NCBI GenBank assembly: GCA_965199495.1 | Contig: CBDASK010000003.1 | Location: forward strand, 3,104,001-3,168,000 | Origin: Abditibacterium sp. | Lineage (GTDB): Bacteria > Armatimonadota > Abditibacteriia > Abditibacteriales > Abditibacteriaceae | Length of the DNA: 64,000 nt | Reading direction: 5' to 3' | Part shown: in pieces, positions 1-64,000 of the stretch | Layout: each line of letters opens with the position of its first letter | Position numbering within the stretch: position 1 is the first letter of the stretch | The notes under the pieces: model-generated | The model's database searches: none | Seen by the model: the letters and a program-made list of their open reading frames with translations, nothing else | Told to the model about the DNA's origin: nothing | Made by a program: the position numbers and the translations under genes

Positions 1-1436
1 AATAAGCGCAGCGCTTCTTCGGGCAAAATCTCCGAGTAAGTCAGCGTATCGAACGCCTTTTCCTGTGTCTCGTCCTTAATGCGTTTCAAATTCAAACGCG
101 ATTGCACGATTTCTCCGGCGAACTCGCGAAACAGTCCCGTCATATCAAATTCGGGATCTAAACTGCGCCCCATCGCTTCGGTTGTGTAAAGCGCCTTTCC
201 CAAAAGCGCCAGACTCGCCGGAAAGTAAACGCCGTTGCGGCGCCCGCTCTCCAACACTTTGCCAAACGCCTCGCCCAGCCGCATCTGGCGCAATGTGCCG
301 CCCATCCACAAATACAAAATATCATCCACATCGTGCTCGAATGAAGGCAAATTAACGTTGCGGCCCGTCTTGGCCAGCCTCATCAGATGACGCAATGCGC
401 TTTCGCTATCGTGATGGAGCAAACCCATGAAAAACGCCGACAATTCCCAGCGTTCGCGCTCATTCAAACGCCCGACCATGCCGTAGTCAATGAACGCGAA
501 GACGTTGTTTTTCATCGCGAAATAGTTGCCGGGATGCGGGTCGGCGTGAAAAAATCCGTCAATGAATATCTGCCGCAAAATCGCGTGCGCTCCGTTGCGC
601 GCGAAGATTTTCGGGTTGATGCCGACGTCAATTAAATGCGCGCGACTGCCGACTGGTTCGCCCTCGATTAAGTCCATCGTCAAAACGCGCGAAGTCGAAT
701 ACCCGTCGAAGATGCGCGCGATTTTTACCGTCTTGCTCCCGGCAAACATCGCCTCGAAGCGCTTGGCGTGGCTGGCTTCGCGCGTGAAGTCCAATTCGCG
801 CTCCAAGGCGTCGGCGAACTGCTCGAACAGAGCCACCGGGCGATAGCCCGCCAGTTCGGGCGCGTGCCGCTCGATCCAACGCGCCAAGTAGCGCAGCAAA
901 CTAATATCCTGCTGCACAATCGGCTGGATGCCGGGCCGTTGCACTTTGACCGCGACCATTTCGCCGGTAAACAATTTCGCCCGATAAACCTGAGCGAGCG
1001 AGGCCGCGCCAATTGGTTCGGCGTCGAATTCATCGAACAAAACCGCGATCTTTTTGCCCAACTCTGATTCGATAATCTGGCGCGCTTCCTCAAAGGGAAC
1101 CGGCGGCACTTGATCGGTCAATTTGCCCAGTTCTTCCATATATTCGGGCGGCAACAAGTCCGAGCGCACCGACAGCATCTGGCCCAATTTGATATAAGTC
1201 GGCCCCAGCCGAATCAGCAAAACCCGCAAACGTTCGGCGTCGGTCGAGGCGCGCGCCTGTTCGAGTTGCCCTTCGTTGAGCCGCAGAAATCCCAATACGC
1301 GATGATGCCAGTAGATAAATTGCGTCAAGTGCGCCTGCGTCAACGCGTAAGCGAAACCCGCCTCGGAAATCAGCGTGATGACGTTGCGCAGTCGTTTGAT
1401 ATCGGCGACTTTGGCGGGCAGAGCGAGAAGAGACAT
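1..1436 (-). CDS. ABC1/AarF/UbiB-family kinase (3' end runs off window)
   Basis: Manual translation from ATG 1436: ...RLGPTYIKLGQMLSVRSDLLPPEY...PIGAASLAQVYRAKL...VAVKVQRPG, typical ABC1 motifs; not in ORF track because it is open at the edge. Confidence 0.9.
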   Translation of the reverse strand, partial: MSLLALPAKVADIKRLRNVITLISEAGFAYALTQAHLTQFIYWHHRVLGFLRLNEGQLEQARASTDAERLRVLLIRLGPTYIKLGQMLSVRSDLLPPEYMEELGKLTDQVPPVPFEEARQIIESELGKKIAVLFDEFDAEPIGAASLAQVYRAKLFTGEMVAVKVQRPGIQPIVQQDISLLRYLARWIERHAPELAGYRPVALFEQFADALERELDFTREASHAKRFEAMFAGSKTVKIARIFDGYSTSRVLTMDLIEGEPVGSRAHLIDVGINPKIFARNGAHAILRQIFIDGFFHADPHPGNYFAMKNNVFAFIDYGMVGRLNERERWELSAFFMGLLHHDSESALRHLMRLAKTGRNVNLPSFEHDVDDILYLWMGGTLRQMRLGEAFGKVLESGRRNGVYFPASLALLGKALYTTEAMGRSLDPEFDMTGLFREFAGEIVQSRLNLKRIKDETQEKAFDTLTYSEILPEEALRL

Positions 1437-1489
1437 GAGCCATTAAAGGCTACACCAATCGCGCGCCCGCGAACGCTGCGCGAATCATC

Positions 1490-1828
1490 TCAACTGACGA
1501 AAGTATCGAGTTTGGAAAGCACAACCGGCAGACGCCGCGAACGCTTGGCGCGTAGCGCCGCGATGTTTTCCAGTTCGATGCCCAGAAACTCTCGGCAAAG
1601 AAAAAGTAGCGCGCAAAACGCCAAATTCTGCGTCGCCGCCACGACGTGCTGGCGCGCCGCCATGTGCGTGAGATAACTCTCGATTTCCGGCACTCCCATC
1701 TCTAAAGGTCGCTTCCTATGAAAGCGCAGGAAACGCTCGATGGTAAGCAGATAAGATTCTTCGGTGCGCCCACTCATGCGCCGCACCCGCATAAACTCGC
1801 TGATTTGCCGCAAAAGTTCGCTTAACAT
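1490..1828 (-). pseudogene. intI: Integron integrase N-terminal (SAM-like) fragment; catalytic domain missing
   Basis: MRVRRMSGRTEESY...EIESYLTHMAARQHVVAATQNLAFCALLFL...RAKRSRRLPVVLS matches the IntI N-terminus; stops just after LPVVLS. Confidence 0.88.
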
Positions 1829-1964
1829 GTGCCGTCGCCACGTTGTGGGCGATTGGATGAATTAGGATACATAGCGGTATTTTACTCAATTTAGGTGTGT
1901 TATGCCGACGTGAAAAACTTTGTTGTAAATCGCGGTTTTATGTGCTATGCTAAACGCAGAATTC

Positions 1965-2007
1965 GTTATTAAACCGCTTCAGCGTCGGCTTAATAACAGT
2001 GTTCTGT
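1965..2007 (+). mobile_element. Candidate attI site (crossover G|TT at 2001)
   Basis: TAATAACAGT-GTTCTGT upstream of and divergent from intI; resembles attI1 TAAAACAAAGTT spacing; homologous motif at 47477-47493. Confidence 0.6.
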
Positions 2008-2176
2008 CGTCGCGTCAGCTTTTGGGGCGCGGCAAAAAAGTAAAGCGAAAAAGGAATACAAATAGCTCAACTTTCCCACACTCATTAGAGAGACTGTACC
2101 TGATGATTCAACTCCTTTATGGCATAATTTCAAATAGGCCATTTAACTCTGCGCTGTGTCGGTCGGAGTAAAACTC

Positions 2177-2401
2177 ATGTTTTGGATAATTGTAGCGATA
2201 CCCATTGTTCTTTTAATTCTGGCACTTCTGCTGGAGCCACTGGCGCAAAGCAGGCGCGAACGCGCGATATTTGAGCAGATGAAGAATGCGCGTGATGCGA
2301 ATGAAGCAAAAGCCGTAATGAATTCTGCAATAGACGCGAATAAGGACAAAACAAAGTTGCCTGAAGATTGGAACGATTCATATCGCCACTGGCAAAAATA
2401 A
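2177..2401 (+). CDS. Small membrane-anchored hypothetical protein (integron cassette 1)
   Basis: Hydrophobic N-terminal helix, AT-rich, between attI-like site and half attC. Confidence 0.65.
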   Translation: MFWIIVAIPIVLLILALLLEPLAQSRRERAIFEQMKNARDANEAKAVMNSAIDANKDKTKLPEDWNDSYRHWQK

Positions 2402-2425
2402 TGTCCGCACTAATCCCCAACAACA

Positions 2426-2468
2426 GCCGAACAAGAGATTATGTTGGCAAGAGGCCATATCCCACTTT
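2426..2468 (+). mobile_element. Left half of an attC-like site
   Basis: GCCGAAC-AAGAGATT...GCCATATCCCACTTT after the stop codon; homologous to 44398-44439. Confidence 0.5.
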
Positions 2469-2495
2469 TTCAGCAACTATTTCGCTTTTCACCAA

Positions 2496-2800
2496 TTAAG
2501 AGTGGTTATGGAGCGACTGTGACTGCCAGCTCGCATCAAACGGCTTCTGATGCTTCAACACGCCGTAAACGATCATCAACATCTTCCTCATGCACGCCGC
2601 CAGCGCTACCCTGCGCGGTTTGCCCGCCGCAATCAATCGCTGATAATGCGCTTTGATCAGAGGATTCCACGTTAGACCCGTTACGGCGGGAAAAACCATC
2701 GCTTTTCGTAATCGCGTGTTGACCTACTTGCTTAATCGTGTGTAGGGCGAACGCTTGCGCCGCTGCGATATTCACGCGGAGCCAATTAGGCGGCGCACGG
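2496..2800 (-). pseudogene. IS110-family transposase C-terminal remnant
   Basis: AA*LAPREYRSGASVR / frameshift / TRLSK*VNTRLRKAMVFPAV...NPLIKAHYQRLIAAGKPRRVALAACMRKML; internal stops and frameshift. Confidence 0.85.
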
Positions 2801-2860
2801 CTTGACAGGAAATGAAAGAGTCTATCCTACTATTTGTAGGAGAAAATCCAAAAGGAAGAT

Positions 2861-3142
2861 ATGCAATACGTTCTTATTATTCACGAAGTCGAAGATTATG
2901 CCGCATGGAAAGCGATTTTTGATGACGCAGCACAACTCCGCAAGGAAGCCGGAGAAATCAGTTATCAGTTGCTCAAGTTTGAAAATGACGCTACCAACCT
3001 CGTGCATTTCTCACGATGGAGTTCATTGCAAAACGCCAAGAACTTCTTCGAGTCGGAACGGTTAGTTGAAATTCGTAAACAAGCGGGTGTCAAAGCGCCC
3101 CAATTCGTCTATTTAGATGAAATTGAAAGTGGCATTTTATAG
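2861..3142 (+). CDS. Dimeric alpha/beta-barrel (ABM/cyclase-like) protein, probable cassette gene
   Basis: HEVEDYAAWKAIFD...RKQAGV pattern; followed by degenerate attC. Confidence 0.75.
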   Translation: MQYVLIIHEVEDYAAWKAIFDDAAQLRKEAGEISYQLLKFENDATNLVHFSRWSSLQNAKNFFESERLVEIRKQAGVKAPQFVYLDEIESGIL

Positions 3143-3231
3143 TGAAGAACACGATTTGGGCACCGGGCGTTGCTGTTAGCTCCATTGGAATCACGCTCCC
3201 AACGCACACATTCCGTGTAATACCAACCGCA

Positions 3232-3290
3232 ACACAACGAGGCGCTAATCTCGACCGCTTCCAGTTTCGCGCTTGTCGCGTAAGTTACAG
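3232..3290 (+). mobile_element. Degenerate attC site
   Basis: ACACAACGAGGCGCTAATCTCGACCGCTTCCAGTTTCGC closely matches the left half of the attC at 46911-46979; right arm incomplete. Confidence 0.55.
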
Positions 3291-3325
3291 GAATTTAAAG
3301 CGAGAAGACTGAAACTTTCGGTTTT

Positions 3326-4237
3326 TCAGCGCACCTCTGCGCCCTTCGCCGCGTGTTGAAACTCTTGCAAAATGGCGCGCACTGGCAAACGCTCGTCGTC
3401 ACGGGCAATGGCCGCGCTGAAATCAATGTGGCCCTGCGGCGCGCGCAAGGGTTTAAAAGTGACGTTGGAAGAAGGCATTTGTTGCACATCGTCCGGCACG
3501 ATTCCCACGCCGGAACCGCTGCCGATGAGCGCCAATAAGCTCGAAAGTCCGTCGGCCTGGTGCGCGATGCGCGGCGTGAAGCCGGCCTGGCGACAAACGG
3601 CGTGCACCAGTTCATTGCGACCGGGAAAAGTCGTCTCGTCCAGTCCGATGAACTCTTCGTTTTGTAGTTCGCCAACTTTGAGAAGGGCGCGCCCCGCCAA
3701 CCGGTGCGCCGAATTGAGCGCGGCCATCAAAGCGATGCGGCAAATCGTCGTTAATTGAAATTCGCGGCCCACTTCGGGCGCGGCGTGGCCGATGAGCGCG
3801 ATGTCGAGCCGTCCCGCGCGCAACGCTTCGATCTGGCGGCCCGGCGAGAGTTCAAATAATTTGATTTCGACTTGCGCGTGCTTTTGATGAAAGATTTGCA
3901 ACGCGGCGCCCAAAAAACTGCCCAGCGCGGGCGCGATGTAGCCGATGGCGATGTTGCTGTTGCGACATTCGATAAAGCGCCGCATCGAAAGCACGGCTTC
4001 GGCGCTCTGCTCGGTAATTTGGCGCGCCTGGGGCAAAAACTCGCGGCCCGCCGGAGTGAGGCTCATGCCCGACGCGGTGCGCGCGAACACAGCCACGCCC
4101 AATAGCTTCTCCAAATCTTTGATCTGGCGACTCAACGCGGGTTGCGTGATGAACAGGCGCGCCGCCGCGCGCGTGATGTTGCCTTCTTCGGCCACCGCCA
4201 CGAAATAACGCAGATGTCGCAATTCCATCTGTGCCAT
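3326..4237 (-). CDS. LysR-family transcriptional regulator
   Basis: MELRHLRYFVAVAEEGNITRAAARLFITQPALSRQIKDLE HTH; divergent from pirin. Confidence 0.95.
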   Translation of the reverse strand: MAQMELRHLRYFVAVAEEGNITRAAARLFITQPALSRQIKDLEKLLGVAVFARTASGMSLTPAGREFLPQARQITEQSAEAVLSMRRFIECRNSNIAIGYIAPALGSFLGAALQIFHQKHAQVEIKLFELSPGRQIEALRAGRLDIALIGHAAPEVGREFQLTTICRIALMAALNSAHRLAGRALLKVGELQNEEFIGLDETTFPGRNELVHAVCRQAGFTPRIAHQADGLSSLLALIGSGSGVGIVPDDVQQMPSSNVTFKPLRAPQGHIDFSAAIARDDERLPVRAILQEFQHAAKGAEVR

Positions 4238-4337
4238 TATAACCGAAAAGCATGGCGCGCCCCAAAAATAGGCATTGGGCAAAGCGGATGGGGCGAGGGA
4301 AAATGAGAAGCGAACCTTTTCAATAAGGACGATTCAC

Positions 4338-5057
4338 ATGAACAACGTTATCACGAAATCTCGCATCACGATTCGCCGCGCCCACGAACGCGGCCATGCT
4401 GCCCGTGGCTGGCTCGATAGCCGCCACACTTTTTCTTTCGCCGAGTATTTCGATGCGGCGCACATGGGCTTTCGCTCGTTGCGCGTCATCAACGAAGATC
4501 GCGTTGCGGCGGGCGGCGGTTTCCCGACGCATCCGCACAAGGACATGGAAATCTTTTCCTACGTCGTGTCGGGCGAACTCGAACACCGCGATAGCATGGG
4601 CAACAGTCGCATTAACCTCGCTGGCGAATTGCAAGGCATGAGCGCAGGCAATGGAATTGCGCACTCGGAAGGCAACGCTTCGCGCGATAAACCCGTGCAT
4701 TTTCTGCAAATCTGGATTTTACCCAACCAGAAAAATCTGACGCCGACTTACTCCGAATGGAAGCCCACCGCTGGCACGCCCAAAAATTTGACGCTGTTGG
4801 CCTCGCCCAATGGAGAAGATAATAGCGTCGTCGTCCATCAGGATGCGCGCATTTATCTGGGGCAACTCGAAGCGGGCGACAGCGTGGAATATTCGACCAC
4901 CGCTTCACGCGGCCTGTGGCTGCAAGTCATCGACGGCGAAATCGAAATCGACGGCGAAACGTTAAGTGCGGGCGACGGCGCGTCGGTCGAAAACATCGAA
5001 CGCCTGACGGTGCGCGCGACTGACGAAAGCCAGTTCTTGCTGTTCGATCTGGCGTAA
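4338..5057 (+). CDS. Pirin-family protein (YhhW-like)
   Basis: GWLDSRHTFSFAEY, GFPTHPHKDMEI, HRDSMGN, HSE, FLQIW motifs. Confidence 0.93.
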   Translation: MNNVITKSRITIRRAHERGHAARGWLDSRHTFSFAEYFDAAHMGFRSLRVINEDRVAAGGGFPTHPHKDMEIFSYVVSGELEHRDSMGNSRINLAGELQGMSAGNGIAHSEGNASRDKPVHFLQIWILPNQKNLTPTYSEWKPTAGTPKNLTLLASPNGEDNSVVVHQDARIYLGQLEAGDSVEYSTTASRGLWLQVIDGEIEIDGETLSAGDGASVENIERLTVRATDESQFLLFDLA

Positions 5058-5067
5058 AGACAGCGAA

Positions 5068-5109
5068 AATTGAGCGTGCCCACGAATATATTCGTGGGCA
5101 CGCTCAATT
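5068..5109. terminator. Perfect hairpin between convergent genes (terminator or REP-like)
   Basis: AATTGAGCGTGCCCACGAAT-AT-ATTCGTGGGCACGCTCAATT. Confidence 0.7.
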
Positions 5110-5133
5110 CTGAGAAAACTGCCGGGGCCGCTT

Positions 5134-6567
5134 CTAAACTTTTGCGACGGTTGTAAAGCTGGTCTCTTTATGGACAGTGCTGGAAATGTTGCTCATCGTC
5201 TGCAATTCGATGGTAACGGGTTTTGGAGTGCGCTTTTTCGCGCGAATCGTGACTTGCAAAGTGCTGGGATTCTTTTTGGAAATCCGTGCGTCGCCGATAA
5301 AGTTGAAGCCGCCGCCAAAAACCATCGCATCGGTGACGTTTTTGCCGCGTAATTTAAAATGAATATCCCAATCTTCGCCGTTGCGGAGGATGGCCCGCAT
5401 CACCGGAGAAATGGCGATGCCCGGAGCGAACCCGTTCGAGATGACAAAAGACATCGTGCATTGCGCGCCCTGCTTTCCTTTACCCAGAAAGACGAGCGCG
5501 TGGCTGCCGTTTTTCTGAATCGCCGGGACACCCGTTTTTGCCGCACCGCTACTCGGCAAAGTCACTTTGGGAAGCGTATTGAAATGCTTGATCAGCCAGT
5601 AAGCCACGCCGGTCTTGGTGTCTGGTGCGATTGTGTCTCCTTCCGCATTCACCACCGATTCGGGGAAAGTGGCCAAGCTCTTCAGCGCGCCGTAGGGATA
5701 AACTCCCCAGATCGCGGGCACGGCACCATGATCCTCAAGGTCAAAAACCATCATTTGGCTGCTCTGCAAAAAACTGGGGCCGCCATAACCGGGCCGATCA
5801 TTAGAGTCGGGAGGAGCCAACATGACAGCCGAGGTTTTATTCAACTGATTGGTAAAAGTCACTGTCGAATACAATCCATCGCGCGCAGAAAGCTCATTGT
5901 TATACCAGAGCCTGAGCGGGCTGTCCGCAGACATTCCATCGGTCGCTCTGATATTCTTTCTCAGTTCAGAGTTTCCGCGCGCGTCTCCTAAAATATTTCC
6001 GCCCAGTGTCCACGGCCCCATCAACGCCAGGCAATCTCGCTTGCCTTGGTAATTTTTCAGCGTTTGAACTCGTTCTGCCGAGATACCGTAGTTCAAACTG
6101 GTCACGGGAACCTTAAATCCGCCGGAAGTTAAACACGCAATGTTTCTTTTATCTTGCGCTTCCGGGTAGTTCATGTCCGTTTCGTAAAAAGCCTCTTTAC
6201 GCGTGAAGCAATTGGCCATGTCAACGGCCATTTGCAGAGGATTTGCGCCGTGAGCAAACACATGATCCATCATGGCAAAGTTGGTATAAAATCCATCGGC
6301 ATGGGTGCGCACGTAACTCCATTTGGCAGAGTTATCGGGATTGGCCAGTTCTTCCCAGGCCGTGGGTAAACCGCCAAAGTCACTCGACCCAACATAAACT
6401 TTCGCCTGCCGTTCGGGTAAAATCCTGATGGTTTTTGTGGCCGCTACGCCTTGACGAATGCGGTTTGGTTTGGATGTGGTTTGTCCGCGTGCCAATGTCG
6501 TGACGCCAAGGGCCAACAGACAGCAGAGCGCGGACGAAACAAGGAATTGTTGGGGAACTATTGTCAT
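5134..6567 (-). CDS. Secreted hypothetical protein
   Basis: Long ORF with signal-peptide-like N-terminus; atypical codon usage; family not recognised. Confidence 0.75.
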   Translation of the reverse strand: MTIVPQQFLVSSALCCLLALGVTTLARGQTTSKPNRIRQGVAATKTIRILPERQAKVYVGSSDFGGLPTAWEELANPDNSAKWSYVRTHADGFYTNFAMMDHVFAHGANPLQMAVDMANCFTRKEAFYETDMNYPEAQDKRNIACLTSGGFKVPVTSLNYGISAERVQTLKNYQGKRDCLALMGPWTLGGNILGDARGNSELRKNIRATDGMSADSPLRLWYNNELSARDGLYSTVTFTNQLNKTSAVMLAPPDSNDRPGYGGPSFLQSSQMMVFDLEDHGAVPAIWGVYPYGALKSLATFPESVVNAEGDTIAPDTKTGVAYWLIKHFNTLPKVTLPSSGAAKTGVPAIQKNGSHALVFLGKGKQGAQCTMSFVISNGFAPGIAISPVMRAILRNGEDWDIHFKLRGKNVTDAMVFGGGFNFIGDARISKKNPSTLQVTIRAKKRTPKPVTIELQTMSNISSTVHKETSFTTVAKV

Positions 6568-6691
6568 GCCGAGTTTCAAGGGAAGTGCCTCCACTGTAGA
6601 TATATATCAGCCGGAAGACATTATACAACAGAGTGGTTTTCTCCAATCTGCGTTGCTTCACCTCTCTCGTAGGAGCGGCCAAAGCTCCCAA

Positions 6692-6904
6692 TTAACCTAC
6701 GCGCGCCCATTCTGGCTCGTCTTCGAGACGATACAACAGTTCGCCCGCGCGCTCAACGTAGAGAATGCCCTCGTCCTCGCGGTTCTGGAAATCTTCGACG
6801 TTGATCGTTGCCGGATCGCGGTAACCGAGATTAATCTTCGCGCAGAGTGCCGGTTGCCAGCGTCACTTTGACGCACGGTTTTTCGATGCTGCCCACCATT
6901 TTGC
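6692..6904 (-). pseudogene. Diverged duplicate of the 3' end of the LarA-family gene (7453-7676)
   Basis: Encodes KINLGYRDPATINVEDFQNREDEGILYVERAGELLYRLEDEPEWARVG*; internal ~11-bp deletion. Confidence 0.9.
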
Positions 6905-6973
6905 TTTGGAGCCGTATTGGTCTACAATACGGCTCGCGCACGCGGGTAAACTCACGTATCAAATGGAGAAACA

Positions 6974-7396
6974 ATGAAAAAATTACTATTGGTTATCTTT
7001 CTGGGAGCGGTTGGGTCTGTTGCATTTGGTCGTCCGAACATTGTCAGGAACCCAACGATGCAGACCGATTCGGCATATAGTGACCGAATTGGCCCTGAAG
7101 CGAGTGATACGCAAGTTCAGGGGGCCGGAATCGTTTCGCGCATTTTGCCGGACGACAACCAGGGTAGTCGCCATCAACGCTTCATTCTCCACCTGAAATC
7201 CGGCCAAACGCTTCTGGTGGCTCACAATATTGATCTCGCGCCGCGCGTAGATAATTTAAAAAAGGGAGATGTTGTGGAATATAGTGGAGAATATAAATGG
7301 AATCCAGAAGGCGGCCTCGTGCATTGGACTCACCGGGATCCAACGGGGCGGCACGTTGCAGGCTGGCTAAAGCATCAGGGACGTATTTTTCAGTAG
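6974..7396 (+). CDS. DUF3465-family secreted protein
   Basis: LPDDNQGSRHQRFIL, LLVAHNIDLAPR, GGLVHWTHRDP motifs. Confidence 0.9.
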   Translation: MKKLLLVIFLGAVGSVAFGRPNIVRNPTMQTDSAYSDRIGPEASDTQVQGAGIVSRILPDDNQGSRHQRFILHLKSGQTLLVAHNIDLAPRVDNLKKGDVVEYSGEYKWNPEGGLVHWTHRDPTGRHVAGWLKHQGRIFQ

Positions 7397-7398
7397 TG

Positions 7399-7452
7399 TT
7401 CCAACGATTCAATCAAGCCGAACTGCAAAACGGTTCGGCTTGATTGAGGGCA
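7399..7452 (+). mobile_element. attC-like hairpin lacking the R' GTT; may act as terminator
   Basis: TTCCAAC-GAT-TCAATCAAGCCGAA...TTCGGCTTGATTGA-GGGC right after the stop codon. Confidence 0.45.
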
Positions 7453-8727
7453 TCAACCCACGCGCGCCCATTCCGGCTCGTCTTCGAGGCGATACAACAA
7501 TTCGCCCGCACGCTCGACATACAGCACGTCTTCGTCCTCGCGGTTCTGGAAATCTTCGACGTTGATCGTCGCCGGATCGCGGTAACCGAGATTGATTTTT
7601 TCGCATGTTTCGCGTGGGATGCCGGTCGCCAACGTCACGCGGATGCGCGGTTTTTCAACGCCATCCACCATTTTGCCGACGCCGCGAACGTGCGTCGAAT
7701 GGGCCAAAATGCCCCACGGTTCGTCTTTGAACTTGTCCCAATTCGCCAGAAAATAGGGCAACGTGTGATAACCGATTCGCTCGATAATGGCGCCGTGAAC
7801 CGGCGAAACTTCGGTGATGTGCGGCGCGTAAATAATCAGTTCGCCACCATCAGCCACGACGGGTTCCAATTTATACATACATTTGCCGCCGACCCACAAA
7901 TCGTCATACATTTTGGGCGCCTGACTCAGCACAGTTTGGAACGGATGCGGCACGCGCTTGACGTTGACGCCGTTGCTCAAATCTGCTGCGGATTCCCACG
8001 CTTGTTCCGGCGTGCCGACGGTCAGAGCGACCAGCGATTTATCGGGCGCGACGACCATGCAAAACGCGGCTTTGGGAACTGGAACCATCGCGGCGGCGCG
8101 GTCAACGACGGCGCGCACCGCCGTCCATTTGTGGCCGATGACGCGCGCATTTGTCAAAACCGCGCCCAGCCAGTGAAAGAAATTTAGCACTTCTGGCCCG
8201 CCGATGCCGGGAAACAGATATTTGTTGCCGCCCGAAAACCCAACGACTTCGTGCGGAAACACCGGCCCGACGATGAGGATTTGATCGTAACTCAACGCGG
8301 TTTTGTTGAACGTCACTTCGACATCCATCGCGAATAAACCGCCCGAAAGTTCGTCAATTTCGCTGGAGGGAATCGTGCCCAGCGTTTGTAGCGCGTCGGG
8401 ATTGTCCCATTTGTGATTGAGATAGGCGACGTGGCTGTATGTCGCGGCGCGCTCGTCGGCGCTGATTTCGAGGCGCGCGTTGATTTGGTCGTCGCTCATC
8501 GGCGGATGTGTGCCGAGGGCAATCATCACGTCGAGATTTTTGGTTTTGGCGCCGATACAGTCGAAAATCGTTTTGAACAACAAGCCGACGGGCGCGCTCC
8601 GCGTGGCATCGGGCACGACGAGCAAAACGCGTTTGCCATCGAGTTGCAGACTATCGAGGAACGGCGCGGCGATGGCGCGAACTTGATTTGAAGAAATCAT
8701 AACTTTTGGTTTCGACGAATCTGTCAT
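7453..8727 (-). CDS. LarA-superfamily (lactate racemase domain) 2-hydroxyacid racemase/epimerase
   Basis: PDATRS, ALGTHPPM, PHEVVGFSGGNKYLFPG motifs. Confidence 0.88.
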   Translation of the reverse strand: MTDSSKPKVMISSNQVRAIAAPFLDSLQLDGKRVLLVVPDATRSAPVGLLFKTIFDCIGAKTKNLDVMIALGTHPPMSDDQINARLEISADERAATYSHVAYLNHKWDNPDALQTLGTIPSSEIDELSGGLFAMDVEVTFNKTALSYDQILIVGPVFPHEVVGFSGGNKYLFPGIGGPEVLNFFHWLGAVLTNARVIGHKWTAVRAVVDRAAAMVPVPKAAFCMVVAPDKSLVALTVGTPEQAWESAADLSNGVNVKRVPHPFQTVLSQAPKMYDDLWVGGKCMYKLEPVVADGGELIIYAPHITEVSPVHGAIIERIGYHTLPYFLANWDKFKDEPWGILAHSTHVRGVGKMVDGVEKPRIRVTLATGIPRETCEKINLGYRDPATINVEDFQNREDEDVLYVERAGELLYRLEDEPEWARVG

Positions 8728-8815
8728 TTGTAGAGACACCGACTTGTCGTGTCTAAAACGTTAGATTTGCCGCGATTTTTACGTTTTAGACACGACAAGT
8801 CGGTGTCTCTACAAA
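8727..8815. repeat. GTAG-type REP doublet (REPIN-like)
   Basis: TTTGTAGAGACACCGACTTGTCGTGTCTAAAACGT...ACGTTTTAGACACGACAAGTCGGTGTCTCTACAAA. Confidence 0.8.
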
Positions 8816-8851
8816 AGAGAAACGCGCCGCTTTGCGATGCACTTGTGTCGT

Positions 8852-9658
8852 TCAAATCGTCATCGAACTAAACCCGCCATCAACCACCAAATTTTGGCCC
8901 GTTACGAAGCCCGACGCTTTACCCGAAGCCAGAAATACGACCGCGCCCGCCAACTCTTCGGCAGAGCCAAAACGCGCCATCGGCGTGTGACCGATGATTT
9001 GGCTGCCGCGCTCGGAATAGCTGCCATCGTCGTTGAACAAAAGTTTTTTGTTCTGTTCCGCCGGGAAAAATCCGGGCGAAAGTGCGTTGACGCGCACGCC
9101 TTTCTCGGCCCATTCGCGCGCTAAAAATTGCGTCAGATTGATCACGGCGGCTTTGGCCGCGCCGTAGGCCACGACGCGCGAAAGAGGAATCATGCCCGCC
9201 ATCGAAGCGACGTTGATAATTGAACCGTTGCCCGCTTCGACCATTGTTTCGCCCCAAACCTGACATGGCAGCAAAGCGCCGCCAACCAAATTTAAATCGA
9301 AAACATCGTTCCATGCGTCTTGGGGTAGCGCGCAAAAATCGGCACCGGGCGGCAGGGTCGCTTCGGGCCGGTTGCCGCCCGCCGCGTTGACCAAAATCGT
9401 CGTCGCGCCCAGTTCGTTTTCGATGGCATTGCGCGCGCGCGTCAAATCGTTTTTATCGAGCGCATCGGCGGTGAAAAAAGCGGCGCGGCCACCGGCGTCT
9501 TCGATTTCCTGCACGCGCGCCTCGCCGTTACGGGCGTTACGCCCGATGATAGCCACGGCGGCGCCGTGCTGCGCCAATGCCAGCGCCATCGCGCCGCCAA
9601 GAGCGCCCGTGCCGCCAATGACGGCGGCGGTTTGGTCGGTCAAGTCGAAAAGATTCAT
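8852..9658 (-). CDS. SDR oxidoreductase, D-mannonate oxidoreductase-like
   Basis: GGTGALG, NAAGGN, YGAAK, RVNALSPGFFPAEQN, HTPMARFG. Confidence 0.88.
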   Translation of the reverse strand: MNLFDLTDQTAAVIGGTGALGGAMALALAQHGAAVAIIGRNARNGEARVQEIEDAGGRAAFFTADALDKNDLTRARNAIENELGATTILVNAAGGNRPEATLPPGADFCALPQDAWNDVFDLNLVGGALLPCQVWGETMVEAGNGSIINVASMAGMIPLSRVVAYGAAKAAVINLTQFLAREWAEKGVRVNALSPGFFPAEQNKKLLFNDDGSYSERGSQIIGHTPMARFGSAEELAGAVVFLASGKASGFVTGQNLVVDGGFSSMTI

Positions 9659-9688
9659 AGTGAAAAGGGTTTGGTTCGCCCGGCGAGT

Positions 9689-11125
9689 TTATCCGTAAAT
9701 TTTGCCATATAACGCGTTTTGCCGTTCTAACGCGCGCCGGTAAATTTTATGGTTCTCCGTGTTTGGCTCCAAGTGTTGCCCGCGCTCGAACGGAACTTTA
9801 GCCGCATCTTCGATGGCGCCCAGATGTTCGAGCGCCAGAATCGCCGCGCCGCGCGCCGAGGCTTCGTGTTCGCGGCTCGCCGTCAGAGGCGCGCCCAGCG
9901 CGTCGCACAAAATCGCTTGCAACGGCGGAATGCCTTCCAACACGCCGCCCGAAAAAATGATTTGCGCATCGGGCGCCAATTCCAATAACAATTTTCCAAT
10001 CGCCGCAAAGCGCAGCGCCACACCTTCGGCGACGGCGCGCATCACTTGAACCGGATGCGTATTCAGTCCCGCGCCGACGAGCGCGAAACGGGCGTCGCCG
10101 TTCCATAACGGCGCGCGTTCTCCGGCCAAAAACGGCAGGATCGTCAAGTCGTGTGCGTCGGGCTGCAAGGCGGTGATTTGGCTTTGCCAATCGTCGGGCA
10201 AATCGAAATTGGCGCGCGTCCAATCCAAAACGTTGCCCGCATTCGACAAAGCGCCGCCGACAATTGAGCGGTTTTCGTCCACGCGATAACGCCACAAACC
10301 GCGCGGCGGCGCACCGCTAAAATCGCGCAAAACCACGCGCATCGCGCCCGAAGTTCCCGCGTTGAGGCCAATGTGATGTTCGTCGGCGCAACCCGAACCG
10401 ATGTTGGAGCAAGCGCCATCGCCAATCGCGGTAAACCATTTCGCATCTTTCAGTTGCGGCCAACGAGCAGCCACGGCGTCGGTGAGCGTGGGCAATTCGG
10501 CGTTAAACGGCGGCAATTGTTCGCAACTAATCGGCAGATGCGAAACCATATCGTCGTCCCAATTTTTGGCGTTTTGATCGAACAAACCGGTGCCCGAAGC
10601 CATCGCCAGCGAAACTCGCGCCTGCCCACACCATTTTAGTCCGAGATATTCGCCAAAACCCATCCATTTCAAGGGCGATTTAAACAATTCGGGCCGCTCG
10701 TCGCGTAGCCACAGCAGTTTCGCGGGCCAATACGACGTATGAAAGACGCAACCCAAACGCGCGTGACATTCGTCTTCATTCATCACGCGACGTAGCGCCG
10801 AAACCCACGCGGCGGCGCGGTTATCGGCCCACGAAATCACGGCGGTTTGCGCTTGCCCATCGTCGTCAACCGCCATCAGCGAATGCCAGAAACACGAAGT
10901 CGCCACGGCGCTGATCGACTGCTTTAAATTCGGCAACAGTTGATCGAGGCATTGGCCCAACAAATCGAGCAGTTTGTCGGCGCCGACTTCGACGCCGCCG
11001 TTGGGAAGCGTGGTTTGCGAGTAGGGAATTTGGGCTTCTTGCCCGACCTTGCGGCCCTGCGCATCGAAAGCGAGGGCGCGCACCGACGAAGTGCCAATAT
11101 CAAGCGCGACGACAAGTGAATTCAT
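9689..11125 (-). CDS. gntK: FGGY-family gluconokinase
   Basis: DIGTSS, WADNRA, GDGACSNIGSG, GTSGAMR, PFLAGERAPLW. Confidence 0.85.
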   Translation of the reverse strand: MNSLVVALDIGTSSVRALAFDAQGRKVGQEAQIPYSQTTLPNGGVEVGADKLLDLLGQCLDQLLPNLKQSISAVATSCFWHSLMAVDDDGQAQTAVISWADNRAAAWVSALRRVMNEDECHARLGCVFHTSYWPAKLLWLRDERPELFKSPLKWMGFGEYLGLKWCGQARVSLAMASGTGLFDQNAKNWDDDMVSHLPISCEQLPPFNAELPTLTDAVAARWPQLKDAKWFTAIGDGACSNIGSGCADEHHIGLNAGTSGAMRVVLRDFSGAPPRGLWRYRVDENRSIVGGALSNAGNVLDWTRANFDLPDDWQSQITALQPDAHDLTILPFLAGERAPLWNGDARFALVGAGLNTHPVQVMRAVAEGVALRFAAIGKLLLELAPDAQIIFSGGVLEGIPPLQAILCDALGAPLTASREHEASARGAAILALEHLGAIEDAAKVPFERGQHLEPNTENHKIYRRALERQNALYGKIYG

Positions 11126-11227
11126 GGAGAGAACGTCAGTTTAAGTTGTTTAGAGGGAAACCATGTGATGCGTAAGTTTTATTTCACTTTGACTTTTCGC
11201 TCCCCTGAGCGGCAAACTGCGCTCGAT

Positions 11228-11851
11228 ATGAAAAAATCTTCGCTGCTGGCTCTTTCGTTACTATGCGCCGCGCCCGGCGTGGCTGCACCAGTCATCGTGA
11301 CCGCGCGCGCGCCGCAGGGCACGGCTGTCCCCGGTTTTTCGTCGGCGCAGGCGCAAGCAATCGTCGGCGCGCAATCGCGCGCTGTGGTGCGCGCGCTGCA
11401 AAATAACGATACGCGCGCGCTCGCCCAATTTGTGCATCCGACGCGTGGCGTCCGCTTTTCGCCCTACGTCAACGCCGATGCCAGCGACCGCACAATTTCG
11501 CGCGCGCAGATGCCGTATCTGGCGCATCATCCGCGCAAATGGAATTGGGGCGAATATGACGGCAGTGGCGAGCCGATGAATTTGACGTGGAACGAGTTCC
11601 GGCGCACGATGCTGGTGACGCGTCCTTATATTCCCGGCGCGCGCGAAGATTTCAATCTGCTTTCGCAAAATGGCAACGTGCCCAACCGTTTGCTGGAAAC
11701 CTATCCCCGCGCAATTTTCGCGCGTTATTATCTGTCCGGCGCCAACCCCGATTTCGGCGGTTTGGATTGGCGAACTCTGTTTTTGGCGTGGCGTCCAGTC
11801 GGCAAAACCTGGTATCTGGTCGGCGTCGCCAACGACGAATGGACAACTTGA
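11228..11851 (+). CDS. Secreted hypothetical protein
   Basis: Signal peptide; FVHPTRGVRFSPY and WGEYDGSG conserved-looking motifs. Confidence 0.75.
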   Translation: MKKSSLLALSLLCAAPGVAAPVIVTARAPQGTAVPGFSSAQAQAIVGAQSRAVVRALQNNDTRALAQFVHPTRGVRFSPYVNADASDRTISRAQMPYLAHHPRKWNWGEYDGSGEPMNLTWNEFRRTMLVTRPYIPGAREDFNLLSQNGNVPNRLLETYPRAIFARYYLSGANPDFGGLDWRTLFLAWRPVGKTWYLVGVANDEWTT

Positions 11852-11968
11852 TTGAGGCGGACATCATTTCCCCAGACCTTTTGTTGAAATTGGGTTATAG
11901 TGTTAATCAGCGCGCCATTTTCGATGAACGCGACTCGCAACGCATCCTAACCAAGGAAAAATTGTCCC

Positions 11969-12280
11969 ATGCAAAATCCCGAACCTTCAGCTCAAATTCC
12001 TTCGTCGCCTTATGGCGGCGCGCCCACGCCTATCGCGGGCGCCGACAAGAAATTACCCGCCGGTTTGTGCGGCATTTTGCTGGGCGCCTTTGGCGTTCAC
12101 AAATTCATCCTCGGCTACACCAACACCGGAATCATCATGCTCGCCGTCACTCTACTCACCTTCGGAATTGGAGCGGTCGTTATGACCGTCGTCGGCCTTA
12201 TCGAGGGCATTATTTACCTGACCAAGTCCGACGAACAGTTCGTGCAAGAATATGTCGTCAATAAAAAAACGTGGTTTTAA
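11969..12280 (+). CDS. TM2-domain membrane protein
   Basis: AGLCGILLGAFGVHKFILGY, IEGIIYLTKSDEQF. Confidence 0.9.
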   Translation: MQNPEPSAQIPSSPYGGAPTPIAGADKKLPAGLCGILLGAFGVHKFILGYTNTGIIMLAVTLLTFGIGAVVMTVVGLIEGIIYLTKSDEQFVQEYVVNKKTWF

Positions 12281-12296
12281 ATCTTGATTGACAAAC

Positions 12297-12340
12297 GCAA
12301 AACGCCCGCATTTTCAACAATGCGGGGGCTTTTGGCGTTT
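12297..12340. terminator. Bidirectional terminator
   Basis: AAAACGCCCGCATT...AATGCGGGGCTTTT between convergent genes. Confidence 0.6.
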
Positions 12341-13205
12341 AAGGCATCAATACTTTCGAGCGCAGTCGCGATTGGCCTTTGACGCCCGGCATGAAATGGA
12401 AAACCGCGCCATCCAAAGTTTGCGAATTGGGATTGCCGCGCGCGGTTGTCACGAACATTTCGTCCAAATCGGCGCCACCGAAAATGCAACTGGTGACGTA
12501 TTTGACTGGAAACTCGATTTGCTGAATCAGCGTGGCGTCGGGCGCGTAGTGGCGCAGACAGCCACCGCCATAGTAACAAACCCAAACGCCGCCTTCGCTG
12601 TCGGTCGTCATTCCATCGGGCGCCAGAGTGGGCGTGTGCAGCCATTCGCGGCGATTAGAAACTTGTCCGCTTTGCTTGTCGTAATCGAACAAATAAACGA
12701 TGCGCGCATCGGTATCGGCCCAATATAACTGGTTGCCATCGGGCGTCCAACCCATGCCGTTGGAGCAACCGGTGCCCAGGCAAATCGTGGTGGCGTCGCC
12801 CTGCAAGTCGAGATGAAACAGTCCGCCGCGCGTGTGGGTTTCCCAGTCCACCGTGCCCGCGAACAGTTCGCCGTTGGGCGCGGCGATGCAATCGTTGAAA
12901 CGCCCGGTGTCGCTCACGATGCCTTCTTTCAAAACGATGAGTTCGCCCGAAACCGGGTCTAAACGCGCGGCGCTGCCAGTGAAAAGCAACAGCAGCGAGC
13001 CGTCTTGTTGCAATGCGAAGGCGCCCATTTCCGGCCCTTGAAAAATCAGGCGATGTTCGCCCGAAACGGCGTCCCATTCGTAGACTTCACCGTCGTCAAT
13101 ATCGCACCAGTAAAGCACGCCGCGCACGTCGTCCCACAGCGGGTTTTCGGCGCACGCGCAATGTTCGTTGACTAAAAGTTGAGGGATGATTTCGGGTTGT
13201 TTCAT
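12339..13205 (-). CDS. SMP-30/gluconolactonase-family protein
   Basis: ENPLWD, RFND, SNGMGWTPD, PDGMTTD. Confidence 0.92.
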   Translation of the reverse strand: MKQPEIIPQLLVNEHCACAENPLWDDVRGVLYWCDIDDGEVYEWDAVSGEHRLIFQGPEMGAFALQQDGSLLLLFTGSAARLDPVSGELIVLKEGIVSDTGRFNDCIAAPNGELFAGTVDWETHTRGGLFHLDLQGDATTICLGTGCSNGMGWTPDGNQLYWADTDARIVYLFDYDKQSGQVSNRREWLHTPTLAPDGMTTDSEGGVWVCYYGGGCLRHYAPDATLIQQIEFPVKYVTSCIFGGADLDEMFVTTARGNPNSQTLDGAVFHFMPGVKGQSRLRSKVLMP

Positions 13206-13218
13206 TTTGAAAATTTAA

Positions 13219-13375
13219 TTAGCCACAGAGTTCACGGAGAACGCACAGAAAAACACAGAGGGGAACGAAGAAAATAGGGCGTAGAAGAACAACTATTATG
13301 AATAATGTTTTTTTGGTTTATTTTCTTCATCCTCTCTGTGTTTTTCTGTGCGTTCTCCGTGAACTCTGTGGCTAA
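13219..13375. repeat. CACAGAG-family long inverted repeat, copy 1
   Basis: TTAGCCACAGAGTTCACGGAGAACGCACAGAAAAACACAGAG arm and its reverse complement around an AT-rich spacer. Confidence 0.85.
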
Positions 13376-14196
13376 ATCGAGGTCTGTCCAGTGTAAACCG
13401 TCAGCCCGCGTGGCCGCATCCAGCCGACGAGGTTGAGATTGTTGGCGCGCGCCAAATCAATCGCCAGACTTGAGGCCGCCGAAACTCCGGCGACGGTGCC
13501 GATGCGTGCGCGCAACGCTTTTTGCACGATCTCGAAACTGACGCGGCCCGAAACTAACAAAATCAAATCGGATGTCGCCGGAATCCAACCGCTCTCCAAG
13601 CCGAAACCAATCGCCCGGTCGGTCGCATTGTGGCGCCCGATGTCTTCGTAACAGGCGAGCAAAGCGCCGCTCGCATCGAAAATCGCCGCCGCGTGCAAGC
13701 CGCCGGTTTGCGAAAATATCGTCTGCTCTGCGCGCATTTTGTCGGGCAAATTTTGTAACAATTCGGCGTCAATTGGGCGCGGAGTTAGCGGTTCGATTTG
13801 TGCGCTAAACGCGTCAACCGTGGCTTTGCCGCACAAACCGCAACTCGAATTAGAAATCAGACTGCGCTCCCACAACTGCGCGGGCAACTGGCTGTCGTCC
13901 CATAATTTCACATCGGCGACGCTGACCAATTCGTCGTTCAAATCGCGGCAACGCGTGCGCATTTGGATTTCGCTCACTTCATCCATCGAAGCGATGACGC
14001 CTTCGGATAACAACAATCCAAGGGCCAGCAAGCGGTCGTTTTCTTCGCCCTGCGGCGTGCGCATCGTCGCCGAATAGCGGCGCCCGCCGACGCGAATTTC
14101 GAGCGGTTCTTCGACCGTCACAGCTTCGGCGATTTCGCTCCACTTTCCGTCGCGCAACTGGCGCGCGGCGAAATCGCGCATAGGTTGATTTTGCAT
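13372..14196 (-). CDS. fdhD: Formate dehydrogenase accessory sulfurtransferase
   Basis: EEPLEI, TMRTP, SSCGLCGK, TGGLHAAA, EDIGRHNA. Confidence 0.95.
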   Translation of the reverse strand: MQNQPMRDFAARQLRDGKWSEIAEAVTVEEPLEIRVGGRRYSATMRTPQGEENDRLLALGLLLSEGVIASMDEVSEIQMRTRCRDLNDELVSVADVKLWDDSQLPAQLWERSLISNSSCGLCGKATVDAFSAQIEPLTPRPIDAELLQNLPDKMRAEQTIFSQTGGLHAAAIFDASGALLACYEDIGRHNATDRAIGFGLESGWIPATSDLILLVSGRVSFEIVQKALRARIGTVAGVSAASSLAIDLARANNLNLVGWMRPRGLTVYTGQTSI

Positions 14197-14292
14197 CTGT
14201 TAGAAAACTTAAGACAATGCAAACACAAAAGTGCGGCGGCGCTTTCATACTTATCAAGCCCATCGCGAAAACGTGCGCGCGGCGCTCATTCC

Positions 14293-14847
14293 ATGAAAAA
14301 TACTGAAATCGAATTCAATTCCTGTTCCGCCGATTCCACCAACGAACAACCCAACGCGCTTTGCTCCGGGCGTCGCGAATTCCTGACGCGTTCCGTCGTC
14401 GGCGGGTTGGCCATCGCAATCGGCGGCGCGACATTAATTTCCGTTGCGCGCGCCGATGACGATGACAAAGCGGGTAAAAAAGCCGACGCCGACGAAGCAG
14501 TAGCCACGCCGACGGCGCAACCGCAAAACTCGAAGATCAACGCCGACGAATTATTGATCAAACCATCCGATTTTCCGGCCTTGGCGAAAGTCGGCGGTTT
14601 CGTGACGCTCAACACGACGGCGGGCAAAATCGTGGTCGCGCGCGTTGACGATCAAAAATTCGTTGCCGTCGGCGCGGTTTGCACGCACAAAGGTGGCCCC
14701 ATCGAATATGACAACGATGCCAAACAGTTTTTCTGTCCGTGGCACAAATCTCGGTTCGATTTGGATGGAGCCGTCGTCAAAGGCCCGGCCAGAGTCGCTT
14801 TGCCGAACTACAAAGAAGAAACGGCGACCGTGATTAAATTGAGCTGA
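14293..14847 (+). CDS. Tat-exported Rieske 2Fe-2S protein
   Basis: RREFL Tat motif; CTHKG and CPWHKSRF. Confidence 0.9.
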   Translation: MKNTEIEFNSCSADSTNEQPNALCSGRREFLTRSVVGGLAIAIGGATLISVARADDDDKAGKKADADEAVATPTAQPQNSKINADELLIKPSDFPALAKVGGFVTLNTTAGKIVVARVDDQKFVAVGAVCTHKGGPIEYDNDAKQFFCPWHKSRFDLDGAVVKGPARVALPNYKEETATVIKLS

Positions 14848-14850
14848 TTT

Positions 14851-15066
14851 TCATTCCGAATCCCATTTGATGCTGGCGCCGCTTTCTTCGCTGAAACGGC
14901 GCCAGCGCTCGGCGTCGGTCAGGGCGTCCGAAACCGTATCTACGTTCATGTTGGGCGCCACAACGCGAATTTCGACTTGGGCACCTTCGGGCAGTTCTTC
15001 GTCGCCCAGGGGAACAACGAGACCTTCGCGGACAACGCCGCGCGCGATAAGAGTTTGAGTTTCCAT
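14851..15066 (-). CDS. Small AF2212/DUF104-like putative antitoxin
   Basis: GVVREGLVVPL..ELPEGAQVEI pattern. Confidence 0.6.
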   Translation of the reverse strand: METQTLIARGVVREGLVVPLGDEELPEGAQVEIRVVAPNMNVDTVSDALTDAERWRRFSEESGASIKWDSE

Positions 15067-15189
15067 GAAAGGAGCGGTCTTCTAACCGCGATAACTGAAG
15101 CAAACGACGCCGCTACTAACAAAGTAGATGCCACATTTTTGTGGATAATTCACACCGGTAATTTACGTGATACGATTTCCTATTCGCTT

Positions 15190-17481
15190 CTAATTCTGAT
15201 GCAGCGCCACGCGAATTACGACCGACTTCGACGCGGGCGTATTCGATTTATCAGCCACGTCGTCCACCGAGACTAAAACATTGGTTTCGGGGAAATACGT
15301 CGCCGCGCAACCTTGGGGAATATCGTATTCGACGACGATAAACAACGGAGCCACGCGCGTTTGTCCGCGAAAATGGGACGTAATATCCACTTGGTCGCCC
15401 GCCGACAGACCGCGCGCTTTGATATCGGCGGCGTTCATGAAAATCACGCGGCGCTCGCCGTAAACGCCGCGATAGCGGTCGTCCATACCGTAAATCGTGG
15501 TGTTGTATTGGTCGTGCGAACGAATCGTCATCATCAACAGTTCGTCGTCTTCGAGCGCGATTGGCTCGATTTTGCAGACGCCGAAATTGGCTTTGCCGTT
15601 GGGCGTATTCCAAATCCGTTCGCGCGCGCCGTTGGGCAAATAAAATCCTTCGGGCAAACGCACGCGCTCGTTATAATTCTCGAAACCCGGCACGACGCGC
15701 TCGATGCGCGCGCGGATGAAATCGTAATCGTCGGCAAACGCGCGCCAGTTGAGTTTGTCGTCGCCCAAAACCGCGTGCGCCAATGCGGCGACAATCGCCG
15801 GTTCGCTTTTGAGATATTCCGAAGCTGGCTCCAATTTGCCGCGCGACGAATGAACCACGCCCATCGAATTTTCGACTGAAACGAATTGCGGCCCGCTTTT
15901 TTGCGCGTCCAATTCGGTGCGCCCCAGACACGGCAAAATCAAGGCGCGTTTGCCGGTCACGCAATGCGCGCGGTTGAGTTTGGTCGAAACGTGAACCGTG
16001 AGATTGCACTTGCGCAGCGCCTCGGCAGTGAACGAGGTGTCCGGCGTGGCTGATAGGAAGTTGCCGCCCATCGCGAAGAACACTTTCGCGCGCCCGTCGT
16101 GCATCGCTTTGATCGAATCCACCACGTCAAAGCCCGCTTCGCGCGGCGCCTTGAAGCCGAATTCGCGTTCGAGCGCGTCCAAAAACGTCGGTTGTGGCTT
16201 TTCGTAAATGCCCATCGTGCGGTCGCCCTGCACATTGGAATGGCCGCGCACCGGACAGGCGCCCGCGCCCGCGCGCCCGATGTGGCCGCCCAGTAAAAGC
16301 AAATTAATCACTTCGCGAATGTTGGCGACGGCGTTTTTGTGTTGCGTCAAACCCATTGCCCAACACGCGATAACGCGTTTCGAGCGCGCGATTAAAGCGG
16401 CGGCTTTGCGAATTTCGACGCGCGCGATGCCCGAAACGCGCTCGATTTCGTCCCAACTTTCCAGTCGCAACTGCGCCTGGAAATCGGCGAAACCCGCCGT
16501 ATGCTCTGCGATAAATGCGCGGTCGAAAACCTGTCCCGGCGCGGCGACTTCGTAATCGAACATCGCCTTCATGATGCCCTTGAGCAGAGCCACGTCGCCG
16601 TTGATTTTCACGGGCAGAAATTGCGTCGTCAATTCGACCGGATGAATCAAATCGGTCGGATGCTGCGGATGCGAAAACGCCAGTAAACCGGCTTCGGGCA
16701 ACGGGTTAATCGAAATGATTTCCGCGCCATTTTTGCGCGCCGCGCGCAAAGCCGAAAGCATGCGCGGATGATTGGTGCCGGGATTTTGCCCGATAATCAG
16801 GATGCAATCGGCCTTGCCGAAATCTTCCAATTTCACCGTGCCCTTGCCGATGCCGACGGCTTCACCCATCGCCCAGCCGCTCGATTCGTGGCACATATTC
16901 GAGCAATCGGGCAAATTGTTGGTGCCCAACATCCGCACGAATAATTGATACAAAAACGCGGCTTCGTTTGAAGTGCGGCCCGACGTATAAAAAATCGCTT
17001 GGTCGGGCGAATCGAGCGCTTTCAATTCGTCGGCGATGAGAGCAAACGCTTCGTCCCACGCAATCGGGCGATAATGTGTGGCGCCTTCGTCCAAAATCAT
17101 CGGATGCGTCAAGCGCCCGCTTTTGCCGATTACGCGGTCGTCCCAACTCGCGATTTCCAATAACGAATGTTGCGCGAAAAATTCGGGCGTGACGCGCTCC
17201 AATGTCGTTTCTTCGGCGACGGCTTTGGCGCCGTTTTCACAATACTCGAAGCGCGAACGATTATCCGACGGATCGGGCCACGCGCAACCGGGACAATCGA
17301 AACCGTCTTTCTGGTTGAGCTGGAGCAGAATCTGATTGCCGCGCACCAGTCCGCTTTCGCGCGCGATATGCTCCATTGATTTGGTAATTGCCATCAAACC
17401 AGCGGCGTGATGCTTGCGCGGCCCAACTTTCAAATCGGATAACTCTGCGGGCGTGAGTTCGCTTGGCAAATTTTCAGACAT
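15190..17481 (-). CDS. FdhF/YdeP-family molybdopterin oxidoreductase
   Basis: GFDCPGCAWPD, CENGAKA, NNLPDCSNMCHESS, RGHSNVQGDRT, RSHDQYNTT. Confidence 0.95.
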   Translation of the reverse strand: MSENLPSELTPAELSDLKVGPRKHHAAGLMAITKSMEHIARESGLVRGNQILLQLNQKDGFDCPGCAWPDPSDNRSRFEYCENGAKAVAEETTLERVTPEFFAQHSLLEIASWDDRVIGKSGRLTHPMILDEGATHYRPIAWDEAFALIADELKALDSPDQAIFYTSGRTSNEAAFLYQLFVRMLGTNNLPDCSNMCHESSGWAMGEAVGIGKGTVKLEDFGKADCILIIGQNPGTNHPRMLSALRAARKNGAEIISINPLPEAGLLAFSHPQHPTDLIHPVELTTQFLPVKINGDVALLKGIMKAMFDYEVAAPGQVFDRAFIAEHTAGFADFQAQLRLESWDEIERVSGIARVEIRKAAALIARSKRVIACWAMGLTQHKNAVANIREVINLLLLGGHIGRAGAGACPVRGHSNVQGDRTMGIYEKPQPTFLDALEREFGFKAPREAGFDVVDSIKAMHDGRAKVFFAMGGNFLSATPDTSFTAEALRKCNLTVHVSTKLNRAHCVTGKRALILPCLGRTELDAQKSGPQFVSVENSMGVVHSSRGKLEPASEYLKSEPAIVAALAHAVLGDDKLNWRAFADDYDFIRARIERVVPGFENYNERVRLPEGFYLPNGARERIWNTPNGKANFGVCKIEPIALEDDELLMMTIRSHDQYNTTIYGMDDRYRGVYGERRVIFMNAADIKARGLSAGDQVDITSHFRGQTRVAPLFIVVEYDIPQGCAATYFPETNVLVSVDDVADKSNTPASKSVVIRVALHQN

Positions 17482-17530
17482 GAGATAAGTTTACGAATTT
17501 TGCTTTTGAGTCGTGAATCAAAACCGCGCA

Positions 17531-17815
17531 TCAAATTCCCATGTTTTTCATCACGAGGGCGACGATGCCAGCGCACACAGCGATGATGATAAAAAAGAAA
17601 GCGAAGGCGATGGCGATAAATCGAAAACCTTCGCGGTCAGCGGCTTGAGCCACCGGGTCAAGGGGAATTTCGATTTCGGGTTCTGCTAATTCAACTGCGG
17701 GAACTTCACTATTGGAATCGGGCGTTAAAATATCGGCTGGCGTCGGCACGTTTTGCGCGGGAACTTCGTCGGGCTTGGGCGCATCATCGGGCGAAGGTTG
17801 GGGCAAGTCGCTCAT
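17531..17815 (-). CDS. Small protein, acidic N-terminus and C-terminal TM helix
   Basis: ORF composition only. Confidence 0.6.
   Translation of the reverse strand: MSDLPQPSPDDAPKPDEVPAQNVPTPADILTPDSNSEVPAVELAEPEIEIPLDPVAQAADREGFRFIAIAFAFFFIIIAVCAGIVALVMKNMGI
17700..17726 (+). promoter_or_regulatory. Candidate SigH/SigR-type ECF promoter
   Basis: GGAAC-N18-CGTT about 145 bp upstream of the ECF sigma gene. Confidence 0.5.
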
Positions 17816-17871
17816 CGCAATATAGTTTGCCTGTTTTAAGCGTTTCCATTGCCCACCAAACCGCCTTTTCT

Positions 17872-18465
17872 ATGAATAGCGAACCCACAACGCCGCAGTT
17901 TGCGTCGCCTCAAGACGCTTTTGAAGCCGAATTGCAACCAATTCTGGACAAGGCCTACGCCGTGGCTTATCGTCTGGCGGGCAACCGCGACGATGCGCAA
18001 GATTTGGTGCAGGACGCCGCCATTCAAGCCTTTCGTGCTTTCGCGAGTTATCAGAGCGGCACCAACTTCAAAGCGTGGTTCACGCGCATTCTGGTCAATC
18101 GTTTCTTGAATTTGCGCCGTAGCGCCGAGCGACGCCCGCAAACCGTTTCGATTGACGAAGCCGAAGATTTCTTTTTGTTTCAGCAAGCCAAAAATCGCAA
18201 AATGCTCGGTCGTGGCAGCGACCCGGCGGCGGCGCTGACCGCGAAAATTGACCGCGAACTCATCGCGCAGGCGTTGCTCGATTTGCCCGTCGAATTTCGC
18301 GCCGTCGCGACGTTGTATTTCATCGAAGATTATTCCTACGAAGAAATCGCGCGCATTTTGGAGGTGCCGATTGGCACCGTGCGTTCGCGTTTGCATCGCG
18401 GGCGCAAAATTTTGCAAAAGGCGTTATGGGATTTGGCCAGAGAACGTAACGTGATTTCGGCGTGA
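17872..18465 (+). CDS. ECF sigma factor (SigH/SigR-like)
   Basis: DAQDLVQD, GTNFKAW, SYEEIARILEVPIGTVRSRLHRGRK. Confidence 0.93.
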   Translation: MNSEPTTPQFASPQDAFEAELQPILDKAYAVAYRLAGNRDDAQDLVQDAAIQAFRAFASYQSGTNFKAWFTRILVNRFLNLRRSAERRPQTVSIDEAEDFFLFQQAKNRKMLGRGSDPAAALTAKIDRELIAQALLDLPVEFRAVATLYFIEDYSYEEIARILEVPIGTVRSRLHRGRKILQKALWDLARERNVISA

Positions 18466-18548
18466 TAGTTTTGGGAACTTCTGCGCAAGAATTGTATTTA
18501 AGTGAGAAGTTCGCCCGCAATTCAACGGACGCCAACGACAAAAATCTC

Positions 18549-18800
18549 ATGTTACTCGGATTCTACGATTGCCACGATACGCTCGAACGTTTGGACGATT
18601 ATCTCGACCGCGAGCTTTCGCCAAAAGAGAATCGTCAAGTCGCGATTCATCTGGCGATTTGTCTCAAGTGCGCCCAACATTATCGCTTCGAGCAAGGCTT
18701 TATCCAAGATGTGCGCGCCAAATTGGAGCGCGTCGAAGTGCCGCCCGAACTGATGAAGCAGATCAGCCTGTCGCTACGCGCGCTCGATGCGCCCGAATAA
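18549..18800 (+). CDS. Zinc-finger (zf-HC2) anti-sigma factor, RshA/RsrA-like
   Basis: C...YLDREL...HLAICLKC (HxxxCxxC). Confidence 0.88.
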   Translation: MLLGFYDCHDTLERLDDYLDRELSPKENRQVAIHLAICLKCAQHYRFEQGFIQDVRAKLERVEVPPELMKQISLSLRALDAPE

Positions 18801-18988
18801 CGTTCGGGCGCACAGCCACGGCGGCTTGGTTACGGAATTTGTCGTCGTGATGCTCGCGTAATAATTGGGCTTCATCGAAATGGAAACGCGCGAAAATGCG
18901 CGGTTTTGTGCCGTGACCCGCGCGTGATAATTGGACGCAACGGGAACTCAGAGCGCGTTACGAGCTTTTATAGCGTTAGATTCAACCC

Positions 18989-19996
18989 ATGAAAAACTTC
19001 AAATTTGCCATCCTCGCCACCGCCGGTTTGCTCGCTGGCGCGGGCTTTGGCGCTTATCGTCTGAACAACAAACCGGCGCTGGCGGCGGCAGAAAACAATT
19101 TCAAAACCGCGCCCGAACTGGTCGGTTCGCAGTGGCTCAACACGCCGGGCAACAAGCCGATCACTCTCGCTTCGCGTCGCGGCAAAGTCACCATCGTCGA
19201 GTTTTATGCGACGACTTGTTCCAACTGCATCGCCAATTTTTCGGCCTATAACAAATGGCACGACGATTTGAAAAATCAGGGCGTCGAAGTGATCGGCGTT
19301 CATACGCCCGAAACTTCGTTCGAGCGCGACCCGAAAAACGTGGCGTCGCAAGCCAAAAAGTATGGCATCAACTATCCGATTTTGATCGATGCCAACAGCA
19401 AAAATTGGCAGAATTACAATCAGCAATACTGGCCGACGATTTATGTCGTGGACAAAGCCGGGAAAATCCGCTCGAAGTGGGAAGGCGAACTCGAATCGGG
19501 CGGCGGCAAAGGCACCGCCAAAATCACGGCGCAAGTTCAGCAATTACTCGCCGAAAAATCGCCCGCTGGAATGAAAAACGTTTCGACGAATAATATGCCC
19601 AACGCGCAGGGCAAAGTCGTGAAAACCGACGCGCAATGGCGCGCGCAGTTGACGCCGCAGCAATACGAAGTTTTGCGCAATGAAGGCACCGAAGCGCCTT
19701 ATTCCGGCGCGCTGTTGAAGAACCACGAAACCGGCGTTTTCGTGTGCGCGGGTTGCGGTCAGGAACTGTTTAAGTCCGGCACCAAATTCGATTCGGGCAC
19801 TGGTTGGCCGAGTTTTTATCAGGCGATTCCCGGCGCCGTCGTCGAGAAAACCGACGACAGTTTGTTCATGGAGCGCACCGAAGTCGTCTGTTCGCGTTGC
19901 GGCGGACACTTGGGCCACGTCTTCAACGACGGCCCGCAACCGACCGGTTTGCGCTATTGCATGAACTCGGCGGCGTTGGGTTTCGAGAAAAAGTAA
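18989..19996 (+). CDS. msrB: Exported redoxin (TlpA/DipZ-like)-MsrB fusion
   Basis: N-terminal signal; CSNC and [33 protein letters not shown]. Confidence 0.9.
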
Positions 19997-20012
19997 ATTG
20001 TCGCGAAAGTTG

Positions 20013-20050
20013 AAAACGAGCCGCCCGAAAATCTTCGGGCGGCTCGTTTT
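20013..20050 (+). terminator. Intrinsic terminator
   Basis: AAAACGAGCCGCCCGAA-AATC-TTCGGGCGGCTCGTTTT. Confidence 0.8.
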
Positions 20051-20109
20051 ATTTTGGTTGGTTGCTCCTGAAAAGCGCGAGCGCGTTAAAATAAAGTCCC
20101 CATACATTT

Positions 20110-20952
20110 ATGATTGCTTCACTTTCTCCCGTCACAGCGGGCGCCGGATTGCCGTTGCCGCAGCAGGTCGCTTTATGCGCGCGTCACGGATTTGCCGGAC
20201 TTGAAATCGGCATGGACGCCGTGGCTGCCCTCGGCATCGAGAACGCGCGCGAGTTATTTCAACACGCCGATGTCGCGCCCGTCACTTTTGGTTTGCCCGT
20301 CGAATGGCGCAAAGACGAAGCAACCTTCGCCGCCGATTTGGCGCGCTTACCAATGCTGGCGCGCCTGGCCGCCGATTTGGGCATCACGCGCTGCACGACT
20401 TACGTTTTGCCTTCGTCCAAAACGCCCGTGGCGGAATACGCCGCGACTTCGATTCGTCGTTTCGCCGCCATCGCCGCGATTTTGAACGAGCAGCACATTT
20501 CTCTGGGGTTGGAATTTCTCGGCCCGCAGCAGTTTCGGCCCGACCCAAATAACGTCTGGTTTTACGACATCGCGGGCGCTTTAGCTGTTGCCGACGAAGT
20601 GAATCGCGCGGCTGGAACGAGTAATGTCGGATTGTTGGTGGATTGCTGGCACTGGCACGCGGGCGGCGGCACGCAGATGGATTTGGCTTCGATTCCGCTC
20701 GAACAGATCGTCCACGTTCACATCAACGATGCGCCTGCGGGCGTCGCCTTGCCCGATTTGGTGGACAACGTGCGCGAACTGCCCGGCGCGACCGGCGAAA
20801 TTGACGTGCGCGGCTTCCTTTCGACATTGCGCGCTCTGGGCTATAACGGCCCGGTTGCGGTCGAAACGTTCTCGCAAAAGTTAAACGAAATGTCGTCCGA
20901 CGACGCGGCGGCTTTAGCGGCCACGGCGACGCGCAAGGCGTTGGCGATTTGA
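20110..20952 (+). CDS. Sugar-phosphate isomerase/epimerase (xylose-isomerase-like TIM barrel)
   Basis: LGLEF, DCWHW, HVHIND, GYNGPVAVE. Confidence 0.88.
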   Translation: MIASLSPVTAGAGLPLPQQVALCARHGFAGLEIGMDAVAALGIENARELFQHADVAPVTFGLPVEWRKDEATFAADLARLPMLARLAADLGITRCTTYVLPSSKTPVAEYAATSIRRFAAIAAILNEQHISLGLEFLGPQQFRPDPNNVWFYDIAGALAVADEVNRAAGTSNVGLLVDCWHWHAGGGTQMDLASIPLEQIVHVHINDAPAGVALPDLVDNVRELPGATGEIDVRGFLSTLRALGYNGPVAVETFSQKLNEMSSDDAAALAATATRKALAI

Positions 20953-21570
20953 GGCGCGGAACATGGAACTGCGTGGCACTCGCCAATAAAACGGCGGCTT
21001 CGTGTAACCATATTGATTATGTTTGTTGATCGCGTCGTAATCTAATTGCGTGAAGCGGACGTTGTTATTGTCAATCCATTTGAACGTGTGAGCGAAGTCA
21101 ATGTGGAAGTATTTGTAGCGCGGCCAAGCGCCCAATTCCAGGCAATACAAACCGCCTTCATCAGTATCGCTCGCCCCGCTTCCGTCCGAGCGCACCAGCA
21201 AACGGCGATTATCCGGCGACCACGCAAAGCCCATTGTGTAATCGCTGGGCGCGGCGAAATGACGCAATCGGTAGCCTTCGCGCCACACGAAATAATCTGG
21301 GACTTGCGACACAACCACGGCTTTGTGGTCTTTCGACCAGACAATGTCCTCTTTGGGATCAAAATGGTAACTCAGCGTCCGCTTCCACAAGGTCTTGCTC
21401 GCCAAACCGTCGCGTAGCCAAATCTCCCATTGCGGCTCGGTATAAGGATTAGTGGAGAAGTAGCCCGTTTGTCGCCAGTGCAATTGGTAACGTTCGCCCG
21501 CACAAGCGCGATTATGTTGGCTGCACAGCGCGCATACAAACAAAATCCAAAAAAGAAAAGATCGCTTCAT
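20914..21570 (-). CDS. Exported hypothetical protein with WD40/TolB-like motifs
   Basis: Signal peptide; WSKD and WSPD repeats. Confidence 0.65.
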   Translation of the reverse strand: MKRSFLFWILFVCALCSQHNRACAGERYQLHWRQTGYFSTNPYTEPQWEIWLRDGLASKTLWKRTLSYHFDPKEDIVWSKDHKAVVVSQVPDYFVWREGYRLRHFAAPSDYTMGFAWSPDNRRLLVRSDGSGASDTDEGGLYCLELGAWPRYKYFHIDFAHTFKWIDNNNVRFTQLDYDAINKHNQYGYTKPPFYWRVPRSSMFRASNRQRLARRRGR

Positions 21571-21627
21571 CCTTAAATATCATATTACAAATTTTAGGGT
21601 TTAGCAAATTCGCTTGCATTGTGCGAG

Positions 21628-22776
21628 TCATTTCCAATACTCATCGGGAAAGCGCCAGATTTTCGTCGCTTTTCCGCTCGCGACATCCACGCGCCACAGT
21701 TCGCCCGAAGCAGCCACGGCGACGGCGTTCTGGTTGCCAATCCACGTCACGTCGTCGGCGTTCCAATCGGTGCGCGTGCCTAACTCGGTCGCTTTCAAAT
21801 TGGGCAGCGAAATCGTCCACAGTTTTTCGCCCGCCGCGCCCAGAATTCGTTTTTCGTTGGGCGACCAGTAAACCGTAATCACATCGCCGGGAATCGTGGC
21901 GGTTTTAAGTTTTTTAACGCCGTTTCCTTCGATGTTATAAAGCGTCCATTGCCAATCGGTTTCACCCTCGGCGCGCGCCAAAACCAACTGTTTGCCGTTG
22001 GGCGAAACATAACTCCACGAAATCTCGTCGCCGTTCCATGCGGGCGAAATCTGCGCGGCTTTCGCATTTTCGACGCGAAACAGCGCGATTTTTTCGGGTT
22101 GCTTCGCGATGTCGCGCACGACGTAATAAACCGTGCGCTTGCCGATTTGGATGGCGCGATTTTGTCCGTATGTCACATCGGCATGATCGAGCGGGAGCGC
22201 GCGGCCATTGGCCACGCGAAACAGCGATTTGGGTTCGCCGCGCGTTTTGAGCACGAGCGTGCCATCGGGCGCGTAAAGTCCGCTGACGAGCTTTTGGCCG
22301 CGCGGCAAATCGGGCGTGATATTCTCTGGATCGCTCGCTGATAAAGTCGCGCCATCAACGGGCGCGCTATAAATTCCGGCGTTGGCTTTGGCGGCGGGAC
22401 GCGGAATTTTTTCGCGTTCGATGAGCAGCGCGCGGCCATCGGCGCGCCACGCCGAAACGTAATCTTGCCAGCCTGCGGGCGAAGTCGTCGCGCGCGCGCG
22501 CCCAGTTTTGAGGTCAACGATCCACACGCTGCCGCGCCCGTAATTGTTATAAATGCCGGTAAACGCCAGTAAACGCCCGTCGGGCGAAGCGCGCAAACCT
22601 TTGACCAGCGGCGCCGGAGCCGCCGTGGCTGCTGGCCGCGCCGTGATATTTCCGGTGGGCGCAATGCGCGCTTGTTCTGTGGCGCGACTTTGGAAACCCA
22701 GCCCCACGAAAAAGCCGGTGCCCAACAACACGGCGCCCAAAACTAACGCGCGCGCGGCAAGTGAAAATCGTGACAT
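21628..22776 (-). CDS. Membrane-anchored beta-propeller (TolB-like) protein
   Basis: N-terminal TM; SPDG/SPNG/WSPN repeats. Confidence 0.75.
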   Translation of the reverse strand: MSRFSLAARALVLGAVLLGTGFFVGLGFQSRATEQARIAPTGNITARPAATAAPAPLVKGLRASPDGRLLAFTGIYNNYGRGSVWIVDLKTGRARATTSPAGWQDYVSAWRADGRALLIEREKIPRPAAKANAGIYSAPVDGATLSASDPENITPDLPRGQKLVSGLYAPDGTLVLKTRGEPKSLFRVANGRALPLDHADVTYGQNRAIQIGKRTVYYVVRDIAKQPEKIALFRVENAKAAQISPAWNGDEISWSYVSPNGKQLVLARAEGETDWQWTLYNIEGNGVKKLKTATIPGDVITVYWSPNEKRILGAAGEKLWTISLPNLKATELGTRTDWNADDVTWIGNQNAVAVAASGELWRVDVASGKATKIWRFPDEYWK

Positions 22777-22815
22777 GGAGAAAGGATAAGAAATAAAAAA
22801 TGGCGCGAAGAAATT

Positions 22816-23403
22816 TTATTGTTGGGCTTTCTTAATTCCGTCCAGCCATAACTGGTGAATGCGCGATTCGCCCGCGATTTCGGGATGAAACGACGCGGCC
22901 ATAATCTGATTCTGGCGCACCAGAACCGGCACGCCTTCGTAACTTCCCAAAACTTCGACACCGGCTCCGACTTCGAGGATTTGTGGCGCGCGAATAAAAA
23001 CTGCGCGGATCGTGCCGTCTAAAGCGAGCACTTCGATTTCGGCCTCGAACGAATCGAGTTGGGTGCCGTAAGCGTTGCGAGCCACGCGCACATCTAACGC
23101 GCCCAGACTGTGTTGCGCGAAGTTGGTCGAGGTATTTTCAATGGCGCGCGCCAACAAAATCAAACCCGCGCAGGTGCCAAGCGCGGGCAAACCGTCGTTT
23201 AATCGCTGCACCAAGGGCGCGCGCAAATCGTAGCGGTCGAGCAGACGCGCCATCGTCGTGCTTTCGCCGCCGGGCAAGATCAAGCCGTCCACGGTTTCCA
23301 ATTCAGCGCGCGTGCGCACCAATTGCGTCGGCACGCCCAGTTCGTGCAACACCTTTTGGTGTGCGCTATAATCGCCCTGCAAAGCGAGAAGTCCAATTAA
23401 CAC
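22816..23403 (-). CDS. pdxT: PLP synthase glutaminase subunit
   Basis: GLLALQG, PGGEST, GTCAG, RNAYG, FIRAP, FHPE. Confidence 0.96.
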   Translation of the reverse strand: MLIGLLALQGDYSAHQKVLHELGVPTQLVRTRAELETVDGLILPGGESTTMARLLDRYDLRAPLVQRLNDGLPALGTCAGLILLARAIENTSTNFAQHSLGALDVRVARNAYGTQLDSFEAEIEVLALDGTIRAVFIRAPQILEVGAGVEVLGSYEGVPVLVRQNQIMAASFHPEIAGESRIHQLWLDGIKKAQQ

Positions 23404-23583
23404 CGCCTCAGTCTAACTTCATTGAGCCGTGGCTCTTGAGGTTAAGAAGCGTCTTAGAATTTTAAAATATCAATAGTTTGCAGTTATTTTGTTAAAAGCA
23501 AAAATTATCGGCACTGGCATTGCATTCTGCTTTTGCAAGAGGTGCTGCTCGTTCTTTATGGTGCCTCAACAGGAAACCAAACC

Positions 23584-24234
23584 ATGAAAACACGCACCCC
23601 CAAATTCACTGCTCTGGCGCTTGGCGCCGCGATGGGCTTCGCCTCTTTCGGCGCTCTGACCGCGACTCCCGCGCACGCGGACAACATCGTTGCCACCGCC
23701 AAAAGCACTGGCATGTTCAAAACTCTGCTGGCCGCCGCTCAGGCTGCTGGCGTGGCTCCGATGTTGATGAACGACAAAAACCTCACCGTTTTCGCGCCGA
23801 CCGATGCGGCCTTCGACAAACTGCCCGCTGGAACCGTGCAGATGTTGCTCAAGCCGGAAAACAAAGACACGCTGAAAAAGATTTTGGCCTATCACGTTTT
23901 GACGATGAAAGTGCCCGCCAAAAAAGCGATGGCTCTGCCATCGGGCACCAACATCAAAACCGCCGAGGGCGAGAAGTTCATTCTGCGCAAAATGGACGGC
24001 AAACTGATGATCGATCCGGGCGTTGGCGCCAAAGCCACCGTCATCAAGCCCAACGTGATGGCCGACAACGGCATCGTTCACGTCATTGACACCGTTTTGA
24101 TCCCACCCAGCGTGCAGCGCGCGATGGCTGAAAAAGCCAAAATGATGATGAAGAAAAATGATATGTCCACCAACGACAAGATGGACATGGACAAAGGTAA
24201 AATGGAAGATGGCAAGATGGATAACGGAATGTAA
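23584..24234 (+). CDS. Fasciclin (FAS1) domain secreted protein
   Basis: TVFAPTDAAF, ILAYHV, NGIVHVIDTVL. Confidence 0.93.
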   Translation: MKTRTPKFTALALGAAMGFASFGALTATPAHADNIVATAKSTGMFKTLLAAAQAAGVAPMLMNDKNLTVFAPTDAAFDKLPAGTVQMLLKPENKDTLKKILAYHVLTMKVPAKKAMALPSGTNIKTAEGEKFILRKMDGKLMIDPGVGAKATVIKPNVMADNGIVHVIDTVLIPPSVQRAMAEKAKMMMKKNDMSTNDKMDMDKGKMEDGKMDNGM

Positions 24235-24247
24235 ATTCATTCTCCAG

Positions 24248-24285
24248 AAAAAGGCGCCGAACGAGCAATCGTTCGGCGCCTTTTT
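24248..24285 (+). terminator. Intrinsic terminator
   Basis: AAAAAGGCGCCGAACGA..TCGTTCGGCGCCTTTTT. Confidence 0.8.
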
Positions 24286-24329
24286 GCGTTCGATTTAATC
24301 GCGGAATTTGATTTGCCAACTGCCAATTT

Positions 24330-24953
24330 ATGTCCGTTGTTTTACCCGCCGAACTGTTCCGCCGCGCCGACGAATCGAGCGATTTAGATTTCTACAATCA
24401 ACCGCGATTGGTCGCGCATATCGAACCCGAAACTATCGAAGCGGTCACCAAACTTTATCGCGAATTGTTGCCGCCAAATGGCGCGATTCTCGATATGATG
24501 AGTTCGTGGATTTCGCATTTGCCCGCCGAAATGAGTTTCGCCCGTGTGGCAGCTACCGGCATGAACGCGCGCGAATTGGAAGCCAATCCGCGCCTGACCG
24601 ATTACAAAGTTCACGACCTTAACGCTAATCCGCGCTTGCCTTTTGCAGACGCGTCGTTCGACGCGGTGACCTGTTGTGTTTCGGTGCAATACCTGACGCA
24701 CCCCATCGAAGTTTTCGCCGATGTCGCGCGCGTCTGCCGCGCTGGGGCGCCGCTGATTGTTACTTTCTCCAATCGTTGCTTTCCAACCAAAGCCGTCGCC
24801 GCGTGGCAGAATTTGAATGACGAAGGCCATCTCAAATTAGTCGCGTATTATCTGCAAAGCGCGGGCGGTTGGGACGCTATCGAAATGCGCGATTGCACGC
24901 CGCAGTCGGCGCGCGAACCGCTGTTGGCCGTCGTCGCCCGGCGCCGTGGCTGA
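24330..24953 (+). CDS. SAM-dependent methyltransferase (type 11-like)
   Basis: FYNQPRLVAHI, LDMMSSWISH, FSNRCFPTKA. Confidence 0.85.
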   Translation: MSVVLPAELFRRADESSDLDFYNQPRLVAHIEPETIEAVTKLYRELLPPNGAILDMMSSWISHLPAEMSFARVAATGMNARELEANPRLTDYKVHDLNANPRLPFADASFDAVTCCVSVQYLTHPIEVFADVARVCRAGAPLIVTFSNRCFPTKAVAAWQNLNDEGHLKLVAYYLQSAGGWDAIEMRDCTPQSAREPLLAVVARRRG

Positions 24954-24956
24954 TGT

Positions 24957-25619
24957 CTACTCTGTCAATGCTTCGACAATCGCGACCGACGCCGAGCAAC
25001 CCAACCGATTGGCGCCCGCTTCGATCATCGCGAGTGCGGTCTGCAAATCGCGGATGCCGCCCGCCGCTTTGACGCCCATCTTTGGGCCGACGGTTTGGCG
25101 CATCAATTTCACATCGGCGATTGTCGCCGAGGTTGGCGCGAAACCGGTCGAAGTTTTGACGAAATCGGCGCCGACTTCGCGCGCGATTTGGCAAACCACG
25201 ACTTTTTGCGCGTCGGTCAAATACGCGGTTTCGATGATGACTTTGACCAGAGCGCACCCGCGCGCCGCTTCGACGACAGCGGCGATGTCGCGTTCGACAA
25301 TGTCCCAATCTTCGTCGCGCGCGGCGCCGATGGGAATGACCATATCTATTTCGTGTGCGCCCGCTTCGATGGCCGCGCCCGTTTCGTAGGCTTTGACTTT
25401 TGTCAACGTGTCGCCGTCGGGAAAACCGGCGACGGTCGCGATTTTAATTGGCGAATCCGCCAGCAACCGTGCCGCCAATCCGACATGGCGCGGCGCGAAA
25501 CAGACGGCGGCGAAACCGTAATGTAACGCTTCGCGGCACGCCTTTTCGATGGCATCGGTTTGGGCGTCGGGCTTCAAAACGGTGTGGTCAATGTGGGCGG
25601 CGAGTTGAGAACGATTCAT
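24957..25619 (-). CDS. deoC: Deoxyribose-phosphate aldolase
   Basis: IDHTVLKP, EIDMV, KVIIET, FVKTSTGF, KAAGGIR. Confidence 0.96.
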   Translation of the reverse strand: MNRSQLAAHIDHTVLKPDAQTDAIEKACREALHYGFAAVCFAPRHVGLAARLLADSPIKIATVAGFPDGDTLTKVKAYETGAAIEAGAHEIDMVIPIGAARDEDWDIVERDIAAVVEAARGCALVKVIIETAYLTDAQKVVVCQIAREVGADFVKTSTGFAPTSATIADVKLMRQTVGPKMGVKAAGGIRDLQTALAMIEAGANRLGCSASVAIVEALTE

Positions 25620-25643
25620 AATTGGGCAGGTAAATTATCGCTT

Positions 25644-26258
25644 TTAAACGGCCTTCACATCCAGCCACCGCCACAGATAGCGCGAGGCCAGCGTGCGATG
25701 CGGGCGCCACGGTTGGGCAATTTCGCCGAGTTTTTTCGCATCGGGCCGCTCGTCCAAATCATACAAACGGCGCGCGGCTTCGCGGATGCCCAAATCGCCG
25801 ACTGGCAAAACGTCGGGGCGATGGAGATGAAACATCAAAAACATATCGGCGCTCCACGGCCCCAAACCTTTGACGGCGACGATTTCGCGTGTAATTTCTT
25901 CGTCGCTCAAATTTTCCAATTTCGCGATTTGTAAATTGCCGTCCGATATATGCGCCGCCAGCGCGTGCAAGGTACGCGCTTTGGCGCCCGAAAGACCGAG
26001 CGAACGCAGCGTTTCGTGATCGGTTTGGGCGACGGTTTCCGGCGTGAAATCGGCGCCGAAATGCGCGCTTAAACGACCGCGAATCGCTCGCGCGACGTGC
26101 GTCGAAAGTTGCTGGCCCGCGACGATTCCACAAAGCGCGACGAAATGATTTTCGTCCGTGTTTTGGTCTTCTTCGAGGGCGCCCAAATGCTGCGTGACGC
26201 GCGCGATGGCGGCGGCTAAAATTGGGTCGGATTGGCTTAGAATTTGAGACGTTAGCAT
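25644..26258 (-). CDS. alkA: DNA-3-methyladenine glycosylase II (HhH-GPD)
   Basis: GQQLS, VKGLGPWSADM, PDVLPVGDLG, WRPHR. Confidence 0.88.
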   Translation of the reverse strand: MLTSQILSQSDPILAAAIARVTQHLGALEEDQNTDENHFVALCGIVAGQQLSTHVARAIRGRLSAHFGADFTPETVAQTDHETLRSLGLSGAKARTLHALAAHISDGNLQIAKLENLSDEEITREIVAVKGLGPWSADMFLMFHLHRPDVLPVGDLGIREAARRLYDLDERPDAKKLGEIAQPWRPHRTLASRYLWRWLDVKAV

Positions 26259-26352
26259 CCAGAGTAGTCTGGCTGATTTGATAATATCAAGCGTGAAAAC
26301 GCGAAATCTGATATAATTAAAGGGTTAAACTCTCTTGTTTGGAATAGATTAT

Positions 26353-28014
26353 ATGCCCACTGTTGAAGAAACTCCCACCGAAACCAAAGCGAAACCCCTG
26401 ACCGTGAAAGAAGCCCGCGTTGCCGAACTTTTGCAGGAACTCGACGGCAAAAGCGAAACCACACAGCGCCCGGTTATTGACGAAATCGTCGCGCTGGGAA
26501 GCGTGGCCGTCAAGCCATTGGCCAAAGCGCTGGGTTCGGGCGCGTCGTTTCAGGTGCGCATGGCTTCGGCCACCGGATTAGGCGAATTGGGCAGCGACAA
26601 ATGCGTGATGCCCCTCGTCGCCGCGCTGGGCGATTCCAGTCTCAACGTGCAGCGCGCCGCCGTGACGGCGTTGACGCTGTTGGGCGAGCCGACGGTGCAA
26701 CCGTTGTTGGAATCGCTCGATTCGCCCGATGAAGTCGTGCGCCGTTGGAGCGCCGAAGTTTTGGGGCGCCTCAAGCGCACTGAAATCGCGCCGACTTTGA
26801 TTGAAAAGTTGCCCAATGAAGCCTTGGAAGTTCAGAAATCCATCGTAATCGCGCTGGGCGAACTCAAGGACAAAGACGCGGCGCCGGTTCTGTTGCCGTT
26901 TCTCAATTCCGATAATTTGGATTTGGTGCGTTTCACCGCCGAATCGCTGGGCCAAATCGGCGACCAACGCGCGGTTGATCCGTTGATTGACGTTTTGAAT
27001 TCACCGTCGGTTGAGGTGCGCAAAGTCGTGGCGAGCGCGCTCGTGCAAATCGGCAAAGAAGCCGTGCCTTCGCTGACCGAGGCGCTGACGCATCACAATC
27101 ACAACGTGCGTTTGGCCGCCGCCGAGGCGCTGGGTTCGATTAAAGATAAGCGCGCGTCCAACGCTTTGATTAAAGCGCTCAAAGACGATAACAATCGCGT
27201 GCGCCGTTACGCGGCCCTCGCGTTGGGCGAAATCGGCGACGCCAAAGCCGCCGAAGGTTTGCAGGTTTTGCTCGAAGATAAAGTGCAGGACGTGCGTTAC
27301 TCGGCGGTCAAAGCCGTCGCGGGCATCGGCGGCAAGGCGTCGCTCAAGCCGTTGACCGACGCGATGCACGACTCCGATTGGGTCGTGCGTTTGGCGGCGG
27401 TGCAGGGTTTGGGATCGCTCAAAGATAAATCGTCGGTCGCGCCCTTGTGTGAAGCGCTCAAAGATGACGAGTGGAGCGTGCGCTATCACGCGGCGCTCGC
27501 GCTGGGCGAAATGAACGATAAAGACGCGGTCATTCCTTTGATCAAGGCGCTGCGCGATCCGCGCGAAAGCGTGCGTCGCGGCGTTGTCGAATCGCTGGGT
27601 CGCTTGGGCGACAAGCGCGCCGTGGCTGCTTTGGAGCGCCAGCGCAAAATCGAGGAAACCGAAGGCGCCAAACTCGCCATCGCGATGATTGATATGGTGT
27701 TGCCCGGTCTGCGACGCGGGCGCAAGTTCGAGCCGAAACCCGAACAGACCTTCACGCCGCGCCCGATTATCAACTCGGCGACGATCAAGCCCAAAGCCGC
27801 AATTCAGGCCGCGCAGGAAGCGCACGCGCGCATGGCCGCCGAAGCCGCCGCCGCCGCCGCGACGCTCGAAGATGAAGAGGACGCCAAAGAAGCCGCCGCC
27901 AAAGCCAAAAAAGCCAAGGCCAAAGGAAAAGGCAAAACCAAAGATACCGATGATGACGCCGATGCTCCCGACATGACCGCCGCCGATTTGGGCGAAGAGG
28001 GCGCGGGCATTTAA
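26353..28014 (+). CDS. HEAT/PBS-lyase repeat protein with charged tail
   Basis: Many VR.AA.ALG..GD..A..L..AL.D repeats. Confidence 0.9.
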   Translation: MPTVEETPTETKAKPLTVKEARVAELLQELDGKSETTQRPVIDEIVALGSVAVKPLAKALGSGASFQVRMASATGLGELGSDKCVMPLVAALGDSSLNVQRAAVTALTLLGEPTVQPLLESLDSPDEVVRRWSAEVLGRLKRTEIAPTLIEKLPNEALEVQKSIVIALGELKDKDAAPVLLPFLNSDNLDLVRFTAESLGQIGDQRAVDPLIDVLNSPSVEVRKVVASALVQIGKEAVPSLTEALTHHNHNVRLAAAEALGSIKDKRASNALIKALKDDNNRVRRYAALALGEIGDAKAAEGLQVLLEDKVQDVRYSAVKAVAGIGGKASLKPLTDAMHDSDWVVRLAAVQGLGSLKDKSSVAPLCEALKDDEWSVRYHAALALGEMNDKDAVIPLIKALRDPRESVRRGVVESLGRLGDKRAVAALERQRKIEETEGAKLAIAMIDMVLPGLRRGRKFEPKPEQTFTPRPIINSATIKPKAAIQAAQEAHARMAAEAAAAAATLEDEEDAKEAAAKAKKAKAKGKGKTKDTDDDADAPDMTAADLGEEGAGI

Positions 28015-28017
28015 GGG

Positions 28018-28090
28018 GTCAGGTCTCAGTTTTCAGGTGTCAGGAAGCATGGCTTTTCTCCTGAAAACTGAGACCTGAAAACTGTCACCT
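28018..28090. repeat. Inverted array of heptamer-like repeats
   Basis: TCAGGTC-TCAGTTT-TCAGGTG...CCTGAAA-ACTGAGA-CCTGAAA. Confidence 0.6.
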
Positions 28091-28097
28091 TACCAAG

Positions 28098-28586
28098 ATG
28101 AAAAAGAAAGAGACGCAATTTAAATTTATCGGCAACGAAACCATCGTTTCCAACCGGCGGGCGCGCCACGATTATGAGATTACCGAGACAATGGAAGCCG
28201 GTCTGGTTTTGACAGGGACGGAAGTCAAAAGCATCCGTCAGGGCGGCGCCCAAATCGCCGAAGCCTATGCCATCGTGGATCATGGCGGACGCAAGGCGCC
28301 CGAAGTTTGGATTCAGGGCATGTTCGTGCCGCCCTATTTATCGGGCAATTACAACAACGTTGACCCGCGTCGCAAACGCAAATTGTTGTTGCATCGCAAC
28401 CAAATCAACAAATTGATCGGGGCGAGTTCGCAAAAGGGCTACACGCTGATTCCACTGAAATTGCATCTGAAAAACGGCAAGATTAAAATGGATATCGGCG
28501 TCGGCAAAGGTCGCAAAAGCCACGATAAACGCCGCGCTATCGCCGACCGCGAAACCAAACGCGACATGGAACGCGGACAGTTATAA
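28098..28586 (+). CDS. smpB: SsrA-binding protein
   Basis: NRRARHDY, EAGLVLTGTEVKSIR, RKLLLH, GKGRKSHDKR. Confidence 0.97.
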   Translation: MKKKETQFKFIGNETIVSNRRARHDYEITETMEAGLVLTGTEVKSIRQGGAQIAEAYAIVDHGGRKAPEVWIQGMFVPPYLSGNYNNVDPRRKRKLLLHRNQINKLIGASSQKGYTLIPLKLHLKNGKIKMDIGVGKGRKSHDKRRAIADRETKRDMERGQL

Positions 28587-28590
28587 CATT

Positions 28591-28775
28591 TTAGGAGTTC
28601 CGCATTTGCGCTCGCGATGTCATTTCGAGCTTGCCGAGAAATCTTTCGGCCCCGCGCCAGCGGAAGTCGCAGAAAACTTTGAACGTGAAAACCGCTCGAA
28701 CTGGGCTGCCGCGCGGGCGTAAGATTTCTCGGCAAGCTCGAAATGACATCGCGAGCGCAAATGCGGAACTCCTAA
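28591..28775. repeat. TGTCATT-family palindromic element, copy 1
   Basis: Core TGTCATTTCGAGC..GAGAAATCT...AGATTTCTC..GCTCGAAATGACA with a perfect outer inverted arm. Confidence 0.88.
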
Positions 28776-28780
28776 TCGAC

Positions 28781-29743
28781 ATGAAATTCTCGGTCGTTGT
28801 CCCTTGCCACAATGCAGCCACGTCCATTGGGCAGACGCTACAAAGCATCGCGGCACAAACTTTGGCGCCGCACGAAATTATCGTCGTTGACGACAATTCG
28901 ACCGACGATTCGCGCGCGCAAATCGAAAATTGTGGCGTGCCGGTTCAGATTTATAAAGTTGATTTCGCGTGCGCGGGCGCGGCGCGCAACGCGGGCATTG
29001 CAGTAGCCACCGGCGATTGGATCGCGTTGTGCGACGCCGATGACGTGTGGTTTCCCCATCACTTGGAACAGGCGGCGCAGGTTTTACGCGATGGCAATGA
29101 CGTGGCTTATATGGCCAATCATTGCTTGCGCCGCGCGGGCGCCGATGAGTCGTTGCCCGATTCGATGCGGCACCAAATCGAATCGTCGGGCGGCGGCAGG
29201 ACGGGCGCGACGTGGCTCGATATTTTGGTGGAGGGTTTTCATTTCGGGCATTCGACGGTGATTTACCGGCGCGCTGTTTTGCGAGAAGCTGGCGGCTTCG
29301 ACGAAAGTTTCGCGCGGCAGGAAGATTTGGATTTGTGGTTACGCATGATCGCGCGCGGCACCTGGGCCTACGGCGCGCAGGAGGCGATGGCTTATCGCAC
29401 CGATACGCCGGGCAGTTTGTCGAAAAATATCGTCAAAAGCGAGGTTTTTTATCTGCGCGCGTTGCTCGGTAATCGTGCGAATTTTCCCGGCGCGGCGATG
29501 CAAACTTTACTGGGACGCAGCACGCGGCGCGCTTTGAGTCTGGCCTTTGTGGACGGTTCGCGCACCGATTTTCGCGCGGCTTATGTGTTGGCGCGGCTTC
29601 ATATTTCGCCGAAGTTGCGCGCTTTTTATGCTTTGGCACCGCTATTTCGTCCGCTCGTGCGCGGCGCGATTCGGCTCAAAAGGCGCTGGGTCTGGCGTAA
29701 TAATCCGGCGAAGGGTAAATTGAGTTTTGAGGAATCGGTTTGA
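28781..29743 (+). CDS. Glycosyltransferase family 2
   Basis: SVVVPCHN, VVDDNSTD, ARNAG, DADD, EDLDLW. Confidence 0.92.
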   Translation: MKFSVVVPCHNAATSIGQTLQSIAAQTLAPHEIIVVDDNSTDDSRAQIENCGVPVQIYKVDFACAGAARNAGIAVATGDWIALCDADDVWFPHHLEQAAQVLRDGNDVAYMANHCLRRAGADESLPDSMRHQIESSGGGRTGATWLDILVEGFHFGHSTVIYRRAVLREAGGFDESFARQEDLDLWLRMIARGTWAYGAQEAMAYRTDTPGSLSKNIVKSEVFYLRALLGNRANFPGAAMQTLLGRSTRRALSLAFVDGSRTDFRAAYVLARLHISPKLRAFYALAPLFRPLVRGAIRLKRRWVWRNNPAKGKLSFEESV

Positions 29744-29818
29744 ATCAAGTGTTCCAGCGAGAACAGGCGAGCGATTCCGTTTCTGTGCGCTATAGCCCTT
29801 GACAGTGTAGAGGCTACA

Positions 29819-29899
29819 ACAGTGGGGCTGACGCCTCCTTCCAATCGGTGGTCTTTCCTCGCTTGGATGCCGATTGGAAGGAGGCGTCAGCCCCGCTGT
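29819..29899. repeat. GGGGCTGACGC-family palindrome, copy 1
   Basis: GGGGCTGACGCCTCCTTCCAATCGG...CCGATTGGAAGGAGGCGTCAGCCCC; homolog at 54804-54939. Confidence 0.85.
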
Positions 29900-30009
29900 C
29901 AGAAATGTAGCTTTCTGTTTACGAAGGGCTATATTATTCTGGTAAACGCGCAGTAGCGGAATCGTTCGATTGTTCTCGCGAAACTTTAAACTCAATCCCA
30001 CTTTAATTC

Positions 30010-31455
30010 ATGTTCACTCAACGCGCGGCGCTGCTTTGTTTCGTCGCTTTTTGCTTTTATCTCATCGCGGTCGTCAACGAGTTGCCGGGCTTTTATTACG
30101 TGTTGATGTGGCTGGCGCTGGGACTGTTAGCGGCGTCGCTGGGCATCGCGTTTTTGTCGTTGTCGGGACTCGATTTCACCTGGACTTTGGCGCGCTCGAC
30201 CGGGCACGCGAGCGGCCTCACCCCAAACGAACTCGACGCGCGCGAACTGGCAGTGCCAGTTGTCGAAGCGACGCTCCGCAATCGCGGCTCGCTGAATAAA
30301 ACCGGCATTCTCATCGAACTCTATCTGCGCGACTTGGGGCGCGAGGGCGAAGTCGCGTTGGTTTATCTGCTCGAAGCGGTGCCCGCCGGGAAAACTCTCG
30401 ACATCGCGTTGCCGCTTCGCGAACTGCCGCGCGGAAATTACAAGTTGGAGCGCGCGCGTTTGATCGGCTCCGATGTGTTGGGATTGTTTCGCGCGCGGCG
30501 CAAATTATCGTGGCCCGAAGAGACTGCCGAAATCACCGTTGCGCCCGCGCTGTTGCCGGTGGCTGCTCTGGGGCCATCGGGGCACGGCGGGCGGGCGCGG
30601 CGCGGCACCAGTCGGCGCGCGCGGCCCGGCGCGGGCGACGAACTGCGTGGTACGCGGCCCTATGTCGCTGGCGATGATATGCGCCAGATTCACTGGAAAT
30701 CAACCGCGCGCACCGGCGCGCTCGTGATGCGCGAGTGGGAACAAGTCGGCAGCGCCGCGACAATGATCGTCTGGGATGGCGCCTTGGGAACTCAGTGGGG
30801 CGCGCCCGGACTTGACAGCACCGAATGCGGCCTGATTATGGTGGCTTCGCTCTTGGCGACTTTTGTCGAACGATCTCTGCCGTGTTCGCTGGCCGTTCTG
30901 GGCGAGCGCGCGCAATTTTGTCCGCATTTGTCGGGACAAAGCGCGCCAGCCAGCGCGCTCAGTCGCGCCGAAACGCAGGCGCTGGCGGTCGCACGAGCCA
31001 CGCGCACCCTATCGCTGGGCGCGGCGCTCGACGGCGTGTGGAACGGCGCGCGCGAAATCGAAACTTTAACGCTGGTCACCGCTTCGCTGGCGCCCGATGC
31101 GATTGAATGGGTGCGCTCGCTGCGCACCAAAAATATCGGCGTGCGCGTGCTTTTAATTGACGGCGCGGCGCTGGGGCGCGCGAGCGGCGATAAACGTTTC
31201 GTGGGACGGCGCGCGCAAAGCAATCCGCCGCTACAAAACGCGACTGGCAGCGCGCCGATTCCCATAACTTCGGCGGCGTTCGAGCGTCAAAAAGCAGCGT
31301 TATCGCGCGCGGGTGCCCACGTCGTATTATTCGCGCCGCCAAGCGCCGCCGACATCTGGCCTGCGCTGGAAGAGGCGCAAACCGCGTTGCTGGAGCATCC
31401 GGCGTCCCACGCTAATTCGGCTTTGGCGGGCGCCCATTCCCCCATCGAAATATGA
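30010..31455 (+). CDS. DUF58-domain protein
   Basis: RPYVAGDDMRQIHWKSTARTG.LVMREWE. Confidence 0.9.
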   Translation: MFTQRAALLCFVAFCFYLIAVVNELPGFYYVLMWLALGLLAASLGIAFLSLSGLDFTWTLARSTGHASGLTPNELDARELAVPVVEATLRNRGSLNKTGILIELYLRDLGREGEVALVYLLEAVPAGKTLDIALPLRELPRGNYKLERARLIGSDVLGLFRARRKLSWPEETAEITVAPALLPVAALGPSGHGGRARRGTSRRARPGAGDELRGTRPYVAGDDMRQIHWKSTARTGALVMREWEQVGSAATMIVWDGALGTQWGAPGLDSTECGLIMVASLLATFVERSLPCSLAVLGERAQFCPHLSGQSAPASALSRAETQALAVARATRTLSLGAALDGVWNGAREIETLTLVTASLAPDAIEWVRSLRTKNIGVRVLLIDGAALGRASGDKRFVGRRAQSNPPLQNATGSAPIPITSAAFERQKAALSRAGAHVVLFAPPSAADIWPALEEAQTALLEHPASHANSALAGAHSPIEI

Positions 31456-33860
31456 ATTCGTCCCGACTTTTCGCGCGCGCGCAAACCGAAGCAACTGGCC
31501 TCAACGGCGAGTTGGCGTTGCGCTATGGCGCGGCCACGCTCGTCACGCTCATCGCGTTGGCGGCGGCGCAGTTGGTTTTGCCAACGCAATTCATGGTGTT
31601 GTTGGGCGCCATCACTCTGGTCGGCGTGCCAGTTTCGCTATGGATGCGACTGCACGATATGCGAATCGGCGGCTTCGCGATGCCGCGTCCCTTGTGGAAC
31701 GCGCTGACGGTGACGGCGAGCATGGGAGCGTCGGCGTTTTTTCTGCGCGTCCCTTTGACAAATATATTGTCGGTCGTGCGCGATGGCTTTAACGATAGCG
31801 CCTATTTGCGCATCGGCGCGACCGAACCGATGTTGTTGCTGGTGCAACTTTTTCTGGTTTTCGCGGCGTTTCGCTCGTTCGCGCTCATCAACGACAAAGA
31901 CGCGACGCTGGCGACGGTGCCCTCGTTTTCCGTTTTGCTGCTGCTGATTCCGGTTTATCCCAACATCGAAGTCGTCTGCTATTTCATCGTGTGGACTTTG
32001 GTGGCGACGATGCTCTTCGCGCTCGATCACCGTTCGGAAATTCACGCGCAGGTGACGGCGATTGTGCCCGCGCCCGCGCCCGGCCAAGATGTGAAACTGG
32101 CGGCGCGCAGCTTGGCCGGAGTTTTGGGGATTTCGCTCTTCGTGGCCGTTTCGCTGTCGGGCCTATTGACCTCGCGCGATCCGCGCGACGGTTCGTCCTC
32201 CGATTCCGCGATTTCGCTGTTGGCAATGCGCTTGACGCAGTTTAATTTTCAGCACGACGGCAGTTCCAATAGCTCTGGCATGGAGCGCCAGATCGATTTT
32301 TCGACGGGCACTTCGCTTCCCACGCGCGCCATCTTGTGGAAAGCTGGCGTTTACACTCGCGATGGCCAGCAGATTTCCCCGGTTTATTGGCGACTTTTCA
32401 CGCTATCGCAATATAATGGCGCGGTCTGGTCGCAGAGCAGCGGGAATACGCGCGACAGCGTGAAGCAACCTTGGACGGAAAGCCAATGGCCCAGCACAAG
32501 TTCTCGCCAAGATGATAGTTTTGTTGTGGGTAAAAAGCAACCGAGAGATTTCACTCGGCCCCGTCAGGGAGGAAATTTCAGCAATGCGCTTACAGGATTC
32601 GATATTTCCGAAGCGCAACCGCGACTAGCCCATATTTTCGGACGCCCCAGCCAACCCGTGCGTTATCGGCTGACGGCGATGCGCACAAGCTTGGGATTTT
32701 TACCGTTGTTGCCCGCGCCCAGCACGCTCTATTTGCCCAGCAATCAACAAGACACTCTGCGCGTGCGCGACGATGGTGGCATTGACTTGAGTATTATCCT
32801 CTCCGGTCAGACTTTTCGAGCGGTATCGCAGTTGCCCCAGGTTTCCCAATATGGTCTGAAAGGCGCGGGGCCGCCGCTAAAGAAAGTGGCCCCTTCCAAG
32901 CAGCCACCGCCACAGGGTTCGCCCGTTTTGAGCGATTCCGAGCGCGCGATGTATCTGCAACTCCCCGCCGAATTGCCCGTGCGCGTGCGCCAGTTTGCGC
33001 GCGATGCGACGCGAAATATGGGCGCCGATGCCAGCAATTACGCGCGCGCGCAAAATCTGGCGCTCGCCACGCAAAAGGGCGCGATTTACACGTTGCGCCC
33101 GCCACAAATTCCCGCCGGACGCGATGCCGCCGACTTCTTTTTGTTCGAGAGTCGTCGCGGCTACTGCACCTATTTCGCGGGTGCTTTAACGATTTTATGC
33201 CGCACTGAGGGCATTCCGGCGCGCGTGGTTTCGGGCTTTGTCGCGCCCGAAAGGGATAGTAACGGTGAGAGCGTGATTCGCGATGCCAACGCGCACGCAT
33301 GGACAGAAATCTGGATCGAAGGTTGGGGCTGGGCCACCGTAGATGCCACGCCGCCCGATGATCGCGGCGACAACGCGCCAACGCTGCTGCAAAGCTGGGG
33401 CGACATCACCGCCGCTTTGCTGGATAAATCGCTGCGCGGGGCGCTCGTTCCCTGGCTGCCGGTGGCTGCTGGCGCGACTCTGATTGTGTTGGCTTTGGGC
33501 ATTTGGCGGTTTCGCCACGCCATCGCGCGCCGTTTGGGACGCACAACAATCGAGGAAACCGAACTCGCGCGCCGCCAAATCGCCGCCGATTACGAAAGTG
33601 GCGCGCGCGGATTGGCCCGTCGTTTTCGTCCGCGTCATGCGTGGGAAACGCCCGACGAATGGCTCCGCGCCGCGCGCGTTGCCGTGCCACAACTTCCGTT
33701 CGAGGCGTTGCAAATGCTCACCGATTTATACGTCCGCGCCCGTTTCTCGCCGCTCGATTTAAGCGCTAACGCTCTGCAACAATCGCAGCAAGCACGAACG
33801 GAAATTGTGTGGCCCAAAAGGAGAATATCGTCGCTTTTCCGCCGAGTGCCAAACAGTTAG
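31452..33860 (+). CDS. Membrane transglutaminase-like protein (TgpA-like)
   Basis: Multi-TM N-terminus; GYCTYFA, PARVVSGF, HAWTE, DATP. Confidence 0.92.
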   Translation: MNSSRLFARAQTEATGLNGELALRYGAATLVTLIALAAAQLVLPTQFMVLLGAITLVGVPVSLWMRLHDMRIGGFAMPRPLWNALTVTASMGASAFFLRVPLTNILSVVRDGFNDSAYLRIGATEPMLLLVQLFLVFAAFRSFALINDKDATLATVPSFSVLLLLIPVYPNIEVVCYFIVWTLVATMLFALDHRSEIHAQVTAIVPAPAPGQDVKLAARSLAGVLGISLFVAVSLSGLLTSRDPRDGSSSDSAISLLAMRLTQFNFQHDGSSNSSGMERQIDFSTGTSLPTRAILWKAGVYTRDGQQISPVYWRLFTLSQYNGAVWSQSSGNTRDSVKQPWTESQWPSTSSRQDDSFVVGKKQPRDFTRPRQGGNFSNALTGFDISEAQPRLAHIFGRPSQPVRYRLTAMRTSLGFLPLLPAPSTLYLPSNQQDTLRVRDDGGIDLSIILSGQTFRAVSQLPQVSQYGLKGAGPPLKKVAPSKQPPPQGSPVLSDSERAMYLQLPAELPVRVRQFARDATRNMGADASNYARAQNLALATQKGAIYTLRPPQIPAGRDAADFFLFESRRGYCTYFAGALTILCRTEGIPARVVSGFVAPERDSNGESVIRDANAHAWTEIWIEGWGWATVDATPPDDRGDNAPTLLQSWGDITAALLDKSLRGALVPWLPVAAGATLIVLALGIWRFRHAIARRLGRTTIEETELARRQIAADYESGARGLARRFRPRHAWETPDEWLRAARVAVPQLPFEALQMLTDLYVRARFSPLDLSANALQQSQQARTEIVWPKRRISSLFRRVPNS

Positions 33861-33896
33861 ATCGCTGTTTTGCATCCTTTTGGACGAGCTATAGAC

Positions 33897-33933
33897 AAAA
33901 AGACCGCGACCCAAAAGGGGTTGCGGTCTTTTT
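33897..33933. terminator. Bidirectional terminator
   Basis: AAAAAGACCGCGACCC..GGGTTGCGGTCTTTTT between convergent genes. Confidence 0.8.
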
Positions 33934-33949
33934 ACTTCGCGAGTCGAAA

Positions 33950-34294
33950 CTAAGATTTGGTTAAGCTCACGATCATATTCTGTGCGTCAGCGTCGAGACC
34001 ATAGCCCAGCGTGTTCTCGAAGAAACGGACGGGCACCATCATTTCGCCATTGTCAATCCAAGGGTGGGCTTGCAATTCGCTCTTTTCACCGTCAACATCA
34101 ACGGTGTTGTCGTTGCTTTTAAGAGTGATAATTTTGTCGTCCATGTAGACGATAGCAGTGCCCGTTGTCGGTTCCCAGTCCGCTTTGCCGCCCAGGGCGA
34201 CCACGACATCGCGCAGAGGCACATACATCGTGCCCGAACCCACGCGTGGCTCGGTGGCGACTTCGAGCATTTCGCCGTTTAACATATAAGGCAT
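33950..34294 (-). CDS. Copper amine oxidase N-terminal (stalk) domain protein
   Basis: MYVPLRDVVVALG and MMVPVRFF..LG duplicated motif. Confidence 0.85.
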   Translation of the reverse strand: MPYMLNGEMLEVATEPRVGSGTMYVPLRDVVVALGGKADWEPTTGTAIVYMDDKIITLKSNDNTVDVDGEKSELQAHPWIDNGEMMVPVRFFENTLGYGLDADAQNMIVSLTKS

Positions 34295-34325
34295 AATTCC
34301 CTCCGAAAAAGTTAGGTCAGCTAAC

Positions 34326-34358
34326 AAAAAGGATGAACCTCGTGGCTCATCCTTTTTT
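34326..34358 (-). terminator. Intrinsic terminator
   Basis: AAAAAGGATGA-ACCTCGTGGC-TCATCCTTTTT; loop carries CGTGGCT. Confidence 0.7.
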
Positions 34359-34362
34359 GTTT

Positions 34363-34917
34363 TTACATTTTTCCGCCAGCCACTTTCAACTGGTTGTCCA
34401 CGGTGAAACCGGTGGGGCCATTCTTTTTGGCGATGGCTTCGGCCATCGTCTTCTGCGCGGCGCTGGTGACAGTGCCACGCAATGCGATGGTATTTTTTGC
34501 GCCGATGGTGTCCACGTTAATGTTGCTGCCTTTCAACGCAGGTTGCGCGCCCAGAGCGGTTTTGATTTTCGGGGTGTAGGTCATCGCGTCGCCCGCGTTG
34601 GCAATCGCTCCACCAGCCGCTGCGGCACCCTGCGCGACATCAGTTGTCGCGTTGGCGGCGGCGTTGCCCATGGCATCGGTCGTATTGGCAGCCGCGTTGC
34701 CCATCGCGTCGGTGGTGTTACCAGCAGCGTCGGTCATGTTGCTCGCGGTGTTGCCCATGGCGTCGGCCACGTTTTCAGTTGTGTTGGCCGCTCCGCCAAC
34801 GACATTCTCGGTGGCGTCGGGCACGGCGTCATTGTCTTTGTTGGCGCAACCGGTGGCCAGCGTGATCATGACGCCTCCAGCTCCGAGCAGGGCAGTGTAT
34901 TTCTTGATGTTTTTCAT
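34363..34917 (-). CDS. BON-domain lipoprotein with Ala/Asn/Thr-rich repeats
   Basis: LATGC lipobox; TTDAMGNAAA repeats; INVDT..LRGTV..VDNQL. Confidence 0.88.
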   Translation of the reverse strand: MKNIKKYTALLGAGGVMITLATGCANKDNDAVPDATENVVGGAANTTENVADAMGNTASNMTDAAGNTTDAMGNAAANTTDAMGNAAANATTDVAQGAAAAGGAIANAGDAMTYTPKIKTALGAQPALKGSNINVDTIGAKNTIALRGTVTSAAQKTMAEAIAKKNGPTGFTVDNQLKVAGGKM

Positions 34918-35032
34918 TGATTTCTCCGTTGAAGTGCGTAAATTTTTACGACGCCCCCAGTTAAATGCAAATGCAAGGCCCGTGCAATAAGACAATGCAC
35001 ACAAAGTGAAATTTATTTAGTCCTTTCCCTTT

Positions 35033-36292
35033 TCACTTCATTGCATCGAGCGCCTCACTCAACGCTAAATTGAGTTGCTCGCCCGCATCCAAATCTTTGA
35101 GCGCGACGGTATCCGAAGCCAACTCGTTGTCGCCGATAATTAGCGCATAGCGCGCGCGGCTACGATTGGCCTCACGCATTTGCGCCTTCAGGCTGCGCCC
35201 CACGAAATCGCGGTCGCAACTCAAACCCGCGCCGCGCACGCGCGCCACCAATTGAGGCGCCGCCGCGCGCGCGTTGTCGCCCAGCGTCACCACGAACGCC
35301 GTCAATCGTTCGCGCTCAATCTTGGTTTGTTCCGATGCCGCGCGCACCAACAGCAACCGTTCGATGCCGCAACCGAACCCGATGCCCGGCGTGGCTGCTC
35401 CGCCCAACTCTTCGACCAAACCGTCGTAACGCCCGCCGCCCAAAACGGTGGACTGTGCGCCCAACTTGTCCGAAACCCACTCGAACGCCGTGCGCGAATA
35501 ATAATCGAAACCGCGCACCAGCAGCGAATCCACTTCATAAGCGATTTCTAAATTATCGAGAATCGCGCACACGCGCTCGAAGTGTTCGATAGATTCGCTG
35601 TCATGTTGCCGCAAATACGGCAACAATTCCGGCGCGCCTTCGAGGGCTTGATGATCGCGCTCGTCCTTGGAATCGAAGACGCGTAAGGGATTGGTATCCA
35701 ACCGGCGTTTGGAATCGTCGCTCAAGTTCTCGCGTTGCGGCTCCAAATAATCGCGTAGCCGCGCGATGTAGCCACGGCGGCTTTCCATCGTGCCCAGCGA
35801 ATTGATTTTCAGCGTCGCTTCGATGCCGATTGCGCGCAAAAACTCGGCGCTCAAAGCCAAAACTTCGGCATCGGCATCGGGCGAAGCCGCGCCCAACATC
35901 TCGACGCCGCATTGGTGATGCTGGCGATAACGCCCGGCCTGCACCGCTTCGTAGCGAAAATTCGGTTGAATATAAAACAGCTTGGCGACCGGCCCGCGCT
36001 CGTTGATGTGATGTTCCAAATAAGAGCGCACGACGCCCGCCGTGCCTTCGGGCCGCAATGTATACGATTCGCCGTCCAAAGCCGTGAAGGTATACATCTG
36101 CTTGGTCACCATCACGTCGGACGAGGCGCCGGTCGCGCGCGAAAAAAGTTCGGTTTGTTCAAAGAGCGGCGTGCGGATTTCGTGGAAACCGGCGCGCGCG
36201 CAGATTTGGCGAAACGTCTCTTCGACGAAGCGCCAATCGGCGATCTGTTCGGGCAAAATGTCGTGCGTGCCACGCGGAGATTGATATTTCAT
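35033..36292 (-). CDS. hisS: Histidine--tRNA ligase
   Basis: PRGTHD, LRPEGTA, GRYRQHHQ, LVRGFDYY, GGGRYDGL. Confidence 0.97.
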   Translation of the reverse strand: MKYQSPRGTHDILPEQIADWRFVEETFRQICARAGFHEIRTPLFEQTELFSRATGASSDVMVTKQMYTFTALDGESYTLRPEGTAGVVRSYLEHHINERGPVAKLFYIQPNFRYEAVQAGRYRQHHQCGVEMLGAASPDADAEVLALSAEFLRAIGIEATLKINSLGTMESRRGYIARLRDYLEPQRENLSDDSKRRLDTNPLRVFDSKDERDHQALEGAPELLPYLRQHDSESIEHFERVCAILDNLEIAYEVDSLLVRGFDYYSRTAFEWVSDKLGAQSTVLGGGRYDGLVEELGGAATPGIGFGCGIERLLLVRAASEQTKIERERLTAFVVTLGDNARAAAPQLVARVRGAGLSCDRDFVGRSLKAQMREANRSRARYALIIGDNELASDTVALKDLDAGEQLNLALSEALDAMK

Positions 36293-36342
36293 GGTTTGTG
36301 TTTAGGGTTTGGCAAGCGTTGTAATAGTGGAAGAAAACATTA

Positions 36343-36861
36343 TTATTTGCAAAGCGACAGAATCTGTGCTTCAAATGTGGGAAATTCTGCCTGCGCCCTT
36401 GCGATTATTTCGCTCGGCTTGCTTTGTGAAGTGGTTGAGTTCCGGCGGGCGAATGCGCTAAATTCGGCATCGGGAGTTTTGCCGTCATCCGGGGAAGAGA
36501 TGGCTTCAAGTGGGCCGTGTCCACTGGCTAACAACCATAAATAATCCGAAAAATTTCGGGCGATCACTCCCATTTCGCCCTCAGAACCAAAAAATACGAG
36601 GGGTTGCTCCAAAAGGTCTGATTGCTCTCGGACAAGCCAAAACGCGGCATATCCGCCAGTGCCATCTTGGCCAAAGATTAAGTAGTGGCTCGCGTCCGCG
36701 TTGACATTTCCCGTCCAAGCCCGAAACCAATTTTGAGTGTCTTCGACCGAAAGAAATGTCTCATACGGCTCAAAATCAATGCCCTCGCCATCCAGATAAT
36801 CGAAGGAAAAAGTATGGAGTTGCCGCATTAAAGCGGGCATCTCTATATTATTTGATTCCAT
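36343..36861 (-). CDS. SMI1/KNR4 (SUKH)-like protein
   Basis: FGQDGTGGYAAFW, FFGSEGEMGVIARNFSDYL; lower GC than flanks. Confidence 0.75.
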   Translation of the reverse strand: MESNNIEMPALMRQLHTFSFDYLDGEGIDFEPYETFLSVEDTQNWFRAWTGNVNADASHYLIFGQDGTGGYAAFWLVREQSDLLEQPLVFFGSEGEMGVIARNFSDYLWLLASGHGPLEAISSPDDGKTPDAEFSAFARRNSTTSQSKPSEIIARAQAEFPTFEAQILSLCK

Positions 36862-36863
36862 AT

Positions 36864-38108
36864 TTACGCCGCCAGCGCGCTCATCACCGTATTAATATCT
36901 TTGTCGCCGCGCCCCGACAAATTGACGATAATCCTTTGATCCGCCGTCATCGAAGGCGCCAATTCGTTGAGATAAGCCAGCGCATGCGAACTTTCGAGCG
37001 CGGGCAAAATGCCTTCGAGGCGACACAACAATTGCAACGCGTCGAGCGCTTCCTGATCGGTCGCGGCGGCGTATTGGGCGCGTCCACTATCTTTTAAATG
37101 CGCGTGTTCCGGCCCGACGCCGGGATAATCCAAACCCGCCGAAATCGAGTGGGTTTCCTGGATCTGGCCCCAATCGTCCTGCATGATATACGAAAGCGAA
37201 CCGTGCAAAACGCCTTTGGTGCCCCGGTTCAAGGGCGCCGCGTGCTTGCCCGAATCCAGACCGTCGCCCGCCGCTTCGACGCCGATCAATCGCACGCTTT
37301 TGTCTTCGACGAACGGATAAAACAGGCCCATCGCATTGGAGCCGCCGCCGATGCACGCCAAACAAACGTCGGGCAATTGGCCGGTCTGCTCCAAAATCTG
37401 CGCGCGCGCTTCTTGGCCTGTGACGGCGTGGAAATCGCGCACCATCGCCGGAAACGGGTGCGGCCCGACGACGCTGCCGATAATATAATGCGTATCGCGC
37501 ACGTTAGTCACCCAATCGCGCATCGCTTCGTTGGTCGCGTCTTTGAGCGTTTTCGAGCCGCTCATCACGGGAATCACATTGGCGCCCAGCAGTTTCATGC
37601 GAAACACGTTGAGCGATTGGCGGCGCGTGTCTTCCTCGCCCATGTAAACGTCGCACGCGAAACCGAAACGCGCGGCGACGGTGGCAGTAGCCACGCCGTG
37701 CTGGCCCGCGCCGGTTTCGGCGATGAGACGCGGTTTGCCCATGCGCTTGGCGAGCAGCGCCTGGCCCAGCGCGTTATTAATTTTATGCGCGCCCGTATGC
37801 AGCAAATCTTCGCGCTTGAGGAAAATCTGCGCGCCGCCGAAATGTTCGGTCAGTCGCGTGGCGTGATAGAGCGGCGTCGGGCGCCCGGCGAAATCGCGCA
37901 ACAGTTCGCTGAGTTCGGCGCAAAACGATGGGTCGGCGAGCGCATTGCGATAGGTTTCTTCGAGTTCGCGCAACGCGACCATCAAAGTTTCGGGCACGAA
38001 CTGACCGCCAAACGCGCCAAAATGCCCCAGTTCGGACGATTCGAGTTGGGCGGCAACGGCTTCGGTTACGATTTCCTGCGCGGCATCGGAGGTAGCGACG
38101 GATGACAT
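36864..38108 (-). CDS. trpB: Tryptophan synthase beta chain
   Basis: [49 protein letters not shown]. Confidence 0.98.
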
Positions 38109-38149
38109 ATTCCGTTAGTTTGCCAAATTGCGGGCTTTCCCGATTTGAA

Positions 38150-38307
38150 TTAGTCACAGAGTTCACCGAGGACGCACAGAGGGGCACAGAGAAGGGAGAA
38201 GAAAGTAACTCACAAAAGCAAAAATATATTTTGTATTTATTCTATTTTTTGATTTCTTTTCCCTTCTCTGTGCCCCTCTGTGCGTCCTCGGTGAACTCTG
38301 TGGCTGA
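38150..38307. repeat. CACAGAG-family inverted repeat, copy 2 (overlaps E2 3' end)
   Basis: CACAGAGTTCACCGAGGACGCACAGAGGGGCACAGAGAAGGGA arm and its reverse complement. Confidence 0.85.
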
Positions 38308-39363
38308 ATCCAAAATCGCAATCGGTTCGCGCAGATAACCCGCGACGCTCGCCATGAAAGCTGCTGCGCCGACGCCATTGAGAATGCGATGATCGAAGGT
38401 TAAAACGAAGTTGACGACCTGCTGCCACTCCATGCCGCCATCGTCGGTTTTGACCGGAATATCACTTGGCGTGCCGACAAATAACGTCGCCACGGCGGGG
38501 AAAAGCACGCGAGGCGTGGCCGTCCAGATGTTGTGGCCCGCCATGTAGCTAATCAGCATTTGTGGACGGCCCGGCGTCGCGCGGCCCGCCTGAATGTCGG
38601 TGATGCTGTGGCGCATCGCGTCGAGGAAATTGCCCAGTTCGAGCGTACAGGCGGCGGGCAGAGAAGCCACGCCCAGTTCGTCGTGCGGCAGACCGACGGC
38701 GTTGCCCAGACACACTTCGCTCTGGGTTTCGTAGCCGCGCGCGCCGTTGTTATTGGTCAAAAAGCGCGGGTGATCTTTCATCGCGCGCGTCACGCTCCAC
38801 GCGATCAGTTCGGGCCGCGACGGACGATGATCTAAATTTTGCGATTCGCGCAACGCGTGACAGGTCGGTAGCAGGTTGTCCCACGGAATGCGAACCGTAA
38901 TCGAGGCTTCGGAAATATAATTCTGCGAATCGGAAAACAGTTGACCAAGCCGAACCTGGCGCACCGACAAATCGAGCGGTTCTTCGCGTGGTGCATCGGG
39001 CGCCTTGTTCTTTTGCGCCGCCTTTTCGCGCGGCGACATCGCCCGATTGCGTAGCTTGGAAACCGGCGATGGCGCCGCCGTGGCTGCATCGGAGATGGCG
39101 GCGTGTCCATTGGTTCCGTTGGTATGCGCCAGACTTTCGACGCGCGCGACGACGGTGCCAACGGGAATGGTTTCGCCGGGTTGCACGAGCCATTTGCGCA
39201 GACAACCACCGTGCGGAGTTTCAATTTCCATCACGGCTTTGTCGGTTTCCACTTCGAGCAGAAGCTCGTCTTTCTGAAGCATATCACCCTCGTTTTTGAG
39301 GAGTGCGACGACGCGAACTTCGGTCAGACCTTCGCCCAGTTGGGATATTTTGATTTCGTGCAT
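38242..39363 (-). CDS. Divergent 2-oxoacid dehydrogenase E2-like acyltransferase
   Basis: Lipoyl domain ETDKA; catalytic motif FDHRILNG. Confidence 0.85.
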   Translation of the reverse strand: MHEIKISQLGEGLTEVRVVALLKNEGDMLQKDELLLEVETDKAVMEIETPHGGCLRKWLVQPGETIPVGTVVARVESLAHTNGTNGHAAISDAATAAPSPVSKLRNRAMSPREKAAQKNKAPDAPREEPLDLSVRQVRLGQLFSDSQNYISEASITVRIPWDNLLPTCHALRESQNLDHRPSRPELIAWSVTRAMKDHPRFLTNNNGARGYETQSEVCLGNAVGLPHDELGVASLPAACTLELGNFLDAMRHSITDIQAGRATPGRPQMLISYMAGHNIWTATPRVLFPAVATLFVGTPSDIPVKTDDGGMEWQQVVNFVLTFDHRILNGVGAAAFMASVAGYLREPIAILDSATEFTEDAQRGTEKGKEIKK

Positions 39364-39374
39364 TTGTTAGGGAA

Positions 39375-39519
39375 TAGACACAGATGACACGGAGAACGCA
39401 CAGAGCGACACAGAGAAGAATGAAACAACTCAAACTCAATCGCTTGAATTGTCACTCTTTTTGACTTCTTTGTTCTTCTCTGTGTCTCTCTGTGCGTTCT
39501 CCGTGTCCTCTGTGGCTAA
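39375..39519. repeat. CACAGAG-family inverted repeat, copy 3
   Basis: CACAGATGACACGGAGAACGCACAGAGCGACACAGAGAAGAA arm and near-perfect reverse complement. Confidence 0.85.
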
Positions 39520-39522
39520 TTT

Positions 39523-41478
39523 CTACTCTTCCATCGCGCGTCTCACCGCGTTTTTCACATCGTTCACCGAGGGCAAAAGCGCCAACTCTAAATCGGGATG
39601 GAATGGAATATGAGCATCGGCGCGCGCCACGAGTTGCGGGCGCGCCGCCAATTGGTTCCAAAATTCGGCGTCGGTCGTGGCGCGCGAGATAATCGCCTGA
39701 CCGAATCCGCAGGTCTCGTTGTCCTCGTGAACCACGATTAAGCGGCCCGTAACCGAGAGCGAACGTTGAATCGCGGCCCAGTCGCACGGCACGAGCGTGC
39801 GCAAATCCAAAACTTCGACCGATATATCCTCGTTTTCCAGCTCGGCAGCGGCGCTCAACGCGATTTCGACGCCGTTGCCCCACGTCACAATTGTCGCGTC
39901 TTCGCCCGCCAAACGCACGCTCGCGCGGCCAAATCCCTGCGGCGCGGGCACGTCCCATTCCCACTTGCGGCGCAGCAGATGCTTGGGCAACAGAAACACG
40001 ACCGGATCATCGAGCGTGTAGGCCGTCTCCAACAGAGCCACGGCGTCGTGTGGCGTCGAAGGATAGGCCAGCAAAAGTCCGGGAACGTGCGCGAAAAACG
40101 CTTCGCCGCTCTGGCTGTGCCACGGCCCGCCCGACGGCAGATAGCCGCCGCACGGCATGAAGAAAATGCCGGGACACTTCCACGCTCCGTCCGAGCGCCA
40201 GCGCAGCGTCGCCAGTTGGTTCATCAACTGGTTGAGCGCTGTGCCGACGAAATCAACGAATTGAACCTCGAATATCGGCTTCCAGCCCGCGACCGACAAG
40301 CCGGGCGCGGTGCCCATAATCGTCGCTTCGGCGAGCGGCGAATTGAACACGCGGTCGGGATATTTTTTCGACAAACCTTTGGTCAAACCGAACACGCCGC
40401 CCTTGGGGTCTTCGACATCTTCGCCGAAAAATAGCGCGTTTGGCTCGGCGGCAAAGCGGCGATGCAACGCGTCATTGAGCGCGCCCAAAATCGTCTGCGG
40501 TTCGCCGTGATGCCGCGAGCGGGGCGCCGTGGCTGCTCTCGCGTCAGCTTCCATTTCACGATTCGTCCATTGCGACTGCGGCGACGGCGCGTTTTCGGCG
40601 CGCGTGTAATCGGCCTCGACCGATTCGAGAATCGCCCGATGCTCCGTGCGCCAATCGGCCTCGGTCAATTCGCCTTCGCTGATGAGACGCGCTTTCAAAA
40701 GTTCAATCGGATCGCGCGCGCCCATCGCTTCGAGTTCGGCTTGCGGGCGATAAACCCGATGATCGTCCGACGCGGTGTGCGACCACAACCGGTCAATTTC
40801 CAGCCACAAAACGCTCGGCCCGCCACCACTGCGCGCTTCGTCCAATAACTTTTGGCTACAACCATAAACCGCGTGTGCGTTGCGTCCGTTGACGACGAAA
40901 CGTCGCTCCGGCGCGAGCGCGCCGATATTCCACGGCGTCATATTGCCCGTTGGCGTGGTGATGCCATAGCCGTTGTCTTCGACAACGAAAACAATCGGCA
41001 AATTTTCCTGTAACGCGAAACACCACGCTTCGTAGAACTCGCCCTGACGCGTCGAAGCGTCGCCGATGCAGCACAAAACCGCGTGGTTTTCGCCGCGCAG
41101 TTTGAACGCCCACGCCGTGCCCGTCGCGGGCAGACATTGCAAACCCGTTGGCGTCGCGCTGGGGAAAATATTGCGCGCGCGGTCGCTGTAATGGCTCGAC
41201 ATCAGGCGTCCCGCGCTGCACGAACCTGCGCGCGCGAAAAACGCCAATGCCAGATCGTAATTGGAAACGCCGCGCGCGAGGGCGAGGGCGCGCTCGCGGT
41301 AATACGGATAAATATAATCGCCCGGCCCCAGACAATCGGCCAGCACCGCCAGCGTTTCGTGCCCGGCACCCGGCACCTGAATCCAGCCGCGCCCCTGACG
41401 AAAGAGAATGCCTTCGCGCCGGTCGCCTTCGCGCGAAAGCGTCATGGTGCGCAACCAATTGAGGGGAATATTTTCCAT
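39523..41478 (-). CDS. Fused 2-oxoacid dehydrogenase E1 alpha/beta
   Basis: GDASTRQGEFYE...EDN ThDP motif; HTASDD; GEDV..GGVF, PLAEA, WHSQS. Confidence 0.93.
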   Translation of the reverse strand: MENIPLNWLRTMTLSREGDRREGILFRQGRGWIQVPGAGHETLAVLADCLGPGDYIYPYYRERALALARGVSNYDLALAFFARAGSCSAGRLMSSHYSDRARNIFPSATPTGLQCLPATGTAWAFKLRGENHAVLCCIGDASTRQGEFYEAWCFALQENLPIVFVVEDNGYGITTPTGNMTPWNIGALAPERRFVVNGRNAHAVYGCSQKLLDEARSGGGPSVLWLEIDRLWSHTASDDHRVYRPQAELEAMGARDPIELLKARLISEGELTEADWRTEHRAILESVEADYTRAENAPSPQSQWTNREMEADARAATAPRSRHHGEPQTILGALNDALHRRFAAEPNALFFGEDVEDPKGGVFGLTKGLSKKYPDRVFNSPLAEATIMGTAPGLSVAGWKPIFEVQFVDFVGTALNQLMNQLATLRWRSDGAWKCPGIFFMPCGGYLPSGGPWHSQSGEAFFAHVPGLLLAYPSTPHDAVALLETAYTLDDPVVFLLPKHLLRRKWEWDVPAPQGFGRASVRLAGEDATIVTWGNGVEIALSAAAELENEDISVEVLDLRTLVPCDWAAIQRSLSVTGRLIVVHEDNETCGFGQAIISRATTDAEFWNQLAARPQLVARADAHIPFHPDLELALLPSVNDVKNAVRRAMEE

Positions 41479-41607
41479 GCGGTTTACAAAACGTGCCGAT
41501 GGAGTTTAAGGGAAACCCCTCTACGCGTTTTGTAGAGAAGCACAAATGCAATAAATTCGCGGCTGTTTCAAGAGGCTTGTTATTGCTCAACTCAACTCAA
41601 TCCAAAC

Positions 41608-42837
41608 CTATCGGTTCATGCTCAAACGCGGCAAAGCAACGGTGCGACTGCCGTTGCGCAAATAGCCCTCGTTGCCGCTCATCGCCGTGGCTGGCGCTGG
41701 AGGTTGAGGCTGAAAACGCGCTTGATAATTATAATTCGGCGCTGTTGGGCGCACCGAGGCTTTGGCGACATAAGAAGTGGTCGCGAAAGCCGAGCGTTGA
41801 GGCGCACCGCCGATGTTACCGCCATAAAGCGGCGAGGCGGCGACTTGGCGAAACGCGCTGAGCGCGGCGGGCGTGGAATCGAAACGATAATTCGATTCGC
41901 CCATGTCGGTTTTGTCGCGGAAGAAATAATTGACCAGTCTCACGCGTGGATAACGGTTCGGGATTTCCTGCAAAAACGTGTCGGAAATCCATTGCGCTTT
42001 CGACTGGCCGCGCGGCGCGCCCTGTTCGGTCACGCCCAACTCGGCGATCATCATCGGCTTGTCCGAAATCGCGGTCAGCATACGATAGGAGCCGTCGAAT
42101 AATTGCTCGAACGAACGCCACGGGCGGCGCGCGCCATCATTATAAACCGACAAACCGATCCAATCCACCCACTCGTCGCCCGGATACAAATCACTCAAAT
42201 CAGCGCGCTGGCGTTCCAAAGAGTTGACCGGCGTTTGATAAACGATGTTAGGCGCCCACACCCAACTCGCGTTGGTCGCGCCCTCGACGCGAAAGATGCG
42301 CACCACGCGGCGCCACATATTCACGTAATCCGCCGGAGAATTATTGTTGTTGCGCGCATTATTGGACACATAGGCGGTGCCCCACGGATACCAATCGCCG
42401 TTCATTTCGTGGGCCAATCGAATCAAAACCGGCGCGCCGCTACTCTTGACCGCGCGTGCATATTGGCGAATATACGGATCGTAGGCGCCGCTCGCCACGG
42501 CGCGGCACGACCAACTGCTATCGCGCGCGCCGTTGTCCCACGGCTCCCACGTCACCATCAGGCGCCCGCCGATCTGGCTGGCGCGGCGCGCGCTGCTCAC
42601 GGGAAACTGGTTCCAGCCCGTCCATCCCTGATAAATAGACCACACGGCGGGCAAACGCCCGACCTGCGAACGCCACGCGTCAACCGCCGCGCTATCGCCG
42701 GGCGCGCACATACCGTTACCCAGATAATAATAAGCCCCCAACGCAATGCCGGTCGAAGCCTGAACGCGCGATGAGAGGGCAGAACCCAGCATTGCGGCTA
42801 TTGTGAAGGCGAGTATTGAAATTTTGGGAAACGTCAT
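41608..42837 (-). CDS. Secreted glycoside hydrolase family 26
   Basis: TWEP, IRLAHEMNGDWYPW, YPGDEWVDWIG, MIAELG. Confidence 0.9.
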   Translation of the reverse strand: MTFPKISILAFTIAAMLGSALSSRVQASTGIALGAYYYLGNGMCAPGDSAAVDAWRSQVGRLPAVWSIYQGWTGWNQFPVSSARRASQIGGRLMVTWEPWDNGARDSSWSCRAVASGAYDPYIRQYARAVKSSGAPVLIRLAHEMNGDWYPWGTAYVSNNARNNNNSPADYVNMWRRVVRIFRVEGATNASWVWAPNIVYQTPVNSLERQRADLSDLYPGDEWVDWIGLSVYNDGARRPWRSFEQLFDGSYRMLTAISDKPMMIAELGVTEQGAPRGQSKAQWISDTFLQEIPNRYPRVRLVNYFFRDKTDMGESNYRFDSTPAALSAFRQVAASPLYGGNIGGAPQRSAFATTSYVAKASVRPTAPNYNYQARFQPQPPAPATAMSGNEGYLRNGSRTVALPRLSMNR

Positions 42838-43186
42838 AGAGGCGAAGAAGAACTACGAAAGATTGTTGCCAAATGAAAGCGCTCTAAAGCAGCGGCTTCT
42901 CTACGATGGGTTGTGACAATGGTTCAATCGAACGATTAAATCGCGCCAAGTGTGCATTTTCTAAATCCTTGTGTCAATTGAACTCACCCCTTTTCCTCGT
43001 TGGTTAAACCTTAAAGTTGTCCATACTCTTCCTATTATTACGCGCTTCTATGGCCTGAGATTAGTAATCAATGGAAGGACGCGCATTCTCAATGGCGCCA
43101 TTTTCTGAGGCGGAACAAGCCAAAGCGCGCCAAAACCGCTAAACCTTATGCCTCCAATGGTTCCCAATTCTGCCGACGCGCCCGCG

Positions 43187-44320
43187 ATGTCATCTTCGAT
43201 ACAACCCCTCACAAGTTCTGGGCGCGCTTCCCAAACTTCCGCGCTAATGTGGCGCGGCCTGATTCATCATTACCGCAAGCATTTGCCCGTCACCGACGCG
43301 ACGCCCAACATCACCCTGTGCGAAGGCAACACGCCTTTAATTCACGCGCCGCGTCTGGCGCAGCAGATCGCGCCCGACATCGAGCTTTATCTCAAGTTCG
43401 AGGGTACCAATCCCACGGGTTCGTTCAAAGACCGGGGCATGACGATGGCCGTTTCCAAAGCCGCCGAGAAAAACGCGCAGGTCGCGATTTGCGCTTCGAC
43501 AGGCAACACCAGCGCCGCCGCCGCCGCCTACTGCGCCGTGGCTGGCATTGCCTGCGTGGTTCTCATTCCCAACAACAACATCGCGCTGGGCAAATTAGCT
43601 CAGGCCTTAATCGAGGGCGCGACGGTTCTGGCCATCGAAGGCAACTTCGACGACGCCCTGAACATCGTGCGCGATTTGACCCAATCGCATCCGATTGAAC
43701 TGTTGAACTCGGTCAATCCCTATCGCATCGAGGGCCAGAAAACCGGCGCTTTCGAGGTCTGCGATTTTCTGGGTCACGCGCCCGATTACCATTTCGTGCC
43801 CGTCGGCAACGCGGGCAATATCACCGCGTATTGGAAAGGCTACCGCGAATATCACGCGGCGGGAGTTATCAATAGCTTGCCGAAAATGTGTGGATTTCAA
43901 GCGGCGGGCGCGGCGCCGCTGGTTTTGGGCCATAACGTGGACGCGCCCGAAACAGTAGCCACGGCGATCCGCATTGGTCACCCGGCGCGCGGCACCGAGG
44001 CGATTCAAGCGCGCGACGAATCGGGCGGCCTCATCGGCAGCGTCACCGACACCGAAATTTTGCAAGCGCAAAGCCTGACGGCGGCGCTATCGGGCGTCTT
44101 CGGCGAACCGGCGTGCGCCGCGCCGATTGCTGGAATCAAGAAATTATCCGCGCAAGGCTATTTTCGCGACGCGCGCGAAAAGTTGGGCCGCAAACCAATC
44201 GTCGTTTCGGTCGTAACGGGCCACGGCCTCAAAGACCCCGAAACCGCGATTCGCAACAGCGGCGCCCCGATTGTCGTGCCCGCCCGCAACGAAGACGTTC
44301 TGCGCGCAATTGGCTTTTAA
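43187..44320 (+). CDS. thrC: Threonine synthase
   Basis: EGNTPL, NPTGSFKDRGM, ASTGNTS, PVGNAGN, TGHGLKDP; start uncertain. Confidence 0.96.
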   Translation: MSSSIQPLTSSGRASQTSALMWRGLIHHYRKHLPVTDATPNITLCEGNTPLIHAPRLAQQIAPDIELYLKFEGTNPTGSFKDRGMTMAVSKAAEKNAQVAICASTGNTSAAAAAYCAVAGIACVVLIPNNNIALGKLAQALIEGATVLAIEGNFDDALNIVRDLTQSHPIELLNSVNPYRIEGQKTGAFEVCDFLGHAPDYHFVPVGNAGNITAYWKGYREYHAAGVINSLPKMCGFQAAGAAPLVLGHNVDAPETVATAIRIGHPARGTEAIQARDESGGLIGSVTDTEILQAQSLTAALSGVFGEPACAAPIAGIKKLSAQGYFRDAREKLGRKPIVVSVVTGHGLKDPETAIRNSGAPIVVPARNEDVLRAIGF

Positions 44321-44335
44321 AAGCGCATCAAAAAT

Positions 44336-44367
44336 AAACGCCCCGCGACGAAAATCGCGGGGCGTTT
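44336..44367 (+). terminator. Intrinsic terminator
   Basis: AAACGCCCCGCGA-CGAAAA-TCGCGGGGCGTTT. Confidence 0.8.
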
Positions 44368-44397
44368 GTTGTTAAAGTTGGACTGTTTCAATTTGTT

Positions 44398-44439
44398 AAA
44401 GTGGGATATGGCGTTTGACGATGTATTTTCTTGTTCGAC
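44398..44439 (-). mobile_element. Left half of an attC-like site (array end)
   Basis: GTCGAACAAGAAAATAC...GCCATATCCCACTTT on minus; homologous to 2426-2468. Confidence 0.5.
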
Positions 44440-44454
44440 GGCTAATTGTCTATA

Positions 44455-45060
44455 TTAGCCCCATTCTGGAATCCACATAAATGGAAGATGAGACCAGAAA
44501 TCAATACGTTTGGGCTTCTTCAATTTGGGACATGGATTACTAATTTTGAACTCATGTGCTAAATAACTGGGCAAATCTAAGCCGTAATAAATGATGTCCG
44601 TTTGCTATACAGAATAAATTGGATTGCCTTCAGCATGAGGAGAATCTGGCATATACCGATGGCCATAAATTGGGATCAGTGTTGGCGCTTAGTTCACTTT
44701 TTCATGAGCGATGGCACAAGCCTCCTCATCAGATGCAGGGCGTACGCCCCAATCGTCCATCCAAAAATTGTTATTTTTGATGTCGAAACACATGCCCTCA
44801 TAAGGCCAATTTAGCCTGTCCCGAATTTGGTTCTCGTCCTCAAAACGCCAGTTTGGAAACGGGTTCTTGTGCGTGCGTGCTGGATTAGGCGGCAGCGAAA
44901 CCGGCAACGCCATCTGCAAAAACATCTTCAGGTCAGGCGGGAACACGAAGCTAAATTTATTCTCTACGGCTTCGATTTCAGCGTCGGACAAACCATCTTC
45001 AAAAATGATTCCAAATTCTCGAAGTTGCTCGATTGCTACTTGGCAATATTCTGTATCCAT
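44455..45060 (-). pseudogene. SMI1/KNR4-family cassette gene, disrupted
   Basis: GLSDAEI..FPPDL..FPNW; continues past TAA (44689) as APTLIPIYGHRY and past TAG (44605) as QTDIIYYG; probable terminal frameshift. Confidence 0.85.
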
Positions 45061-45104
45061 GCTCAGATTCTAACATATCGCGCTTATACAAGCCGCGCGC
45101 AGCG

Positions 45105-45208
45105 ATGGAACACCAAGCTCATCCGCCGCCAGACGCGGAGTGAAACGGAACGACGAATGACTGAAACGAACGGAGCTGTGGGCGATTGGGTGTGGCACTT
45201 TGTTCTGC
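45105..45208 (-). mobile_element. attC site
   Basis: GCAGAAC-AAAGTGCCACACCCAATCGCC...GGCGGCGGATGAGCTTGGT-GTTCCAT. Confidence 0.75.
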
Positions 45209-45229
45209 CGGTGTTGAGACGCTTTATTC

Positions 45230-45811
45230 CTAATCTTCGGCGACGCGGCCATAAATGGTTTTGCAAACTGCCTGCATGAAATCAGGCCCGTAAACCGGCA
45301 TATTATGAGACCAGCCAACGAGATGTTTGTTTTGTTCCTCAAATTGTCTGCACGCCTCTTTCACTCTGTCTGCTTCAACGCCTACTCCGCAAGTAATTAA
45401 GTTGTCTAACGCGCCCCAATGACCTTGCGATGCAGCAGCTATCCACCAACGGGTAGCAATTTGAATTGTTTCTTCGTAATTCCGATGATATTCTTCCTCG
45501 CTGTCACAACAAAAGCCCAGCCAGTAAATAGTTGCGAGTGCATACTGACAGCGCATCTCGCCAGCTTCCGCCAATGGGATAAGAAGTGCGCGCAACGCAG
45601 TGAATTCGTTTGTATCAGGTCGGTGCCAGATAGACGGATTATGAGAACAATCGCCCGTATTTAATTCAACAGCGCGTTCGTATTGCTGGAGCAGAGCATC
45701 AACTTCGTTCATACCATCTTTAATTGTAGCAACTACATCCAAGCCGCGCGCCAGCAGAACGTTAAGCCGATGTTGGGATGTTTCAATCTGTTTGTCGCTT
45801 GGCAGCATCGA
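45230..45811 (-). CDS. Hypothetical protein with Sel1-like motif (cassette)
   Basis: AEAGEMRCQYALATIY..G, WWIAAASQGH; start uncertain. Confidence 0.7.
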   Translation of the reverse strand, partial: SMLPSDKQIETSQHRLNVLLARGLDVVATIKDGMNEVDALLQQYERAVELNTGDCSHNPSIWHRPDTNEFTALRALLIPLAEAGEMRCQYALATIYWLGFCCDSEEEYHRNYEETIQIATRWWIAAASQGHWGALDNLITCGVGVEADRVKEACRQFEEQNKHLVGWSHNMPVYGPDFMQAVCKTIYGRVAED

Positions 45812-46865
45812 GGAATTGCGCATCGGTGACAACATCTTGAAATTCGGGTAGTCTCGTCCAAGCGTCGTAGTTACCTACAACTCGGTCTGCGCCTTGCTTG
45901 AGCAGTGATAACACTTCAGAGCGCGACTTTGTTGTGGCCCATAAAGAGGCTGCCAACCATGAATATGTCCAGTGTTCCCAGATACCGAGTTTGATTGCGC
46001 AACGGAACAAAGGGATAGCGAGGTCATATTGACGAGTGAAGTAAAGCGATGCAGCCAAGTTATGAAACAGTGTGCTCAACTTTCGCTTTTGTTCAAAGTC
46101 CAGGTCAGCGTTTTGCGCTCGATATGCCTCCAATTCCACGCTGGCATTTTGACCGATGCGGCGTATCTCTGGAACACTTTGCAGTTTCCAATATACCGCT
46201 ATTTTTGAGGCATAAGATTCTATTCTAACTCCAACTGATGCCTCCCAATTCTGATCTTCCTCACTCAGATCACGAATTCGGTTGGCCATCTGTAAGGCTT
46301 CCTCAAACTTTTCCAGTTGGCTATACATCCTGTTTGCCGTTCGCAGGTAAATAAAGCGGTCGTAACGATTTTCAGGTGAAGGAGTAATAACCGCCATAAT
46401 GTCATCGAAAATTTGAAGCCACTCATCGCCCTTCGACGTTGCTCTCCAACAGACAGCCTGCGTGCCGTCATACATAACCCACAAAAGCCGGTCTTGCGGT
46501 AAATATTCTCGTGCCCATGCTAAGAAATCTCGCTGTTTTTCGACCACTTCTTCGCATTGGCCCATCATAGCCAGATTATCGATAAGTTCCCACCGCGCCC
46601 AAGATTCCTCTTCTACGCTGAGCGGCTGAGTTAAGTATTGAGCCAAAACTTCGACGGTAAACTCTTTATTCCCGCCGAAGAAATAGGAAACCTCATTGGC
46701 AAGGTGAACAGCCTCAGTCGCCAAACAACCTTCTTGAAATTGCTCGTTCAGAAGGTCGTTGAGCGTCTTTCGGGCAGCTTCCAATAGAGATTGGTCTGCC
46801 GAAGATGTATCAGCTTTGAACTGCTGCCGATACTCATCCAGAAGTTGCTTCACTGTTTGAATCAT
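45783..46865 (-). CDS. Helical TPR-like hypothetical protein (cassette)
   Basis: Long low-GC ORF; FHNLAASLYFTRQYDLAIPLFRCAI TPR-like segment. Confidence 0.75.
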   Translation of the reverse strand: MIQTVKQLLDEYRQQFKADTSSADQSLLEAARKTLNDLLNEQFQEGCLATEAVHLANEVSYFFGGNKEFTVEVLAQYLTQPLSVEEESWARWELIDNLAMMGQCEEVVEKQRDFLAWAREYLPQDRLLWVMYDGTQAVCWRATSKGDEWLQIFDDIMAVITPSPENRYDRFIYLRTANRMYSQLEKFEEALQMANRIRDLSEEDQNWEASVGVRIESYASKIAVYWKLQSVPEIRRIGQNASVELEAYRAQNADLDFEQKRKLSTLFHNLAASLYFTRQYDLAIPLFRCAIKLGIWEHWTYSWLAASLWATTKSRSEVLSLLKQGADRVVGNYDAWTRLPEFQDVVTDAQFLDAAKRQTD

Positions 46866-46910
46866 ATGTCTTTTCAGAGTACCAGAACACCCATCATGCC
46901 GCTCGCGACG

Positions 46911-46979
46911 GTCCAACGACAAGCTCACCCGCCGCCGGAAGCGAAGCTGTAGGCGGTCGGGTGCAGCGCCTTGTTAGCT
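46911..46979 (-). mobile_element. attC site (canonical)
   Basis: AGCTAAC-AAGGCGCTGCACCCGACCGCC...GGCGGCGGGTGAGCTTGTC-GTTGGAC with an extrahelical base in the L box. Confidence 0.9.
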
Positions 46980-46984
46980 TGCTG

Positions 46985-47419
46985 TTATTCGGTCGTGCTT
47001 ACTGCTTGGACTTTGTAATAAAGAGCTTGCACGGGAGTGTTGGTCTTTGGTGTTGCTACTCGTTTTCCTTCTGAGTTAATCCATACCAATTTGGAAAGTG
47101 GAATAACTTCGTAGGACTTGGGGCGAAGAAATAAAGGACGCGGTAATTGCGCTATGGCAGATAAAGCTGTGTCAATGTCGCGGGAGCCGACGGCTAAATG
47201 AGTGACGATAAAGGGGCCTCCTGACGAACTGACAATGAGAGCATCTTCACCTTTCGTATCGCTTTTACTTTCCCAACGCAACTGAAGTTTGTACGCGTTG
47301 GTGATAATGCGCCGCTCCAAATAATTGAATCCACCGATAAGCGTGGACACAGCAACCAAGACGAGCCAAAAGCGATTCTATCGAGTGAGCCTTTTAATTT
47401 GAGCATCATTGTCATTCAT
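46985..47419 (-). pseudogene. First cassette gene, membrane-anchored hypothetical with in-frame TAG at codon 14
   Basis: MNDNDAQIKRLTR*NRFWLVLVAVSTLIGG..., in frame with ORF 46985..47359. Confidence 0.65.
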
Positions 47420-47476
47420 AATCTTCAATATACATCACGGAGCATCTGTCGAGTACTCGCAAGACCGCGCGCAGCA

Positions 47477-47610
47477 AACTAACAATGTTATTATCCCGCA
47501 AATTTATACTTATCTGCGGGATAATCCCACACAAGCGACGTTGTTTTACCGCAAATTTACGCTCTCTCTAAATTGCGGGATATTCCTTTTAATGCGGAAT
47601 TATCCCGCTT
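47477..47610 (-). mobile_element. Orphan attI-like region with ATCCCGC/GCGGGAT repeats
   Basis: TAATAACATT-GTTAGTT; core matches R'' of the first attC at 6/7; same motif as 1991-2007. Confidence 0.62.
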
Positions 47611-47625
47611 CTCCAAACCGCGCAA

Positions 47626-48528
47626 TTAACCGTGACGCAACCCAAATCCACCCGATTTTTTCTCGCTCGTCGAGCGGCGCAGATATTTTTGCACCGTTGG
47701 CAGTTGGCCGATGAAATCGCTCGCCAGCAAACCGTCTTCGGGGCCGTCTTTGGTCAGCGCCTCGCCCGCTTGCGCGTGCAGGTGAACGCCCCAAATTGTG
47801 GCGCGTGTGGCGTCCAATCCCTGCGCCAATAAACTGCCGATGATGCCCGCCAAAACATCGCCGCTTCCGGCGGTGCCCAGCGCGCGTGGGCCACTTTCTT
47901 CCAAATACGCGTCGCCTTCGGGCGTGGCGATGATGGTATGATGGCCTTTCAAGGCCAGCGTCGCGCCCGCTTTCTGGGCGTATTCGGTTGCCAATTGTTC
48001 GCGATTGTCACCGATGGTTTTGCCTGTCAGTGTCTCGAACTCGCCGTCATGCGGCGTCAGAATGCGCGCGCGCGCGTTGGCTTTCCAGTCGCTGGATAAC
48101 GCGCTAATCGCCTGCGCGTCAATCAATAGCGGAAGGGGCGCCGCTTCGACGACTTGGCGCGCGAACTCGTCGGTTTCGGAGTTTTCGTCCAAACCGGGGC
48201 CAAGCACGATGGCGTCGCAAACTTTCGCTTGCGCCGCGATGAGTTCGATGGCGTCCGCCGCAATCGTGCCATCTTTGGTTTCGGGGAGTGGCACGACCAT
48301 CAGTTCGGGCAAGGCGATTCCGATCGCCATCGCCACGCCCTGCGGTGCAGCCACGCGCACCGACCCGCAACCGGCGCGCAGCGCCGCGCGCGCGGCCAAA
48401 ATCGCGGCGCCGGGAATGCGCCGCGAACCGCCGATAATTAAAAGTTTGCCCCGGTCGGCTTTATGAGTTTCCTCGTTCCAGTCGGGCAGAGGATGAGATT
48501 TCAAAAGTTCAATGTCTATATTTTTCAT
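47626..48528 (-). CDS. nnrD: ADP-dependent NAD(P)H-hydrate dehydratase
   Basis: HKADRGKLLIIGGS, GPGL, LTPHDGE, LKG, GTAGSGDVLAG. Confidence 0.92.
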   Translation of the reverse strand: MKNIDIELLKSHPLPDWNEETHKADRGKLLIIGGSRRIPGAAILAARAALRAGCGSVRVAAPQGVAMAIGIALPELMVVPLPETKDGTIAADAIELIAAQAKVCDAIVLGPGLDENSETDEFARQVVEAAPLPLLIDAQAISALSSDWKANARARILTPHDGEFETLTGKTIGDNREQLATEYAQKAGATLALKGHHTIIATPEGDAYLEESGPRALGTAGSGDVLAGIIGSLLAQGLDATRATIWGVHLHAQAGEALTKDGPEDGLLASDFIGQLPTVQKYLRRSTSEKKSGGFGLRHG

Positions 48529-48572
48529 GGAAAGTTAGGAGTCAGAATTAGAATTCATGCCAACTTCTGCCG

Positions 48573-49616
48573 TTACAATGTCGCTAAAAATTTGTTGCTG
48601 ATGTCGTGGCCATAATGCTGGCGATAGAACATTTTGCGCTCCAAATCTTCGATGACGGCGGCGTTGAAGTCTACGCCTTCATACTCGCTGGCGTGCCACA
48701 AACCGCCGGGCGAAAACACGTTGATTTCCATCAACTTATCGCCGACGATGTCGAGGCCGACCAAATACATTCCATCGGCGACCAATTTCGGACGCACGAT
48801 TTCGCAAATTTGAAGCATTTCCGGCGTAATCTCGGCGTGTTCACCCGTCCCGCCGACGTGCATATTCGAGCGCATATCGGCGGTCGTGCTTTTGCGCCGG
48901 AGCGCCGCATATTTGCCGTCAACTTCGAGCGGCTTGCCGTTCATCAAAAACAAACGCACATCGCCTTCCGACGCGGCGGGCAGATACTCCTGCGCCACGA
49001 CATAACCATCGCGCGCGATACTTTCGACCATTTGATTGAGGTTGGGCGCGTCGGTCGGGCGAACCAGAAACACGCCGCTTCCGCCCGAACCCTGCAACGG
49101 TTTAATCACCATATGCTCGTTGTTTTCCTGATGAAAACGCCGAATATCGTTGATGTCGCGCGAAATCAATGTTTTGGGGCGCACCGCTTCGGGAAAATGC
49201 TGGAAATACATTTTGTTAATCGCATCTGCGAGAGTCGCCGGATGATTGACCACCAACGGCCCGCGCCGCGCCGCCAACTGCCCGAAAACGATGCCCGCCG
49301 TTTGCGTCCAAGCGCCGCCGCCCGCGATGGGTTCGGCGGCGTCGTTGCGCAACATCAAAACATCGAGATCATCAATTTTCACATGACTCGGCGTGGCTGC
49401 TTGCATCGCCTTGATGTAAGTTTCGCTCGATTTATAATTCGACTTGGGCGCCGTCATCGCCAAGGCGCGGACGTGATTATCGCTTTCCTCGATAAAATCG
49501 CTGACGCCCATCGTCCAAACTTCGTGGTCGCGCTTGAGCGCCGTTAGCGCCAGCGAGGTCGTCGCGTAAGTCGCCTGTTCGGTCGCGACATCATTGACTA
49601 CAAATCCAATTTTCAT
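48573..49616 (-). CDS. Glutathione synthetase-like ATP-grasp ligase
   Basis: LMLRND, KPLQGSGGSGVF, QEYLP..GDVR, GLDIVGDKLMEINVFSPGG. Confidence 0.88.
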   Translation of the reverse strand: MKIGFVVNDVATEQATYATTSLALTALKRDHEVWTMGVSDFIEESDNHVRALAMTAPKSNYKSSETYIKAMQAATPSHVKIDDLDVLMLRNDAAEPIAGGGAWTQTAGIVFGQLAARRGPLVVNHPATLADAINKMYFQHFPEAVRPKTLISRDINDIRRFHQENNEHMVIKPLQGSGGSGVFLVRPTDAPNLNQMVESIARDGYVVAQEYLPAASEGDVRLFLMNGKPLEVDGKYAALRRKSTTADMRSNMHVGGTGEHAEITPEMLQICEIVRPKLVADGMYLVGLDIVGDKLMEINVFSPGGLWHASEYEGVDFNAAVIEDLERKMFYRQHYGHDISNKFLATL

Positions 49617-49655
49617 ATTCAATGCGAGGCAAGCAAATCTAACACCGCCGAAAAG

Positions 49656-49890
49656 ATGGTTTTTCACAAAGACCTCGAAGAAGGAACACCGCAGTTGGCC
49701 TCACTCTGTCATTTCGAGCTTGCCGAGAAATCTTTTGCCCGCGCGGCAGCGCAAGTCCGCAAATCTTTCACTCTCAAGCTCGCGCATCATTTCCGCTGGC
49801 GCGGGGCCGCAAGATTTCTCGGCTTCGCTCGAAATGACAGAGCGAGGCCAACTGCGGTGTTCCTTCTTCGAGGTCTTTGTGAAAAACCAT
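49656..49890. repeat. TGTCATT-family palindromic element, copy 2
   Basis: Same core as 28591 (inverted) with a different ~50-bp outer arm. Confidence 0.88.
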
Positions 49891-49892
49891 TC

Positions 49893-51845
49893 TTATTCAC
49901 CCAGCGACGCCAACAAATCCAAAACCGTCATGCCCACTCGCATCCGAGTCAAACGCTCCTGCGCCAACGGTGTATCGAGAAAGCGCGGGCGCAATCGCAT
50001 CGGCTCCAAGACGCCGCGCAGGTGAAGTTCGCGCACCAGTGACAGCGTTTCCGCGCTGATTTTGCCGCTCCACAAAAGGTCAAACTCGCCGCCCTGTCCC
50101 AGATAATCGAGCAGCCACGCCAAGCCGCGCAGATAAACCGCGTCTTTAGTGAAGCCGCCGCCGCGATAAACGCGCATCGTCAAACTCCAACTGGCGCGCG
50201 CCGAAAAACCGTGATTGTCGTGCAAAGCCCGAAACGTTTCGATGAAATTGGCGCCGCTAATCAGCGAATTCACCGCCCACACGCGCGCCGCTAATAATCG
50301 CAATCGCAGCGGATGCAAACCGCCGCTGAGCCATTCGGCGAGTAGGGCGGTGCCCTCTTGCAACGGATCGTAATCGGGAAAACCGATATAGAGCAACTTG
50401 AGCGGTTGCGCCTTACCATTGGCGTGCGAGACGATGTGCGTGCCGACTTCGTGCTGAATTAAGGCTTCCAATCGCGGCGCCGGATAGGCGAAATTTTCGG
50501 CGATGAGCAACTGTCCTGCCGCGACCATGACGCCGGGCACATCGTCGCGCACTTGAACTTTGGACGAAAGTTCGGGATATTGCGCGCGATAAAAATCTAT
50601 TTCGCACTGGGCGCGCCGCGCGAATTCGTGCGCACTGACCATCTCAGTTTTTGGCAACGCGCCGACGCGCTTTTGGCGCGCTTCTCGTTCGTCGGCGTCA
50701 TCTTCCTCGTCTTCGATGGCGGGCGCGGTGCGCTCCAAAACCTGATTCGCCAATTCCAACAACGGCGCTTCGATGCCGCCGTAAAGCGCCATTGAACCCG
50801 GCAAAAATCGCGGCGTGTTGCGATCTTCCAACAACGTGATTTGGCGGTCTAATTCCAATCGCTTTTCGTGAAAGAGCGCCTGTAACGCGGGCGATTCGAC
50901 GCGTTCGAGTTCGATATTATAAAGATCGCGCTTGAGCAAGTCGGGGTCGAACGGCAATAATCGGTCGTGGAAAATCGGCGTTTTCGCAAATTTATTTTCT
51001 TTGAACTCGCGCCATTGCGTTTCGGTGTTGACCGGCGTGACGCCCAACAAAAAGTTCCAGTTGGCGGCGATTTCGGCGATTTGCCGGTCGGTTTCCCACA
51101 CGGCGTCGCCGACTTGCCGCAAACCCAACGCGCGAAAATCTTCGATCTCTTCGTCGGTCTGCACCTGCATGAACTCGGCGAACGTTTTTTGCAGCGCGAT
51201 GCCCAACTCGCGCCGCAAACTTTGCAGCGACGCCGGGAAAATCGGCCCATCGTCGGCCTCGCGAAAGAGCGGCGGCACTTCCAAACCCAACACGCGACAC
51301 GACCGTTCGCGCGCCTTGCCTTCGTCCAAAAGCGGTTGCCAGTCGAGCGCCCCACCCAAAGGTTCGATTTCGACTTCAATAGTCGCGCCCAACCAATTCA
51401 TTTTGCCCAGCGCGCGTTGCAAGCGCGCCGTCGAAACCGGCGTTTGTCCGGCTTCTTCGCCCGAACAAATCCGAAACCGCGCGCCCGACCCAGCCGCCGT
51501 GGCTGCATCTTCCGCGTCGGCGGGGCGCGTCCACAATTCGAGCAACAAAACCGCGCCAAACTTATCGGCCAATGCCAAAGTTATCGCTTCGATGAGCGCT
51601 TTTGTTTCGTCTTTGTGCTGCGTGGGCGCGATCAAAAACGAGCCTTGCCCCAGCAATAAATCGCCGCTTCCGGCATCGTAATGTCGCAGCCGATGAACGC
51701 TCAAAAACGGCAACGGGCGATCAATATGCAAACGCCCACCGTCGGGCAAAAGCCGATAAACGCGTTCGCCGTCGGCGATGCGCTGGCAAACTTCGGTAAT
51801 AAATTCGGGCGAAATCGAATCGCGAGCGGAGATAAAATCAGACAT
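49893..51845 (-). CDS. QEGLA-motif / DUF1704 metallopeptidase (MATCAP-like)
   Basis: LHIDRPLPFL, HEVGTH (HExxxH), LQEGTA, RVYRGGGFTKDAVYLRG. Confidence 0.88.
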   Translation of the reverse strand: MSDFISARDSISPEFITEVCQRIADGERVYRLLPDGGRLHIDRPLPFLSVHRLRHYDAGSGDLLLGQGSFLIAPTQHKDETKALIEAITLALADKFGAVLLLELWTRPADAEDAATAAGSGARFRICSGEEAGQTPVSTARLQRALGKMNWLGATIEVEIEPLGGALDWQPLLDEGKARERSCRVLGLEVPPLFREADDGPIFPASLQSLRRELGIALQKTFAEFMQVQTDEEIEDFRALGLRQVGDAVWETDRQIAEIAANWNFLLGVTPVNTETQWREFKENKFAKTPIFHDRLLPFDPDLLKRDLYNIELERVESPALQALFHEKRLELDRQITLLEDRNTPRFLPGSMALYGGIEAPLLELANQVLERTAPAIEDEEDDADEREARQKRVGALPKTEMVSAHEFARRAQCEIDFYRAQYPELSSKVQVRDDVPGVMVAAGQLLIAENFAYPAPRLEALIQHEVGTHIVSHANGKAQPLKLLYIGFPDYDPLQEGTALLAEWLSGGLHPLRLRLLAARVWAVNSLISGANFIETFRALHDNHGFSARASWSLTMRVYRGGGFTKDAVYLRGLAWLLDYLGQGGEFDLLWSGKISAETLSLVRELHLRGVLEPMRLRPRFLDTPLAQERLTRMRVGMTVLDLLASLGE

Positions 51846-52046
51846 TTATTTATTAAACCACCGAATTACAAATCGTATTAAAACTGCATTGCTCGCCGCC
51901 CATAGGATGGCGCATGTAAGCATAGCAATGAAAAATCCAAAGTTGCCGAATTGATGCAAATACGGCTTCATGAAAATAAGACTTATTGCGCTTGGCACTG
52001 CCGCTATCAGCCAAACCAAAGCGACAACCAGATGATTGTAATTCAT
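51846..52046 (-). CDS. Small AT-rich two-TM protein
   Basis: MNYNHLVVALVWL... fills the gap between two operon genes. Confidence 0.55.
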   Translation of the reverse strand: MNYNHLVVALVWLIAAVPSAISLIFMKPYLHQFGNFGFFIAMLTCAILWAASNAVLIRFVIRWFNK

Positions 52047-52051
52047 AGAAT

Positions 52052-52861
52052 TTATAATTTTGCCAACTCTTTGCGCGCGCCCTCGAACGTCGAAAGTAAT
52101 GCCAGCCGAATCAATTCGCGTTGCGCTTCGTCGGGATCGCCGCTCCATTCGTCCATCCAAAACTTTTTCCATTCGATGGCGATGCTACAAGCCGAATCGG
52201 GGAATTCGTCATGAATCCATTTGGAAAAGTAGCCGCCGCCGAATTTGACGTTTTCGCGTACGTCCAAATGGCGCCCGCCGAAATCGAAGGCGCGCAAATC
52301 GGCCATTACGCGTTCGATGAGCGGGCGAAATTTCGGATCGCCCAGCGTTTTAGTGCCGATATTGACTTCGGGATTTTCGTCGGGGTTGGCGATTGGCCCA
52401 TCGGCGCCGTCGCGGCGATGGTTGTAGGAATGCAAATCGTAGACGGCGAAATTGCCGAACGAAGCGCGCACCTTTTCCAGTTCGATTTTGGCTTCGGCAT
52501 AAAACGCTTCCTGCAGAGCCATCGAATCCGCAGCCACGGCGTCGGGCAAGTCGGTTTTCCACACATCCAAACCCCACGCATCGGCGGGCACGCGATAAAC
52601 CGCTTTATCGGGCGCGCGATTCAAATCGAGTTCAAATCGCGAATGGAGTCCGACGACATGACGCGGCAGTAAGCGCGCCATATCGCCGGTAAACGGGTCT
52701 TCTTCGCGCAAACGCCCGGCGTCATCGAGCGCGAAATGTGCGGAAACTTCGGGCCGGGCTTCGTGTCCATCGTGAACCGCCGCGCCCATAAGCGGCGAAA
52801 GTGTGCCGCCCCAGTTCCATGTCGGTTGCAGTTTTCGTCTGGTCAATTCGGGATGTTGCAT
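52052..52861 (-). CDS. N-formylglutamate amidohydrolase family
   Basis: AVHDGH, REEDPFT, SRFELDLNR, DLHSYNHRR, ENVKFGGG; start uncertain. Confidence 0.88.
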   Translation of the reverse strand: MQHPELTRRKLQPTWNWGGTLSPLMGAAVHDGHEARPEVSAHFALDDAGRLREEDPFTGDMARLLPRHVVGLHSRFELDLNRAPDKAVYRVPADAWGLDVWKTDLPDAVAADSMALQEAFYAEAKIELEKVRASFGNFAVYDLHSYNHRRDGADGPIANPDENPEVNIGTKTLGDPKFRPLIERVMADLRAFDFGGRHLDVRENVKFGGGYFSKWIHDEFPDSACSIAIEWKKFWMDEWSGDPDEAQRELIRLALLSTFEGARKELAKL

Positions 52862-52968
52862 TCTGGGGCAAGGCCGCAAAGTAAAGGCCGTCATTTTGTC
52901 CGCGAAGGCGGACAGTCGCGGCGAAGCCGATCCCAGACCCACATTTTAATGTGGGGACACGGCGCTCC

Positions 52969-53499
52969 TCATTTCACTTGACTCGCGCACCATTGCAACA
53001 AAAGTTTCATTTCCAAGCGCTGCACTTCGCGCAATGCGTCGTCCGATTCGCCCGTTTCGGCGGATTTTTCGCACCATTGGTTGAACGTGCGGGGAATCCA
53101 TGTCGGCGCGTTGCGCAGTTCGTCCAAAAATCCGAATTCGGGCACGCGATGCAAAATCATGTCGTGCAATTCGTCGAAAACCGGATGCTGCCCCGCGCGA
53201 TTCCACCAATAATTGGCGTTGGAAAAATCGCCTTCGCGGCGGTGCATAATGCCGTGCCAAAAACTGCTCGTCGGCGTGTCAATGACTTGGAAAATATTGT
53301 GAGCGCGCACCAAATCGTCGTTGAACATTAATAATCCGGCACGACACAATTCGGACATCATGGCATCATCGGCGGTGTTGTGATTCGGGAATAGATTGGC
53401 GCCCATAATTTCGCGCGACAAAACGTCATCGAGCGGTTGGGTGGGCATCAAAACGACGGGCGTTTCGGTGAGGTGAAGGTAGGAAGAAAAATCGGCCAT
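52969..53499 (-). CDS. Conserved hypothetical protein
   Basis: WHGIMHRREGDFSNANYWW conserved-looking motif. Confidence 0.75.
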   Translation of the reverse strand: MADFSSYLHLTETPVVLMPTQPLDDVLSREIMGANLFPNHNTADDAMMSELCRAGLLMFNDDLVRAHNIFQVIDTPTSSFWHGIMHRREGDFSNANYWWNRAGQHPVFDELHDMILHRVPEFGFLDELRNAPTWIPRTFNQWCEKSAETGESDDALREVQRLEMKLLLQWCASQVK

Positions 53500-53521
53500 T
53501 GTCCGACAGTTTAACTTTCGT

Positions 53522-53938
53522 TTAGCCGCCGGGCAGGGGAAACGCGCCCGCCAACCGCGCGACCCAAAACGTGAAAAGCAAAGTTGACATTCCGATGAGA
53601 AATACGCGTTGCGCGCGCACGGGTTGGGGAAACGGCGGTTTTGTCAGTGACAGCCACGCCGACCACATTGTGTAGATTAAGGCGCTCACAAACAGAAATG
53701 GCCCCAACGGATGCCACACCAACGCTTCGCGGAAGTATCCGTGTGCCATCGAAACCCACGCGCGCGTCAGGCCGCAACCGGGACATGGATAGCCCGTGAG
53801 ATTGTGAAACGCACAAATCGAAGGCATGCCCGCGATGGCGTTATCGTGGGGCAAGGGCAAAATCGCCGAGGCCATAAGCAGCGCCGCCAGAAAATAAGTC
53901 GAGGGCCACAAACGAAATTGGCGAATTGATTTTTCCAT
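53522..53938 (-). CDS. DUF2752 membrane protein
   Basis: CAFHNLTGYPCPGCGLTRA, HPLG. Confidence 0.9.
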   Translation of the reverse strand: MEKSIRQFRLWPSTYFLAALLMASAILPLPHDNAIAGMPSICAFHNLTGYPCPGCGLTRAWVSMAHGYFREALVWHPLGPFLFVSALIYTMWSAWLSLTKPPFPQPVRAQRVFLIGMSTLLFTFWVARLAGAFPLPGG

Positions 53939-54040
53939 TGGTTAAAGCGAAATCGAGTTTAGCTTATGGCCAGCGAATTTATTCGCTGATGTCTTGAAAA
54001 ACGGCCCACGTTAAACTTGAGGCGACAAATTCACCGACCG

Positions 54041-54799
54041 ATGAAATCGCTTTTTAAACAAATGATCGCGCGCGCCATGCCCGGTTCTTATTCGCACCGC
54101 GTGCCGGGACGGCCCAATCCCATCGCCATTGCCATCGCCGAAAAATACGGCTATCGCGTTCTGAACGGCCCGTTCGCCGGATTGAATTACACGCGCAAAG
54201 CGGCGGGTTCGGCGCTCGCTCCGAAATTAATCGGTTCTTACGAGCGCGAATTGCATCCGGTGTGGGAACAAATTCTGCGCAAAAATTACGATTTAGTTGT
54301 GGACATCGGTTGCGCCGAGGGTTATTATGCGGTCGGTCTGGCGAAACATCTGCCGGGCACGCCGCGCGTTGTGGCTTTCGATATAGATTATGAAGCGCGT
54401 CTGTTATGCCGCGAATTGTCTATCAAAAATGGCGTTTCCAATCGCGTCGAAGTTTTGGGCGAATGCGACGTGGCTGCACTTGGGCGCGTCTTGAAACCGC
54501 GTTCATTAGTGGTCTGCGATTGCGAGGGCGCCGAAGTGGATTTGCTGCAACCCGACCAAGTCGAGGCGCTACGCCACTCCGATATTTTGGTCGAATTGCA
54601 CGATTTTCTGCGCACGGGCGTCACGCCGACTTTAACGGAGCGTTTCGCGAAAACGCACGATATTCAACTGATTGACAGCGCGCAACCCGATGCGTCGCTC
54701 TATAAAGAACTCGAAATTCTGACGCCGCAACAACGTGAAATCGCGTTGGACGAACGCGCCAAGCCGATGCAATGGGCGTGGATGACGGCGAAAGTTTGA
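54041..54799 (+). CDS. SAM-dependent methyltransferase (FkbM-like)
   Basis: GSYERELH, VDIGCAEGYY, DCEGAE, VELH. Confidence 0.8.
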   Translation: MKSLFKQMIARAMPGSYSHRVPGRPNPIAIAIAEKYGYRVLNGPFAGLNYTRKAAGSALAPKLIGSYERELHPVWEQILRKNYDLVVDIGCAEGYYAVGLAKHLPGTPRVVAFDIDYEARLLCRELSIKNGVSNRVEVLGECDVAALGRVLKPRSLVVCDCEGAEVDLLQPDQVEALRHSDILVELHDFLRTGVTPTLTERFAKTHDIQLIDSAQPDASLYKELEILTPQQREIALDERAKPMQWAWMTAKV

Positions 54800-54803
54800 T
54801 TAC

Positions 54804-54939
54804 AATTTTTACCTAAGCCCGTGACACAGGAGCAGCGGGGCTGACGCACCCTTCCAATCGGCGGACTTCCTCGAATAAATACCGATTGGAAGGGTGCGTC
54901 AGCCCCGCTGCTCCTGTGTCACGGGCTTAGGTAAAAATT
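54804..54939. repeat. GGGGCTGACGC-family palindrome, copy 2, with long outer arms
   Basis: ~58-bp perfect inverted repeat between convergent genes. Confidence 0.88.
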
Positions 54940-54942
54940 TTA

Positions 54943-55659
54943 TTACAACAGCGACAATTGTTCTGGCGCCATATCCATGTCGTTTTCGCCGATGGGCGCG
55001 ATGCACGCCGCGTCATCGAAGGCGACGTTGCCGACTTTGCGATCCACGGGAAACGCTTCCATTTCGGTGTCGGGAAAAGTTTTGAGCAATTCCAGAGCAT
55101 CGTGGGCCGAAACTTTCGGATCGAGCCAGATTTTTTCGTCCTGCGGTTTTAAAATTACCGCCATCCGATGATGCAAAGTCGCCAGCAACGGATTCGGATC
55201 GGACGTGATAATCGTCGCGGTGCGCAGTGGCGCATCGCCCGGCCCGTTCCACTCTTCCCACAACCCGGCGAACGCGTAAATGCGGTCATCGGTGAAGCGA
55301 ATATAATGCGGCTGTTTGGTTTTGCCGACGGTTTTCCATTCGTAAAATCCGTCTGCGGGAATCAGGCAACGCCGACTGCGCAAGGCGTTTTTAAACGATG
55401 GCTTTTCGATTAACGTTTCGGCGCGCGCGTTGATCATTTTGGCGCCAATCGCGTCGTCTTTGGCCCACGAAGGCACCAAACCCCAGCGATAACCTTCCAA
55501 AACGCGCTTGCCGTCGCCATAAGCGTTTTGGGTGACAACGGCCAAAGGCTGCATCGGTGCGATGTTATAGCGCGCGGGAAACTCGAACAAAGTTTCCTGC
55601 ACCACGAAGCGCGCGGCGACTTCGGGCGCCGAATGATGAAGAGTGAAACGTCCGCACAT
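54943..55659 (-). CDS. SRAP (YedK/HMCES) abasic-site protein
   Basis: MCGRF, RYNIAP, WGLVP, INARAE, GFYEW, HHRM. Confidence 0.93.
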   Translation of the reverse strand: MCGRFTLHHSAPEVAARFVVQETLFEFPARYNIAPMQPLAVVTQNAYGDGKRVLEGYRWGLVPSWAKDDAIGAKMINARAETLIEKPSFKNALRSRRCLIPADGFYEWKTVGKTKQPHYIRFTDDRIYAFAGLWEEWNGPGDAPLRTATIITSDPNPLLATLHHRMAVILKPQDEKIWLDPKVSAHDALELLKTFPDTEMEAFPVDRKVGNVAFDDAACIAPIGENDMDMAPEQLSLL

Positions 55660-55744
55660 AATGGCGCGTTTGTGTTGCAAGGCAAGCGCCAGAATGGGCA
55701 AGGATAAAGGCTGAAGGCTAAAGGATAAAAAGTAAATTCACTCG

Positions 55745-56293
55745 ATGATTAAACCCACGCCCGAACAATTGCGCGCCGCCGTTGGCGATTTTACGCCCGA
55801 TATACTCGCGCCGAATTTGAACGTTCTCTTTTGCGGCATTAATCCGAGCGTTTATTCGGCGGTCGTCGGCCACCATTTCGCGCGGCCCGGTAATCGGTTT
55901 TGGCGCGCGTTGCATCGCGGCGGCTTCACGCCGCACCAAATCGCGCCCGAAAATGACGCGCAATTGCTCGATTATGGTTTGGGCGTAACCAACGTGGTTG
56001 CGCGCGCCACGGTCGCCGCCGCCGATTTGACCAACGCCGAATTACGCGCTGGAGCGCCCTTACTCATCGAGAAAATCGAGACGTTCCAGCCGACGTGGCT
56101 GGCAATTGTGGGCATCGGCGCCTATCGCGTGGCGTTCGATGAACCTAAAGCGACAATCGGCCCGCAAACGCGCACAATTGGCGCGACCAAAGTTTGGGTT
56201 TTGCCCAATCCCAGCGGCTTAAACGCGCATTATCCGCCCGACGCGTTGGCCGAGAAATTCGGCGAATTGTGGGCGGTGGTTTGTTCCAGTTGA
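55745..56293 (+). CDS. mug: G/U mismatch-specific DNA glycosylase
   Basis: FCGINP, HHFARPGNRFW, LPNPSGLNAH. Confidence 0.93.
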   Translation: MIKPTPEQLRAAVGDFTPDILAPNLNVLFCGINPSVYSAVVGHHFARPGNRFWRALHRGGFTPHQIAPENDAQLLDYGLGVTNVVARATVAAADLTNAELRAGAPLLIEKIETFQPTWLAIVGIGAYRVAFDEPKATIGPQTRTIGATKVWVLPNPSGLNAHYPPDALAEKFGELWAVVCSS

Positions 56294-56348
56294 ATGATTT
56301 TCCAGCGAATTTATTCGCTGGAAACGTGCGATTTCGCGCTAAATTTGC

Positions 56349-56525
56349 TTAATGTAGCTTGACGCGAGTTTCTGCGTAATGCGGCCCGTAGGGTCAAAAC
56401 ACGTTTTGACCGCGTCACAGAGGCTAACCTTTTAACGAGGAAACAGGCTCACGTTTTGACGCGGTCAAAACGTGTTTTGACCCTACGGGCCGCATTACGC
56501 AGAAACTCGCGTCAAGCTACATTAA
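56349..56525. repeat. GTAG-type REPIN with long perfect outer arms
   Basis: ...CCGTAGGGTCAAAACACGTTTTGACCGCGTCA arm (~69 bp) and its reverse complement. Confidence 0.88.
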
Positions 56526-56546
56526 TTTGATGCCTATGGAAAACAC

Positions 56547-57482
56547 TCAACTTTCCAACAAAACTTCCGCGTCGCGCGGCCCGATGCGCGCCGCTTCCAA
56601 CTGCGCGGCGTTGGCGGCGCCCGCAGCCATGCCCCAGCGCGCGGCTTGATAAACGTCGCCGCTTTGCAGCCAGCGCGCGACAAACGCGCCGACCAACGAA
56701 TCGCCCGAACCGACGGGCGAAACTTCCTCGACGGAGGGCGCGGCCAACCATTCGATTTGGCCGTCATTGCCCAGCCACAAGCCGCGCGCGCCGCACGACA
56801 AAAGCACGACCGCAACGCCCATTCGCATCAGTTCGCGCACGGCATTACGCTGCGCTTCGGGCGTTTCCAATTCGCGATTTAGCAGTTCGCTCGCTTCGGC
56901 CAAATTGGGTTTAATCGCCCACGGCGGATTACGAGATTGCAGCGCGCGCGCGAACTGCGCGCCTTTGCCGTCATACAAAACCGGTTTGCCCGCGCGCGCC
57001 GCCAGTTCGCACAAATGCGCGCCACTCATATCGTCAACAAATGGCGGATACGAACCGCCGATAATCGCGATTTGGCAAGTTGGCAAATGAACGTCGAAAC
57101 GCTCGCCAATCATTTCCGCTTCGCGCGCCGACAACGCGTTGCCAGCCTCGACGAGTTCGGTAAAGCCGCTTTGGTGAACGATGTTGGTCGCGGTGCGTGT
57201 ATCGGCTTCGACTTCAACTAAATCGTGTAATAAATTATCGTCGCGCAGCAGTTCGCGAAATTGCGCGCTTTGATGGCGACCAACGGGCGCCAAAACGCGA
57301 ATGTGGGCGCCGAAACGAGCCGCCACGCGCGCGGCGTTGATACCTTTGCCGCCCGCCGTCACGCGCAGATTTTCTGTCGCGACGCGGTGAGAATGGCCGC
57401 GCGCGAAATCGGCGACGAAAAGCGTGCGTTCGATGCAAGGATTGGGCGTGAAAAAAAACGCGTCAATGGTTGCGGATTCCAT
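56547..57482 (-). CDS. 1-phosphofructokinase-family (PfkB) hexose kinase
   Basis: TPNPCIE, AGGKGINAAR, KPNLAE, VGSGDS. Confidence 0.9.
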   Translation of the reverse strand: MESATIDAFFFTPNPCIERTLFVADFARGHSHRVATENLRVTAGGKGINAARVAARFGAHIRVLAPVGRHQSAQFRELLRDDNLLHDLVEVEADTRTATNIVHQSGFTELVEAGNALSAREAEMIGERFDVHLPTCQIAIIGGSYPPFVDDMSGAHLCELAARAGKPVLYDGKGAQFARALQSRNPPWAIKPNLAEASELLNRELETPEAQRNAVRELMRMGVAVVLLSCGARGLWLGNDGQIEWLAAPSVEEVSPVGSGDSLVGAFVARWLQSGDVYQAARWGMAAGAANAAQLEAARIGPRDAEVLLES

Positions 57483-57560
57483 GTTAAAGTCGAGTCGAAA
57501 AATGGTAAAAATGGTTCAATACCATTGGTAAATCCCGCCGGAAGTTCGTTTTTCCCGACC

Positions 57561-57755
57561 GTGAAAAATCTCCATCAATTTTCGCCCTACGAGGAGCGCC
57601 AGCGCCGCTACCCGTTTTTAGTCGCCATTGATTTAATGGTGCATTTCGCGCTCTCTTTTTCGGCCATCATTTTGTCCGTCATCGCCATTGCGATGGCCGT
57701 TGATGCGGTCTTTCCCGGCATCGTGCGCATCCCGCCGTTCTGGATTCATTTTTGA
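57561..57755 (+). CDS. Small membrane protein (tentative)
   Basis: GTG start; hydrophobic segment; fills intergenic gap. Confidence 0.45.
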   Translation: MKNLHQFSPYEERQRRYPFLVAIDLMVHFALSFSAIILSVIAIAMAVDAVFPGIVRIPPFWIHF

Positions 57756-57756
57756 C

Positions 57757-59685
57757 TTAAAACGCCTCGTGGCTCTTGTCTTCGCGCGGGCCGTCGAACA
57801 GCCACGTCTTGAGCGCGACCAACATAAAGCGCGGCACATAACCCATCTTTTTCCAGCGCGCTGGCTCGACCCACACGCGATAAAGCCACTCTAATCCGAT
57901 GCGCTGGATGGCGACGGGCGCGCGCGTAAATTTGCCCGAATAAACGTCGAACGAGCCGCCGACGCCAATCGAAACCGGCACGTTCATGCGCTGCATATGT
58001 GCGGCGATGAACTTCTCCTGCATCGGAATTCCCATCGCCACGAACAAAACGTCGGGCGCGGCCTGCGCGATGACATCGGCCATGATTTCGTCGCTTTCGT
58101 CCCTGGAAAACCCGTTTTCTTCGCCCTCTTTGCGCCAAAAACCGTGATGCGTGCCCACGACCGTCAAGCCGGGATATTTCTGTTCCAGATTGCGCGCGGC
58201 AACGGATGAAATACTCTCGCCGCCCGGCGTAAATCCCGAACCCAAAATATAAATTTTGTAACCTTTTTCTGCCGCTCGCTCGCAGATGCCAGTCACCATA
58301 TCAACGCCGGTCACGCGCTCGTAAATCGGCAAATTGAGCAGACGCGCGCCCCAAATAACGCCGAATCCATCGGGCGTCGTCAGCGAGGCGTTGCGCATAA
58401 TTTTAAGGTATTCGGGATCATTGCGTGAAGTCAAAATCGCGTTGGCATCGGTGGTTAAAACCTGATGCGGCTGGCCCGACTGGATGAAACCCTCGACGCG
58501 GTCGAGCGCTTCGCTCATGCTGACTGGCGAGATTTTGACGCCAAACGCGTCAATGCTTTCGGGCAACTCTTCGTCGGTTTTACGGCGCATCTGCAAGCGC
58601 GCCAGCGAAAAGAAAACGATGGCGCCCGCGCCCGCCAAAAACAGCAAAATCAAGCCGTAAAAAATCGCCATCAAAGTTGACGGCGGCGAGCCAAAAAACC
58701 AGTGCGTCGCCAGAAACGCCAGTCCGCACAGCCACGCGCCGACGCAAAAATAATAAAGCGCGATTTTGGCGCGCGGCACACCGCGCTCTTCCAAGGCCTG
58801 ATCAAGGCGCATCTGGCGGTTGCTCCAATTGACGTTATAACCGCGCAAGCGCGCGCGCACCTTGACAATCGAGACGTTGAGTAAGGGCAATCCCAGCGAC
58901 AAAAGCCCCAGCGCCAAGAGGGCTGGCAACGTGTTTTTGAGTAGGCCCATCGCCGTGGCTGTTCCGACCAGAAAGCCCAGCGCCAGCACCGACGACCAGC
59001 CCAAATTAATGTTGGGCCTTTTGAGCGCCACGGCAAACGCGGCCAAACCCGCGCCCGCCACAGCCCAGGTTGCGGTCGGCGCGAACAGGTTTTCGGTGCG
59101 CCCGTTGGTGCTCCACAACAGCGCGACGGTAAGCGCGAACAATCCCAGATAACCACCAGCCACGGCGGGCACGCGGTTGAGCGAGGCGCACAATCGCGCA
59201 ACTAACCAAATCCACGCGACAGTGATAAGGGTATCAATCGGCCCCAATTCAACCAACCCCGAATCGGCGGAAGTCGAGCGGGCGACCTGAATTATGACAT
59301 CGCTCGAAATGCGCGTGGCGAGAAACGCCGCTCCGACCACCACGATGTCGGCGACCCACGCGGGCAAACGGCCCAATCCGCGTAGCGCCGCCAAAACGTA
59401 AACCGCCAGCGCCAAAATCCCCAGTTGGATGCCCGCCAAAAGTTCGGGCGAATATCTGACCTGCGAAAGTGCCGTAATCTGATCGGGCGTCATGTTCGCG
59501 TAAATCGTTGGCGAGGTGCTGCGCGCCATCTCATAAAACCAGAACGAAAGGGCGCCCACCAACAAAGTCGCGCCGACCAAAACGATGCCTTCGGGGCGCG
59601 GATTGAAACGACCGTAAGTGTGCTGCGAGAGCAAAAGCCCCCCATAAGTTAAAATTATCGCTGCCAGAAAAGTCCAGATAAACAT
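57757..59685 (-). CDS. WecB/TagA/CpsF glycosyltransferase fused to an MraY/WecA-like membrane domain
   Basis: C-terminal PDGFGV, ERVTGVD, VAMGIPMQE, GVGGSFD, GLEWLYR; multi-TM N-terminus. Confidence 0.88.
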   Translation of the reverse strand: MFIWTFLAAIILTYGGLLLSQHTYGRFNPRPEGIVLVGATLLVGALSFWFYEMARSTSPTIYANMTPDQITALSQVRYSPELLAGIQLGILALAVYVLAALRGLGRLPAWVADIVVVGAAFLATRISSDVIIQVARSTSADSGLVELGPIDTLITVAWIWLVARLCASLNRVPAVAGGYLGLFALTVALLWSTNGRTENLFAPTATWAVAGAGLAAFAVALKRPNINLGWSSVLALGFLVGTATAMGLLKNTLPALLALGLLSLGLPLLNVSIVKVRARLRGYNVNWSNRQMRLDQALEERGVPRAKIALYYFCVGAWLCGLAFLATHWFFGSPPSTLMAIFYGLILLFLAGAGAIVFFSLARLQMRRKTDEELPESIDAFGVKISPVSMSEALDRVEGFIQSGQPHQVLTTDANAILTSRNDPEYLKIMRNASLTTPDGFGVIWGARLLNLPIYERVTGVDMVTGICERAAEKGYKIYILGSGFTPGGESISSVAARNLEQKYPGLTVVGTHHGFWRKEGEENGFSRDESDEIMADVIAQAAPDVLFVAMGIPMQEKFIAAHMQRMNVPVSIGVGGSFDVYSGKFTRAPVAIQRIGLEWLYRVWVEPARWKKMGYVPRFMLVALKTWLFDGPREDKSHEAF

Positions 59686-59838
59686 TCGCGTTAAACCGTC
59701 GGCCCGTCGCTGGCCCGTTAAGTCTTGCGCCCTCAGTATGAATCCAAACCGCGCCCAACGCAAAACAGCCCGACGATTTCTCGTCGAGCCGTTTTGGTGA
59801 ATTAGCGTGAGAGATAGGAGTTACGGATTTGGGCGCGT

Positions 59839-59973
59839 TTGTTATTCTGAGCGCAGTGAGGCACGAACGAAGTCGAAGAATCCACCGGTTGCGACTAAGT
59901 TTGACTTTCGTCAGTAGATTTACGTCATGGATTCTTCGACTTCGTTCGTGCCTCACTGCGCTCAGAATGACAA
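59839..59973. repeat. TGTCATT-related palindrome (variant)
   Basis: TGTTATTCTGAGCGCAGTGAGGCACGAACGAAGTCGAAGAATCCA arm and its reverse complement. Confidence 0.85.
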
Positions 59974-60054
59974 TGAAGGCGAGTTTCAAGCGTCAACCAA
60001 ACTTACTCGCCGAGTTAAATAAAAAGAGTTAGCAACGCGTTTTGTTAGTTAAAT

Positions 60055-61830
60055 TTATTCATCAAGCCAAGACTCATCATAGTCTTTGAGTTCATGGTCA
60101 ACCGAGCCTTTCTTTGTAGGTTCCACGCTTAGTTCTGGAATTCCCAATAAAGCTTTTACCTTCGCCACAACTTCGCCCGATGCGACAGCCACGGCGTCTT
60201 TGCTTTGGCGCGTGCGCACTTCCAAGTCGCCGCTTTCTTTGGTCGTGCGCCCGGCCATAACGCGCGTCGGAATGCCGAACAGGTCGGCGTCGGCGAACTT
60301 GCTGCCGGGGCGTTCGGTGCGGTCGTCATAAAGCACGTCCAAACCCGCCGCGCGCAGTTCGTCGTAGAGTTTGTCGGCGATTTGAACAACCGCTTCGTCG
60401 CGTTCGAGCAACAATAAATGCACGTCGAACGGCGCCAGTTCACGCGGCCAAATCGGGCCGCGATCATCGTGGTGCGCTTCGACGACTGCGGCCATAATGC
60501 GCGACACGCCGATGCCGTAACAGCCCATTTCGGGGATGCGTTTTTTCTGGTCTTTGTCCAAAAACGTCGCGCCCATCGCGCGGCTATATTTGTTGCCCAA
60601 TTTGAAAATGTGGCCCATCTCGATACATTTCGCGCTTTCGAGCGGCCCGCCGCCATTGGGCGACAACTCGCCCGCATTCGCCTCGCGCACATCAGCCCAC
60701 TTTTCAACTTGAATATCGCGTTCGACATTGACGCCGCGCAAATGAAAACCGTCTTCGTTGGCACCCGTCGTCATGTGCGCGCGTCCGCGCAAGGCTTCGT
60801 CGGCTGTGATCGGCACGTTTTCGACGCCGACCGCGCCCAGACTGCCGGGATGCGCGCCCAGTAAATCAACGATTTCGTCCGCCGTGGCTGCTCGCAACTC
60901 GCTCGCGCCCAGAGCGCTACCCAACTTCGATTGGTTGAGTTGATGATCGCCGCGCAGCAAAACCAATTGCGGTTTGCCATCGGCCCTCATCACTAATGTT
61001 TTAATTTGATGAACGGCTGCCGCGCCGCCCTCGAAATTCGCCAGTTCGTCAATGGTAGCCACGCCGGGCGTGGCGAATTTTTCCAATTCGTCCGCGATGT
61101 CGTCGCGATTTTCGACTGGCTCCAAAATTGAAGTCGCCAATTCCAAATTGCTGGCGTAGCCGTCGCTTTTGTTAAAGAGCATCAAATCTTCGCCCGACGG
61201 GCTGACGACCATGAACTCTTTGGTGTCGAAACCGCCGATGCCGCCGCCCGCCGCGTCCACGATTTGCGCGTCCAATCCGCAACGCGCGAAAATGCGCTGA
61301 TACGCGCCGACCATTTTATCGAACGATTTGTCCAACCCGGCGATGTCCACATCGAACGAGTAGGCGTCCTTCATGATGAACTCGCGCCCGCGCAAAAGTC
61401 CAGCGCGAGGACGCGGTTCGTCGCGAAATTTGGTCTGAATTTGATAAAGCGTGAGCGGTAGCTGCTTATAACTTTCGATGGAAGCGCGCACGATGTCGGT
61501 TACGACCTCTTCATGCGTCGGGCCGAGCGTGTAGTCGGAGCCTTTGCCGTCTTGCAATCGAAATAAAATGTCGAGGCCAGCGCGCCCACTTTCCTGCCAA
61601 ATTTCGATGGGTTGGAGGGCGGGCATCAAGAGTTCGACGGCGCCCGCCTCGTCCATTTCTTGGCGCACGATGCTCTCGATTTTGTGCAAAACGCGCAGGC
61701 CGAGCGGCAGATAAGAGTAGATGCCCGCGCCCAATTGGCGAATATAAGCGCCGCGCAAAAGTAAGGCGTGGCCTTCGTTGTCGGCTTTGACGTTGCGCAA
61801 TGTGGGCGCGAAAAATTGACTTTGTCTCAT
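60055..61830 (-). CDS. proS: Proline--tRNA ligase (with editing insertion)
   Basis: LGPTHEE, KFRDEPRPR, REFIMKDAYSF, GHIFKLG, MGCYGIGVSR. Confidence 0.97.
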   Translation of the reverse strand: MRQSQFFAPTLRNVKADNEGHALLLRGAYIRQLGAGIYSYLPLGLRVLHKIESIVRQEMDEAGAVELLMPALQPIEIWQESGRAGLDILFRLQDGKGSDYTLGPTHEEVVTDIVRASIESYKQLPLTLYQIQTKFRDEPRPRAGLLRGREFIMKDAYSFDVDIAGLDKSFDKMVGAYQRIFARCGLDAQIVDAAGGGIGGFDTKEFMVVSPSGEDLMLFNKSDGYASNLELATSILEPVENRDDIADELEKFATPGVATIDELANFEGGAAAVHQIKTLVMRADGKPQLVLLRGDHQLNQSKLGSALGASELRAATADEIVDLLGAHPGSLGAVGVENVPITADEALRGRAHMTTGANEDGFHLRGVNVERDIQVEKWADVREANAGELSPNGGGPLESAKCIEMGHIFKLGNKYSRAMGATFLDKDQKKRIPEMGCYGIGVSRIMAAVVEAHHDDRGPIWPRELAPFDVHLLLLERDEAVVQIADKLYDELRAAGLDVLYDDRTERPGSKFADADLFGIPTRVMAGRTTKESGDLEVRTRQSKDAVAVASGEVVAKVKALLGIPELSVEPTKKGSVDHELKDYDESWLDE

Positions 61831-61865
61831 TGTTGAACTTGGCAGTTTAGTGCGAACGGTTCTTT

Positions 61866-62063
61866 CGGATGTCGGATGACGCGACCTATTTGCGAGCGCT
61901 TGTCATTTCGAGCGTAGCCGAGAAATCTTGCGCCCGCGCGGCAGCGCAGGTTAAAACCGCTTCAACGCCAAAGATAAAGCATGACTTCCGCTGGCGCGGG
62001 GCCAAAAGATTTCTCGGCTTCGCTCGAAATGACAGGCGAATGTGTTTCGTAATCAGACATCCG
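61866..62063. repeat. TGTCATT-family palindromic element, copy 3
   Basis: Same core (61901-62034); imperfect outer arms. Confidence 0.85.
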
Positions 62064-62828
62064 CTAATCCCCCAACAATCGCAACCCATTGAGCGTCAAA
62101 TGTGGCTCGACGCGTTCGATCATCGGCACGAGCGGCGCGATGAGTTCGGCCAAACCGCCGGTCGCGAAAATCGTCGGCTCGGTCGGCCAATCGGCGACGA
62201 AATCGGCGCGCGCGCGTTCGAGCAGTTCGCGCGTGAGTCCGGCGTAACCGAAAACCAGACCGGCTTGAATGGATTCGGTCGTGTTGTGCGCCAAGGTGCG
62301 CGAAGGCGCGCGCAGTTCGACGCGCGGCAAGCGGGCGGCGGCGCGAAACAGAGCGTCGCTCGAAATGCCGATGCCGGGCGCAATCGCGCCGCCCAGATAA
62401 GTGCCGTCGGGCGAAACCGCGTCAATGGTGGTCGCCGTGCCAAAATCGGCGATAATCGCGCCGCCCGGCGCCATTTTGTGCGCGCTCAACGCGTTAATCA
62501 AACGGTCGGCGCCCACGGCAGTGGGCGGCTGATACAGATTCTTGAGGCCAGTAGTAGAAGCATCAGCCACGGCGGGTTCGCAATTCAGATAATCGCGGCA
62601 TAACTGAATCGCTTGCGGCGTTAGAGACGGCACCACGCTACACAAAGCCGCGCTTTCGACTTGATCGAACGCAAAACCGCGCGCGTTCAAAGCGAATTGA
62701 AGAAACGCCGCCAATTCGTCGGAAGTCGCATCGCGCCGCGTGGCCATGCGCCAATGTCCGACGAGATTTTCGCCATCGAACAGGCCGATGGCCAAGTTGG
62801 TATTGCCAAAATCGAGCGCCAAAAACAT
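62064..62828 (-). CDS. coaX: Type III pantothenate kinase
   Basis: DFGNTN, SVVP, GADR, DFGTATT, GGAIAPG, ATGG. Confidence 0.96.
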   Translation of the reverse strand: MFLALDFGNTNLAIGLFDGENLVGHWRMATRRDATSDELAAFLQFALNARGFAFDQVESAALCSVVPSLTPQAIQLCRDYLNCEPAVADASTTGLKNLYQPPTAVGADRLINALSAHKMAPGGAIIADFGTATTIDAVSPDGTYLGGAIAPGIGISSDALFRAAARLPRVELRAPSRTLAHNTTESIQAGLVFGYAGLTRELLERARADFVADWPTEPTIFATGGLAELIAPLVPMIERVEPHLTLNGLRLLGD

Positions 62829-62897
62829 GGGAAAATGGTAAAGATTGAAGGATGAAACGGGGATGCGCCATTTTCATCCTTACAACTTCTTTTTGCT

Positions 62898-63860
62898 TCA
62901 GATGTCGTGTTGTGCGAGGTCGAGCTGATACCAACAGGTGTTCAGGAAAAGATGTAAAGTCGAGTTGCGATTAAGGACGCGTGCTTTTGCAATTGGATCG
63001 CCGGAAGGAAGAACCAGTTCAATTTCGCGGGCATTCTGCATCGCGTCTTCTCCCAAATCCTGAATAACGCATCGTGAGCGGTTTTCTGTGTAACCACCGA
63101 ACAGCAAAACGCGATGATTGTCAACAATGAGGCCGCGCGCGCCAGTCATTTCGTTGCGCCACATCTGCTGACTTCCGTCAGGTTTAATGCAAACAATAGG
63201 AAAATCGGTATAAGGACAAGACCAAACCCCATCGTCCGCAACGTTGAGCGTGTAACAGTCGGCCATTGAATTCAATTTGCACTGCCAAAGGATGTCGCCT
63301 TGAACATTAAAGCGCGCAATTCCCGATGCTCCAATCGGCGCTTTCTGCTCGTTTTCACTATTCGCGCCCCACCCAAAATTACCGAAAATTCCTTCGTCGG
63401 AGTAGCCCGTCCAAATTGTGCCATCGCGCGCAACTGCGACGTGTTTCAGGCCGTCGCCCAATAAAAAGCGTCGCGCGAATGTTCCATCTTGTTCATAGAC
63501 CGCCGCGTTGAATTCGGGATTGCCATCGCGATTGTGGCAACGCGCCGCCACAACGAGCGATTCGCCGTTTGGAAGTGGCTGAACAAAGGGGTGGGCTTCT
63601 TCGATCTCAATCGGGACTTCGCCTTGGAATTCGGGAGTGAATTTTAAGACATCGGCTCGATAGGGCGCAACTTTCGATTTTGGAAACGAAGCCCATCCCG
63701 GTTGAACATCTCGCCCCAACGCTTGTTTTTTGACTGTGCTTGTAGTGGCCAACAATAGAACTTCGTTTTTTGGTCCCACATTCACCGATACAATTTCACG
63801 TCCGTTCAACGGCGCCGCGAAGTCAGCAACAAAAGTGAGTTCAACCTTTTTCTTTGGCAT
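62898..63860 (-). CDS. Hypothetical protein (possible beta-propeller)
   Basis: LGDG, IWTGYSDEGIFG, DCYTLNV, YTDFP motifs; lower GC. Confidence 0.75.
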   Translation of the reverse strand: MPKKKVELTFVADFAAPLNGREIVSVNVGPKNEVLLLATTSTVKKQALGRDVQPGWASFPKSKVAPYRADVLKFTPEFQGEVPIEIEEAHPFVQPLPNGESLVVAARCHNRDGNPEFNAAVYEQDGTFARRFLLGDGLKHVAVARDGTIWTGYSDEGIFGNFGWGANSENEQKAPIGASGIARFNVQGDILWQCKLNSMADCYTLNVADDGVWSCPYTDFPIVCIKPDGSQQMWRNEMTGARGLIVDNHRVLLFGGYTENRSRCVIQDLGEDAMQNAREIELVLPSGDPIAKARVLNRNSTLHLFLNTCWYQLDLAQHDI

Positions 63861-63881
63861 TAGAAGTAGTTTTGCCCGCGT

Positions 63882-64000
63882 TTACGCCACCTTAGCGTCG
63901 GCGTCGCTGCGGCGCATCATCTGGCGCAGTTCCGAGCGGATGCCCGCGTAATCCAATGCCATTTCTTCGGTGATTTTGCCCTCGCGATAATATTTATCCA
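63882..64000 (-). CDS. C-terminus of a probable PilT/PilU-family ATPase (partial)
   Basis: DKYYREGKITEEMALDYAGIRSELRQMM resembles PilT/PilU C-terminal helices; short fragment only. Confidence 0.45.
   Translation of the reverse strand, partial: DKYYREGKITEEMALDYAGIRSELRQMMRRSDADAKVA

Follow-up and report, generated by a model that had tools for sequence, protein, structure and literature searches.

The genome under study (G000; a chromosome and two small contigs) carries an abundant DNA word that is sharply specific, symmetric between strands, evenly spaced and scarce in foreign DNA; a sister species has a dialect of its own. Its heptamer core, CGTGGCT, belongs to an asymmetric 12-mer, CGVCGTGGCTGC, present at about 175-fold its expected count. 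We propose that some sequence-specific factor reads CGVCGTGGCTGC on the DNA regardless of strand, gene or frame. Judging from the sequence comparisons described below, the word may be a DNA-uptake-type self-recognition tag, which we consider the best reading, with a probability of roughly 0.42.

Abundance and specificity

The analysed window (the whole 64,000-nt stretch) contains 60 exact copies of CGTGGCT, 30 on each strand (Table 1), against a mean of 8.27 (sd 2.94, maximum 16) in 100 dinucleotide-preserving shuffles, none of which reached 60. This agrees with the original prediction, which had counted about 60 copies, split 30/30 by strand, over a rough expectation of about 11, and all the coordinates it named were confirmed. 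The predicted density of about one per kb extends to the 4.72-Mb chromosome, with 4,533 copies (2277 + and 2256 -; 0.96/kb).

Forms of the word top the 10-, 11- and 12-mer abundance lists of the genome. Across the genome, the consensus reads CGVCGTGGCTGC, with V = C > G > A, so that the extended form suggested earlier, GCCGTGGCTGC, is a near-match but not the consensus itself. The 12-mers with C, G and A at the V position have 690, 357 and 276 copies, respectively, where ~2-4 are expected for each, compared with 27 copies for T, and variants with one letter changed at position 1, 2 or 4-10 are near background (0-26 copies each). Within the window, the full 12-mer accounts for 14 of the 60 copies and CGVCGTGGCT for 38.

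The word is sparser in foreign DNA, as predicted: in the tenth of the 5-kb windows that is most atypical, its density is 0.60/kb compared with about 1.0 elsewhere, which is still an enrichment (284 copies versus 71 expected), and the extended word, at 0.593/kb on the chromosome, has no copy on the small contig of 24.7 kb and two on that of 64.6 kb. Both cassette regions for which no copies had been reported (1.5-4.0 and 44.0-48.3 kb; GC 0.49-0.51) proved to be word-free. The second includes a G000-specific 3.3-kb insert that is replaced by ~1 kb in the sister species G011 and is therefore lineage-specific DNA.

Table 1. Copies of CGTGGCT and word-free stretches in the window. Core, heptamer only; 10-mer, with CGV flank; 12-mer, full word. 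ORF assignments and intergenic status follow our own ORF calls. Relatives: state of the site in G011, G004, G006 and G003.
Position	Strand	Form	Context	Relatives
767..773	+	core	antisense in ABC1-kinase ORF	
774..4090		word-free, 3.3 kb	GC 0.51 in 2001-4000; few ORFs pass codon-usage filter	
4091..4097	-	core	sense in LysR ORF 3326-4282	
4404..4410	+	core	sense in pirin ORF 4275-5057	
5499..5505	+	core	antisense in 5134-6594	
5602..5608	-	10-mer	sense in 5134-6594	
7852..7858	-	core	sense in 7453-8739	
8430..8436	+	10-mer	antisense in 7453-8739	
9551..9557	-	10-mer	sense in 8852-9658	
10469..10475	-	12-mer	sense in 9689-11125	
11278..11284	+	12-mer	sense in 11165-11851	
13819..13825	+	core	antisense in 13372-14196	
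14502..14508	-	10-mer	antisense in 14185-14847	
15253..15259	-	10-mer	sense in 15190-17481	
15349..15355	-	core	sense in 15190-17481	
16045..16051	+	10-mer	antisense in 15190-17481	G004 CGTGGCC
16588..16594	-	10-mer	sense in 15190-17481	kept in G004
17961..17967	+	10-mer	sense in 17827-18465	kept in G004
18814..18820	-	10-mer	intergenic	
20220..20226	+	12-mer	sense in 20110-20952	G000-only gain (absent G011, G004)
21712..21718	-	12-mer	sense in 21628-22776	kept in G011, not G004
22624..22630	+	12-mer	antisense in 21628-22776	core kept in G011, not G004
23080..23086	-	core	sense in 22816-23403	G011, G004 CGTGGCG
23428..23434	+	core	intergenic	
23751..23757	+	core	sense in 23533-24234	
24945..24951	+	10-mer	sense, end of 24330-24953	kept in G011
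27621..27627	+	12-mer	sense in HEAT-repeat ORF 26335-28014	kept in G011, not G004/G006/G003
28518..28524	-	core	antisense in 28098-28586	kept in G011 only
28816..28822	-	core	antisense in 28631-29743	G000-only
29101..29107	+	core	sense in 28631-29743	G000-only
29211..29217	+	10-mer	sense in 28631-29743	core kept in G011, G004
30996..31002	-	core	antisense in 30010-31455	kept in G011
34245..34251	+	core	antisense in 33950-34327	G011, G004 CGCGGCT
34341..34347	+	core	intergenic; loop/3' arm of terminator-like hairpin 34326-34358 (A-run, T-run flanks)	
35390..35396	+	12-mer	antisense in HisRS ORF 35033-36292	kept in G011; G004 CGTGGCG
35770..35776	-	10-mer	sense in HisRS ORF 35033-36292	kept in G011, G004, not G006/G003
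37689..37695	-	10-mer	sense in 36864-38108	kept in G011; G004/G006 CGTGGCG, G003 CGTGGCA
38665..38671	-	core	sense in 38242-39363	kept in G011
39079..39085	+	12-mer	antisense in 38242-39363	kept in G011
40036..40042	-	10-mer	sense in E1 dehydrogenase ORF 39523-41478	kept in G011; G004 CGTGGCC
40528..40534	+	12-mer	antisense in 39523-41478	kept in G011
41686..41692	+	10-mer	antisense in 41608-42837	G011 CGTGACT
43537..43543	+	10-mer	sense in 43148-44320	kept in G011; G004 CGTGGCC
43957..43963	-	10-mer	antisense in 43148-44320	kept in G011; G004 CGTGGCG
43964..48348		word-free, 4.4 kb	contains insert 44324-47598, GC 0.49	
48349..48355	-	core	sense in 47626-48528	kept in G011
49392..49398	+	12-mer	antisense in 48573-49667	
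50113..50119	-	core	sense in 49893-51845	
51498..51504	+	12-mer	antisense in 49893-51845	
52532..52538	-	12-mer	sense in 52052-52942	
53652..53658	-	10-mer	sense in 53522-53938	
54469..54475	+	12-mer	sense in 54017-54799	
56094..56100	+	10-mer	sense in 55745-56293	
57768..57774	+	core	antisense in 57757-59763; inverted pair with 57800	
57800..57806	-	core	sense in 57757-59763; inverted pair with 57768	
58730..58736	-	core	sense in 57757-59763	
58954..58960	+	10-mer	antisense in 57757-59763	
59158..59164	-	10-mer	sense in 57757-59763	
60187..60193	-	10-mer	sense in ProRS ORF 60055-61830	
60883..60889	+	12-mer	antisense in ProRS ORF 60055-61830	
61057..61063	-	10-mer	sense in ProRS ORF 60055-61830	
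62565..62571	-	10-mer	sense in 62064-62828	

Coding context

The word signal sits at the DNA level and not at the protein level. Although 90% of the copies are intragenic, non-coding DNA is enriched as well (457 copies versus 104 expected, or 4.4x, compared with 5.9x in coding DNA), and the ORF calls uphold the intergenic placement reported for the copies at 18814 and 23428. The copy described as part of a terminator loop, at 34341, occupies the loop and 3' arm of a terminator-like structure that was read from the sequence, its loop of >8 nt being beyond the limit of the simple hairpin scan. The 4062 coding copies compare with 730 (sd 20) after synonymous shuffling and 647 after codon shuffling, and all six reading frames are enriched. 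Under the dicodon-preserving expectation, set beforehand as a refuting test, the enrichment persists (1.5-4.1x for the core in the six frames, 15-115x for the 11/12-mer). GCT and GCA, which had been remarked upon as uncommon, indeed make up 10% and 6% of the Ala codons genome-wide, and 12% of all GCT codons fall inside the word. The two dominant frames, xxC GTG GCT (1753 copies) and xxA GCC ACG (1214 copies), encode AVAA-like and AATA-like peptides, respectively, and their predominance would fit a by-product of codon, dicodon or Ala/Val-rich peptide usage. Nevertheless, given the six-frame and non-coding enrichment, the survival of all three nulls, the use of rare codons and the control-level counts in 24 of the 27 family genomes, which are of similar composition, we reject such an artefact, the probability of which is next to nil.

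Orientation and spacing

Chi and KOPS sites are strongly co-oriented with replication, and the KOPS-like octamer GGGCAGGG, which we used to delimit the replichores, follows this rule, with strand counts of 101/10 and 10/104 (91% skewed). The word does not: its counts are 1155/1109 on one replichore and 1122/1147 on the other, and by skew excursion it ranks 4026 among 4632 heptamers, in line with the predicted lack of strand bias. Thus, a Chi- or KOPS-like polar signal for recombination or segregation, which likewise would be short, over-represented and sparser in foreign DNA, is rejected on orientation (51:49 and 49:51) and appears extremely improbable, even though the form of the word in the sister species G004 includes GCTGGTG, which recalls the Chi sequence of E. 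coli. Furthermore, RecC was not found in the genome search, the sole PD-(D/E)XK matches are not AddAB-like, and we know of no Chi as long as 12-17 bases.

Successive copies are on average 1041 nt apart (CV 0.89), more evenly than expected by chance and with no gap >10 kb; a spacing of ~1,150 nt is given for the neisserial DUS in the available text of PMC2397512. Pairs of copies <=60 nt apart are inverted in 168 cases and direct in 30 (136 inverted pairs are <=40 nt apart), and some of the intergenic inverted pairs resemble terminators.

Lineage distribution, dialects and origin of the sites

Among the 27 family genomes compared, the word is carried by three, G000 and the sister species G011 and G004, in which the octamer CGTGGCTG has 3091, 2676 and 3503 copies, respectively, compared with 131-529, the control level, in the other 24. 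In G004, the shared core is surrounded by other flanks, yielding the dialect GGACGTGGCTGGTGTC, a 13-mer with 1443 copies in that genome and 0-16 in the others. This 13-mer is single in long ORFs; between genes, it forms inverted pairs within hairpins whose loops are unrelated. In a 140-kb sample, 32 of 44 copies (about two thirds) belong to such intergenic pairs, ~34 nt apart. The dialect was not foreseen in the original prediction and is also compatible with a DUS-like tag.

In G004, G006 and G003, the sequence aligned to G000 sites is not the word; the point substitutions between them affect each position of the core and comprise transitions as well as transversions (such as G/C at position 4, or G or C replaced by T at position 7). 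G000 sites are retained in G011 more often than most 7-mers (68/97 versus 0.41 across the whole 7-mer set; rank 7 of 843) and in G004 less often (15/85 versus 0.29; rank 601 of 660), and therefore were made after the split from G004 and then held. Thus, the sites were born by point substitution within one small clade and conserved afterwards. Next to newly gained sites, the sequence is no more diverged than at random positions (0.848 versus 0.847), and hence bears no trace of import from diverged donors, which has been reported for DUS in the portions of PMC2397512 at hand. In favour of the uptake-tag reading, we count an 80-kb island of G004 that has flanks of the G000 type and two segments with 92-94% identity to G000 (genome-wide, about 78%) as exchange between dialects.

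The uptake-tag reading and its alternatives

We hypothesize that a surface or periplasmic DNA receptor, together with type IV pilus/ComEA/ComEC/DprA machinery, would prefer word-bearing fragments, such that word-bearing alleles would enter cells and recombine more frequently. Such molecular drive, possibly aided by selection for same-species exchange, could spread the word, which would be held against mutation once present, whereas recently arrived DNA would be without it. We infer a reader within the uptake machinery, and uptake bias as the driving force. A search for competence genes, as had been suggested, identified in G000 ComEC (862 aa), ComEA with SLBB and HHH_3 domains, DprA, secretins and a PilB/PilT-like/PilC/PilD operon with four pilin-like ORFs. 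However, these genes are generic: ComEC is encoded by 18 of the 19 relatives and ComEA by all 13 genus genomes, and therefore they do not separate carriers from non-carriers. ComP_DUS (PF16732) had no match among the 13 genus genomes in a search without a positive control, no candidate receptor was identified among the genes examined, and a pilin-like protein of 618 aa reaches only 57% identity between G000 and G011, although the word is common to both. The uptake interpretation of the original prediction is thus supported in part: the dicodon null, the replichore counts and the foreign DNA each gave the opposite of the outcome named as refuting, but the competence genes are not specific to carriers and the search for ComP_DUS was negative. 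Also against it are the intragenic location of most copies, the ordinary divergence of the flanks and the residual enrichment of atypical DNA. None of the titles and abstract openings consulted concerned natural transformation in bacteria of this kind. As alternatives, the original prediction had named a methylation site or a nucleoid-protein site.

Alternatively, the word could be the target, across the genome, of a DNA-binding protein that is intracellular and specific to the clade; it would then be held by per-site selection and not by uptake bias. Variants of this idea are a nucleoid organiser and a self-marker restraining a nuclease or defence system. The sharp 12-base specificity, strand symmetry, even spacing without gaps >10 kb, conservation between G000 and G011, scarcity in foreign DNA and changed G004 flanks fit this possibility equally well, and the ordinary flank divergence suits an origin in place. 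On the other hand, selection on ~4,500 sites would have to override codon preference (GCT being a minor Ala codon) as well as the peptide, which is altered at 37 of the 66 changed sites; we identified no candidate protein, and no nucleoid protein of bacteria is known to recognize a sharp 12-base site once per kb. We regard this explanation as possible but rather doubtful. Biased repair or modification-coupled conversion (HIP1-like or very-short-patch repair), whereby near-matches would be converted in place, agrees with the same lack of excess flank divergence and with one-letter variants of the 12-mer near or below expectation (T6>C, 0 copies versus 9.3; T10>G, 11 versus 13.9), and has a precedent in HIP1, a hyper-abundant word tied to methyltransferases according to the accessible parts of PMC4390886 and PMC13756078. 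This process nonetheless seems unlikely: Vsr is above threshold in neither G000 (one sub-threshold match, 24.5 bits) nor G011, with one in G004 on a 4.7-kb contig; the two C5-methyltransferase genes of G000 sit in word-poor islands, and no methyltransferase link of the word was found; and the asymmetric 12-base word is unlike known VSP or HIP targets. The changes at all seven core positions, transversions included, also count against a deamination-repair drive, which would give a single transition type.

Spread of a mobile REP/REPIN-type element by a RAYT (IS200-like Y1) transposase comes to mind above all for the G004 hairpin pairs, which resemble REP doublets, and Y1_Tnp genes are present in both G000 and G004. 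However, REPs are intergenic insertions with conserved spacers, whereas the intragenic majority of G000 copies are single and align base-for-base to word-free orthologous sequence, and therefore are substitutions, not insertions; even the G004 hairpins are alike in their arms only, with different loops and outer stems. Moreover, Y1_Tnp is encoded in 12 of 13 genus genomes, word or no word, and a clear REP-gene-REP layout is seen at none of the six loci in G000 and none of the six in G004 (one of the latter is ambiguous). We reject this mode of spread for G000 and hold it to be very unlikely in general.

Relationship to known systems

To our knowledge, DNA-uptake tags are known from only two bacterial families. 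The Neisseriaceae DUS, as described in the available portions of PMC3630211 and PMC2397512, resembles the word in being an asymmetric 10-12-base sequence of which there are thousands of copies (about one per kb), evenly divided between the strands, in being highly conserved after its appearance, in being enriched in core DNA and scarce in recent acquisitions, in forming hairpin-type inverted pairs behind genes, and in having variants in related species that share a core, here CGTGGCTG. Some intergenic DUS pairs are reported as terminators (PMC2397512, in part), and the DUS dialects are accompanied by a minor-pilin receptor, ComP (PMC3630211, likewise), no ComP_DUS match being found here in the search lacking a positive control. 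The word differs, furthermore, in its non-proteobacterial host lineage, its confinement to three of 27 family genomes, where DUS are family-wide, the absence of excess divergence beside new sites and its intragenic preponderance, DUS being mostly intergenic in the text available from PMC2397512. The Pasteurellaceae USS, to judge from the accessible sections of PMC2817400 and PMC3458573, is likewise hyper-abundant and asymmetric, lies in coding regions in least-cost frames, affects the encoded peptides and combines a sharp core with weaker flanks, but it is a different word from a different lineage. Cyanobacterial HIP1 (GCGATCGC) is also hyper-abundant (15- to 300-fold), occurs in genes and spacers and is conserved, yet is a palindromic, phylum-wide octamer linked to orphan methyltransferases (PMC5861425, PMC4390886 and PMC13756078, as far as available), unlike the asymmetric 12-base word of three species described here. 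The common form GCCGTGGCTGC and the DUS 10-mer GCCGTCTGAA are different words with GCCGT and CTG in common, in that order, an overlap that we take for chance.

Abundance, consensus and coding context of the word

For the heptamer CGTGGCT (reverse complement AGCCACG), the original prediction gave about 60 copies in the window, split evenly between the strands, and this count turned out to be exact: there are 60 copies, 30 per strand, matching every coordinate that had been named, against a mean of 8.3 and a maximum of 16 in 100 dinucleotide-preserving shuffles. The assembly of the source genome (G000) consists of three contigs; the 4.72-Mb chromosome (GC 55.7%) carries 2277 + 2256 = 4533 copies (0.96/kb), the two small contigs (24.7 and 64.6 kb) carry 8 and 12, respectively, and the genome-wide count of 4553 compares with 811 expected under a third-order Markov model. 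Alignment of all copies yields the 12-mer consensus C-G-V-C-G-T-G-G-C-T-G-C (CGVCGTGGCTGC), and the top 10-, 11- and 12-mers genome-wide are CGCCGTGGCT (1374 copies), CGCCGTGGCTG (1051) and GCAGCCACGGCG (690). At position 3 of the 12-mer, C (690), G (357) and A (276) each stand against an expectation of ~2–4 copies and T is found 27 times; variants with any other one-base replacement at positions 1, 2 or 4–10 number 0–26 copies each. Within the window, 14 of the 60 copies are the full 12-mer and 38 have the CGV flank, i.e., the 5' extension. Among other words of this genome, CCTGGCT is strongly under-represented (99 copies vs. 313 expected), possibly because CCWGG is avoided. Words of the GCGCGC type top the counts from hexamers to octamers, and TTCGAT and GTCGAA are over-represented.

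Based on crude in-house gene calls (3456 ORFs, 82.5% coding), 4062 of the 4533 chromosomal copies reside inside ORFs, compared with 730 (sd 20) after within-gene synonymous shuffling and 647 after codon shuffling. Both coding (4062 vs. 692 expected) and non-coding DNA (457 vs. 104) are enriched, as are all six frames (161/109, 397/140, 1753/158, 400/142, 137/20 and 1214/161). The two favoured frames give AVAA-like and AATA-like peptides with a GCT codon; GCT accounts for only 10% of the alanine codons, and the word contains 12% of the GCT codons of the genome. Enrichment beyond dicodon usage, on which the original prediction hinged, persists: with a first-order codon (dicodon-preserving) expectation, which by construction absorbs most of the heptamer signal, the core is still 1.5–4.1-fold enriched in every frame and the 11/12-mer 15–115-fold. 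A codon artefact is close to excluded for G000. The position of the word within genes shows no gradient.

Strand symmetry, spacing and depletion in atypical DNA

The GC skew and gene-strand bias of the G000 chromosome are almost flat. A scan of all heptamers for polarity identified GGGCAGGG, which fits the Escherichia coli KOPS consensus GGGNAGGG; this word is 91% strand-skewed and delineates two balanced replichores, with the window between the switch points (see the table). On these replichores, the word is found in 1155/1109 and 1122/1147 copies, without skew, as had been anticipated from the window, and its skew statistic of 0.97 ranks 4026th among 4632 heptamers. The 30/30 split of the window is meaningful because the window is located mid-replichore.

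The copies are spaced more evenly than random (mean 1041 nt, CV 0.89), with distances under 500 nt in deficit and no gap longer than 10 kb. Inverted pairs depart from this pattern, with a peak at 8–16 nt; pairs within 60 nt comprise 168 inverted and 30 direct ones, and of the 136 inverted pairs within 40 nt, 114 fall in genes and 19 entirely between genes. Judging from their sequences, some of the latter look like bidirectional terminators.

The proposed absence of the word from two cassette regions of the window was borne out, with no copies over stretches of lowered GC content that include them, and so was its depletion in foreign DNA: when 5-kb windows were ranked by tetranucleotide use, the most atypical tenth contained 0.60 copies/kb compared with 0.94–1.08 in the other nine tenths. 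Even this tenth is enriched (284 vs. 71 expected). The largest word gaps mostly have an odd GC content, and CGVCGTGGCT, which has a chromosomal density of 0.593/kb, is found 0 and 2 times on the two small contigs. The ORFs of the word-free insert specific to G000 give only weak TPR and SUKH-1 (SMI1/KNR4) matches, and this insert may be an immunity-protein-type cassette.

Coordinates of features in G000 (chromosome C3, including the window) and in its relatives
Feature	Location	Properties
Stretches with no copies	window 774–4090 and 43964–48348	GC down to 0.49–0.51
G000-specific insert	window 44324–47598	3.3 kb, GC 0.49, word-free; ~1 kb instead in G011
Copy in a hairpin	window 34341	within a terminator-like hairpin
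Intergenic stretches, ~150 bases	window ~28594–28774, 29791–29935, 38150–38308, 39375–39520	match many places in G011, G004 and G006, both strands
Switch points of GGGCAGGG	C3, ~2.01 Mb and ~4.335 Mb	101 forward/10 reverse copies at 2.01–4.335 Mb, 10/104 elsewhere
Pilin-like protein of the type IV pilus operon	C3:868592–870445 (sampled locus L169:10592–12448)	618 aa; identity 57% to G011, 47% to G004
Nuclease-helicase gene	C3:4111365–4117038 (sampled locus L171)	1421 aa; N-terminal PD-(D/E)XK nuclease and SF1 (AAA_11/AAA_12) helicase; adjoins a bacterial topoisomerase IB gene
Metabolic island of G004	G004:C3 ~580–658 kb (sampled loci L101, L173–L175)	80 kb; xanthine-dehydrogenase-family enzymes, AraC regulators, SDRs
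Counterpart of two island segments	C3:895–898 kb	92–94% identity
Only clear Vsr gene among the sampled genus genomes	G004:C5	separate 4.7-kb contig
CRISPR arrays of G004	small contigs C1, C2, C4, C5	repeat 107 times on short contigs
CRISPR array of G006	G006:C24 sample	28-nt repeat ending GGGGATGAACCG, 42 copies
AT-rich word of G001, CCACAAAAAATG	sampled loci L123, L129, L189–L192	50 times with flanks in ~54 kb, both strands

Distribution, dialects and origin of the sites

Of the 27 family genomes, which span 6 genera, three are rich in CGTGGCTG, namely G000 (3091 copies) and the sister species G011 (2676) and G004 (3503); the other genomes contain 131–529 copies, and a control word is represented by 118–458. 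The 11-mer CGSCGTGGCTG is found 1692 times in G000, 1392 times in G011 and 413 times in G004, and at the control level in the other 28 genomes searched. G011 is syntenic with G000 at ~84–87% DNA identity and has the same word. G004, at ~78% identity, keeps the core with different flanks, which gives a 13-mer dialect, GGACGTGGCTGGTGTC, with 740 + 703 = 1443 copies there and 0–16 in each of the other 12 genomes of the genus. An apparent 100% strand skew of this 13-mer was ruled out (4/5, 2/2, 6/3 and similar counts per 20 kb). In a 140-kb sample of G004, 32 of the 44 copies form inverted pairs ~34 nt apart between genes, making long hairpins with loops and outer stems that differ from one hairpin to another; the 12 single copies are all located in long ORFs and, where aligned, are several substitutions away from the G000 sequence.

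The relatives were sampled at 47–260 kb each, and a scan of 47–160-kb samples of G002, G003, G005–G010 and G012, all within the genus, revealed no hyper-abundant word; for the remaining five genera, the analysis covered counts of this word only. Two candidate dialects were rejected, one in G006 that is a CRISPR repeat with 28 or more conserved bases, presumably type I-E-like, and one in G012 that is a single CAG/CAT tandem array. The unrelated AT-rich word of G001 often occurs as inverted pairs 25–45 nt apart, mostly between ORFs, and is absent from 190 other loci compared; it probably represents a repeat of the REP-like or regulatory kind.

In alignments of the sampled DNA, sites of G000 are intact in 66 of 98 cases in G011 and in 15 of 87 in G004, and the differences from relatives involve all seven core positions, transversions included. 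Between G000 and G011, the word is conserved at 68 of 97 sites (0.70, against 0.41 over all heptamers; rank 7 of 843), whereas between G000 and G004 conservation drops to 15 of 85 (0.18 against 0.29; rank 601 of 660). Therefore, most sites arose after the split from G004 and were then held. The sites of the window, read one by one, agree: for instance, CGTGGCG, CGTGGCC or CGTCGCC in G004, G006 or G003 stands opposite the word in G000 and G011. The peptide is altered at 37 of the 66 sites that differ from G004, the same share as in random windows. The possibility that gains are mostly synonymous was rejected (peptide unchanged at 29 of 66 sites vs. G004 and 13 of 25 vs. G011; random windows 0.45 and 0.59), and so was the idea that new sites came in with diverged DNA, given flank identities of 0.857 for shared, 0.848 for G000-only and 0.842 for G011-only sites and 0.847 for random positions, with none of the differences significant.

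Competence-type genes and the receptor search

G000 encodes ComEC (862 aa), ComEA (SLBB and HHH_3 domains), DprA and eight secretin-family matches, along with an operon for PilB, a PilT-like protein, PilC and PilD with four pilin-like ORFs downstream. Non-carriers encode ComEC and ComEA as well, and in the receptor search the pilin-like proteins 1 and 2 (of the four) and ComEA were present across the genus. The 618-aa pilin-like protein of this operon is predicted, from its divergence, to be a fast-evolving surface protein; the neighbouring pilin-like protein is 78% identical to its counterpart in G011 and 63% to that in G004, and the respective values for ComEA are 89% and 72%. Numerous DUF1559-type pilin-like paralogues, along with the matches of ProRS (no more than 51% identity among the genome contigs searched, Verrucomicrobiota MAGs ranking first), hint at the PVC group.

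Possible functions of the word

At the sequence level, the anatomy of the word matches that of DNA uptake sequences (DUS) point for point. Like the DUS of Neisseriaceae, it is an asymmetric word of 10–12 bases with more than 1000 copies at ~1/kb, far above chance, and it shares with them strand symmetry, conservation, core-genome bias, hairpin pairs and dialects with a common core; DUS are reported to be spaced ~1,150 nt apart (PMC2397512) and to have dialects that share a core (PMC3630211). As in DUS systems, a type IV pilus, secretin, ComEA, ComEC and DprA are all present, although the genes are found in non-carriers too. Unlike DUS proper, the word comes from a different lineage and is not a GCCGTCTGAA-type dialect, sharing only GCCGT and CTG with the DUS 10-mer given in PMC2397512; furthermore, a homologue of ComP was not found, with no ComP_DUS (PF16732) match at E<=0.01 in any of the 13 genus genomes in a search that also found none in 14 control genomes and hence is without a positive control. 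We tentatively favor the hypothesis that the word is a DNA-uptake-type tag, with a probability of roughly 0.4. At slightly longer odds, it would represent an uptake-type self-recognition system outside Proteobacteria, recently born in one genus, confined to 3 of 27 family genomes and already split into two dialects.

The doubtful but still substantial alternative is that the word is held by selection for another genome-wide DNA reader; the retention of sites between G000 and G011 and the even spacing are compatible with such a reader. Emergence of the sites by a repair- or modification-coupled drive is unlikely. Two C5-methyltransferase genes were located in G000, both in word-poor islands, and against a drive of the Vsr/Dcm type (VSP repair), the differences at the sites extend to all seven positions and include transversions instead of T-to-C at one, and Vsr gave no match above the cut-off in G000 or G011. 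A Chi or KOPS signal is close to excluded for G000: unlike Chi, the word is not co-oriented with replication, RecC (PF04257) has no match in this genome (95% complete), and no AddAB-like nuclease was seen, the two PDDEXK_1 matches being not AddAB-like; unlike KOPS, the word lacks a strand skew that switches at the origin and terminus. It also differs from HIP1 in not being palindromic, i.e., in differing from its own reverse complement. REP-type mobility, with a RAYT/REPIN origin of the copies, is likewise close to excluded for G000. Y1_Tnp proteins are encoded in 12 of the 13 genus genomes, but no clear REP-gene-REP arrangement was found at 12 Y1_Tnp loci (6 in G000 and 6 in G004, with one G004 locus, L168, ambiguous), and unlike REP/REPIN elements, the copies mostly reside in ORFs and align base for base with word-free orthologous sequence.

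According to published abstracts (bioRxiv 10.1101/2025.10.24.684340; PMC1939737), DNA uptake with sequence specificity has been established for no more than two families of Proteobacteria, and how uptake specificity arises is an open question in the field, on which the present case bears: an uptake-tag-like sequence signature is now found in a distant lineage, in three species only, with close relatives that lack it and with two dialects. Among the literature matches listed, those for the words themselves were only primers or unrelated items, those for uptake sequences and over-represented words included nothing on this lineage, and there was no report of natural transformation in Planctomycetes or Verrucomicrobia. 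It becomes testable whether uptake specificity is wider than thought, which gene encodes the reader (a shortlist should emerge from the genes common to the three carriers and missing in the 24 non-carriers), and how fast a genome can be rewritten, given ~4,500 sites made, half of them protein-changing, against codon preference. If the word is indeed an uptake tag, comparison of the carriers with their word-free sisters could pin down the birth of the specificity, its divergence and the reader gene; if the reader lies outside the uptake machinery, it would be a hitherto undescribed genome-wide DNA reader.

Dispersed repeats and putatively transferred DNA

The ~150-base intergenic stretches of the window resemble a family of dispersed palindromic repeats lacking the word.

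The two dialects already serve as practical markers of where DNA came from. The metabolic island of G004 almost lacks the dialect of its own genome and has G000-type flanks at ~0.7/kb, and the identity of two of its segments to G000 compares with ~78% genome-wide, a combination of sequence features that points to transfer between the dialect lineages.
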